41,982 nucleotides of DNA from a virus. Lineage: Duplodnaviria > Caudoviricetes. The notes under the pieces are model-generated. The model made no database searches and was not told where the DNA came from. It worked only from the letters and a program-made list of their open reading frames with translations. The position numbers and the translations under genes were made by a program. The stretch is taken from IMG/VR virus record IMGVR_UViG_3300017987_001512, positions 1 through 41,982 of that record; one strand, written 5' to 3'. Below, piece after piece: positions 1-41,982 of the stretch (its first letter is position 1; the number at the start of each line of letters is the position of its first letter).

Positions 1-33
1 AAGAGTTCCACAAAAGAAAAAGATAAATTATTT

Positions 34-1971
34 TTGACCAAATCTGTAAAGAGAGAAGACTACGAAAATGATGGTAAAGAGTCTCAAGATAAAGAGACTA
101 AAGAATACGTTAGAGAACGTGAAGAAGAGATTGCAGAGATGAGGGGAATACGTGATCAAAAATATGAATTCTTTGGTCTTAACGATTACGGCGAATCACT
201 TACTCTCGAGAATTATATTGCAGAAAGTGAAAGACGTATCAACTCTGTCACATATCGTGATGAGTACAAAGATGACTGGCAAGCAAACGTATTTGATCCA
301 GTTACAAGAAACAAGCTTATGGCTATTCTAGCCAGGCTAGCAGCTCAGCGAATGAAAGCTGAGTTTTTTAATCAGATGGGAATTTCAAGTACGACTGCTA
401 GGATTATTACAAATATATATGAAGCTTCTGCAAGAGGTAAGAATGGTAAAGGAAAAGATGAGAAGTTATTATTTGATTCGATGTTTGAAGCAGTTGTTAA
501 AGGTACAGTAGTTAGAGAAACATTTTGGTACGAAGGAAGGAGACAGATCAAAACAACTAAGAATAAGAATTGGAAGAAAGGAGATGCAAGAAATACTCGG
601 TGGAACTATAAAACAATTTACGAATGGGAAGATGTCTTCGATAGAATCATTCCTCTCGAATGTTTTATCCCTGGAGATATTACAAAACATAATATTCAAG
701 AGATGGGCAGATGTGCTACACAACAAGCTTATGATCTTGAAACTTTTAAAATAGATTTCGGTGACTTTGATAATATTAATTTAGTAAAGCCAATCGCTGA
801 CATGAGTAAGGAAGATGCTAAGACTTTTGGCTTAGATAAGTTTACTGATAACGAAGTCAGAGTTACTAGATATTGGAATAGGAATACAGATACTTACGAT
901 GTCATTGCTAATGGCATTCTTCTTACTGAGATTGAGAATCCTCTTCCATATAAACATAAACAGATTCCATTACAGGCATCAAGATTTGAATACATTAGTC
1001 TTCAGTTCTTCTATGGAATGAGCCTCCCATTCAAACTTGCTTCATTCCAAGACATGAGTAATACGATGTGGGATCTTATGCTTGATCAAATGTTCATTGC
1101 TCTGAAGTCTCCAATCTTCAATGCTACTAATAATGATTTCGAATTAGATTGGTTCTATCCTTCAGCAGTCATCGATCTTGATCCAGGTACAGATCTTAAT
1201 GCTATTAGAGAATTCCAAATCTCTACTCAATCGAATCAAGTTATTGGTATAATGAATACGATGAAGCAGGCAATGAATGAATCTACAAATCAAGGAACAG
1301 AACAAGCAGGAGCAGCTGGAGTCGGAAGAGTTAGAACAGCAGAAGAAGTTGCAACTGCTAGAGAAGCTTCACTTGAAGTTATGGGATTATTCTTAAGGCA
1401 GATGGAATGGTTTGAAGAAGATAGAGCAGAACAGAAGATTCAACTTATGCTTGAGTTTTATACTAAGAGACAGAGATCAACAGGTAAACATCGAAAGGTA
1501 GTTGTAGATCAGATTCAATTATTGAACGATGAACTTGGTACAATGGAAATTAATATTAGACCGAACCCAAGAAGTAAAGAAGTTCTTGATCAATTGAATG
1601 AAGCTTCAGATAATCTTACTCAGGTATTAGATATTACGCCAACTGAAATAAGAAACTTTAAAGGGTGGATGAGAATTATTCCTAACTCATCATTGAAAGA
1701 AACTAAACAGCAAGAGAAAGAAAATGAAATAGCATGGAACAAATTAACATCTGAAAATCCATTAGTCAATCAAGAAGAGAACTTGAAAGATCTTGCTAGA
1801 GTATATGGAAAGAACTTAGAAAAGATAATGAAGAAAGGAGATTCTAACATGGGAATGATTGAACAGTTGATGCAACGTCAAGGTAGTCCAAATAACTTAG
1901 ATAATAATAATCTCAAGCGGGCAGTGAGTCAAGCAGACCAACTCCCAAAGAGAGGACAAAACGATGTATAA
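34..1971 (+). CDS. Portal protein (P22-like)
   Basis: 645 aa, first gene of the head module. Motifs ENPLPYKHKQIP, FFYGMSLP, RTAEEV and a Q/N-rich C-tail are typical of P22-type portals. TTG start is uncertain. Confidence 0.85.
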   Translation: MTKSVKREDYENDGKESQDKETKEYVREREEEIAEMRGIRDQKYEFFGLNDYGESLTLENYIAESERRINSVTYRDEYKDDWQANVFDPVTRNKLMAILARLAAQRMKAEFFNQMGISSTTARIITNIYEASARGKNGKGKDEKLLFDSMFEAVVKGTVVRETFWYEGRRQIKTTKNKNWKKGDARNTRWNYKTIYEWEDVFDRIIPLECFIPGDITKHNIQEMGRCATQQAYDLETFKIDFGDFDNINLVKPIADMSKEDAKTFGLDKFTDNEVRVTRYWNRNTDTYDVIANGILLTEIENPLPYKHKQIPLQASRFEYISLQFFYGMSLPFKLASFQDMSNTMWDLMLDQMFIALKSPIFNATNNDFELDWFYPSAVIDLDPGTDLNAIREFQISTQSNQVIGIMNTMKQAMNESTNQGTEQAGAAGVGRVRTAEEVATAREASLEVMGLFLRQMEWFEEDRAEQKIQLMLEFYTKRQRSTGKHRKVVVDQIQLLNDELGTMEINIRPNPRSKEVLDQLNEASDNLTQVLDITPTEIRNFKGWMRIIPNSSLKETKQQEKENEIAWNKLTSENPLVNQEENLKDLARVYGKNLEKIMKKGDSNMGMIEQLMQRQGSPNNLDNNNLKRAVSQADQLPKRGQNDV

Positions 1972-2410
1972 AAAGATCATGCGACCAATAAGATCTTTAT
2001 TAATTAAAATTTTATTTAAGCTTTTGCAAGTACCAGATACTATAAGTGGCTTAGCTATTTATGAAGACTTACAAAGGTTCGAAGATTCTAAGGAAGCAGC
2101 ACATTTAACAAAAGGAATGCAATATGCACATGGCATTGCTTTAGCTAGAAACTTCTTAGATGATGAGTATAAGAATTACTTATACTATCTTCTAATGAAA
2201 GTTCAAAGAGATAACATCTCAACGATTGAACCATTTAAGAGAGATGCTCAAACAGCGACAGCTTTATTTATTCTAAAGCATATTGATGATATGAGAAAAG
2301 CTTCTGAGAAGATTCATTCAAAGAAGGGACCGAATTCTAGAAAGATGATTAAGGAAGTACTGAAAAGAAAACACGTTCAACAACAAGGGAGAAAGATTAA
2401 TATAAATTAA
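1964..2410 (+). CDS. Hypothetical protein (between portal and scaffold)
   Basis: 148 aa ORF overlapping the portal stop; mostly helical. Confidence 0.7.
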   Translation: MYKKIMRPIRSLLIKILFKLLQVPDTISGLAIYEDLQRFEDSKEAAHLTKGMQYAHGIALARNFLDDEYKNYLYYLLMKVQRDNISTIEPFKRDAQTATALFILKHIDDMRKASEKIHSKKGPNSRKMIKEVLKRKHVQQQGRKININ

Positions 2411-2412
2411 TT

Positions 2413-2456
2413 GATATCAGTACTATGTCAGAATTTAATCTGAGATTACTGATATC
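2413..2456. repeat. Intergenic stem-loop
   Basis: GATATCAGTA (2413-2422) / TACTGATATC (2447-2456) with inner TCAGA/TCTGA. Confidence 0.75.
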
Positions 2457-2471
2457 GGAAAGACCAAATTT

Positions 2472-3230
2472 ATGCCATTTCCAAAAGGCAAAAAGATCGA
2501 GGTAAATCCTCAAGAAGACGTCAAAGACGACGACGTAAAAGAAGAGTCAGAACAACTTAAGAAAACTAAAAGATCGAAAGACGATGTTAAAAAGATCTTT
2601 AAAGAAAGTTATCTTAAGAAAAATGGGATTGATCCCAAAGATCCAAAAGTGATTGAGTCTGGCATTGTTGACAAGCTCGATTCTTTATTGGATGATCTTA
2701 CGGACAGGGAGTTAGCTAACTCTCGTAACATGTCTAAAGTAATCGGTCAGAAGATAAAGTTTAGAGAACAAGTACAAGGCAAAAAGACTCAGGTGCAAAA
2801 TGAAGAAGACGAGGAAGATGAAGATGATGGAGACATCAACGACATTCAATCGTTTAGAGACAATGAAAGGAAAAAAGCTATTAACAAGTTTTTACCTAGA
2901 GTTGTTAAAGAATTCAAAGATGAAGGCTTAACTGTCGAAGGTGTTTACAAGAAGCTAGATAAGTTCTATGCTGAAGAAAAGACCGATACTCGACGTGAAG
3001 ACTTTATGGAGAATTTGGAGAATGCTTTCAGAGCAGCTTATCCTGATCTTGCTGAAGAACGTAAAAAGCGTAAAGAAGCAGAAGAGGATAATGAAGAAGT
3101 TCATGCACCAATCATTGGTGGAGGGGGTCACCAGAAAAAGAAAAAACAAAAAGTCGATAGATCAGATCTATCCAAGAGAGGTTCTAGAAAAATCAAAAAC
3201 TTGGGAGACTGGTTTAAAGGCAAAGATTAA
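2472..3230 (+). CDS. Putative capsid scaffolding protein
   Basis: Highly charged, helical 252 aa protein between portal and capsid genes. Confidence 0.65.
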   Translation: MPFPKGKKIEVNPQEDVKDDDVKEESEQLKKTKRSKDDVKKIFKESYLKKNGIDPKDPKVIESGIVDKLDSLLDDLTDRELANSRNMSKVIGQKIKFREQVQGKKTQVQNEEDEEDEDDGDINDIQSFRDNERKKAINKFLPRVVKEFKDEGLTVEGVYKKLDKFYAEEKTDTRREDFMENLENAFRAAYPDLAEERKKRKEAEEDNEEVHAPIIGGGGHQKKKKQKVDRSDLSKRGSRKIKNLGDWFKGKD

Positions 3231-3254
3231 TTCATTCATTTAAAGTAATCTAGT

Positions 3255-3656
3255 ATGTTTGATCCAAAACAATTTGATGAAGGACAAATCGTTAGATTAG
3301 CAGCAGCAAATGCTCAAACTTTTGTTAAAGGTGATCGTGCCAAACATAGTTCAGGGTATATGGTTGTTGGTGCTACAGGCGACGACGAATGTTACTACAT
3401 TGCAATGGATGACGTAGTTACAACTGCTGATGGTCAGATGGTTGAATTTCTACGGATTCCTAAAGTAGTTGTATTCGAAGCTCTTACTAGTGCTACTCCA
3501 GTTCTTGCTACTCATGTTGGTAATGTCTATGACCTTACTGGTAAAGTAACTGTGAACTTGGCTGCTACTACTGATAAAGTTTTCTACATTGAAAAAATTA
3601 TCGACGCAACTAATAAGATTGTCCAAGGGTTCTTCTTGAATCCAGCGCTTGCTTAA
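3255..3656 (+). CDS. Putative capsid decoration/cement protein
   Basis: 133 aa, A/T/V/G-rich beta-type protein (FVKGD, VGNVYDL) directly upstream of the MCP. Confidence 0.65.
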   Translation: MFDPKQFDEGQIVRLAAANAQTFVKGDRAKHSSGYMVVGATGDDECYYIAMDDVVTTADGQMVEFLRIPKVVVFEALTSATPVLATHVGNVYDLTGKVTVNLAATTDKVFYIEKIIDATNKIVQGFFLNPALA

Positions 3657-3703
3657 TTGTTAGTGCAAATAAATTTTAATAAATCTTTTAATAGTCTCAT
3701 TAT

Positions 3704-4681
3704 ATGATTCGAAGACAAGACTTTGAGAAATTGAATGATGAACTTCAAGAGACATATATGGAGAGTTCAGAGAATGCCATCACCGAGATGGTAGGACCTA
3801 AATTCTTCGAAGCGAAGGAAACTTCTCTCTATGATTATCTTCATCAAGTTCTCCATGGTGTCAGCGGTATCAAACGTATTGCTGACGGTGAGAATTTCCC
3901 AAGAGTCAAAGGTAAACAAGGTGACAACGTAACCTGGACACAGAGACACTACGGTGCCGATGTTCCTATTACCAAGGACATGAGGAAATTCGATCGTTAC
4001 GACGAAGCCAACGAATTAGTGGAAACTATCGTTGACGAAGCTTGGAACGATATTGATCAATCTCTAGCAGATGTATTGCTTAAAGGTTGGTCAACTAGTT
4101 ACACAGATGTTTGGGGTGATGCTGTTTCAGCAGTAGGCCCAGATGGTCTAGCATTATTTAGTACTGCTCATACTAATAACGTAACTAGCAGAACATTTAG
4201 TAATGTCATCTCAGATGGCACAAACAATAATCCTACATTGAGCAGGGAAGCTATTGTTTATCAAATTAAACAAGGACGAATCAACAAGGATGTTCATGGT
4301 AAGAATCGTTCTATTAAATATGATTTGCTAATTGTTCCTCCATCTCTAGAAGATCTAGCTTATAGGATTGTAGAATCTGATAAGCTTCAAGGATCTCAAG
4401 ATAACGATACTAATAACTGGTTGAGAAAACGAGTTAAGATTATCGTTTGGGATAGACTTGAATCTGCTGCAGACGGTACTGATACTTCAGCTTACTGGTT
4501 CATGGCTGATTCAAGAAAAATCATGAAAGTGTTAAAGATGTTGTTCTCTGAAAGACCAACTCTTGACGCTCCAGACATTCTTTATACAAACAAAGAATGG
4601 GATTGGACAATTGATTTTTACTACACACTTGGATTCGGCTATCCTATCGGACTAGTAGGTTCAAATGGTTCTGCAACCTAA
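3704..4681 (+). CDS. Major capsid protein (HK97 fold, Mu gpT-like family)
   Basis: 325 aa with motifs IADGENFP, ITKDMRKFDRY, GPDGLALFSTAH, LLIVPPSLE, DTNNW and AYWFMAD, which match gpT-like MCPs. Confidence 0.9.
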   Translation: MIRRQDFEKLNDELQETYMESSENAITEMVGPKFFEAKETSLYDYLHQVLHGVSGIKRIADGENFPRVKGKQGDNVTWTQRHYGADVPITKDMRKFDRYDEANELVETIVDEAWNDIDQSLADVLLKGWSTSYTDVWGDAVSAVGPDGLALFSTAHTNNVTSRTFSNVISDGTNNNPTLSREAIVYQIKQGRINKDVHGKNRSIKYDLLIVPPSLEDLAYRIVESDKLQGSQDNDTNNWLRKRVKIIVWDRLESAADGTDTSAYWFMADSRKIMKVLKMLFSERPTLDAPDILYTNKEWDWTIDFYYTLGFGYPIGLVGSNGSAT

Positions 4682-4687
4682 ATCATA

Positions 4688-4725
4688 GAGAGGGGAGGGA
4701 GAAGTTCTTCTCCTCTCAATTTTAA
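4688..4725 (+). terminator. Probable terminator/processing hairpin after MCP
   Basis: GAGAGGGGAGGGA-gaag-TTCTTCTCCTCTC, with G.U pairs on the + strand, followed by AATTTT. Confidence 0.65.
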
Positions 4726-4748
4726 TTAATAACTCTAACGACATTCAT

Positions 4749-5312
4749 ATGGCAAAAGTAGATTGGGCACATCTTCTTCAGCAAGACCGATGCAAAGCAT
4801 TGGGTGTACCTTGGTCTGAAGAAGAGTTAAATGCTCTACACGTCGAGGGAGTTCCTGCAAGTTACGTCCGAGCTGGTATTCTTACAAAGAAAGCTTACGA
4901 AAAGAATATCAAACGCGAGGAAGTCGAAGGCAAAGAACTTGCAGTGATGACCCTTCCTGAGCTTCAAGAAGAAGCCAATGAGTTAGGTATTAAGTTCGGT
5001 GGTATTACACCACGAGAAACTTTGATCGACCTCATTAAAAAAGCACGTCTGTTGAAAGAAGCAGGCATTGACGAAGAAGAGGAAGAAGAGGAAGAGGAAG
5101 AAGAGGAAGAGGAAGAAGAGGAAGAAGAAATCGAAGAAGAGGAAGAAGATGAAGAAGAGGAAGAAGACGATGACGAAGAAGAAAAACAAAAAGAAGCTGA
5201 AGCTAAAAAAGAAGCAGCAGCTGAAAAAAAGAAAAAAGCAGCAGCCAAAAAGAAAGCTGCTAATAAAACAAAAGCAAAAGGTGGAAGAAAAAGAAATAGA
5301 AACAAAAAATAA
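4749..5312 (+). CDS. Hypothetical protein with HeH/Rho-N-like motif, poly-Glu tract and Lys/Ala tail
   Basis: MTLPELQEEANELGI...PRETLIDLI resembles a helix-extension-helix motif, followed by a long E/D run and a KKAA-rich end. Confidence 0.7.
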   Translation: MAKVDWAHLLQQDRCKALGVPWSEEELNALHVEGVPASYVRAGILTKKAYEKNIKREEVEGKELAVMTLPELQEEANELGIKFGGITPRETLIDLIKKARLLKEAGIDEEEEEEEEEEEEEEEEEEEIEEEEEDEEEEEDDDEEEKQKEAEAKKEAAAEKKKKAAAKKKAANKTKAKGGRKRNRNKK

Positions 5313-5332
5313 TTCATTAATCCTTTAAGTTT

Positions 5333-6007
5333 ATGAAAGCACTACAAGACAATTTGAGTCTTATCATCGTTGGGTTAATAATTGTTTTAGCTGTCTATCT
5401 TTTTCCAACTCCGAACATCGATGTAGATGTTAATGTTGAAGCTCCTCCTGCTCCTACTACTCAGATGTGTCAATCTGATGAAGGGGGTCAAGATTTTACT
5501 GGTGGTGGTACTTCAAATTATACTTCTACTAACAATGCTTTTACAGGTGCAGTAAGCATGGCCTCAACTTTATCAGTAACTGGTGCTACTACTCTAAGTG
5601 GCGAAGTTACTATGAAGGAAGGGTCACAAGTCTTAGCTCCTACTAATATTTATTCTACGACTACACTTACAGCTGCATTGAGTGGTACTACTTACTACCT
5701 CTCAGCGAGTGGTACAACTATCACTCTACCAGCAGTTGCAGAAGGTCTTAACTTTAGATTTGCAATCAATGGTGCTGCAGATTCAGGTAACTTTATCATT
5801 GACTCATCTGAAGGGGATAATATTAATGGAACTCTTTCTGTTAACAATGCTGATGTAGCATGTTCAGGCGAAGACCAAATCAATTTTGTAACTGATGGTG
5901 AAACCATTGGTGATTATGTTGAACTTCGCTCAGATGGTACTCAGTGGCTAATTGGAGACAGTGGAACAGAGACTGCTGCAAAGATGACATGTACAGATCC
6001 ATCGTAA
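5333..6007 (+). CDS. Membrane-anchored putative virion protein
   Basis: N-terminal TM (LSLIIVGLIIVLAVYLF), Pro-rich linker, then a T/S/G-rich beta domain (TITLPAVAEGLNFRF...GDYVELRSDGTQWLI) seen in phage head/tail accessory proteins. Confidence 0.75.
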   Translation: MKALQDNLSLIIVGLIIVLAVYLFPTPNIDVDVNVEAPPAPTTQMCQSDEGGQDFTGGGTSNYTSTNNAFTGAVSMASTLSVTGATTLSGEVTMKEGSQVLAPTNIYSTTTLTAALSGTTYYLSASGTTITLPAVAEGLNFRFAINGAADSGNFIIDSSEGDNINGTLSVNNADVACSGEDQINFVTDGETIGDYVELRSDGTQWLIGDSGTETAAKMTCTDPS

Positions 6008-6011
6008 CACG

Positions 6012-6130
6012 ATGATATACTCTGCCCATTATTAATTTAGTGGGCAGGCCTATATCATTAGAGATGGATTCCTACTGACTTCATTGGTCGGGCAGAGGCT
6101 TGCCCTCTGTCGAAGCCAGTAGGAATCTAT
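6012..6130 (+). repeat. Two tandem intergenic stem-loops
   Basis: ATGATATA..CTGCCCATT/AGTGGGCAG..TATATCAT (6012-6058) and ATGGATTCCTACTGACTTC/GAAGCCAGTAGGAATCTAT (6064-6130) with inner GGGCA/TGCCC. Confidence 0.8.
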
Positions 6131-6153
6131 TACTAATTAACAATAATACTAGT

Positions 6154-6585
6154 ATGAAGAAATTTAACATCTTTCTGGTAATAGTATTGGCAATAGTAAT
6201 CTGTGCTCTTGCTTATATGAATTTCATGCCAGAAAAACAAGCAGACCAAGATAACCCATTCGATATCTTTGGGATTGCTTTTACAAATCCAACGAATGGA
6301 GCTACAACTACAACTGCATCAAGTCTACCAGTAAAGGTCTTAGATAATAATGCAGATCGTAAGTTTGCTTCAATCCAAAACGATAGTGATACAGATATCT
6401 ATTTACACTTCGGTTATTTCGCAAATGCATCTGCTGCTTCAACTACAGTAGGAGTTAATCAAGGCTTTCGTCTTCTACCGAATGCTGCAAATGAATTTAT
6501 AATTAATGATGAACAGATGTATACTGGCCAAGTTTGGGCTTCAAGCACTGCTGGCAGTAAGAACATTGTCACCATCGAAAAATAA
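6154..6585 (+). CDS. Membrane-anchored putative virion protein
   Basis: ATG at 6154 gives MKKFNIFLVIVLAIVICALAY (signal/TM), then DIFG and a small beta domain (NADRKFASIQNDSDTDIYLHFG...GFRL) common in phage structural modules. Confidence 0.75.
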   Translation: MKKFNIFLVIVLAIVICALAYMNFMPEKQADQDNPFDIFGIAFTNPTNGATTTTASSLPVKVLDNNADRKFASIQNDSDTDIYLHFGYFANASAASTTVGVNQGFRLLPNAANEFIINDEQMYTGQVWASSTAGSKNIVTIEK

Positions 6586-6589
6586 TTCT

Positions 6590-6892
6590 ATGACGTTTCA
6601 AACTCCTAACACAATAGATTCTGCTGCATTTAATGTTACGAATGGTCAATCAGACTACGACGTCAGAACAAACGTTGCTGCAGCATTTAGTAATGTTAAA
6701 GTCTATAAGAGACTCGAACTAAGAGTAGACGGAGATATTACTCTAAAGCTTAATAAAACTACTAATCCAGGAATAGCAATAGGAAAACTAGATAGTCCTT
6801 ATGTAATACCATTTGACATGGATGTTACAGACTTATATATTTCTAATGCTTCTGGAGCAACTGTTGCTGTTAAACTCTTTGGAACAGCATAA
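6590..6892 (+). CDS. Small putative structural protein
   Basis: Likely start ATG 6590 (MTFQTP...); 100 aa beta-rich (VTDLYISNASGATVAVKLFG). Confidence 0.7.
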   Translation: MTFQTPNTIDSAAFNVTNGQSDYDVRTNVAAAFSNVKVYKRLELRVDGDITLKLNKTTNPGIAIGKLDSPYVIPFDMDVTDLYISNASGATVAVKLFGTA

Positions 6893-6900
6893 GAAAATAT

Positions 6901-7461
6901 ATGACCGACCAAAAAATTACGTCAGCGAAAGCTAGACTATTAAAACTTAAAACTGATATAGCAAAGCATGAAGATATCGAAGAAGGTATTGATGCTTCAA
7001 TCAGTGATAAGAATTTAAAGATCAAAAGGAAAAGAAAGTTTATCAAGACTCTCGATCAGAAGGTTATTAAAGTACAAGAGAAGATTAATACTTTGAAAGA
7101 GAAGTATGATAATCTAAAGATCAAGTTTGAAGAGATGAAAGAATCTTACGACGATCTTAAAGAAAAAGTTTCAAATATTAAAATAAAAAGAAAAGCTCTT
7201 ACTGACGATGTAACTTCTTTAAAGGAAGAGAAAGAAGAATTAGAAAAGTCTTCTAAGAAAAAAATTAAAGCATTAGAAGTTCGTGAAGATGAAGTTGAGG
7301 CAAGAGAAGATCTTGTTTCAGACAGAGAAGCTAAGTGTAAAGAGCGAGAAGAGAAATTAGAAGACCGTGAAGAGGGGCAAGATATCAGAGATGTGGAACT
7401 AGACAAAAGAGAGAAGAAAGTTAAAGTCAAAGAGAAAATTAATAAACTAAAGAAAAAATAA
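6901..7461 (+). CDS. Coiled-coil protein
   Basis: K/E-rich heptads and repeated xxREE/xxRED units. Confidence 0.75.
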   Translation: MTDQKITSAKARLLKLKTDIAKHEDIEEGIDASISDKNLKIKRKRKFIKTLDQKVIKVQEKINTLKEKYDNLKIKFEEMKESYDDLKEKVSNIKIKRKALTDDVTSLKEEKEELEKSSKKKIKALEVREDEVEAREDLVSDREAKCKEREEKLEDREEGQDIRDVELDKREKKVKVKEKINKLKKK

Positions 7462-7462
7462 T

Positions 7463-7744
7463 ATGGGGGCATCAAACTCACATGTTAAGGTTGTAGACAA
7501 ATCTGGCAACGATGTAGCATTTTCTCCAGTTGAAGGTTTTAGAGTTATTCGTACAGAGATTACAACAGCAGGACCAAATTATTATCTATACGTAGATGTA
7601 GAGGGTAATTGGTATATTATGAAAGAAACGATTACTAGTAATGTTAGAGTTTATACATTTTATTACGAAGACGCAAGTGACCTCGATGATGCATGGACAG
7701 ATAGAGCAACTCATTCATATGTAGAATTTAACGCTGCATTTTAA
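7463..7744 (+). CDS. Small putative structural protein
   Basis: 93 aa; YYLYVDVEGNWYIMKE...DAWTDRATHSY pattern recurs in phage tail-accessory modules. Confidence 0.7.
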   Translation: MGASNSHVKVVDKSGNDVAFSPVEGFRVIRTEITTAGPNYYLYVDVEGNWYIMKETITSNVRVYTFYYEDASDLDDAWTDRATHSYVEFNAAF

Positions 7745-7754
7745 ATACAATCTT

Positions 7755-9386
7755 ATGATGAATAAAATTATAAATACGTTTATAGTTATTCTAGTAATGA
7801 TGACCTTCTTATTTGTTATTACTGATTTCTATTTATCGTATTCAAAAGATAAAACGCCAGACGACATCTTTGGTGATTGGACAATGAATCCTTTTACTAA
7901 TCAACTCGATTATTATGAAACAGCATCTTCTACTTCAACGACTCTCGATGAATTAGATAATGTAACAATTACTGCTGCAGCTTATGGAGATATGATTATG
8001 TGGAACGGCTCTGCTTGGATCGATCGAGCAACTAGTACTCTCGGTCTTGGTGGAGGTGGTTCTGGTACAGTTACTTCTGTAGATCTTATTGCTTCTTCAT
8101 CGTTCTATACATATGGAGGACCAGTAACTTCTTCTGGTGTACTTGGTCTCGGTATAGCAAGTGGCTATACAGTTCCACTAACTGCTTCTACTTCTGAATG
8201 GGCTACTGCTTACGGTTGGGGAGATCACTCTCTGGCAGGATATATTACATCACCAGACGATTCAGTAAGTTCTGCTGAATTTGATAATCTTTGTTCAACT
8301 AACGATAGAGTAGTTCGTAGAGTTGGTGGTACTTGGTCTTGCTTCGACGATTCAGTATATTACGACGATACAGATACCCAATTATCAACAGAACAAGTTA
8401 CAGATATGGTAGGAGCAATGGTCACAGGGAATACAGAAACAAATATAACAGTTACATTTCAAGACGGAGATGAGACAATTGACTTTGTCGTAACTGATGC
8501 ATGGTGGGATGATGTTGCAGATATCACAGATGATACATTGACTGAAGCGAAGTTAGATTTTTCAAATTCTCCAACAACAAATTATGTTGTATCATGGAAT
8601 GGCTCTGCACTAACTTGGATTGCTACTTCAACTTGGGATACTGACACAGATACTACTTGCGATGGAAGTTCTTGTAATGTAACAAATACTGGTACACTCG
8701 ATGGTTATGAAGCTGCTGCTTTACTTGATGATACAAATCTTACACAAGAAGAAGTCGAAGATTACGTTGGTGGTATGACTAGTGGTACTGAAACAAATAT
8801 TACTGTTTCTTACAATGATGGAACTGGTAATCTTGATTATGTAGTTACAGATGCATGGTGGGACGCTGATGGAGATATTGCAGCAGACGAGATTTCTGAA
8901 AGCAAGATTAATTTTGCTACAGTTTGTGCAGCAGGAAATCATCTATACGTAAACGGTAATGATCTAGCATGCGAAGCAGATGACGATACAACATATACAG
9001 CAGGAGATTATATTACTCTAACTGCAACAGACTTCGATGTAGACGATGAAGCAGTCTCAGATACAAAATGTATTTGGTTTGAAGATCCAACAGCAGACGA
9101 CGATTTTGAAAGTATCTGGGAGAATGATATGGGTAAAGATGCAACGATCTTAGAGATTTCATGTGAATCAGATCAAACAGTTAATTTAGATTTACAAGTA
9201 GACGATGGTTCTCCAGCAGATGTAAATGGTTCTGATCTAGTATGTACATCAGCAGAAGTAAATGATACTTCATTCGCAGGAGATTCTGTCATAAGTGATA
9301 ACGAAGAATTAGATTTAGCAATTACATCAGTCAGTGGAACACCTACATGGGTACAAGTATGCTGGCATATTAAATTTAGTGATTAA
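7755..9386 (+). CDS. Membrane-anchored tail fibre-like protein
   Basis: N-terminal TM, DDIFG, NPFTNQLDY, fibre-type motifs (LDELDNVTIT, GTVTSVDL, WATAYGWGDHSLAGY), an internal repeat and Cys pairs. Confidence 0.75.
   Translation: MMNKIINTFIVILVMMTFLFVITDFYLSYSKDKTPDDIFGDWTMNPFTNQLDYYETASSTSTTLDELDNVTITAAAYGDMIMWNGSAWIDRATSTLGLGGGGSGTVTSVDLIASSSFYTYGGPVTSSGVLGLGIASGYTVPLTASTSEWATAYGWGDHSLAGYITSPDDSVSSAEFDNLCSTNDRVVRRVGGTWSCFDDSVYYDDTDTQLSTEQVTDMVGAMVTGNTETNITVTFQDGDETIDFVVTDAWWDDVADITDDTLTEAKLDFSNSPTTNYVVSWNGSALTWIATSTWDTDTDTTCDGSSCNVTNTGTLDGYEAAALLDDTNLTQEEVEDYVGGMTSGTETNITVSYNDGTGNLDYVVTDAWWDADGDIAADEISESKINFATVCAAGNHLYVNGNDLACEADDDTTYTAGDYITLTATDFDVDDEAVSDTKCIWFEDPTADDDFESIWENDMGKDATILEISCESDQTVNLDLQVDDGSPADVNGSDLVCTSAEVNDTSFAGDSVISDNEELDLAITSVSGTPTWVQVCWHIKFSD
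8373..8915 (+). repeat. Internal duplication of about 62 aa in the fibre gene
   Basis: DTQLSTEQVTDMVGAMVTGNTETNITV...VVTDAWWD...EAKLDF (~8373-8561) versus DTNLTQEEVEDYVGGMTSGTETNITV...VVTDAWWD...ESKINF (~8730-8915). Confidence 0.85.
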
Positions 9387-9389
9387 TAT

Positions 9390-12300
9390 ATGAAGACCAA
9401 AGAAATAATAATTACATCAGTTGTAGGAGCATCACTCTTATTATTCGGTGCACCTAAAGCAAATGATCTTGTAAAGAGTAAACAGTATCTAGATAAAGAA
9501 AAGATTGAGAAAGCAATTGATGAATCAACTATTAAAGAAAAATATAAATTCAAAAATGATAAACTTGTATTAGAAAAGAAAGGTGATCGTCCAGAGATTC
9601 TTATTGGTGATGGTTTAGAACCAGGTCTTGAATTTAAGAAATGGGATACGAACTTTAAATTAAAACCTAGATCAAAGAAAATTAAATCTCTAAGTACAAA
9701 GGATAAAGAAATTACTTATGACGATGGCGAGAGTAAATACCGTTTCTATGATTTAGATGATAAGAAAGCAAAAGCAAATGTAGATACTCTAGAAAGAGCA
9801 GATCTCGATACTATTGTTTTTGGAGCAGCAGACCCTGAGATAGATCTTGATGATGCATATGAATTCGAGATTGAATTATCTAAAGCACCTCAAGATGGAA
9901 TCGTTGAAATGGATATTGAAACTGAGAATCTAAAATTTCTATATCAAGACGCTTTGAATATTGAAATGGCAAGTACTACTTGTACACCTACATTATGTGG
10001 AGAAGTCTCAAGACCAGAGAATGTCGTTGGAAGCTATGCTGTATATCATGAAACAAAAGAAGGAGATCTTACAAAACTTGGAGGAGAGAATTATAAAGCT
10101 GGTAAGGTTTTTCATATCTACAGACCAAAGCTCATCGATGCAAATGGAGATTGGATCTGGGGTGAATTATATGTTGATACAGCTCTAGGTATTTTAAGAA
10201 TAACAGGAGATACCTCTTGGTATTCTAAAGCAGCTTATCCAGTAATCGTAGATCCAACTTTTGGATTTACTAGCATAGGTGGTTCATCGTATACAACTAA
10301 TACAGACTATGTTATAGGTGGTATTTTTACTGCACCAGAGGATGGTATCATTGAGAGCATTTCTTTTTATAATCTATCTGGAACATACGATGACGGTCCA
10401 GTTAGAGTCGGAGTTTATGTTGGACCAGATCAGTATCTTATTTCTGGTAATTCTGGCAATGTTTCTCTTTCTGCAGGAGCTTGGGTTTCAGATGATCTAG
10501 AATCAGAAGTAAAGATAGAATCTGGAGAGGAATATACTCTTTCTCATTGGTCTGAAGAAGCTTCTATGAGATACGATACACTGACTAATGGTGCAAAGAG
10601 AGAGAGTGATGCATTTCCATCAGATTGGTGGAATTCTTATATGACTGGAACATTGAGTTATAAGCTCTCGATCTATGCAACGTATACAACTGATATCTCA
10701 ACTGGAGAATTTATTATAGGCGATGCGTCATCTGCTATGTACGATGTTACTTCTTATCTCTCTCATATAACTGCAGCATCAGCGAGGTTAAGTACAACAA
10801 CGTATGTATTTGCATATGATTATGACGAAGATTCTTCTGGCAGAGCAATCATTGCTTCTTCTAGTGGAAGTTCAATCGAGTTCGGTACTTCTTCAGCTTT
10901 TAGTGCTTCTTCATCGAATATAACTGAAACAGTCAAGATGGACGAGTCTACATTTGGTGTTATATATACAGATGGAAGCTACGATCTTAATTACGTAATC
11001 GTTGGTATTGTAAGTGGGACTAGTAGTATTTCATGGACGAATAGAGTTTTGTTACCAACAAACAACGCTTCATCAGAACGAGCTCTCGCTGCTTTATCAA
11101 GTACAAAGCTTGTAGCTTGTTACCCTGATGCAGACACAGATGGTGAATGTGCAATTATAACATTGAGTGGATCAACTATAAGTCTAGGTTCTGGCTACGA
11201 GCATGATACTATTTATTATAACTATGGAAATATAATTGGTGTTATCGATGAGACTCATTTTGTAGTAACGTTCTATGATAATAAAAGTGGCGGTACTCTT
11301 GATAAAAGAATTGGTACTGTTTCTGGTTCATCGATTTCTTATGGTACAAGATACGATTACGACCTCAGCCTTTCATCGATTGATCTTGATAAGATCGTAG
11401 AAGTTTCTGACGATAAATTTTTAATGCTAGGCTCGACTGGTTATAGCCCAGCAACTTTCTATGCTCATTATTTTTCTATAAGTGGATCAACAGTTACAGT
11501 AGAAGATCACTTAGTCTTAGATAATCTTCCTACTGATTGGGATACTTGTGATGGTCTTGTAAAAATAAGTGAGTCTACATTTGTAGTAGGGTATTTTACA
11601 GACAGTTTCAATATGGGTCTTTCTAGAATTTCAATAAATGGTTCAGACGAATTATCACAGGGTTCAATTGTTCACCCATTAATTGGTTCATCGATTCGAG
11701 ATTATAGTTCAGAATTTGAACCAATAGACTCTGAAAAGTTTATATATATGTATCACGATTCAAAGAATTCTACAGGTCGTGCTAGAATAATAACTCTCGG
11801 AGATATTGTTGATACATCTGCTGCTACTGCTATTAGCCAATTTACTGCAACTCTCAATGGTTCAAATGCTCTCGTAGAAGAAACAGCAATGGAGGTTTAT
11901 TTTAGATATGGTACAGCATCTGACACATATACTGCTACTACAACTTTAGAGTATACAGAGGCAAGTGCAGCTTTCGATGCAGTTCTTACAAATCTTCTAG
12001 ATCCATCTACAACATATTATTTCAGAGCATATGGTAGAGGAACTTCAACTGGTTCTACTGTTATTTATGAAGGAGCAGAAGAGTCATTTATTACTTCTAG
12101 TTACGATCCAGTTACAACAACTGAAGTTTCTAATGTAGATCAGACTTCTGCTAGATTCAATGGAACAATCGATGATATGGGAAAATTCGCAGAGATTGAT
12201 CTCTGCTTCATGTATGGTATCGAAGCATTTACTGCTACAAGTTCTTGCGATACCCTTTCTGGTACAGGTGCTGGTTTTGTAGATCTAACTGGTTTAACTA

Positions 12301-13526
12301 CTTTCTCAGTATATCAATATAGAGCATTTGCTTCTACATCTGATGGGATCTGGTATGATGATACAACAATCGAATTCTTTACAGCAGACGTTTCTACTAC
12401 GACTGATACAACAATAGATTGGAATACTGGTACTCTTGCTACTACAACTGCAGAAGATGGTTCATTAAAACTGGATCTCATCGGTGGAGGTGGTGGAACT
12501 CTTACTTTTCTAGGTTCTACAGAACAAGATCAATCAACATCAGGTACAACTTGGACTCGAACGCATTCATGTCAGAATGGTACAAGTCGAGCAGTTATTA
12601 TCGCAATCAACGTTTCACAAGTATCGACTGATAATATAGTTACAGCAGTATCATACGATGGAGTCTCAGCTACAAAGATCGAAGATACTCCATGCTCTGC
12701 TTGTAGTTCTGATCCACATGTTTCATTATGGTTTCTTAACGAAGACGATCTTTCATGTACTGCTGGTACATATAATCTTGTTGCAACTCTTTCTGCATCT
12801 GAACAAGGTGAAACATTAATGTACTGGTTTGATGGAGCAAGCCAAGATGTTCCAACGAATTACTTAAATATCTGGTCTATCAATAATGATGTTGCTACCT
12901 ATGAAAATACAATAACAGATACTACAGATGGAAGTATTATCTTAGATCAATTCTACAGTGAGTATACTGGAGACAATGCTACAGTTGGAGCAGGACAAAC
13001 AGAGATCAGAGCAGATGAAGGTGTTCCTAATGAAGGATCTGCTTATTCAAGTCGAGAAGCTTCTAGCGGGGGTGATGTTACAATGACGTGGAATAATACT
13101 TCTAATTCAGGTGGGTGGGAGAAAGTTCATATGGTTGTTGAAGTTGAAGTAGGAGGAGAAGCTACTACAACGTCTGGTTATAGAATCTCAGATCCACTCG
13201 ATGTTGGTATAATTGAAAGTGTAGATGCAAGTATTATCGAATGGGCAACTACAACAGCAGCAAGTAGTACAGCAGAATTCTACGCACTGATTAATAGTAG
13301 TACATCTACTCCACCAGCTGGAGTTTGGGATTTAGTTAGTAATGGTGGTTCAATTCCAGATGCTACAGGAGATCTTTCAGGAAAGTATTTATGGACTAAG
13401 ATTGATTTAACAAGTATCGATGGAATAGAACAACCAACAGTAGAATGGTTAAGATATGGAATCAACGATGGAGGAGCAACATCTTCTCCAGCTACATCTA
13501 CGAGAAGGATCATTTGGATATATTAA
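9390..13526 (+). CDS. Large exported multidomain adhesin/receptor-binding-like protein
   Basis: 1378 aa: hydrophobic N-terminus, domain ending YPVIVDPTFG, beta-propeller-like repeats (SGSSISYG/SGSTISLG), two FN3-like units (ATLNG...PSTTYYFRAY; ARFNG...YQYRAF) and a C-terminal beta domain. Confidence 0.75.
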   Translation: MKTKEIIITSVVGASLLLFGAPKANDLVKSKQYLDKEKIEKAIDESTIKEKYKFKNDKLVLEKKGDRPEILIGDGLEPGLEFKKWDTNFKLKPRSKKIKSLSTKDKEITYDDGESKYRFYDLDDKKAKANVDTLERADLDTIVFGAADPEIDLDDAYEFEIELSKAPQDGIVEMDIETENLKFLYQDALNIEMASTTCTPTLCGEVSRPENVVGSYAVYHETKEGDLTKLGGENYKAGKVFHIYRPKLIDANGDWIWGELYVDTALGILRITGDTSWYSKAAYPVIVDPTFGFTSIGGSSYTTNTDYVIGGIFTAPEDGIIESISFYNLSGTYDDGPVRVGVYVGPDQYLISGNSGNVSLSAGAWVSDDLESEVKIESGEEYTLSHWSEEASMRYDTLTNGAKRESDAFPSDWWNSYMTGTLSYKLSIYATYTTDISTGEFIIGDASSAMYDVTSYLSHITAASARLSTTTYVFAYDYDEDSSGRAIIASSSGSSIEFGTSSAFSASSSNITETVKMDESTFGVIYTDGSYDLNYVIVGIVSGTSSISWTNRVLLPTNNASSERALAALSSTKLVACYPDADTDGECAIITLSGSTISLGSGYEHDTIYYNYGNIIGVIDETHFVVTFYDNKSGGTLDKRIGTVSGSSISYGTRYDYDLSLSSIDLDKIVEVSDDKFLMLGSTGYSPATFYAHYFSISGSTVTVEDHLVLDNLPTDWDTCDGLVKISESTFVVGYFTDSFNMGLSRISINGSDELSQGSIVHPLIGSSIRDYSSEFEPIDSEKFIYMYHDSKNSTGRARIITLGDIVDTSAATAISQFTATLNGSNALVEETAMEVYFRYGTASDTYTATTTLEYTEASAAFDAVLTNLLDPSTTYYFRAYGRGTSTGSTVIYEGAEESFITSSYDPVTTTEVSNVDQTSARFNGTIDDMGKFAEIDLCFMYGIEAFTATSSCDTLSGTGAGFVDLTGLTTFSVYQYRAFASTSDGIWYDDTTIEFFTADVSTTTDTTIDWNTGTLATTTAEDGSLKLDLIGGGGGTLTFLGSTEQDQSTSGTTWTRTHSCQNGTSRAVIIAINVSQVSTDNIVTAVSYDGVSATKIEDTPCSACSSDPHVSLWFLNEDDLSCTAGTYNLVATLSASEQGETLMYWFDGASQDVPTNYLNIWSINNDVATYENTITDTTDGSIILDQFYSEYTGDNATVGAGQTEIRADEGVPNEGSAYSSREASSGGDVTMTWNNTSNSGGWEKVHMVVEVEVGGEATTTSGYRISDPLDVGIIESVDASIIEWATTTAASSTAEFYALINSSTSTPPAGVWDLVSNGGSIPDATGDLSGKYLWTKIDLTSIDGIEQPTVEWLRYGINDGGATSSPATSTRRIIWIY

Positions 13527-13533
13527 AGGTCGA

Positions 13534-13542
13534 TGATATAAT
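13534..13542 (+). promoter_or_regulatory. Putative extended -10 promoter for the lysis cassette
   Basis: TGATATAAT (TGnTATAAT) 18 nt upstream of the holin ATG; similar TGATATACT at 6013-6021. Confidence 0.45.
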
Positions 13543-13560
13543 AAATAAACAAAAACAAAT

Positions 13561-14058
13561 ATGCAGAGATTTCAAAGTATGTTCCAGTATTTCTGGGCAA
13601 AGCTACCAGTTGCATTACCACTCAGCTACTTTACTATTTCAGCTGAGCAAACATTAATCGTAACAGGTCTAGCTTTCATGGTATTCATTGATACAATTCT
13701 AGGTCTATGGGTATCTTATAAATTCAGAATATTCACAAGTCACAGACTTGGAAGAATAGCTGATAAAATTTCTAAGTACTTTCTAGCACTTGCTAGTATT
13801 TGGATTCTAGTTTGCGTTAATGAATTACTCTTTTCCTGGGCTTTCCAATTCGTGGGGATATTTCTAATTCTCACAGAGCTCTTCAGTAACTTTGAAAAGC
13901 TCTCTCTGTTAGGACTAGAAGTTCCAACTAAGTTCTTAGCAAAATTAAATAAAAATTTCCATGAATATTATTTTGGAGATAGCGAATCAAGAGAAGGCGC
14001 AATAAAGCGAATCCTTGATAAACAAAATTGTCCACCTATAACAAGGAGGGGAAAATGA
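13561..14058 (+). CDS. Holin (toxin secretion/phage lysis holin family-like)
   Basis: Several TMs with motifs FIDTILGLW, TSHRL..IADK and ELFSNFEKLSLLGLEVP typical of Phage_holin_4_1. Confidence 0.8.
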   Translation: MQRFQSMFQYFWAKLPVALPLSYFTISAEQTLIVTGLAFMVFIDTILGLWVSYKFRIFTSHRLGRIADKISKYFLALASIWILVCVNELLFSWAFQFVGIFLILTELFSNFEKLSLLGLEVPTKFLAKLNKNFHEYYFGDSESREGAIKRILDKQNCPPITRRGK

Positions 14059-14171
14059 TAGAGACAATTAAATTCTACAGTGCAGTAATCGTCTGCTTCT
14101 TTGGTTTAGTTCTCATTCTTATATGCTCGAGAATCTTTCCTAGAACATTTGAAAAGATCACCGGTATCTAA
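14055..14171 (+). CDS. Small single-TM protein (38 aa, absent from ORF track)
   Basis: MIETIKFYSAVIVCFFGLVLILICSRIFPRTFEKITGI*, with ATGA overlap with the holin stop and SD AAGGAGG upstream. Confidence 0.6.
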   Translation: MIETIKFYSAVIVCFFGLVLILICSRIFPRTFEKITGI

Positions 14172-14180
14172 GGAGGAGCT

Positions 14181-14492
14181 ATGACATGCTCATATGGTTT
14201 ATGTCCGAGATGTCTAACGTATAAGATGCTAACAAAGCATCACATATTACCAAAGAGGTTTTTTAAGAATCAGAAGAAACCACCAATCCTTTACATCTGT
14301 AGAGACTGTCATAATGAATTAGAATTACTAATTCCTTTTCGTAAAAAGAAAGATGAGAGTTTCTATTTAAAGACAGCAAGAAAATTTTTAGAAGAGGGGG
14401 TGAGAAATGAAAAAAGACTGGTGGTCAATGCTAGAGTCAAGAGATCCTACAAAAATCGAATACGACCACAACAGTGGTCTAGTCAGAGCTAG
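14181..14492 (+). CDS. HNH endonuclease-like protein
   Basis: CPRC...TKHHILP...ICRDCHNE; SD AGGAGG upstream. Confidence 0.8.
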   Translation: MTCSYGLCPRCLTYKMLTKHHILPKRFFKNQKKPPILYICRDCHNELELLIPFRKKKDESFYLKTARKFLEEGVRNEKRLVVNARVKRSYKNRIRPQQWSSQS

Positions 14493-14604
14493 GAAAGAAC
14501 CAACAAAAACCTGGAAGTACGGCAAGAGAGTAAAAGAAGCACGATGGTCCATCACTGAGGGTTACGCTCTTATCGAAAGGGGGAGCAATTGCAATCCGAA
14601 ATAA
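14407..14604 (+). CDS. Hypothetical protein
   Basis: 65 aa; strong SD GAGGGGGTGA upstream, overlaps the HNH tail, followed by a hairpin. Confidence 0.5.
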   Translation: MKKDWWSMLESRDPTKIEYDHNSGLVRARKEPTKTWKYGKRVKEARWSITEGYALIERGSNCNPK

Positions 14605-14614
14605 ATTCAACCTA

Positions 14615-14645
14615 AGAGCCGGTCTAATCGCTGGCTCTGCTTTTC
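14615..14645 (+). terminator. Putative intrinsic terminator
   Basis: AGAGCCGG-tctaatcg-CTGGCTCT then GCTTTT. Confidence 0.55.
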
Positions 14646-14672
14646 AATCTAATTATTAAAATAGAAAAAAGT

Positions 14673-14960
14673 ATGACAATCTTACTAACTCTAATTATCA
14701 CAGGAGTAACACAAGCTGTGAAATTAGTTTCAAGGATGTTCGGAGTTTCAAAGCAAGTATCAACGATGTTGGTATATGGTTTGTTATTCGTACTTGTGTT
14801 TCTGTTTACTGCAGCTCAACAATTCCCGAAGCTTGCTGAACAGATTTTATTCTTCGGGACTGTGCTGACTGGCTCGATCGGTACTTACGAGCTATTGCTC
14901 AACAAGACTGGTCTAGACAGTTTATTTAAAAACTCTTTAGAAATCAAACGTAAAGAATAA
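14673..14960 (+). CDS. Small multi-TM membrane protein (second holin-like)
   Basis: 95 aa with 2-3 hydrophobic segments (ITGVTQAVK; GSIGTYELL) directly upstream of the peptidase. Confidence 0.6.
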   Translation: MTILLTLIITGVTQAVKLVSRMFGVSKQVSTMLVYGLLFVLVFLFTAAQQFPKLAEQILFFGTVLTGSIGTYELLLNKTGLDSLFKNSLEIKRKE

Positions 14961-14962
14961 GT

Positions 14963-15976
14963 ATGATTCAAGAAAACAAATTCTTAGCACCAGTTCAAAA
15001 GTTAAAACATAACATTGAGACAACTGGTCTTAAGGAAAAAGGATTCGATCTTGATAATGAGATCGCTTCCCTTGATCCAAGGAATTATCAATTTGGTGAA
15101 CACTTTGAAGAGGATATCTTTGGAGCAGTTCTCCCAGATCGTTTTCTTTGGAAACAAGCTGAACTTCCTAAGTTACCTTTTCAGAATTCTATCTTTAGTT
15201 GTGTTAGTGCTACATGCTCTTTTATCAACTCATTTAATTCTAAGAGACAAGGCAATGATGTATTCCTTGCTTGGAGATATCCTTATGCTTTAGTACCCCA
15301 TTATTCAGGCGGTACAAGTGTTAAAGATAATCTTAGTGTTCTACAGAAGAGAGGACAATGCGAAGATAACTTCCTCCCTGAAAGATTATTCTATCATGGA
15401 GAAAAGGAAATGCAAAATCCAGCAAACATTACAGCAGCAGCACATAAGAATGCTAGAAACTATAGAATCAAAGCTTATTACTTTCTTAAAGCTTGGAATG
15501 AAATAGAAATGAAAACTGCTATAATGAAAGCTCCAACAGGAGTAGGTCTATACATTGGTAACAATTGGTATAGTTCAAAAGATAACAATCCCGGAAGACC
15601 AATCAAATGGGATGGAGTTAAGAAATACGGTCATCTGATTTCATTCGTCGGATGGAACCAGAAGGGATATATATTTGCAGACTGGGACGGAAGAGGTCTT
15701 CACGTTCTAGATTATTCATATCCTTTATTCTTGTCATTCTTGATACATGACATGAGTGACAAACTTAAAGCAATGCTTATGAAACCATACAAGCTAGAAG
15801 GGACTAATCGTCTCTTAGTAGTTCTTCCAAACGGTAAATATCAATTTATCGATTCTGTTGCACAGTGGCAAGCACTCAATGCAAAGAAATTGATTCTGGG
15901 AGAAACAAAGAAAATAACTCAAGCTGAGTTAAATAAATTAGAAAAAGACAATAGTCCAATTGTCGTAGTAAAATAA
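14963..15976 (+). CDS. Papain-like (C1) cysteine peptidase with C-terminal surface-binding-like domain
   Basis: DPRNY propeptide, LPDRF, Q-NSIFS-C (oxyanion Gln and catalytic Cys), GGTS, GHLISFVGW (His), ADW (Asp in place of NSW Asn). C-terminus VLPNGKYQFIDS...ITQAELNKL resembles surface-binding repeats. Confidence 0.8.
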   Translation: MIQENKFLAPVQKLKHNIETTGLKEKGFDLDNEIASLDPRNYQFGEHFEEDIFGAVLPDRFLWKQAELPKLPFQNSIFSCVSATCSFINSFNSKRQGNDVFLAWRYPYALVPHYSGGTSVKDNLSVLQKRGQCEDNFLPERLFYHGEKEMQNPANITAAAHKNARNYRIKAYYFLKAWNEIEMKTAIMKAPTGVGLYIGNNWYSSKDNNPGRPIKWDGVKKYGHLISFVGWNQKGYIFADWDGRGLHVLDYSYPLFLSFLIHDMSDKLKAMLMKPYKLEGTNRLLVVLPNGKYQFIDSVAQWQALNAKKLILGETKKITQAELNKLEKDNSPIVVVK

Positions 15977-15980
15977 AAAT

Positions 15981-17177
15981 ATGCAAACACTTCAGTATTC
16001 AAAATTATCTACTGAGCTACAGAATCTAATTGGTTCAACTGGTAATGTCAAAGCTGGTACTTCTGTTATAAGAGAAATCTTTAATAGAGTACTCGATGAT
16101 CTATCACTCTATGCTAATTGGAAATTCTGTGTCAGAAGAAAAGAATTTGATTACTTGGATGCATTAGTAGAATATAGTCTAGAAAACTATATGGGGATAT
16201 CAGATTTTAAATCTCCATACGAGCTTGGAGGTATTGGATTCGTAGACGATAGAAGTTTCTTTCCAAAGAGAAACACTGTTAGAAATAGAATCAATAGCGA
16301 CAATAAATATGGCTCTAGTAGTTTTAGAAGGCACAGTCAGAAAATGATTAATGGTGAGCACTATATTCTAGTTAACCTTGATAAAGGTAATACACTAAGA
16401 GTTGATTCATTAGACAATGTAGATTACGATGGAGAATGGGTTAAGGTGGGAGATGCGTTAGATCCTGCTCAAGACCTCATCGAGTACAGACAAGGTCAAG
16501 CTTCATTGAAGTTTAGAATTTCTACAGCAGGAGGAAATAACTATGCTGGTATTAAAAATATTACACTAGCACAGAAGAATCTTTCTGATTATGAAGATGC
16601 AGGTATTCATCTCTTAGAATGTTATATCCCATATGCTGGATGTACTGGTATTACAATCTATTGGGGTTCTGATACAAGTAATTACTGGGCAGCATCTGCT
16701 ACTACTCCAATCAATCAATCTGCAATCGCAGTTGGATGGAACGAGTTTAAACTTAACTGGGAGAATGCTACTCAGATAGGTTCTCCAGATGCAGAGAACT
16801 GTGATTACTTCGAAGTTCGATTTAATTTCCCATCAGCTACTTATACTGATAATGCTTTATTCAGAGTTGATAATTGGAGACTCTCTTCAATCTTCAGAAT
16901 GGATTTTGATTATTTCTCAAAGTACATGGTAATTGATGCAGATGGAAATTGGAAGTCAAGATTCACAGAGAACGATGATTACTTTGCTGGCGATGAGGAT
17001 TGCTCAGCAGTATTAATCGAGATGGCTTTCAAAGAATTATTGAGAACTACTCGGAGAGTTAGTCAAAAAGATAAAGACGATGCTACAAGAAAGTACAATG
17101 AATTGAAAGCTCGGATGAAACATAACTATGGAGTTAGCATCCAAAAAGGATCTAAGAAAATAAATATCAAGAGATAA
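15981..17177 (+). CDS. Putative head-tail adaptor (P22 gp4-like) with inserted beta-sandwich domain
   Basis: Helical N- and C-termini (FNRVLDDL...NWKF) flank a beta domain (GWNEFKLNW...GSPD...FRVDNWRL); precedes the nozzle gene. Confidence 0.6.
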   Translation: MQTLQYSKLSTELQNLIGSTGNVKAGTSVIREIFNRVLDDLSLYANWKFCVRRKEFDYLDALVEYSLENYMGISDFKSPYELGGIGFVDDRSFFPKRNTVRNRINSDNKYGSSSFRRHSQKMINGEHYILVNLDKGNTLRVDSLDNVDYDGEWVKVGDALDPAQDLIEYRQGQASLKFRISTAGGNNYAGIKNITLAQKNLSDYEDAGIHLLECYIPYAGCTGITIYWGSDTSNYWAASATTPINQSAIAVGWNEFKLNWENATQIGSPDAENCDYFEVRFNFPSATYTDNALFRVDNWRLSSIFRMDFDYFSKYMVIDADGNWKSRFTENDDYFAGDEDCSAVLIEMAFKELLRTTRRVSQKDKDDATRKYNELKARMKHNYGVSIQKGSKKINIKR

Positions 17178-17178
17178 T

Positions 17179-18984
17179 ATGTCTAGGATAATTCAAAGAG
17201 AAAAATATCGAGGAATGATAACGAGAAATCCTGTAACGAAGAATCATCCTGACACTGCATTCTTAGCTTGGAATATTAAAATAACTGGAGAAGGTATTGA
17301 ACCAGTTAAAGGCTTTGAGAAATACGGAGGAGATGCTCCAGCTGATGGACAACAAATCTCAGATGCTTTTACATTTACTCTTCAGTCAGGAGAAGAGATT
17401 CCTTTAAGAATAAGAAGAGCTGCTGCAGAAGCAGTATTAGAATGGTACGATGCTACGAATGAGTTATGGTATATTCTTCTTCCAGGCTTATCTCTAACAA
17501 ATCATTTTTCATTCTTCGATTATAATACTAGTACAGGGAACATGTTATTCTTTGGCAATGGCATAGAGAATTACTCTCTCTGGACTGGATTAAAAACAAG
17601 ATTGATTCAACAAGTCAATGCAACAGATACAAAAGTTTATGTATCGTCTACTTCAGGTTTTGCTGCAACAGGTACAATTATTTACAATGGAACTGAGATA
17701 GCATACTCTGCTCTTGGTTCTGATGGTACAGGTGCTTACTTTGAAGTAGGCTCTGCTCATGCATCTGATGGTGCAGCAGATGCAGTAGCGATTGCTGTTG
17801 ATGATGCAACGTATTCAGGAGTTGCTCTTTCGAAGATAATGATCTCTGCTCAGAACAGAGCATACCTCGTCGATGAAGACGATCCTAACTCAATGGAGTA
17901 TTCTGTTGAAGGAGATGCTACTGATTGGACAGCAGGAGATACTAGAGCAGATGCTGGTATTGAAGACTTCCCAATTGTTGGTGGAAGAATTACTGGCTTA
18001 GCTGCAAAGGATTCTTATATCTTTATCTTCAAAGAGAAAACAATTATCTTGTTCAAATGGAATTATCCAACACGTACTACAAAAACTCCAGACTTCAAAC
18101 ACATTGTTACTGGAGCTGACGTTGGTGCTATTGGACATCGAGGCATTTCAAATGTCTACAAAGAAATTCTATATGTAACAAGAAACGGTATTAGATCTTT
18201 AACACAAGATATCTATACTGATGATTGGAATGCTGAACCAATCTCAGAAGTAATTCATCCATCAATTAAGAACTACGTCTTTGATGAAGATACTGTTAGT
18301 ATCTATTATGAGAAAGAAGATGTTTATCTTGTCTCTTGCAAATCAGATGCTAATCAAGCTAATAATAATAGAGTCATTGCTCTATGGTATTATACTGAAA
18401 CTGATGCAGAGGGTAATCAAGTTAGAAAGAAAGGTTTCTCTATTCTTGATTGGACAGTTGGTTCTTGGTTTATCTACGGTGGAGATTTATATTTTGGTTC
18501 TTCTATGGAAGGAGCAGTTTATAAAGCTTTCGTTGGATATTCAAAAGATGGTACAGCAATTAAATCTATCTATGCAGATAACAGAAATGACTATGGTTCT
18601 AAAACATTAAAAGGAGCACAGTCGTTACAAGTCTTCGGTCTTATTAAATCTGGTACAAAGATTGATTATGAAATTGTATTTGATGGAGGAAGACAATCGT
18701 CTCAAACATTTACTGTCGATGCTGCTGGAAAATATGTTACAAAGAGTACACTAAAAACTCTTGGAACATTCAAGCTCGGTGAAGAAGTACTAGGGGGAAC
18801 ACTTGAAGAGACAGAAGATCTTATGTTATTTGATTTCACAATAGAATTACAAAATAAACAGTTCTTTGATTTACAATTATCAAGGACACAATTAAAGGCA
18901 GGTGGATATTTTAAAATCTTCTCCGAGGGATTAGTTGAGCCTGAAGAAGAATTCGATGTACCACTTGATACCTTTCATGAATAA
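17179..18984 (+). CDS. Putative tail nozzle/stabilisation protein (P22 gp10-like beta-propeller)
   Basis: 601 aa with GGRITGL, IFIFKEKTI, VGAIG, YVTRNGIRSL and PISEVIHP motifs. Confidence 0.7.
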   Translation: MSRIIQREKYRGMITRNPVTKNHPDTAFLAWNIKITGEGIEPVKGFEKYGGDAPADGQQISDAFTFTLQSGEEIPLRIRRAAAEAVLEWYDATNELWYILLPGLSLTNHFSFFDYNTSTGNMLFFGNGIENYSLWTGLKTRLIQQVNATDTKVYVSSTSGFAATGTIIYNGTEIAYSALGSDGTGAYFEVGSAHASDGAADAVAIAVDDATYSGVALSKIMISAQNRAYLVDEDDPNSMEYSVEGDATDWTAGDTRADAGIEDFPIVGGRITGLAAKDSYIFIFKEKTIILFKWNYPTRTTKTPDFKHIVTGADVGAIGHRGISNVYKEILYVTRNGIRSLTQDIYTDDWNAEPISEVIHPSIKNYVFDEDTVSIYYEKEDVYLVSCKSDANQANNNRVIALWYYTETDAEGNQVRKKGFSILDWTVGSWFIYGGDLYFGSSMEGAVYKAFVGYSKDGTAIKSIYADNRNDYGSKTLKGAQSLQVFGLIKSGTKIDYEIVFDGGRQSSQTFTVDAAGKYVTKSTLKTLGTFKLGEEVLGGTLEETEDLMLFDFTIELQNKQFFDLQLSRTQLKAGGYFKIFSEGLVEPEEEFDVPLDTFHE

Positions 18985-18985
18985 T

Positions 18986-20533
18986 ATGAAGAAACTTATA
19001 ATCATCTTAGTTCTCTTGAGTTTTAGCATAGCACCATTTGCTAGCGCTACTCTCTACGAGTTCTACAGGGAACAAGGTCAAGCACTTCCTTCAGTTGCAG
19101 AAAGAGCACCGACCTATGAGCTTCTCTTCCCTGGTGAAAAATACTATGGAGAAGCAGAACAAAATAATAAGTACGAGTATTATCTAAGAAACCCAGAAAG
19201 AACATTCGGAGCAGCAGTTAAACCATTTCGTCCTTCAGGATATTCTACTACGCTAGCTTCAAACCTAGCAGAGGGAGGAAGTGAAACAACTCTTACAGTT
19301 AATTCAATCACTCTCCCAGACGATACTACACTTGCTTCTACCTCTTTCGGTGATCTTCTAATCTTAACAATAGGAGAAGGAGATACTGAAGAAAAAATTT
19401 CTGTAACAGATCTTAATACAAGTACAATGACATTTACAATTGGAACGAGAGGATTAGCTTACGGATCTTATACAGAGACAGAAGCAAACAAACATAGACA
19501 TCTCCCAGGAGAAAGAGTTTATGTATCAGACGATGATCATTTCTTAAATCAACAATTCGTTGATCTAGCATCTGATCAAACTTTGACAGGAGTTATTACT
19601 TTCAGTCAATCACCAGTTATTCCTACACCAGGAGGATCTGATTTAACTTACGGTGCTAATGTAGAATATGTAAATAACGTTGCAACATCTGGTGCAGCAG
19701 ATCTTAGTACTACTATTAAAGGTCTAGGAGAAGGAGCTACTAAAGCAGAAGCTTCAGCAGGTACAGCAACAGGTGGAACTGGAGCTCCATTAGTATTACT
19801 CTCAGAACATGCAACATCTACATTTGATATTGCTACTACATCGATCATGGTTACAGAAGACGATGGGTATCTTAATCAGCAAGCATTAGATCTTACAGAA
19901 GATTTTTCTTTCTCAGGAGAACTAACAAGCGATGGAAATACAACTCTTGCTTCTACAACAATTACAGGTACTACTACAGCTAATCATTATATCTCTTTAG
20001 AAGATGATCCAGTTCAAGACAGTCATGCAACACGAAAAGATTACGTAGATCAACGAGGACACTATACTGAATTCGGAAACGGTTTTACTGATACTTCTCC
20101 TGGAGGGTCTTCTGAAACTGCAACGACTTCAATTACTACATCAGGCGATAGACCAGCTCAATTCGTAGAATTTACATTGATGACAATGAGTATTATGCAA
20201 ACAGGTTCTAATGGTACTCGGTACAGAACATATAAAGTTCTCTTTGACCTTGCTAATCAAAAGTATAGGTCTCAACTTGTTGCTTCTACAGATTCTGGGA
20301 ATTTTACATCATGTGCTTTACAAGGAAATGGAGATGGAGATGGTAGTGTTCTATGGACTGGTAATGCGTCTTCGATGAGTCCAGGTGCATTTAGTACAGG
20401 TGGAGTTAGTCCGTCTTTTGTTAATTATATTGTTTCAGATGAAGATAGTATTGATGTTAACTATACTCTTAATGAAAACGATAATGGTGACGAAGGATGT
20501 ATTTATATGTATGGTATTATTATTTATAATTAA
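18986..20533 (+). CDS. Signal-peptide-bearing tail fibre/spike-like protein
   Basis: ATG 18986: MKKLIIILVLLSFSIAPFASA (Sec signal, AxA), DUF3597-like LPSVAERA...YYGEAEQN, TFGA, then fibre motifs (TTLASNL, RGL...HLPGERV, ANVEYV, ATRKDYVD). Confidence 0.75.
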   Translation: MKKLIIILVLLSFSIAPFASATLYEFYREQGQALPSVAERAPTYELLFPGEKYYGEAEQNNKYEYYLRNPERTFGAAVKPFRPSGYSTTLASNLAEGGSETTLTVNSITLPDDTTLASTSFGDLLILTIGEGDTEEKISVTDLNTSTMTFTIGTRGLAYGSYTETEANKHRHLPGERVYVSDDDHFLNQQFVDLASDQTLTGVITFSQSPVIPTPGGSDLTYGANVEYVNNVATSGAADLSTTIKGLGEGATKAEASAGTATGGTGAPLVLLSEHATSTFDIATTSIMVTEDDGYLNQQALDLTEDFSFSGELTSDGNTTLASTTITGTTTANHYISLEDDPVQDSHATRKDYVDQRGHYTEFGNGFTDTSPGGSSETATTSITTSGDRPAQFVEFTLMTMSIMQTGSNGTRYRTYKVLFDLANQKYRSQLVASTDSGNFTSCALQGNGDGDGSVLWTGNASSMSPGAFSTGGVSPSFVNYIVSDEDSIDVNYTLNENDNGDEGCIYMYGIIIYN

Positions 20534-20547
20534 TTTGAAATACATAT

Positions 20548-21945
20548 ATGGCAAAAACAGATCTAGAGTTACTCTCGTCTGGGATGGCTATCGCACAAGA
20601 TAAGGCATCTAAGAGCGACTCACGATTCTGGGCTAGTAATCCAGAGTCTAAACAAAATTTTATTAATCTTGCTAAAGGTACATTATCTCTTAACAAGAAA
20701 AAAGATTCAGGTCTTAAAAACCTACCTGATCTTAAGTTCGATCAAGATGCTGGAGCAAGTGATGAAGCACCAGGATTAGTTTCATCTGATGCATTTACTA
20801 CTCGAGAGGATTTCAAGAAGAGAGAATCAGAAGCACGAGAAACAATCGAAGAAAGAATCAAACGTGAAGGAGATGAGAAACGTGCTATTATCTCTAGGCA
20901 GTTTGCACCAAGAATCGAAGAAGCAGAAGACTTTAGAGAAGATATTACAAAATCAGTTGAGGGTCAGTTTGCTACAAAGAGAAGATTATCAACTGCTGCT
21001 CTTTCTTACGTACAGTTTAATCGAGACGAAGCACAAAAGAAAGTCGATGCAATTGAAGAACAAAAGAATATTGCTCTTGCAAACCTAGATGTTACTCTTG
21101 CTGATAAATTAGATAAAGAAATTAAGGCTTGGCAAGATGAAGAAAAGTATTGGATTAATCTCGAACAAGATACAAAGAAGCAACAGTTCAATCAATTTAT
21201 TTCTCTCGAAAATCTTGGTCTATCTAAGAAACAAGAAGCAAGAGCACAAGAAGCTCATATCTTTGATACAATCATTGATGAGTATAATGTTATTAAAGAT
21301 ATTCCACTCGGAGAGAAAGTTACAATTGGAGATTATACATTTGAAGGAATCGACGATTCAACAGACCCATTCTTTAAGTCTTCAGATCTTATTTCAATTA
21401 TGAAAGATCTACCTGAAGGTACTTCAAAAGAAATTACAGATCCTAATACTGGACAGACTTACTTGTTACAAGGTTTGAACACAGAAGTCTATACAGTTAC
21501 AGACGATAGAGGTAATGTTACTGGAATTGATAAATCTGGTAATGCTAAATGGAAAGTTCAAGGAGCTGGTAAGACAAAGACTCGAGCTGCTAATACTACA
21601 ATCGTAATGCAAGGTCAACAGTCTTCTGCATTGCAAGATGCAAGAAAGATCCTTGAGAATTCTAAAACTGATACAGGAGATTATTCTCCAGAAGTCTATC
21701 AGCAAGAGAGATTAAGATTCGTAGAGATTACTGGTAAGCCAGAACTCTTCGATGAACAATTCAAACAAGGATTAGACAAATCAAATCCAGAGAATCATAT
21801 TTATTTCGATGCTTCAGAAATTACTGAAGACGATACAATCGTTTATACTCAAGAACAGAAAGATGCATTACTAGATTTAGGAATGGAAGAATCTGAGATT
21901 GAAAATATGGAAGCTCTTGGTATTGATCCAAAAGATTTCTTTTAG
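20548..21945 (+). CDS. Putative DNA ejection (internal virion) protein
   Basis: 465 aa with a helical Q/E/K-rich core, positioned after the tail genes and before the giant protein. Confidence 0.6.
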   Translation: MAKTDLELLSSGMAIAQDKASKSDSRFWASNPESKQNFINLAKGTLSLNKKKDSGLKNLPDLKFDQDAGASDEAPGLVSSDAFTTREDFKKRESEARETIEERIKREGDEKRAIISRQFAPRIEEAEDFREDITKSVEGQFATKRRLSTAALSYVQFNRDEAQKKVDAIEEQKNIALANLDVTLADKLDKEIKAWQDEEKYWINLEQDTKKQQFNQFISLENLGLSKKQEARAQEAHIFDTIIDEYNVIKDIPLGEKVTIGDYTFEGIDDSTDPFFKSSDLISIMKDLPEGTSKEITDPNTGQTYLLQGLNTEVYTVTDDRGNVTGIDKSGNAKWKVQGAGKTKTRAANTTIVMQGQQSSALQDARKILENSKTDTGDYSPEVYQQERLRFVEITGKPELFDEQFKQGLDKSNPENHIYFDASEITEDDTIVYTQEQKDALLDLGMEESEIENMEALGIDPKDFF

Positions 21946-21965
21946 AAAACTAAGCTTATAATAAT

Positions 21966-24900
21966 ATGCCAATCAAATCGAAAGAAGAATTGAAGAGAGA
22001 GCTTGAGCATAAGCTTAGAACAAGAGTTCAAGAGAAAAGAAAAGCAGAACAACCAAAGCAAGAGAAGTCTGCTAAAGGATTTCTAAGTAATTTGAAATCT
22101 GATCTTACTCAATTTAGTAAAGGAATCTTAAGTCTAGGCCGTCAAGCTATCACTCATCCAATTCAAAGTACAAAGACAGTAGCTGGTCTTGGATTAGAGG
22201 TTGCAAAGGGTATGCCTAAAGCAAGTGTAGATTTTGCAAAGAGTGCAGGAGATCTAATTGCTAATCCAGTTGAAAGAACAAAGGAGGTCATTGAAGGCTA
22301 TCAGAAACTTAGGGCTATCCCATACAACGAACAGAAGAAGTTAATTGAAGAAACTCTTGCAGCTGTCTCTTCTTCTGACAAGTTAAATAAAAATCAAAAG
22401 ATTCTTGCACAACTTGGTACAGCAATCGCTGGAGACATTGGCCACGAAGTAACTCATCCAGCAGAATTTATGTATGACAAGCCATTTACTTTTGGTCTTG
22501 ACATTCTTTCTGCAGGTGGAGGTAAAGTAGTAGGGAAAGGAGTTAAGGTTACTAAACCAATGTTGAAAGAAACAAAACTAGTTAAAGCAATCGAAGAGGT
22601 TGTAGTACCAAATGCTAAACTAGTACGTGCAGGATATAAGAAGTTCGCAGACGATTTAGCTAGAACTTCAGGTACTATTTATAAAATGCAAGAAGGCGTT
22701 ATAAAAAGTACTGCTAAGAAATTTGAGAAGACATTCGGTTTATCTGGTAAGGAGAGGATCGAATTCTTCGATACTATAGATGCTCTCAGACGAGAGGATC
22801 AATTCCTCAAGCCACTTAACTTTCCTGATGCTCCTCCTATTAAAGGAGATCTTGCAAAGACAAGAAAGGGAATGACAGAACTTGGTAAGAGAGAATTAAA
22901 AGCTAAGAATCTTAATCCTCAAAAGAAATACTTCAGAGATAAGTTCGGAGAAGTATATGAATACGGTAGAGACTTTGCAAAGACTGCAGTCTCGAAGAAC
23001 CCTAAGATACAGAAAGCTATTGACTGGTGGTTGAAAGAAGAACTACCTAAGGTACAGAAAGCTGCAGGTATTCCTGATGAGTATAAGATTACAAACTATC
23101 TTCATCATCTATTTCCAGAGAGAGTATCTAAAGCTGAGAAAGCTGCTCGACCTATGAGATCTCAGAGAGGCTTCTTAAAGAAGTCAAAAGATGTAGCAGG
23201 ATTTTCTAAAGATCCAGTCGTCTCTATCTCAGCAATTAAGATCAAGACTGCAATGGCTAATATGAAGGACTCATTTATTCGTAGAGCTGAAGCACAATAC
23301 GGTAAATCAATTAAATCATTCGAGCAACAACTCTATGGTAAACTTGGTCCAGAGAAATTCGAGAAGCTTAAGAAGTCAGGAAAATTAGTTGATACAATCA
23401 AGAGAGAGTTTAACATTGAGTCATTCTCTAAATCTGCAGACGAAGTAATTTGGTTTCCTAAAGAGATTGCAGATGAACTTAATAAGGTCTACGGATTTAA
23501 TAAAGTCTCGAACGTAATTGAAAAGTTAATGGCTCCATTAGATTTCTTCAATAGAAACTGGAAGCCATTAGCAACTGCAGTACGTCCAAGATATCATACG
23601 AGAAATATAGTTGGTAACCTATACAACTCAATCGTTGTTGGAGGTATGAATCAAACTCAGATTCCTAAAGCAATGAGACAACAATTAGCTGGCTATCTTA
23701 ATGAAGCTAGAAACTCAGGTGGTAAGGTTGGAGCTCTTGCTAAGAAACTCTTTCCGAATAAGCTCAATGATAAATATCTTCGCTATGCTTTGAAGGATGA
23801 AGTAGTTGGTAGAGGATTCTTTTCAATTGATCTTCATGATATGTCTAAAGCAGTTAACTACTCTGAAGATATTATCAAGACAGTTAATCGAGTTAAAGAA
23901 CCTGCAGAGATTTATAAGATTCCAATACTGAAACAGTACTTGAACTTGTCTAAGAATATTGGATCAGCTATTGAAGACAATGCTAGATTAAGTTTATACA
24001 TTGATCAGTTAAGGAAAGGAGCTTCAAGGAAAGCTGCTAAGGAATATGTTAATAAACATCTCTTTGATTATCTGCAAGGATTGGGAGATGGAGATAAGAT
24101 CATAAAAAGATTTATCCCATTCTGGTCCTGGCAAAGATTCAACACTCCTCTACAACTTGGTTCAGTCTTTACAAAACCAAAGAGGATGGCAGTAATTCAA
24201 CACGGAACATCTGGACATGTTAGATCTCAAGAAGCTCTTGATGAGAATCGAGAATTCTTAACTGAGAAAGAAAAAGAAGCTGGTCTCTTTAAGATCGGAG
24301 AAGTAGAAGTTAATGGAAAGACACTTGATAAATATATGAGAACACAATCTGTTCTACCACAAGCAGACCTTGTCAGGCTAGTAGATTACTTCTCATTGAA
24401 TACTGATGACATTGGTTTGAATCCAGTCTTCTCATTACTCTCCCGATTAAATAAGAATAGAGACTACTGGGGGAATAAGATTGAAGAGTTCGAAGGAGAA
24501 GAAGGTTTATTCTTAGACGGTGCATTCAATAAGAAAACAATTGAATGGCTTAAGATCATTCCAATTCTTAATGAGATTAATAAATTAACTGGAGGATCTA
24601 GTCTTAAAGAACTTGCACCACTTGGAATTAGACTTGAGCAAGTACTCTCTCCACTTGGGATATCAGTTAAAGATCCAGAAGAGATGAAGTACTTTGGTTT
24701 GCTTAAAGAAGAACAAGAGTTAAAGGGTTCTTATGAGTCTGGTCTTGAGTCTCTCTACAGTAAATACTATGCTAAGTCAAAGATAGATCCAGATCAGAAA
24801 GTATATCAAGAGAACATTAAGAAGTTAGAGAAGATCTTACTTGATAAAGGTTTAACTAAAATGAATCTCGTTCCTCTTAAGATTAATGCTATGAAGAGAA

Positions 24901-27233
24901 TGATCAAGGAGAAGATGAGAAATAAAACAGGAGAGAAGATTGATGAACGGGGTGAGAAGTTTAATCTTAAGACAATTCAATTGAAGGTCCAAGATTATTT
25001 TGAACCAACTGATGAACTTAGAATTAGAGATATTACTCGAGAGCTATGGGAATTAATTACTCCACAGATTCCTCAGACACCAGAAGAAGCAAAAGAACTA
25101 GGCTTGAGACCGATGCAAGGTTCTCCTCTTTCTCCAGAAGGTTACGGCTTATATATGGATGGAGCAGGTATGCTAATCCATATTACTAAAGACGGAGGTA
25201 TGGGATTCGATCCTCTCGGTATGGTTGGTTCTATGAAAGCAGCAACAGGTGCAGCAGGTAAAGCTCTTAAGCCTACAGTCTATGCTGGATTCAAAGATCT
25301 ATCAAGTAAAGTCTTACGTCAACTCGAAGGTAAGTTTAGAGTTAGCAAACAATTCATTACTGATTTACTAAAGAAGAAAGATATCAAAGCTGCAGAGAAA
25401 GAAATCATAGAAGAAGTACTCGGAGAATATAGTGGCAAGAGAGTACCAGTAGATGAGTTAGCTAATAAAGTTAAAGCTAAACTTCTACCACTTGAATACA
25501 CTGATGACTTAGATATCTATGAGAATGTAGCTTTACCAGATAAACTTAGAGGGAACGTTAAACAATATACAGAGAAGATCTATGATTCTCCAATTCAAAA
25601 TCGAGCTGGTCAAATTCACTTTGCAGAAGGAGCAGATATAGGAATCGGTAAAAATTACTTTGCACATTCTAGAGTAGAGACAATGGAAGATGGAACAAGA
25701 AGAATCATTGAGTTACAATCAGATCTCTTTCAAAGAGGCAGACTCAAGAATGAGTATTCAAATGTAACTGATACGATTAAAGATATTGCAGATCAAAGAG
25801 GAGTTGGAGCTCACGTCGTTAGAGGAGAAGAACTTGGCAGGCTTGAACCATATAAGAATATCTGGCACGAGAGATTGATTCGGGAAGAGATTAAAGATGC
25901 TGCTCAAGTTGGAACAAAGAAAGTACAATTTCCAACAGGTAAGACAGCAATGAAGATCGAAGGTCTTGAGATCAATAGTAAAGGCTGGTTTACACAATGG
26001 GGCGATGACGTAGGAAGAGACGTTCTAGCAAGAGAAAGAGATTTAGTTAGAGGATTCGAAATAGAGAACGCTGCAACAGAAGAGACATTCATTATTACAA
26101 AGAATCTTGGTAATGGTAAATTTAAAGCAGTAAATGCTATGAGTTTTGAAATGAGGATGGACGATCTCTTTGGTGAAGCTCTTCCAAGAAAAGCTAGTAC
26201 AGAATACTTTGATGACGCAGTCAAAAGAATACAGAAGGAAGACGAATTCTTTAAGATCGAAGACTTTGAAGAATCATTTGATCTATATGGTAAAGTAGAG
26301 TCTCATCCGATCTATGATTTCTATGAAAAGAAAGTACAGAAGTACTTAAAGAAAGTAAAGCCAGAGATGAAAAGAATTACTGATGAACAAGGAGTTGAAT
26401 GGTTCGAGATTCCTATTACAGAGAAAGATCTTACTTCTCCAGTCGATGCATTCTCTAAGTTTGCTATTCCAGGTGCAATGGTAAATGAATATCTAGAAAC
26501 TCCAGACACAGATGAAGAAGGTAAAGAAGTTGAGAAAACTCCAGAGAGTATTGGCTTCCTTAAATATCATGATGCTGCAAAAGAATTCTTTAAGAAACAA
26601 GTTGAACAGACAGAAAGAGCTAGAGGAAATATTAAAGACGAAGAACCAGAAAAGAAAGAAGAACATAAGAATGAAGAAAAAGAAGAACCAAAGAATCCAT
26701 TGAAAACGAAGCAAGCAAAAGCTGAGGAACCAGATCGAAAGAAAGTTTTAGTAAATAGAAGGTTTGAAGGCAAGAGTATCGAAGCAGACGTGAATGATAT
26801 TGATACACTCAAAGAAATTTATAAAGTCAATAAGGACTGGGGAAAGAAAGCAACGATTGGAAATATAGATTTGACTACGCACAAGTACGCAACAAATCCT
26901 GATCATGTTAGAGCTATCTCACAGATCTATGATCAAGTGAAAGATTATAATATAGAACAGATGGAGAATGAATTCAAAAGACTCGGAAGTCAATTGCAAT
27001 ATATTACAGACGATCTTGAACAAATCTTAGATCACTTCGGAGTTACACCTGGAGAATTCATTGCAGTGGTACGTCAGGATTCTCAAGCAGGTACAACAGG
27101 AGCTGGAGCTAGAACTAAGAACCCAGGAAACATTGGAAATACTGATGACGGATCTACTATCCAATTCGGCACTTGGATAGAAGGAGCAACAGCTGCAATA
27201 CGTAATTTAGCCGAGAGAAAAGTTAGGGAATAA
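21966..27233 (+). CDS. Large ejection/polyvalent protein with C-terminal lysozyme-like domain
   Basis: 1755 aa: RYHTRNIVGN and FIPFWSWQRFNTP motifs of podophage ejection proteins, an H.R...IIELQSD domain, and C-terminal FIAVVRQDSQAGT..KNPGNIG..FGTWIEG. Confidence 0.75.
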   Translation: MPIKSKEELKRELEHKLRTRVQEKRKAEQPKQEKSAKGFLSNLKSDLTQFSKGILSLGRQAITHPIQSTKTVAGLGLEVAKGMPKASVDFAKSAGDLIANPVERTKEVIEGYQKLRAIPYNEQKKLIEETLAAVSSSDKLNKNQKILAQLGTAIAGDIGHEVTHPAEFMYDKPFTFGLDILSAGGGKVVGKGVKVTKPMLKETKLVKAIEEVVVPNAKLVRAGYKKFADDLARTSGTIYKMQEGVIKSTAKKFEKTFGLSGKERIEFFDTIDALRREDQFLKPLNFPDAPPIKGDLAKTRKGMTELGKRELKAKNLNPQKKYFRDKFGEVYEYGRDFAKTAVSKNPKIQKAIDWWLKEELPKVQKAAGIPDEYKITNYLHHLFPERVSKAEKAARPMRSQRGFLKKSKDVAGFSKDPVVSISAIKIKTAMANMKDSFIRRAEAQYGKSIKSFEQQLYGKLGPEKFEKLKKSGKLVDTIKREFNIESFSKSADEVIWFPKEIADELNKVYGFNKVSNVIEKLMAPLDFFNRNWKPLATAVRPRYHTRNIVGNLYNSIVVGGMNQTQIPKAMRQQLAGYLNEARNSGGKVGALAKKLFPNKLNDKYLRYALKDEVVGRGFFSIDLHDMSKAVNYSEDIIKTVNRVKEPAEIYKIPILKQYLNLSKNIGSAIEDNARLSLYIDQLRKGASRKAAKEYVNKHLFDYLQGLGDGDKIIKRFIPFWSWQRFNTPLQLGSVFTKPKRMAVIQHGTSGHVRSQEALDENREFLTEKEKEAGLFKIGEVEVNGKTLDKYMRTQSVLPQADLVRLVDYFSLNTDDIGLNPVFSLLSRLNKNRDYWGNKIEEFEGEEGLFLDGAFNKKTIEWLKIIPILNEINKLTGGSSLKELAPLGIRLEQVLSPLGISVKDPEEMKYFGLLKEEQELKGSYESGLESLYSKYYAKSKIDPDQKVYQENIKKLEKILLDKGLTKMNLVPLKINAMKRMIKEKMRNKTGEKIDERGEKFNLKTIQLKVQDYFEPTDELRIRDITRELWELITPQIPQTPEEAKELGLRPMQGSPLSPEGYGLYMDGAGMLIHITKDGGMGFDPLGMVGSMKAATGAAGKALKPTVYAGFKDLSSKVLRQLEGKFRVSKQFITDLLKKKDIKAAEKEIIEEVLGEYSGKRVPVDELANKVKAKLLPLEYTDDLDIYENVALPDKLRGNVKQYTEKIYDSPIQNRAGQIHFAEGADIGIGKNYFAHSRVETMEDGTRRIIELQSDLFQRGRLKNEYSNVTDTIKDIADQRGVGAHVVRGEELGRLEPYKNIWHERLIREEIKDAAQVGTKKVQFPTGKTAMKIEGLEINSKGWFTQWGDDVGRDVLARERDLVRGFEIENAATEETFIITKNLGNGKFKAVNAMSFEMRMDDLFGEALPRKASTEYFDDAVKRIQKEDEFFKIEDFEESFDLYGKVESHPIYDFYEKKVQKYLKKVKPEMKRITDEQGVEWFEIPITEKDLTSPVDAFSKFAIPGAMVNEYLETPDTDEEGKEVEKTPESIGFLKYHDAAKEFFKKQVEQTERARGNIKDEEPEKKEEHKNEEKEEPKNPLKTKQAKAEEPDRKKVLVNRRFEGKSIEADVNDIDTLKEIYKVNKDWGKKATIGNIDLTTHKYATNPDHVRAISQIYDQVKDYNIEQMENEFKRLGSQLQYITDDLEQILDHFGVTPGEFIAVVRQDSQAGTTGAGARTKNPGNIGNTDDGSTIQFGTWIEGATAAIRNLAERKVRE

Positions 27234-27242
27234 CATACAAAA

Positions 27243-27301
27243 AAGCCTACTGTTTTTAGTCTGACATTTAACAAATGTAGATTTATACAGTAGGCTTCTT
27301 T
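27243..27301. terminator. Bidirectional terminator at the convergence of both arms
   Basis: AAGCCTACTGT (27243-27253)/ACAGTAGGCTT (27287-27297), inner ACATTT/AAATGT, flanked by an A-run and a T-rich run. Confidence 0.7.
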
Positions 27302-27341
27302 GCGTTTATCTAGCCTATCAAAACTGAATCCTAGCAAGCTG

Positions 27342-27590
27342 TTATCCTGCTCCTTTTAATGCTACTGGACTCCCATCAATTACTGATGCTGCATAGACTG
27401 TTCTAACTTTTGTCATCGGTACTGCAAATGTAATTTGTTCTTTTTTATTATCGTCTGTGTAATAAAAAATTGCAACACCATCCTTTATTTCAAGACGGTC
27501 AGCAAAAAGCATATCAACTTTATTACTCTTACCAGGTGTTACATATTCGATACCGAAATAAAAGTCTCCGTATGTTTTTGATTTTGACAT
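27342..27590 (-). CDS. Hypothetical protein
   Basis: 82 aa ORF in the - strand operon. Confidence 0.7.
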   Translation of the reverse strand: MSKSKTYGDFYFGIEYVTPGKSNKVDMLFADRLEIKDGVAIFYYTDDNKKEQITFAVPMTKVRTVYAASVIDGSPVALKGAG

Positions 27591-27594
27591 AAGG

Positions 27595-27762
27595 TTATAA
27601 GATCTCTAAGATCTTTGTTAATTTAATAGTAATGATCTGTTCACCATCAAGATTAAATCTCTTCTTAGTTTTAGTGCCTGCTTTAGTAGCTGTTGATGCT
27701 TCGACTAAATACTTCTCACTTTTACCTTCTTCATTTTTGATTGTTACTTCGAAATAATTCAT
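27595..27762 (-). CDS. Hypothetical protein (55 aa, absent from ORF track)
   Basis: MNYFEVTIKNEEGKSEKYLVEASTATKAG...ILEIL* fills the gap between neighbouring genes. Confidence 0.65.
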   Translation of the reverse strand: MNYFEVTIKNEEGKSEKYLVEASTATKAGTKTKKRFNLDGEQIITIKLTKILEIL

Positions 27763-27767
27763 ATTTA

Positions 27768-28694
27768 TTATTTTCGTTTTTTAATATGATAGCCAGCTGC
27801 TCCAGCATGACCACCACCGCCTCTTCGTTTTGCAATTTCAGAGACATCAATTCGATCAGAGTATAAAGAAACTTTATCTCCAACTCTAATACTAATGTAA
27901 TCAGTTGCATTATATAATTCAGGCAACTCTGTTTTTAGGATTTCAATCATCCTACCAAAAGATTTTCTTTTCTCTGTTTTCATTGCTAAGAAATAACCAG
28001 TCTCATCTGTTGACTTGTTTGCATTCTTAAGCATTTCTAACATCTCCTGTTCATCTTTATTCTTCGATGCATTTGCAAGTTTCTTTTCTTGCGGAGTCAT
28101 GAGTCTCATTAGATAGAACTCATTAATAAAATCATCAAAGCCATACTGATGAAAGAGATAATTCAATCTGACTCCGTCATTTCTGAAAGTAGAATCTAAC
28201 TTCCATGAATCCCAAGCATCGATACACATAAGCAAATTCATTATCATTTGTTCTTGGAAGAAGTCTCTCCAAAGAATTAGTGTTGCTGAATCTTCTGTGT
28301 TATAATATGCTTTACCTGGGTAGTCAGCTAGATACTCTCTAGACTTATGATGATCAATGAAAAATACATAATTAATACCTAATAGCTTTCTGCCAATTTC
28401 TTCTGACGGAGTAATATCTGCAAAGAGTATTAAGTCGTAATCAGTACTTTCATCATAGATCTTCTGTGCGATCTCATCGATCTTATCATAGTCTGCTTGA
28501 ATTAATTCGATCTTCCCACCAATATTAACCCAGTTATGTATACAATGTTTTGCAACGATTGCACAACCTGCTCCGTCTAGATCTGTGTGCGTTACGATTA
28601 AAACATTATCTAGAACTTTATCTTCAAGTAAACTTCTAACTGGAGAAAGTAATATTGGCTGATCGACTTTTGCTAATACTGCATTCATATACAT
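27768..28694 (-). CDS. DHH/DHHA1 family phosphoesterase
   Basis: THTDLDG, FADI, IDHH and GGGGHAGAAG motifs. Confidence 0.9.
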   Translation of the reverse strand: MYMNAVLAKVDQPILLSPVRSLLEDKVLDNVLIVTHTDLDGAGCAIVAKHCIHNWVNIGGKIELIQADYDKIDEIAQKIYDESTDYDLILFADITPSEEIGRKLLGINYVFFIDHHKSREYLADYPGKAYYNTEDSATLILWRDFFQEQMIMNLLMCIDAWDSWKLDSTFRNDGVRLNYLFHQYGFDDFINEFYLMRLMTPQEKKLANASKNKDEQEMLEMLKNANKSTDETGYFLAMKTEKRKSFGRMIEILKTELPELYNATDYISIRVGDKVSLYSDRIDVSEIAKRRGGGGHAGAAGYHIKKRK

Positions 28695-29047
28695 TCTCTT
28701 AATATTTTTATTATATCTTCTTTGTCTCTACACATGATAGCATTAAAGGTTTTACATTCATTGAAAGAATCTAAGAATTCCTCTTGGAATTTACTTAGCT
28801 TTCCTGTCTTCGACTTGACTTCAATAAATAGAAAATCTTGTTTCTCTCGATTAATTGCAATTAGATCTGGTACTCCTCTGTCCTTATCATCTTTCTTTCG
28901 ATATCTTACTTGTGGGAATCTTCCTCTTGTACATCCAGCCGGTTGACCACCGTTATAAATTTTATAGACATGATAACCTCGTGACTCAAGAGTCGATACG
29001 ATATTTTTAGTTATCAGAGTCTCTGGCTGTTGTTTCCTTGCTGGCAT
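28685..29047 (-). CDS. VRR-NUC / PD-(D/E)XK nuclease (resolvase-like)
   Basis: PETLI...GVPDLIA...FIEVKSKTGKLSKFQEEF. Confidence 0.85.
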   Translation of the reverse strand: MPARKQQPETLITKNIVSTLESRGYHVYKIYNGGQPAGCTRGRFPQVRYRKKDDKDRGVPDLIAINREKQDFLFIEVKSKTGKLSKFQEEFLDSFNECKTFNAIMCRDKEDIIKILRECI

Positions 29048-29387
29048 ACATTTTATTTTGATCTAATTTATTTTTTCGATATGCTCTCAAGATGTGAGAG
29101 TAGTTTGCATTATCAAGACATGTATCATCAAATGATTCTGTCTCAACTGCTGGAGGCTTATCTAAAAGATTAGCCATCCGTTGAATCTTATCGCTAAGTC
29201 TAACCATCAAAGCGATTTCTGTAAGATCGCATTTGTTAAGATCAACTCCTTGCATCAATGTCTCAAAGAGTTTGAAATTCTTAAACGGATCTTTCTTACC
29301 AGCGTAATCAGAATTCTTCATTTCAATTAATTTGAATCCTTCTTTGTTAGACTTCTTGATAAATTCTAAGAATTGTTCTTGATTCAT
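29007..29387 (-). CDS. DUF1599/Nmad1-like (MazG-fold) nucleotide-modification-associated protein
   Basis: KNSDYA..DPFKNF...VRLSDKIQR..NL...ESFDDTCLDNANY. Confidence 0.75.
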   Translation of the reverse strand: MNQEQFLEFIKKSNKEGFKLIEMKNSDYAGKKDPFKNFKLFETLMQGVDLNKCDLTEIALMVRLSDKIQRMANLLDKPPAVETESFDDTCLDNANYSHILRAYRKNKLDQNKMYASKETTARDSDN

Positions 29388-29656
29388 AAACTTGGTTTAG
29401 AACCTTTAGAATAACATCGACCACCAGTTGGTTTAGCTACTTCTTTTTTCTTTGCTAAACCTTCATCAACAATATCAACCTGTTGGTAGTCAACCCATTC
29501 TGCTTCAACAGATTCTTTTTCTTTATTAAGTTTCTCTGGTTTGATACATAGAGAAACACACCCGTTAAGGTATTCTGTCTTTGCAATTACTATACCTGCA
29601 AAGCCAGTTACTTGATCTTTAACTCTAAGACCTAGTTTGATTTCTGCTTTTGTCAT
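29384..29656 (-). CDS. Hypothetical phage protein (SH3-like)
   Basis: Likely start MTKAEIKLG; LGLRVKDQVTGFAGIVIAKTEYLNGC is a recurrent phage motif. Confidence 0.7.
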   Translation of the reverse strand: MTKAEIKLGLRVKDQVTGFAGIVIAKTEYLNGCVSLCIKPEKLNKEKESVEAEWVDYQQVDIVDEGLAKKKEVAKPTGGRCYSKGSKPSL

Positions 29657-29660
29657 AAGA

Positions 29661-30257
29661 TTATTTTTTCTTAGCTTTAACAAATTTTGCAGGCTCGTGA
29701 TGACATGGTTCGAATTCGAATCCTGCTGCTTCAGCAAGTAAGCTGATTGCGATTTCGTTTTTCTGTATTTGTTTTTTCAATTGACCAATCTCAGATTTGT
29801 ATTTATTTTCTAGATCGTTAATTCTCTCGTCAATATATTCTTTTGGTGTAAGCTTTTGATCTGGACTGAATAACATTCTGCTAGGTCTGAAGATCATTAC
29901 TTCGTTATGAAGTTGATTAAACTTTGATTCAAGTTCGTTGAATAATTTTTTAATTCCAAACATATTCGTTTTCTTTCTAGGCTCTAGCATTTTAATAGCT
30001 CGAGCAATTTTTCTTTTAGTTAATTTCCCAGCTGCTCTACCATTTGAATAAGTAGAATGGTTTGGGAGAATTCTCGCAACTACTTTAGTTGGAGAAAGTA
30101 TTTCATCGATTACAATATTATCTCCTTCAGAATGAAAAAGAGTCATTGCATTTTCGTCTGTTGACCCTTCTGCTGCGACGTCTACGCTTAATCCGTATTT
30201 TCTGTTCAGCAATTTCCTCCTTTGTAGGACCTCTTTGAATTTTTGTATCAATTTCAT
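29661..30257 (-). CDS. Hypothetical protein (start uncertain: 30257 or 29963)
   Basis: Open frame; the C-terminal half from MFGIKK (29963) is coiled-coil-like. Confidence 0.55.
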   Translation of the reverse strand: MKLIQKFKEVLQRRKLLNRKYGLSVDVAAEGSTDENAMTLFHSEGDNIVIDEILSPTKVVARILPNHSTYSNGRAAGKLTKRKIARAIKMLEPRKKTNMFGIKKLFNELESKFNQLHNEVMIFRPSRMLFSPDQKLTPKEYIDERINDLENKYKSEIGQLKKQIQKNEIAISLLAEAAGFEFEPCHHEPAKFVKAKKK

Positions 30258-32520
30258 ATTGCTTCCAATCATGCTCAGGAAATACAACTGTTAGTATTCT
30301 CTCAAGCATTCTATAAAATTTTGTATTCCAATAGTAAGCAACATCATAACCACCTTCTTCGTAGTTCAATGGGCTTACTGCGTTAATACCTTGACCTCTG
30401 ATCTTACTTGTAACTATATATTTTATATAGCCTCCTTTCTCCCAGGGTTTCATTCCATCCTCTTCCATGTTATTATCTCGTAACCATTTAGCTACTTTAA
30501 CATGTGGGAGTTTTGATTCTGTAACAAGCTCACCGTCTTCATCATACTTATCGTACTTCTCGCAGTCTTTAGAAAGTTTAATCTGAGCTGTTACTTCTTC
30601 TGCTGTTAACTCTCCTGATGTTACTAGATTCTTAAAATCAAGAACCCAATTGATCATGTCCTTTGCTTGTGCATTTTTTAGTAAGATCATCTCAAGCATC
30701 TCAACTTGTTTCTTAGCAGCAAGAGGAATTGTTTCTCTTCGTCTTGCTTCTAATCCTACGATGTGTAATTCTCCTCCTTCATTCTTAACGTACCTTTTCT
30801 TTTTATCAAGGAGAAGTACATTATCATAGACAGCCTCGACCTTTAGATCAATATAACTTTTCTTTATATTGAAATGTCTGAACAAATGATATGCAATAAA
30901 GGTATTAACTCTCTGATGAAATTCTTCTGGATCTATTTCTTTACCATTAACAAATACTGAATCAGTATCTCCATATAAAACGTTCATTCCTTCTTGTTCG
31001 AAGAATAAAGTTATAAGCTTGATAAGATATTGTCCAGACAATGTAATAGCTTCTGCATTTTCTTTTCTATAGTATCTCGTGAATGATGCTCCAAGAATTC
31101 CATAGAACGAATTACTCATTGTCTTAAAAGCATATTGCTTAAAGTAAAGTTCTTCATACTGTGGATCTTCTTCTGTCATTCCTTTCATTTTATTATGACG
31201 AATATTATTTCTAGCATCAAGTAATCCTTGAATTGTTGTAGGAATAATTCCAGGCTCTTCTGTAAAGTGTTCTCCGTTGGGAGTAAGAATTCCTTCATCA
31301 GATACTGTTTCAGGACTTATGTTCCAAGTACGAATGATACTTGGATATAGACTTGTAAAGTCAAAATGATATACCTGATCATGTCTCCCAGGTGTAGGTT
31401 CTAGAACTGCTCCACCAGAATATCTTGATTCAGTCTGATCATAATTATCTTTTGAATACGGTGGCTTAGTTCTAAAGCGTACTCCTTTGGGAGCATTCCT
31501 TAATATATACATATCAAGTATTCTTGAGATAGCATAGAAATTAAGAAAATTACCAGTGATACCATGTTCAATTATCTTTTGTCTTAGAATTCTTAATCTG
31601 TCGTCAATTCTTTTTACGAGTCTACAGTCTTGAATGTTATACTTTTTTAATAGCTTTGGATTATTCTCGAACATCTCATAGATACCTTCTTTATGTTCTA
31701 CTTTCTGTTCTCCTAGAAATTCTTTTGCTACTGCATTCAATGAAAAACTTCTTACTTTCTTAATGAGTTCGATATTTCTTTTATGAATCTCTTTAAGTTT
31801 ATTCATCATGTCAACATGAATCTCTCCTTTACCATATTTACTCCAGACTCTATTAAGCTTTGCTCTTTCTCTGATGTATGGAATATCAAAGTTCTCACTA
31901 TTCCATCCTGTAATGATATCGTACTTAGCAACTAGATCATACCATTTCTTTAAGATATCTTTTTCTTTCTCATAAGAATAATAATATTCTCTACCGTCTT
32001 GATTAACTGCAGCAATTGAAACGATTCTTCTTTCACCAATAACAATCTTTTCTCCTCTGTCATCTGTTTCAATATCGAAATATAAAATCTTATACTTCTG
32101 TGCTACTTGTAAGTTGTTATCAAGAACACATCTTTGAGATGAAGTAAGATCAGCTTCATAAGTTCTAATCTTTAATTGTTTAAGTTCTCGTAAGAGTTCT
32201 CCTTTACCATCAAGTACTCTGCGATTGTTTACATTTCTACAAAAGATTTTGATATAGTCTCCATCTCCTTTTATTTTTTGGATTAATCCTTCTAGCTTTC
32301 TTTCTTTAATCCACTTTCTAACTTTCTTAAGTTCTCTATCTTTCTTTGTGATACAGAAGTACCAAGGGTACGATGTAATTCTAAGATAGGTTTTCTCATT
32401 GGGAGTCTCTCTATACATTAGAATTACATCGTCCTTCTCATCATATGCTCCGATATAATCTCTTTCAGGTTCAAGAGATTTGAAATACTTATACGAGATT
32501 GTTCTTTCTCTTATTTTCAT
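30127..32520 (-). CDS. polB: Family B DNA polymerase with 3'-5' exonuclease
   Basis: ExoI FDIETD, ExoII GWNSENFD, ExoIII YNIQD; polymerase motifs DFTSLYPS, KTMSNSFYG and YGDTDS. Confidence 0.97.
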   Translation of the reverse strand: MKIRERTISYKYFKSLEPERDYIGAYDEKDDVILMYRETPNEKTYLRITSYPWYFCITKKDRELKKVRKWIKERKLEGLIQKIKGDGDYIKIFCRNVNNRRVLDGKGELLRELKQLKIRTYEADLTSSQRCVLDNNLQVAQKYKILYFDIETDDRGEKIVIGERRIVSIAAVNQDGREYYYSYEKEKDILKKWYDLVAKYDIITGWNSENFDIPYIRERAKLNRVWSKYGKGEIHVDMMNKLKEIHKRNIELIKKVRSFSLNAVAKEFLGEQKVEHKEGIYEMFENNPKLLKKYNIQDCRLVKRIDDRLRILRQKIIEHGITGNFLNFYAISRILDMYILRNAPKGVRFRTKPPYSKDNYDQTESRYSGGAVLEPTPGRHDQVYHFDFTSLYPSIIRTWNISPETVSDEGILTPNGEHFTEEPGIIPTTIQGLLDARNNIRHNKMKGMTEEDPQYEELYFKQYAFKTMSNSFYGILGASFTRYYRKENAEAITLSGQYLIKLITLFFEQEGMNVLYGDTDSVFVNGKEIDPEEFHQRVNTFIAYHLFRHFNIKKSYIDLKVEAVYDNVLLLDKKKRYVKNEGGELHIVGLEARRRETIPLAAKKQVEMLEMILLKNAQAKDMINWVLDFKNLVTSGELTAEEVTAQIKLSKDCEKYDKYDEDGELVTESKLPHVKVAKWLRDNNMEEDGMKPWEKGGYIKYIVTSKIRGQGINAVSPLNYEEGGYDVAYYWNTKFYRMLERILTVVFPEHDWKQYEIDTKIQRGPTKEEIAEQKIRIKRRRRSRRVNRRKCNDSFSF

Positions 32521-32521
32521 T

Positions 32522-33253
32522 TTAGTATCTTTGAAGTTCTTCCCAGTCTTTCTGATAGATATGTAGACTAGAAACTTGCATGATGAATTTACCTGGTTCT
32601 ACTCCAACATACTTTGCTATGTAAGTTTGCATTGCCATTGCTAACCAGATATCATTCTGAAAGTGAGTGATAAAATCAGAACTTCTCATGTTATAAATTA
32701 TATCGAGCTTGTCATTTCTAAACATGAAATGATAAAACATAGAACAAGGAACTCTCATCTGGCCCATTCTTTCTTGATCAATCTTTCGATCATGAATAGT
32801 AATGATAGCCTGTCTTGTATCTGGATGTGTTTTTAATTCTTCAATGACTTTACCAATCTGCCAATGCATTCTTTCTGCATAAGTATATTCAAATACTTTT
32901 TCAGTCCAGTATTTAATTTCTCCATCCTCTTCTGCTTCTCTTTCTTCTTCGATTAAAAATTCTTCCCAGACATCTTTACGTAACTTATATGCTTCGCCAG
33001 GATTCTTTGGTGTTGATGAGATTCTTTCTTTGAATTCTGCTTTACACCATTCTTTAGTAACATGCGGCATCTCATCTCTGTCATCTTGATTGATAATCGC
33101 GAAGGAGAAGGCTTGTAGTTCTCTTGTGTTGTACCCTTCGTCTTTTGCGATTGACTTGTTTTGCATCGTTTGAGTGTGTACTTCGGACGAACATTTTTGG
33201 AGTTCCCTTCCGATATCTTTCACTGCTTCTTTGCAATTTTCGTAAATTCTCAT
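32522..33253 (-). CDS. Thymidylate synthase homolog, probably dCMP-modifying (methylase/hydroxymethylase)
   Basis: YTYAER, DTRQA, VPC (catalytic Cys), MRSSDFITHFQND and SLHIY. Confidence 0.85.
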   Translation of the reverse strand: MRIYENCKEAVKDIGRELQKCSSEVHTQTMQNKSIAKDEGYNTRELQAFSFAIINQDDRDEMPHVTKEWCKAEFKERISSTPKNPGEAYKLRKDVWEEFLIEEEREAEEDGEIKYWTEKVFEYTYAERMHWQIGKVIEELKTHPDTRQAIITIHDRKIDQERMGQMRVPCSMFYHFMFRNDKLDIIYNMRSSDFITHFQNDIWLAMAMQTYIAKYVGVEPGKFIMQVSSLHIYQKDWEELQRY

Positions 33254-33497
33254 ATTTCTTTGAGCCAGCTAAGATCCAGGTTGTAACTTTGTTCATGTCA
33301 ATATACATAGAGCAACCAGGAGTTTGACAAACGAAAGAGAAGTTTGGCATTAACTTTCCTTCGTTCTCTTCTTCGCTACCTCCGACTCTTTGTATAACTT
33401 GCTTGACTTGTTTACAAAACCCACATCTATGAACTGTCTTTTTTATTCTTATTTCTAAGTTAGCAACATCAGTACTTGCTTTCAATCCGTTTTTCAT
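33081..33497 (-). CDS. Zn-ribbon protein
   Basis: CGFC...CQTPGC; fills the gap between the pyrophosphatase and TS genes, with a tail overlapping TS. Confidence 0.55.
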   Translation of the reverse strand: MKNGLKASTDVANLEIRIKKTVHRCGFCKQVKQVIQRVGGSEEENEGKLMPNFSFVCQTPGCSMYIDMNKVTTWILAGSKKYENLRKLQRSSERYRKGTPKMFVRSTHSNDAKQVNRKRRRVQHKRTTSLLLRDYQSR

Positions 33498-33885
33498 TTA
33501 TTTTTATTTTCTTAAGAACAATCTGAGTTAATTGTTCTGCATCGATACCAGATGCTAAACATAAATTAATAAAGTAGATCATGATATCTGCTACTTCATC
33601 AAGGTACTCATTCACATCTGTAAAGTATTTTGATTGTCTCCAAGTCTTTCCATTCTTCAAAGCAATCACAGCTTCATTTATTTCTTGAACCATTCTCCAG
33701 AGTATATTATCATTTACATGACGACATACTTCTGGGAGATGTAAGTTCTCGATCTTTCCGAAAGCTAATCTCTCTGGAATACCTTCTACTTCCATGAATC
33801 TTTTCTCAGCTTTTGTCTGAGCTTTAAACATAGCAGCAAGAAGATCTCCTGAGACATTAATCTTTTTGATTTCACTTATGTCCAT
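33469..33885 (-). CDS. All-alpha dNTP pyrophosphohydrolase (dUTPase_2/MazG; dCTPase-like)
   Basis: QEINEA...KTWRQ...DEVADIMIYF...KKIKINEKR. Confidence 0.8.
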   Translation of the reverse strand: MDISEIKKINVSGDLLAAMFKAQTKAEKRFMEVEGIPERLAFGKIENLHLPEVCRHVNDNILWRMVQEINEAVIALKNGKTWRQSKYFTDVNEYLDEVADIMIYFINLCLASGIDAEQLTQIVLKKIKINEKRIESKY

Positions 33886-34408
33886 ACTTTTTCTTGAATG
33901 ATTGAATAAAATACATTGCTTCAGCCATATTCTTATTCATGTCTCTTTCAGAACTTAATTGCAAGTACTCTAGATTTGAAGAAACAATGTGATCTCTGTA
34001 CGCTTGTTGTATGTGAGGAATCTGCTTTACATTTATATATTCTTCTTTATCTTCTTTGTGTCTTCGTTCTAGAGTTGTATCATTCGCAGTCATATAAATT
34101 ACAACTGCTTTTTTTACGAGCTTCTCTTCTTCGAACTGTAACCAATTGAAATACTTTAGTGCATTATAGCTTCTCACTATTCGACCATACACTATCTCAG
34201 TAATATGACTTCTATCCAAAATAATATCTCCACTGTAGCAGGAGAGCAGGGTATTGTATAACCCTGCGTAGACTCCTGCTATGAATTCTGGCTTATGCTC
34301 AGTGGGTTTGAATTCGTTTTTTACTATTGGATAGTTTAGAAGTTGACTGAGTTCATTGATCAGAGAAGATTTTCCACTCTTATCGACTCCTTCAACTATG
34401 ATAAACAT
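33872..34408 (-). CDS. Deoxynucleoside monophosphate kinase (thymidylate-kinase-like)
   Basis: IIVEGVDKSGKS P-loop, ILDRSHITE.VY and lid LERR. Confidence 0.85.
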   Translation of the reverse strand: MFIIVEGVDKSGKSSLINELSQLLNYPIVKNEFKPTEHKPEFIAGVYAGLYNTLLSCYSGDIILDRSHITEIVYGRIVRSYNALKYFNWLQFEEEKLVKKAVVIYMTANDTTLERRHKEDKEEYINVKQIPHIQQAYRDHIVSSNLEYLQLSSERDMNKNMAEAMYFIQSFKKKYGHK

Positions 34409-34409
34409 C

Positions 34410-34853
34410 TTATTTTTTCTTAGATGTTTTCTTAGCTTTTTTCTTAGGAGCTTTCTTTGCTTTCTTTTTTGGTTTTTCTTCTACCTCTTCCTCTTCTTCC
34501 TCTTCTGTTTCTTCTGTTTCTTCCTCTTCAGGTTGTTCCACTTCGTCTTGTTCTTCTTCCTCTACTTCTTCCTCTTCTTCAAGTCCTTCAGTATATTCCT
34601 CGAGAGGTTTTACCAAACCACCTTTTGGATATCTTTCTTTTGAGAGTTCAGACAAAGCTTTTCTAAACTCACGAATAGATTTCTTTGTTGGATTCTCTTC
34701 ATCGAATTCATCAATAATTTCAGTAACTCTAGCAGAAGCTTCAGTCCTGATAGAAATTCTTTTAATTTTCTCCACTTTCTTTGGAGCAGCTTTAGCTTTC
34801 TTAGCCTTAGCTTTCACAGCTTTTTTCTTAGCTGCAGGTTTTTTCTTTGCCAT
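34410..34853 (-). CDS. Histone-H1-like basic/acidic/basic protein
   Basis: MAKKKPAAKKKAVKAKAKK..., central E-rich tract and C-terminal KPKKKAKKAPKKKAKK. Confidence 0.75.
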   Translation of the reverse strand: MAKKKPAAKKKAVKAKAKKAKAAPKKVEKIKRISIRTEASARVTEIIDEFDEENPTKKSIREFRKALSELSKERYPKGGLVKPLEEYTEGLEEEEEVEEEEQDEVEQPEEEETEETEEEEEEEVEEKPKKKAKKAPKKKAKKTSKKK

Positions 34854-34877
34854 AGAATTGGTCAATTAAATGATTAA

Positions 34878-35255
34878 TTAAAGTGATAATGATTTTTTCT
34901 TTTTCTTTTTTGTTTTTTTCTTTGAGACTAAAGATTTTGTTTTTTTCTTTTTACCTTTAATCTCTTCGATACTATAATCAGTTTTATTACCTGTACCAAG
35001 ACGAGTAACTTTAACTGCAGTACCTGGCTCAATGTAAGCAAATTTCTTTGCTACTTTAGGAGATGAGCATGAAAGAGTTTTCTCTTCGCCTTCAATTTCA
35101 AATGAGTAATTGAAAGTTGGTTTCTTGTATTTCTCACTGTACTTTTCTTCTGCATCTAGAAAGATACCTTTCAATGAATCTCCTTCTCCTTCAAGCTTGA
35201 TATATCTGCCCATTGATTGTGCCCTTTTAAGTAACTTTTTATTTACATATCCCAT
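34878..35255 (-). CDS. Putative ssDNA-binding (OB-fold-like) protein
   Basis: YIKLEGEGDS...VKVTRLGTGNKTDYSI resembles phage SSBs; lies next to the primase-helicase. Confidence 0.55.
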   Translation of the reverse strand: MGYVNKKLLKRAQSMGRYIKLEGEGDSLKGIFLDAEEKYSEKYKKPTFNYSFEIEGEEKTLSCSSPKVAKKFAYIEPGTAVKVTRLGTGNKTDYSIEEIKGKKKKTKSLVSKKKTKKKKKKSLSL

Positions 35256-35275
35256 AGTAAATTGTTCTTATTGAG

Positions 35276-36853
35276 TTATATTCTATATGCGGAGAATCTA
35301 GTAGTCTTTGAATTAAATTTTAAATTCAAGTTACCAGTCTCTCCTTTTCTATTCTTTGCTATTTGTAGAAATGCTTTCTCACGATATTCGCCAATGATAC
35401 TTCTACTTAATAGCATGACAACATCTGCATCTGCTTCAAGATCTCCTGAATCTCTAAGATCGAATAGCTCTGGAGTTTTATTACTTCTGCCCTCTGATTT
35501 CCTATTCAATTGAACAGGAGATACAACAGGGATATTTGTCATCCGAGCTAACATCTTTAAATTTTTAGAGATCTTACCGATTCTTGATGCTGAGTTACCA
35601 TTTTTGCCTTCGCTATCTCTAAGATATTGAAGATAGTCTACGACAATTAAATCAACTTTGTCCTCGATTAGTTTAGTCTTGACAACATCAATCACTTCTT
35701 CTGATGTAGCTTTCGCTAGTTCAACAATTGATAAGTCAAGTTTCTTCGCCTTTACATATGCTTTTCTAAGCAACTTTGTAGGAGCAGTACCTTGTATGAT
35801 GTCATTACATTTTCTATTTGTAATGAATGATAGTAATCGGTCGTATACATCAATCGATGACATCTCAATTGAAAAGAATAAAACTTTTTTACCTTTCCTT
35901 GCTGCATTGTATGAGAAAGTTAATGCAAGTGAAGTCTTTCCAATTGATGGTCTAGCTCCTATCAGAATTAAGTCTCCTGCTTTGAATCCTCCATTTAATT
36001 TAGAATCTAATGCTTTAAGACCAGTAGTTACTCCTTCTAATTTACCAGTCTTTCTCTGTTCCATTATTTCTTTATGCTTTACAGTGATCTCTGCCATTGA
36101 AAGAACTTCTTGTTCATAATCTTCTCTATGATACGTGATTCTGCTACTAATACTTTCGAAGACTTTCTTTAATTCTCCCTCTTTCAAAGGAGGATCGTTC
36201 TTCTGATTCCATTCTTTTACTGCAGGCCAAGCTAATTGATCCCACAATTTAAAAGGAGTCTTTGTAAGAAAGAGACCGCAAACTTTAGCTGCAGAATCAT
36301 TTCTCATTCCACCAGATACTCCTTCAAGTAGTTCACTCCATTGGTTTTCTTTTTTCTTTGCGTCTTCTACTGCTTCTTCATGAAACAGATGAATTGGAAA
36401 TGGTGCGAGATCTTCTTTGTTATTCCATTTGTATTTCTTTCCAGATTCGTGCATTGAAGGAGGAGCTACTACATATCCTGAATTATTTCTAATATCAGTT
36501 AGTTTCTTAACTCTGACTCCATTGTTAAATCTCTCTGAGTACTTATAATAATAATGATATCCCCCGCCTCCAGTTTTTGAGACAAGAGTGTTAGGAAGAT
36601 AATCAGTCTCCCCACCTTTCTCAATATCTACTACAGTTACTCCAGAAATTTCTCCAGTTATAATTGCAACATTTGCATCTGGATAGTCTTTCCACCATTG
36701 TTTGATCTCTGTTCTTGTCGGCAATCGTTTTGTATATTCTTTCCATTTGAATAATGGCTTTTTATTACGACCAACAGGAATCACAGAGATTTCTCTCTTT
36801 CGATAAAAGAGAGCCCGCTTCAACATTGGATTTTTAATTTTCTTCTTAGCCAT
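35276..36853 (-). CDS. Bifunctional primase-polymerase (Prim-Pol + PriCT) fused to SF4 DnaB-like helicase
   Basis: VIPV..NKKP, NVAIITG..VVDIE, TGGGGYHYYY, YVVAPPS.H, GMRND, WN..NDPPL..EL; helicase motifs GARPSIGKT, VVDYLQ, QLNR, LRDSGDLEADAD and KNRKG. Confidence 0.93.
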   Translation of the reverse strand: MAKKKIKNPMLKRALFYRKREISVIPVGRNKKPLFKWKEYTKRLPTRTEIKQWWKDYPDANVAIITGEISGVTVVDIEKGGETDYLPNTLVSKTGGGGYHYYYKYSERFNNGVRVKKLTDIRNNSGYVVAPPSMHESGKKYKWNNKEDLAPFPIHLFHEEAVEDAKKKENQWSELLEGVSGGMRNDSAAKVCGLFLTKTPFKLWDQLAWPAVKEWNQKNDPPLKEGELKKVFESISSRITYHREDYEQEVLSMAEITVKHKEIMEQRKTGKLEGVTTGLKALDSKLNGGFKAGDLILIGARPSIGKTSLALTFSYNAARKGKKVLFFSIEMSSIDVYDRLLSFITNRKCNDIIQGTAPTKLLRKAYVKAKKLDLSIVELAKATSEEVIDVVKTKLIEDKVDLIVVDYLQYLRDSEGKNGNSASRIGKISKNLKMLARMTNIPVVSPVQLNRKSEGRSNKTPELFDLRDSGDLEADADVVMLLSRSIIGEYREKAFLQIAKNRKGETGNLNLKFNSKTTRFSAYRI

Positions 36854-36858
36854 GAGAC

Positions 36859-37068
36859 TTATTTTTTGTTTCTCTTTTCTTTGTTAAAGTAATCGAGCAC
36901 ATCTTTACCAAGAAACTTCTTTGAGTTTTTATTGACAAAACAAAGCTTTCCTTCCTTAATCAGTTGATCAAATTTATACCTCGACTTGATAGGTAGATAG
37001 CCCTCTTTACCTAATTCCATTAGATCAGAGAGTGAATACCACTTTTCTTTTACGATTGGACCTATCAT
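36859..37068 (-). CDS. Small excisionase/HTH-like DNA-binding protein
   Basis: 69 aa: WYSLSDL...LIKEGKL...FLGKDVLDY. Confidence 0.55.
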   Translation of the reverse strand: MIGPIVKEKWYSLSDLMELGKEGYLPIKSRYKFDQLIKEGKLCFVNKNSKKFLGKDVLDYFNKEKRNKK

Positions 37069-37864
37069 ACGAAATTTCTTTTAATGAGTTAAAATATGCT
37101 TCGAGTTTAAAGCAATCACAGAAAGCATGTCTGCCATGATTTCTATTGAAGAATCCTCTTTCGACCTTTGTTTGAACTTGGTTTATGATATCAACGAGTT
37201 CTTTCAAATCTTTCATTGTACGATGTGTTTCTAAGACATCGATCGGGTTACTCTTTCTTTTCTTCATAAAGACTATATAGATAAATCCTTTTGGGAGTTT
37301 ACCATAAGTCAGATAATACCATAGATAGTAGAAAGTCGGTTGTAATGACTCATCTACCTTCTTCTGATTGTACTTTTTACTACTTGTTTTATAATCAACG
37401 AGTTTCTCGTCTGTTCTAATTACATCGACAACTCCTGAAAGAAGATCAGCTTTACACCTCTTTTTTCCAATTGACTTAATAGGTGTTTTGAACCTCTTCT
37501 CGGTATGTAATACTTCATAGTCTTGGAGTGAACCATTCTCCCTTTCTTCGAGGAAATATTCTAATAGACGGATCCCGTTGTCTATCTCTTCCTCGTATCG
37601 ATCGAGAGCTTCGCTTTCCTCCAATTCTTGACCTTTAAATTCAAACAAAATTTCTTTGAACTTAAATGCTTTCTGAAACTCTTCGATCGGATCTGCTCCT
37701 TTTGCTTCATACTCTTCAAGACCTTTATGAAGAGCAGACCCGAACGCAAGAGGTAATGGTTTCTTAGGAGGCCTAAGCTTTAATATATGTCTAAAATAAA
37801 AAAGTTTAGGACACTTGAGATAAGCGTTGATATATGAATGAGAGACTTTATTAGAGCCTTTCAT
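37025..37864 (-). CDS. PD-(D/E)XK exonuclease (Cas4/AddB-like)
   Basis: SHSYINAYLKCP, FGSALHKGLE, GVVD, VDYKTS, QPTFY and C-terminal Cys residues. Confidence 0.88.
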   Translation of the reverse strand: MKGSNKVSHSYINAYLKCPKLFYFRHILKLRPPKKPLPLAFGSALHKGLEEYEAKGADPIEEFQKAFKFKEILFEFKGQELEESEALDRYEEEIDNGIRLLEYFLEERENGSLQDYEVLHTEKRFKTPIKSIGKKRCKADLLSGVVDVIRTDEKLVDYKTSSKKYNQKKVDESLQPTFYYLWYYLTYGKLPKGFIYIVFMKKRKSNPIDVLETHRTMKDLKELVDIINQVQTKVERGFFNRNHGRHAFCDCFKLEAYFNSLKEISYDRSNRKRKVVFTL

Positions 37865-37866
37865 TC

Positions 37867-38553
37867 TTATCCATCAAGTTGATCAGCCCGTTGTTCGTAG
37901 GCGATCTTGATGTATTTCTTTTGTTTCGCGTTACACTTTTTAAGTGCTTTAGCTTTCTTGATTGATTTACCTGCTCTCTCAAGATCTTTTGAAGTCTTTG
38001 CTAACTTAATAACATTCAAGAAGTCCATGATTGCAGCAAGTTCTTTCTTTGTCAATTTGACTTTGATGTCTAGGTCTTCCTCTTCATCTTCGTCCTCTTC
38101 TTCCTCTTCATCTTCGTCCTCTTCTTCCTCTTCCTCGTCTTCTCCGTCCTCTTCATCCTCATCTTCATCCTCGTCCTCTTCTTCGTCTTCATCTTCTTCC
38201 TCATCCTCTTCTTCCTCGTCGTCATCTTCCTCTTCTTCCTCTTCATCATCTTCATTTTCTTCTTCTTCCTCTTCATCTTCGTCCTCTTCTTCATCATCCT
38301 CTTCGTTCAGCTCTTGTAGAAATGCCTCGTACTTTACTTTTCCTTCTTTAATCATTTCAAGAGAACGTGAAACGAACTCTGCATATACTTCTTCGATTGA
38401 TTCTACTGGAACATCTTTAATGCAAATTTGACATGGGAGATCAGTTGTTTCAAATTTGATCCCACCGTGTGCATCATCACTAAATTTGTGAATAGCACCT
38501 AATGTAACATCTGCCTTTAGTCCAGCAGATGCTGATTTCTTTTTCTTTGCCAT
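37867..38553 (-). CDS. Protein with very long D/E tract and helical C-terminal domain
   Basis: About 75 almost uninterrupted D/E residues. C-terminus IKLAKTSKDL...IAYEQRADQL resembles helical tails of phage annealing proteins. Confidence 0.75.
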   Translation of the reverse strand: MAKKKKSASAGLKADVTLGAIHKFSDDAHGGIKFETTDLPCQICIKDVPVESIEEVYAEFVSRSLEMIKEGKVKYEAFLQELNEEDDEEEDEDEEEEEENEDDEEEEEEDDDEEEEDEEEDEDEEEDEDEDEDEEDGEDEEEEEEDEDEEEEEDEDEEEDLDIKVKLTKKELAAIMDFLNVIKLAKTSKDLERAGKSIKKAKALKKCNAKQKKYIKIAYEQRADQLDG

Positions 38554-38589
38554 GTTGTTTACATGTTAATAATTAATAATCAGATAGAA

Positions 38590-38625
38590 AGTAAAGGGGT
38601 AGCTTTACTAACTATCCCCTTTACT
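38590..38625 (-). terminator. Intergenic hairpin
   Basis: AGTAAAGGGGTAG / CTATCCCCTTTACT. Confidence 0.65.
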
Positions 38626-38920
38626 AGATGTCAAGAGCTTCTTTTTTAGCCTTTTTTACTTTCTTTGCTTTCTTTGTTTTCTTTACAGCTTTCTTTGATT
38701 TCTTAGCTGCACCAGTACTTTTCTTTGCTTTCTTTGTTTCTTTCTTCGCTTTTGGTTTTGACTCAACCAAGTGATCGAATTTAGAAACTTTAAACATTTG
38801 AGGATTTTTCAATCCTTTCTGCAGTCTTCGTAAAGCGGCTTTGTTAGTAGAACTCTCTTTCACTGCTCCAGTTTTTACATGGATCAAGTGATACATCTGT
38901 TTAGTTTCTTTTTTAGCCAT
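38624..38920 (-). CDS. Early paralog family member 1 (LIH..TG...LRR.QK...FKVSK domain + Lys/Ala tail)
   Basis: 98 aa; strong SD GAGGGGGTGA. Confidence 0.8.
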   Translation of the reverse strand: MAKKETKQMYHLIHVKTGAVKESSTNKAALRRLQKGLKNPQMFKVSKFDHLVESKPKAKKETKKAKKSTGAAKKSKKAVKKTKKAKKVKKAKKEALDI

Positions 38921-38978
38921 TGTTTGTCACCCCCTCTCTAGTTGTAGTTTTATATATCATTGCTCGACCGTTAGTTAA

Positions 38979-39290
38979 TTAATATTGTTTAGTAAATAAG
39001 AACTTAAGTCTTTGAAAGAAATTCAAATTCATGAATCTCATTAGAGTTTTATTCTCATGACGTTCATTGAGAACTTTCTCTAACTCTTTTCTTTCTTTGA
39101 GTATTCTCTTGTTCTTTAGATCGAACTGTTCTTCGAGTTCTTTTTCTTTTACACCATGCTTGATCGAAAGAAGACCAATTCTGATGCACTCTTCAATTTG
39201 CATGTAATCAAGTCCTGCTTGATTTCTTAGTCTACGAATAAACTTGAAGAGCTTTTGCTTATTCGTGTAGACTCTAACACCTTTGTTCAT
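38979..39290 (-). CDS. Hypothetical protein
   Basis: 103 aa with a FFQRLKFLF C-terminal amphipathic motif. Confidence 0.7.
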   Translation of the reverse strand: MNKGVRVYTNKQKLFKFIRRLRNQAGLDYMQIEECIRIGLLSIKHGVKEKELEEQFDLKNKRILKERKELEKVLNERHENKTLMRFMNLNFFQRLKFLFTKQY

Positions 39291-39457
39291 AAATCTGTAG
39301 GCCTCACCTTCTCGGTTACTACCTTATTATTATTTAATTCTTTAAGAAGACGATGATCTCCGCATGTAATACAATCGAAGAACCATCTCCCTTCTCTCTT
39401 GTTAAATGTTTTGTAGCCATTTCCTCCACATCGAGGACATTTGATTTCATGATTCAT
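39287..39457 (-). CDS. Small Zn-ribbon protein (56 aa, absent from ORF track)
   Basis: MNHEIKCPRCGG...DCITCGD...*; ATGA overlap with the next gene. Confidence 0.7.
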   Translation of the reverse strand: MNHEIKCPRCGGNGYKTFNKREGRWFFDCITCGDHRLLKELNNNKVVTEKVRPTDL

Positions 39458-39466
39458 ATAATTTAC

Positions 39467-39570
39467 TTAAGCGGGAGGAGATAAGAGATATCTCAACGCT
39501 GTTGCACAAAAGTCTGAACCGTCGTGTCGTTGCAAATACCTCCATCACTCGTCGTCTCCATCCCGATTAA
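39467..39570. repeat. Long intergenic stem-loop
   Basis: TTAA.CGGGA.GGAGA / TCTCC.TCCCG.TTAA enclosing about 65 nt. Confidence 0.7.
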
Positions 39571-39575
39571 ATAAA

Positions 39576-39803
39576 CTATATTTTGTAGGATTCTTTGAGA
39601 TCTTGGATTACTTCAAGAGCGAACATCTTCTCAGCATAATCGTGAAGACCTTTGTCTTCTGCGATTGCTGGTTCTTGGTTGATCAGGTAAGTCATCGTTT
39701 GATCAACTCCTCGTTTGAAAGCTCTTGCTATTTTCTCCTTCTGAGAAATAACCTTTAAGCTCCCAAGTTCCTCTTGAATCAATTGTTCTGCGGTCGTGTT
39801 CAT
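39576..39803 (-). CDS. Hypothetical protein
   Basis: 75 aa; ATGA overlap with the upstream gene. Confidence 0.7.
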   Translation of the reverse strand: MNTTAEQLIQEELGSLKVISQKEKIARAFKRGVDQTMTYLINQEPAIAEDKGLHDYAEKMFALEVIQDLKESYKI

Positions 39804-39964
39804 ATAAAAGGTTTAAAATAATAGATTGCATTGCACTTTTTGCAATGACCTCTTGTTTGAGACCAGAAATATATCTCCCCATCACATTTCTTGCATCTCC
39901 CTAAGAAGAAAAACCCGAATTCAATTCTTAGGATGATTAATTTCTCTTTGATTTTCTGGATCAT
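39800..39964 (-). CDS. Small Zn-ribbon protein
   Basis: Likely start MIQKIKEK (39964); CKKC...CKKC. Confidence 0.65.
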   Translation of the reverse strand: MIQKIKEKLIILRIEFGFFFLGRCKKCDGEIYFWSQTRGHCKKCNAIYYFKPFI

Positions 39965-39971
39965 ATTTTTA

Positions 39972-40091
39972 TTAGTTAATAAATTGCTGATCTCTGATTC
40001 AAAGGCCCCCATGCTTGTCGTGTAGAAGTACTTCCCCTTCTGTACTCTCGATACAGAAGCTAAGAATAGAGATCAGTAACCTGTTAGCTAA
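39972..40091. repeat. Long intergenic stem-loop
   Basis: TTAGTTAATA..TTGCTGATCTCTgATTC / GAATAGAGATCAGTAA..TGTTAGCTAA with inner CTTCTGTA/TACAGAAG. Confidence 0.8.
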
Positions 40092-40203
40092 TTCCAAGGA
40101 TCACTAAAGTAGCTATCAAGAGAATCTTGATCCAAAACCACTGCTGCTTTAGTGTCTTCTTCGCTTCTTGGTGTTTTCTAATTGTTGGGTTTTGTGATTT
40201 CAT
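40084..40203 (-). CDS. Small C-terminal-TM protein (39 aa, absent from ORF track)
   Basis: MKSQNPTIRKHQEAKKTLKQQWFWIKILLIATLVILGIS*. Confidence 0.55.
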   Translation of the reverse strand: MKSQNPTIRKHQEAKKTLKQQWFWIKILLIATLVILGIS

Positions 40204-40357
40204 TTGTTTTAACAACTCTTGTTACTTTATTAAACTCTTTCTCGCCAATACAATCGAAGAGAAAGACTAACTCAAGAGACATATCTTTTTTACAAATATC
40301 ACATTGATAATTTGCTCTCCCGAGTCTTACTAAATTTTGTAGACAACTGTGTTTCAT
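40178..40357 (-). CDS. Small Cys/His protein (59 aa, absent from ORF track)
   Basis: MKHSCLQ...YQCDICKKDMS...*; AT-rich leader like other genes. Confidence 0.6.
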   Translation of the reverse strand: MKHSCLQNLVRLGRANYQCDICKKDMSLELVFLFDCIGEKEFNKVTRVVKTNEITKPNN

Positions 40358-40369
40358 AATTTTAATAAT

Positions 40370-40606
40370 TAGTTCTATCCTCTCCAGTAATGTCGTAATG
40401 AGCTACCGTTCCGTAGTTCCAATATAACAAATAGACCAGAGAGGTTAGAAATAACTATTCTTCTGAGATCTAACTATACCCATCTCTGGGAGTTGCCGAT
40501 ATCAGTTAAATCTCGAATAATTACTCTTTGCTAGGATCTACCTAAGAGTCCGTGACTAGAAAGGAGGTGAATCATTTTTAGTTTAGACGGTAAATCCTAG
40601 TAAGAG
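40370..40606. ncRNA. Cluster of three stem-loops; candidate structured RNA
   Basis: TTCTATCCTCTC/GAGAGGTTAGAA (~40373-40450); GAGATCTAACT/AGTTAAATCTC (~40465-40514); CTCTTTGCTAGGATCTACC/GGTAAATCCTAGTAAGAG (40524-40606). Confidence 0.5.
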
Positions 40607-40609
40607 AAA

Positions 40610-41128
40610 TTATGCTAGCTTTAAAAGTGCTGCATCGAATGAGCCATCGTAGTTTGTCTTCTTCCTCGTTCGAGTTCTTCGCTTTTCTCGACGAGATAGA
40701 CCAACTGGTACGTCCTCTCCTCCGATGTTTAGTACTTGACCGAATTTCTTAACTAAGCCTGACATCTTCTCTTGATAAGCATCCATTCCTTCAATATCAA
40801 ATCCTCTTGATCTTCTCTTATTAATTTCATCGACTGTTGGTACTGGTACGATAACTTTAAGACCTGCGTTAATTCTTCTTTCATTGATTCTCTCTTGACA
40901 TCTGATTATTTGTTCTGGAGTGAATCGTGCTGAGAAACCTTTTTGACGGGTTCCATCAGATCGAACTTGTTTAACTCCTGTCTTTGTCATCTGTGTTGAT
41001 CCTGGTTTGAATTTTGAGACTTTGAAGTCTTTTCCATTTTCCATAGTTTTTTGTATTCTTCTTAGTTTGCCTTTGCTGCTTGCTTCTTCTTTAACTTTCC
41101 CAGTCTCTTTGTGGATTAAATAAAACAT
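40610..41128 (-). CDS. Early paralog family member 2
   Basis: 172 aa; MFYLIHKETGKV...KGKLRRIQK...FKVSKF; SD AAGGAAGGTGA. Confidence 0.8.
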   Translation of the reverse strand: MFYLIHKETGKVKEEASSKGKLRRIQKTMENGKDFKVSKFKPGSTQMTKTGVKQVRSDGTRQKGFSARFTPEQIIRCQERINERRINAGLKVIVPVPTVDEINKRRSRGFDIEGMDAYQEKMSGLVKKFGQVLNIGGEDVPVGLSRREKRRTRTRKKTNYDGSFDAALLKLA

Positions 41129-41149
41129 ATTATCACCTTCCTTTCTAGT

Positions 41150-41521
41150 TTAAATTAATTCTAATAATATTTCATCCTTGTCAAGATTGTTACCTCTTCG
41201 ACAAGTGACGTTAACTCCTGCTTTAACGATTCTTCTCATATCCTCGACTGTTTCTGGTCTAGTCTTAAACTTACGTTTGATGATCCTCCTTCTTAGCGCT
41301 CTTGGTGCTGTCCACCTCTTTCTAGTCTTACGCTTTATCGGCTTGCTAGGATTTCGTTTTGCTGTGCTAGTAGGACGAGAAGATAGCTTTTGATATTTAC
41401 TAACTTTATACATTTCTCTGTCCTCTAATTGCTTCTGTATTCTCCTGAGTTTACCCTTGCTGCCGACTGCTTCAATTGTACCTGATTCCTTGTGAATTAA
41501 ATAAAATTGTTTGACAAGCAT
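41150..41521 (-). CDS. Early paralog family member 3
   Basis: 123 aa; FYLIHKESGTI...KGKLRRIQK...YKVSKY with an R/K-rich tail. Confidence 0.8.
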   Translation of the reverse strand: MLVKQFYLIHKESGTIEAVGSKGKLRRIQKQLEDREMYKVSKYQKLSSRPTSTAKRNPSKPIKRKTRKRWTAPRALRRRIIKRKFKTRPETVEDMRRIVKAGVNVTCRRGNNLDKDEILLELI

Positions 41522-41587
41522 GGTATCGTGTTTAGTTAATTAGATCTTCCTTCTCCTCCAACTGTGCTGAAGGAGAGGAGAGAGTAA

Positions 41588-41851
41588 TTAGATTAAATTT
41601 GCTTTTTGTAATTTACGAATAAGATCCTGTAGCTCATCGTTGAGCTCATTGTTTCTTTCGTCCATATCCTCGATTGCATAGTCTAAGTCTCGTTGAGATA
41701 TCTTCTCGTTAACCTCATCTTGTACTGATTCAATCTCACTGCTCATGTCTCGTTGAACCATTTCGATATCTTCGCTTACATCTTCTTTTAGCTCTTGAAT
41801 CATTTTGTCAATTCCTAAGAATTTGACGATCCATAGTTTAAAAGATTTCAT
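41588..41851 (-). CDS. Coiled-coil hypothetical protein
   Basis: 87 aa: amphipathic N-terminus and acidic heptads. Confidence 0.7.
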   Translation of the reverse strand: MKSFKLWIVKFLGIDKMIQELKEDVSEDIEMVQRDMSSEIESVQDEVNEKISQRDLDYAIEDMDERNNELNDELQDLIRKLQKANLI

Positions 41852-41866
41852 AAGATTGGTGAGGAT

Positions 41867-41966
41867 TATATATCAATGAATACGAGTGATTAAATTATTT
41901 CAGAGACTCTAATATAATTAATGTATAGTCTCATTGAATATAATTTCTTTGATCCATTGATATATA
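41867..41966. repeat. Long inverted repeat / possible early promoter region
   Basis: Perfect 12-bp IR TATATATCAATG (41867-41878)/CATTGATATATA (41955-41966), inner GAGACT/AGTCTC; TATAAT on the - strand. Confidence 0.7.
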
Positions 41967-41982
41967 TTCCTGTTATGAATTA

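Follow-up and report, generated by a model that had tools for sequence, protein, structure and literature searches.

Leader-bearing virion proteins and a papain-like peptidase point to a probable maturation of spikes and fibres outside the cytoplasm in a group of tailed phages

Late genes, leaders and the C1 peptidase

The window is the whole 41,982-nucleotide stretch, from an uncultured phage, analysed here (IMGVR_UViG_3300017987_001512, positions 1-41,982), and its genes are named by start coordinate. The late genes discussed below, with the five leader-bearing products called A to E, are as follows:

3704..4681, + strand: major capsid protein (Pfam PF25209, E 1e-10; PHROG major head)
5333..6007, + strand: protein A, 224 aa; anchor, acidic linker, tag F-T-G-G-G, predicted spike-like domain
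6154..6585, + strand: protein B, 143 aa; leader, DIFG, beta domain of ~100 aa
7755..9386, + strand: protein C, 543 aa, fibre-like; anchor, DIFG, then a mature part opening D-W-x-x-N-P-F
9390..13526, + strand: protein D, 1378 aa; anchor, charged N-terminal domain, Ser/Thr-rich receptor-binding-like body
13561..14058, + strand: holin-like gene (Pfam PF05105, E 6e-8, above cut-off)
14673..14960, + strand: small membrane protein directly 5' of the peptidase gene, holin-like by position
14963..15976, + strand: C1 cysteine peptidase, 337 aa; papain fold, without signal
15981..18984, + strand: genes for products resembling a head-tail adaptor and a tail hub (PHROG matches: tail protein, virion structural protein)
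18986..20533, + strand: protein E, 515 aa, tail fibre; signal, pro-domain, TFG, mature fibre

The N-termini of A to E are the most hydrophobic of the 23 late genes examined, holin-like genes aside: Kyte-Doolittle maxima over 17 residues are 2.06-3.14, against at most 1.36 for soluble late genes, and a basic n-region with a hydrophobic h-region is seen in all five. An initial annotation of this DNA had described these segments as five signal or transmembrane leaders tethering the proteins to the membrane. The hydrophobic windows are indeed there, but tethering does not hold for all five, since E has a signal peptide (aa 1-21) that by eye is cleavable, with FASA before the cut and T after it. 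An A-x-A site, also judged by eye, is evident in E and possible in B, which may have a cleavable signal too; A, C and D (5333, 7755 and 9390) show no evident signal-peptidase site by eye and likely carry uncleaved anchors. The capsid, adaptor, hub and ejection proteins are all leaderless. The capsid protein has no hydrophobic N-terminus and no A[ST][ST][ST] motif (considered below), and the products of 15981..18984 have neither leaders nor the motif. The capsid would belong to a core built in the cytoplasm, and gene order suggests a podovirus-type tail.

The virion role predicted for the leader-bearing proteins is supported by fibre and structural family matches in relatives. The A family weakly matches phrog_8295 (virion structural protein), and A itself weakly matches PDB 9NY6 'Particle protein' (E 5e-4); C has a weak PHROG tail fibre match; the E family has many PHROG fibre matches, and the E ortholog in G004 carries a Tail Collar domain (PF07484, E 1e-20). 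B and D are predicted to be fibre or spike proteins from their position and phage homologs. The mature domain of A is predicted to be trimeric and spike-like: modelling aa 60-224 as a trimer gave 0.79, against 0.00 for the best control, a mark that 20 of 30 solved pairs attained, as did 1 of 23 single chains, with at least 71% of contacts common to the runs and pLDDT of at least 81.

Model and profile agree with the annotation of 14963 as a papain-like peptidase. The model (pLDDT 89) has xylellain (3OIS; TM 0.75) as best Foldseek match, followed by papains (papain, ficin), and the profile matches xylellain 3OIS at E 2e-17. PF00112 does not match the window peptidase; the relative in L003 reaches E 0.058, and distant relatives in L090 and L212 exceed the cut-off. 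We also considered a CHAP or NlpC/P60 endolysin, but the window enzyme has no CHAP, NlpC/P60 or peptidoglycan-binding Pfam match, and all listed fold matches are C1. Its catalytic residues are Gln74, Cys80, His224 and Asp240; Cys and His are invariant in 18 of 18 aligned rows and Gln is present in at least 90%, and the third residue is Asp in the window protein and its close clade, Asn in L064 and L090. A C-terminal domain of ~70 aa is without family assignment. The pro-region contains DIFG (15113-15124), of which F53-G54 is invariant in six of six close relatives, and FG is found in eight of eight members of a second, separate clade. The enzyme lacks a signal and adjoins holin-like genes, as first annotated; the PF05105 match and the gene order agree on this. 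The 14673..14960 product has hydrophobic segments and a counterpart at the same position in L003, with no family match above cut-off.

A hydrophobic-glycine tag after the leader

The initial annotation had proposed that a recurring x-F-G motif behind the leaders is a cleavage site shared with the peptidase. All occurrences are where it placed them: besides DIFG in the pro-region, DIFG lies at 6262-6273 and 7863-7874, TFG at 19202-19210, the variant QDFT at 5492-5503, and the F of FG in D at 9444, 9819 and 10260. Within the window alone, however, the tag is no better than chance, and it is the relatives that make the case. FG dipeptides are not enriched in the window (32 versus ~27 expected from F and G frequencies), and three copies of DIFG by themselves prove nothing, because some 4-mer was shared by at least three of the 23 late proteins (first 80 residues) in 253 of 1000 shuffles. 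In alignments of relatives the motif is real, but wider than x-F-G, and is better written as hydrophobic-(G/S/T/A/E)-small, where Gly occupies position two or three. In the A family, [FL]G[GA] occurs 86 times within 60 residues after the anchor, versus 23.3 expected (z 14; no more than 37 in any of 500 shuffles), but is depleted elsewhere (20 versus 52); neither plain FG (40 versus 37) nor GG (136 versus 127) is enriched in this family. Across a mixed set of 55 exported proteins, bulk [FL]G after the leader shows no enrichment (32 versus 35), and FG gives 20 versus 13 (p 0.04). Several exported proteins have a signal peptide only and no tag (L119-L121, L001, L004).

The tag had been read as the boundary between leader and mature protein, and anchor-less or signal-only orthologs of B, C and E do begin there: aligned with such homologs, 6154, 7755 and 18986 show homology that opens at the tag. 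B aligns from residue 41-42 (aa 41-143) with phage proteins of 106-124 aa at TM 0.76-0.81, and its relatives retain IFG, SFG or KLG behind variable linkers. In L001 and L004, the C homologs start with a plain signal peptide that stops just before the same D-W-x-F-N-P-F, and an anchor-less protein of L063 opens, by eye, M-F-K-F-N-P. In E, a pro-domain of ~53 aa separates the signal from TFG, and the anchor-less ortholog in G527 opens M-A-V-F-R-P-S-G at the tag boundary. The post-capsid protein likewise has its tag boundary at the start of anchor-less or signal-only orthologs (L027 versus L057 and L009). The cleavage sites proposed in D are doubtful; they are not diagnostic because DPTFG is also present in anchor-less L039, and LLFG merely closes the hydrophobic segment. 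The N-terminal domain of D, ending VDPTFG, also occurs in anchor-less phages L039, L011 and L037. Overall, removal of the leader at the tag appears likely.

The same boundary bears on two other explanations. Leaders might be retained, so that the proteins stay in a lipid layer of the particle or on the surface of the infected or lysogenic cell, with the hydrophobic-Gly sequence as a flexible hinge. The anchors of A, C and D, the frequency of Gly-rich junctions as hinges and the temperate nature of some members (att repeat) would fit; yet the plain cleavable signal of the C homologs yields the N-terminus that cutting after FG would also give, E keeps a tag after its pro-domain although its signal is cleavable, the genes sit in a tailed-phage late operon with fibre-family matches, and a hinge needs no bulky residue, GG being at its expected frequency. 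We consider retention quite improbable. Alternatively, the tag could be a binding motif for a chaperone or the particle, or a place where trimming occurs spontaneously or through signal peptidase, without a dedicated protease, as its variable spelling and the two candidate sites in several proteins might suggest. Signal peptidase I, however, cuts close to the hydrophobic stretch, and the distance to the tag in the A family (median 18 residues, range 2-57) is mostly too long for it; moreover, conservation starts behind the tag and does not run across it. We give this explanation very little weight, and cleavage at the tag by a dedicated protease is the reading followed below.

Signs of export and the distribution of the peptidase

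Protein A has 945 relatives at the 50% cluster level, and 132 of the best 150 are anchored, which supports the proposed export, as do a Cys pair and the A[ST][ST][ST] motif, both tied to the anchor. In A (anchor aa 1-24, tag at 5495-5509) the pair is Cys177 and Cys220; the aligned Cys columns are filled in 17 of 17 anchored rows versus 0 of 5 anchor-less rows, and at least two Cys lie within the last 60 residues of 129 of the 132 anchored relatives. C and D contain 10 and 11 Cys. A[ST][ST][ST] was found 177 times versus 25 expected in 55 exported proteins from 20 records, against 32 versus 37 expected in 70 Ser/Thr-rich proteins from 16 anchor-less loci; N-x-S/T showed no enrichment (246 versus 240). 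The window has 25 copies in B-E (3 in B, 5 in C, 12 in D with 1.1 expected, 5 in E with 0.5 expected) and none in the 11 leaderless proteins scored. Sixteen A relatives in which no anchor was detected, many being truncated versions of anchored proteins, had 11 versus 2.2. On the bacterial side, the motif was moderately enriched in exported proteins of two of five preselected Patescibacteria genomes (10 versus 2.5; 7 versus 3.0), and not enriched in 27 exported proteins from randomly taken Patescibacteria stretches (4 versus 2.9) or in alphaproteobacterial host stretches (1 versus 1.4). GT2/GT4 glycosyltransferase genes lie within the structural module of 5 of 11 anchor-less loci scanned, and no glycosyltransferase was found among the scanned proteins of anchored phages. 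A literature search found no paper on a transferase that reads A[ST][ST][ST]. Export of the leader-bearing proteins is thus very likely. The motif and the Cys pair suggest a reason for it: judged from its distribution, A-[ST]-[ST]-[ST] is probably a glycosylation sequon, and we incline to glycosylation as the modification.

The initial annotation had also asked whether tag and peptidase occur together. Among records at least 90% complete, the peptidase is present in all five anchored ones, found via the capsid protein or A, and in none of the eight anchor-less ones, six of which come from one marine clade. It is also present in four less complete anchored records and in the G003 prophage, and it follows the anchored state across differing gene orders and clades. 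A profile built without the G007 enzyme finds that enzyme only at E 0.088, so divergent peptidases can escape detection. The tag letter of the peptidase matches that of the substrates at 31 of 43 sites, hand-picked and in part from kin that share letters, versus a permutation mean of 20.3 (p 0.012). At the aligned position, G005 has [IV]AG or VG in its peptidase and in each of its four substrates, and G528 has LG in both of its peptidases and in four substrates; the match is broken by G525 (peptidase F, five substrates L) and by G012. The pairing tracks anchored phages, but it is not exclusive to them: C1 enzyme and tag exist without anchored substrates, because anchor-less G007 and siphovirus G542 encode C1 domains fused to PG_binding_1, the G542 pro-region reading LTFG.

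Such fusions, one of them with TFG, would fit exported proteins being cut at the tag by a host surface protease and the phage C1 enzyme being a lysin, its FG a self-activation site only. The peptidase may be the lysin, because the G001 enzyme and, by alignment, that of G003 have a C-terminal NlpC/P60-like domain (E 0.004, below cut-off) and scanning of proteins from the window, G004 and G005 revealed no other lysin; it also adjoins holin-like genes, and the dominance of one letter per phage (38 of 43 sites) is equally expected from a host-specific protease. However, [FL]G[AGST] after the leader is at chance level in 27 proteins from random Patescibacteria stretches (3 versus 3.3) and in 44 proteins from five further genomes (4 versus ~7, summed), samples that do not include the true host; moreover, the peptidase tracks the anchored state, and in G005 and G528 its letter agrees with that of the substrates. 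We regard a host cutter as unlikely; the phage peptidase is probably the enzyme that cuts.

A proposed maturation route and known systems

The leaders are followed by a tag where anchor-less versions begin, so maturation of these spike and fibre proteins probably takes place outside the cytoplasm, with the phage protease the likely enzyme to cut them free. With modest confidence, we favour a route in which A-E are exported, modified and then released by this protease at lysis. The leaders would direct export, A, C and D by anchors, E by a signal with a pro-domain, and B by either. Outside the cytoplasm the proteins would fold, the Cys pair would close and A-[ST]-[ST]-[ST] would be modified, most likely by O-glycosylation with a host enzyme, whereas the anchor-less relatives often encode glycosyltransferases that would act in the cytoplasm. 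The peptidase would reach the outer face only once the membrane is holed, because it has no signal and is encoded behind holin-like genes. It would remove its own pro-region at the same tag and, in the manner of papain, prefer sites at which the second residue before the cut is bulky (F/L/V/I, then G/S/T/A/E, then a small residue). The cut would expose the N-terminus with which anchor-less orthologs start; the predicted trimer of A has it at the end of the shaft, beside the anchor, and this end would have to be free to bind capsid or tail. Freed spikes and fibres would then dock on the finished particle.

Tailed phages are taught as building every part in the cytoplasm. If correct, the route would be a second one for their assembly, post-export and lysis-timed. 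It would also be the first to give phage C1 peptidases a part in particle maturation, and it comes with a predicted sequon for bacterial glycosylation. The route would be common, to judge from the relatives of A, and it gives a sequence rule for trimming the leaders of many 'hypothetical membrane proteins'. A broader picture, which we offer tentatively, is that widespread tailed phages finish their particles outside the cytoplasm: spikes and fibres would be parked on the cell surface, glycosylated at the new sequon and released at lysis by a C1 protease co-evolving with the tags, sister phages getting the same coat via cytoplasmic glycosyltransferases. In this picture, some members that show Patescibacteria-like gene signals would be stored in alphaproteobacterial chromosomes as prophages, and might move between an epibiont and the host of that epibiont.

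Papain-type enzymes favour a bulky P2 residue. The window peptidase resembles family C1 (xylellain 3OIS, papain, cathepsins) in fold, in Gln-Cys-His order and in a short pro-region before a conserved Pro; papain has Asn as third catalytic residue where the window enzyme has Asp. Unlike these enzymes, it is phage-encoded, signal-less and beside a holin, and the substrates proposed for it are exported virion proteins of the same phage. Some relatives differ from it in their additional domains, NlpC/P60-like (weakly) in G001 and PG_binding_1 in G007 and G542. In its passages on phages, the classification paper PMC10318531 names papain-like enzymes of phages only in the form of cell-wall hydrolases, CHAP-type and related.

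Type IV prepilin processing, a cut between G and F before the hydrophobic segment, was rejected, as the tag follows the segment and reads F-G. Phage head-maturation proteases (HK97 gp4, T4 gp21, phiKZ gp175) are serine proteases that act on head proteins inside the cytoplasmic prohead. Alike are the single protease, the many virion N-terminal pro-parts, the short common motif and, as proposed here, self-cleavage; the cysteine protease and the export leaders of its substrates are not. A prohead system was rejected on these grounds, capsid and scaffold having no N-terminal tag. Double-glycine leader/C39 ABC exporters also use an enzyme of the papain clan to cut leaders behind Gly, and their P1-P1' pair resembles that of the tag, because [FL]G[GA] is enriched. 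Here, however, the enzyme is C1, the leader is a Sec-type hydrophobic one and the cut is predicted after export; a C39 system was rejected, with no C39/ABC match in the 29 window proteins scanned and GG at 136 versus 127.

Eukaryotic envelope glycoproteins pass through the secretory route, where disulfides, glycans and a priming cut yield the attachment protein. The route proposed here would share these features, but the anchor would be lost and the product would be added to a tailed particle without an envelope, once the cell has opened. Sugar-coated tailed particles, as we propose here, have a precedent in the glycosylated mycobacteriophage virions (Che8; Freeman et al. 2023, as cited in PMC11256854), and 5 of the 11 anchor-less loci scanned carry GT2/GT4. 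For Che8-type virions, phage glycosyltransferases are implied; the anchored phages would instead use an extracytoplasmic host system.

Gene content of the window and its relatives

The window is a 42 kb phage contig with a GC content of about 0.36. The late operon on its plus strand comprises portal-like, scaffold-like and capsid protein (PF25209) genes, accessory genes, a holin (PF05105) and the peptidase, and continues with tail genes of adaptor- and hub-like type, a fibre gene and two large ejection-like genes; the replication genes lie on the minus strand. The portal, scaffold, ejection and podovirus labels are putative and follow gene order. The features discussed here are listed below (G and L handles denote genome records and loci compared).

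Features of the window
5333..6007 (+), protein A, leader-bearing, spike/fibre-like
6154..6585 (+), protein B, likewise
7755..9386 (+), protein C, likewise
9390..13526 (+), protein D, likewise
18986..20533 (+), protein E, likewise
19049-19201, conserved pro-domain of E (~53 residues) between signal peptide and tag, also in L001, G004 and L226
14963..15976 (+), papain-fold C1 cysteine peptidase, DIFG in its pro-region
15761-15976, C-terminal domain of the peptidase (~70 residues), no Pfam family, confidently folded in the first model
4749-5312, 34410-34865 and 37867-38553, genes of three proteins that contain very long stretches of Glu and Asp

The window is probably an incomplete genome, because it has no terminal repeat, no terminase is found among the ORFs read, and its relatives, of 45-48 kb, carry a terminase upstream of the portal. 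It also encodes a family B DNA polymerase, a primase-helicase fusion and a thymidylate synthase, and no tRNA. Pfam returned nothing useful for A-E and the peptidase; among cultured or deposited phages protein A had no match and the capsid protein only two, both distant.

We read the loci around related capsid proteins downstream and sorted them by the leaders on their post-capsid and fibre genes. In the anchored group nearly all of these genes start with a hydrophobic leader, and in the other, anchor-less, group none do. In several anchored phages the late operon is rearranged, a portal-like gene lying downstream of the ejection genes, with genes for the exported fibres and the peptidase behind it. 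The A homolog at L038:9134 shows a third type of tether: its leader resembles a lipoprotein signal, ending in ITG-C, and FEGG comes next. In G525 an exported protein of 1059 aa (L225:11737) contains a GH18 domain.

Loci compared
Anchored: window, L003, L004, L007, L009, L016, L019, L021, L025, L038, L051, L054, L056, L057, L064
Portal-like gene of a rearranged late operon: L068:2788, L072:1812, L080:2647, L107:3134, L064:24

The tag behind the leader

The initial annotation had proposed an x-F-G motif behind the leaders as a cut site for the peptidase. Its motif coordinates were exact on recheck, but within the window alone the motif stands at chance level (FG 32 vs about 27 expected), and 253 of 1000 shuffles give some 4-mer recurring in three N-termini; the test must rest on relatives. 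A search of the full library with protein A yielded 945 relatives. Among the best 150 of these, 132 are anchored; by reading, about 8 of the remaining 18 seem to be full-length anchor-less forms and the others fragments or wrong starts. Counts of [FL]G[GA] in the 60 residues behind the anchor come to 86 vs 23.3 expected (74 of the 132 proteins vs 21; z 14), as against 20 vs 52 in the remainder of the same proteins; plain FG (40 vs 37) and GG (136 vs 127) are not enriched there. Since nine patterns were tried on the A family and eight on a mixed set, the choice of [FL]G[GA] was post hoc, although the z of 14 survives this. The mixed set, 55 exported proteins from 20 records after two of 57 rows (an out-of-frame ORF and a holin-like gene) were removed, contained FG 20 times vs 13, F[STEA]G 18 vs 5 and [FLIV]AG 15 vs 7, with bulk [FL]G at 32 vs 35. 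Chance was rejected as the source of the motif at the family level. We also rejected prepilin processing and a double-glycine exporter as readings of the tag, as well as Rhs-type DPxG self-cleavage, which fits only D. A single rule (bulky, small or acidic, small) spans FG, LG, FTG, FSG, FEG, IAG and VAG, and it is the pattern that papain-type specificity at P2-P1-P1' would predict.

Comparison of homologous sequences gives good support to the tag as the boundary between leader and mature protein. The expectation that homology to anchor-less or signal-only forms would start at the tag held for B, C and E. Relatives of B retain IFG, SFG or KLG behind unrelated linkers, and residues 41-143 of B superpose on phage proteins of 106-124 residues (TM 0.76-0.81, predicted models on both sides), beginning at residue 41-42, the first after FG. 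In the C homologs of L001 and L004 a plain signal peptide stops directly before D-W-x-F-N-P-F, the sequence found behind DIFG in the window. For E, FG or VAG falls exactly at the domain edge in four close anchored orthologs, and FG or LG at, or at most 3 residues from, that edge in three distant ones; the anchor-less ortholog of G527 begins at the edge (37% identity, E 4e-18). By eye, the anchor-less post-capsid protein of L027 begins M-G-T-T-N-F-D, the sequence behind the Gly tag in L057 and L009. D departs from this pattern: its N-terminal domain, with DPTFG, is also present in anchor-less L039. An acidic insertion with IVFG-AA in this domain (window 9750-9860) is apparently missing, by eye, from anchor-less homologs, and is possibly an acquired cut site.

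The pro-domain of E was absent from the other loci compared, and G005 and G528 have unrelated pro-regions. No support was found for the idea that it is a cell-wall-binding module.

Probable export, virion role and possible hosts

Export of the accessory virion proteins is well supported by sequence comparison. Two Cys columns of the A alignment are present in 17/17 anchored rows and 0/5 anchor-less rows, and two Cys lie within the last 60 residues in 129 of the 132 anchored relatives. A-[ST]-[ST]-[ST], a motif absent from the initial annotation, was counted 177 times vs 25 expected in the exported proteins of phages, a seven-fold enrichment; Ser/Thr-rich proteins from phages that lack anchors show none (32 vs 37), and N-x-S/T is not enriched either. 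Proteins B-E of the window together hold 25 copies of A-[ST]-[ST]-[ST]; A and 11 leaderless proteins hold none. Anchored A relatives have it 149 times vs 37. In 16 further A relatives, for which no anchor was detected and which include truncated versions of anchored proteins, it occurs 11 times vs 2.2. We infer that it is a glycosylation sequon. Of 11 anchor-less loci, 5 carry glycosyltransferase genes within the structural module (38 chosen proteins scanned), and no such gene was found in the subset of anchored-phage genes scanned (29, 73, 30 and 11 proteins); a candidate in anchored L224 has no Pfam match. The sugar-related genes of anchor-less phages suggest cytoplasmic virion glycosylation.

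Glycosyltransferase, methyltransferase, epimerase and cytidylyltransferase genes in anchor-less structural modules
L005:3858-6475
L011:8823
L037:13611-15853
L039:13568-16819
L047:13969-15783

Several matches bear on a virion role. A Tail Collar domain was identified in the G004 ortholog of E, which also gave many matches to fibres. For A the matches are weak: phrog_8295 ('virion structural protein') with its anchor-less relatives, and PDB 9NY6 ('Particle protein') with its profile. Three copies of A(60-224) were modelled with a score of 0.79 (best control 0.00); in a calibration on two copies the mark was reached by 20/30 solved pairs and 1/23 single chains. The trimer runs share at least 71% of contacts with pLDDT of at least 81, although likeness to solved fibres may raise the score. 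Residues 62-98 interlock across the modelled chains, and we read them as a putative shaft beginning beside the tag.

A Shine-Dalgarno-like word precedes just 4 of 36 window genes, a scarcity typical of Patescibacteria hosts and also seen in Bacteroidota. Short contigs from bins of Patescibacteria, Omnitrophota, archaea and other groups carry capsid relatives; in 401 Patescibacteria genomes there was no A-family gene, and two had capsid relatives. A tandem ATST DNA pattern, found in 21/301 Patescibacteria and 18/101 Alphaproteobacteria, did not separate the groups, the reversed control being similar or larger. Exported proteins from 20 randomly taken stretches of Patescibacteria DNA, 27 in all, are not enriched for A-[ST]-[ST]-[ST] (4 vs 2.9), and the motif is raised in two of five genomes preselected for a tandem copy; several leader-bearing proteins at pattern matches, selected for the motif, are dense in it.

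G003 contains a true prophage of the anchored type. Its GC is about 0.57, that of the surrounding alphaproteobacterial chromosome 0.66, and it lies between repeats of 47 bases that match the end of tRNA-Gly(CCC). In a second genome of the family a related phage ends at the same tRNA. A close peptidase occurs in 2 of 401 genomes of this family. The structural genes of the two phages have a Shine-Dalgarno-like word in 0 of 16 cases, and candidate exported proteins of the host, from crude gene calls, contain A-[ST]-[ST]-[ST] once vs 1.4. By eye, G001, G002, G530 and G531 share a similar module of integrase, coupling-protein-like and primase genes. A life cycle in two hosts, an epibiont and its host, is possible. 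The sole 16S gene of the alphaproteobacterial bin is presumably Saccharibacteria-like, and that contig end is possibly chimeric.

Alphaproteobacterial loci
G003:C15 about 326,600-373,740 (L079, L016, L080), exported-type phage integrated at tRNA-Gly(CCC)
G596:C88 1-18,350 (L313), the same
G003:C16:157535-159061 (L077), 16S gene; neighbouring DNA GC 0.63, alphaproteobacterial-like

The peptidase and the proposed release of the exported proteins

A profile match to xylellain (E 2e-17) assigns the peptidase to the papain fold, as does its structural model (pLDDT 89, TM 0.75). It has Gln74, Cys80, His224 and Asp240. An initial model built on 6 close sequences reached just pLDDT 51 and was discarded. 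The C-terminal domain may direct the peptidase to the cell surface.

PF00112 was too insensitive for scoring presence of the peptidase (0/5 detected), and only records found without using the peptidase were counted. The enzyme is present in all five anchored records at least 90% complete (G001, G002, G004, G005, G525) and in none of eight such anchor-less records, six of which are one marine clade. G012, G014, G016, G527 and the prophage of G003 have it too. It is missing from six anchored records that are incomplete (G011, G017, G018, G523, G524, G526) and from eight less complete anchor-less ones; G011, 88% complete, stops 50 bases short of the hub gene, where its twin G016 has the peptidase. 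Complete G528, G530 and G531, found via the peptidase and left out of the count, have leader-bearing fibre genes. The proposed co-occurrence of peptidase and anchored state stands for these counts, but is not strict: a C1 enzyme with a PG_binding_1 domain is encoded by G007, which is anchor-less, and by siphovirus G542, where the pro-region reads LTFG. Because of these two enzymes, a weak NlpC/P60 domain in that of G001, and no other lysin being seen in the window, G004 or G005, the C1 family is taken to include lysin-like members; its FG may have originated as a site of self-cleavage and have been passed on to exported proteins afterwards. A candidate amidase in G525 has no Pfam match.

Enzyme and substrate tags tend to vary together. 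The G005 enzyme, 53% identical to that of the window, has IAG aligned to FG, and its four substrates have VG, IAG, VAG and VAG. G528 has two tandem C1 peptidases (L118:10001-11787), both with LG, as have four substrates. As an automatic first-site rule picked evidently wrong tags in several proteins, the table of co-variation was made by hand: tag letters of enzyme and substrate match at 31 of 43 sites in 13 phages (permutation mean 20.3, p 0.012, kinship uncorrected), the match failing in G525 (0/5) and G012 (0/2). Of the mechanisms considered we favour the hypothesis that the phage's C1 peptidase releases these proteins, and we put the whole chain from export to release at somewhat better than even.

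In the literature searched, mostly outside subscription journals, we found no published account of tailed phages that export structural proteins and free them with a protease, nor of the A-[ST]-[ST]-[ST] sequon, and passages of a report on a patescibacterial phage (PMC13059738) mention neither exported structural proteins nor the sequon.
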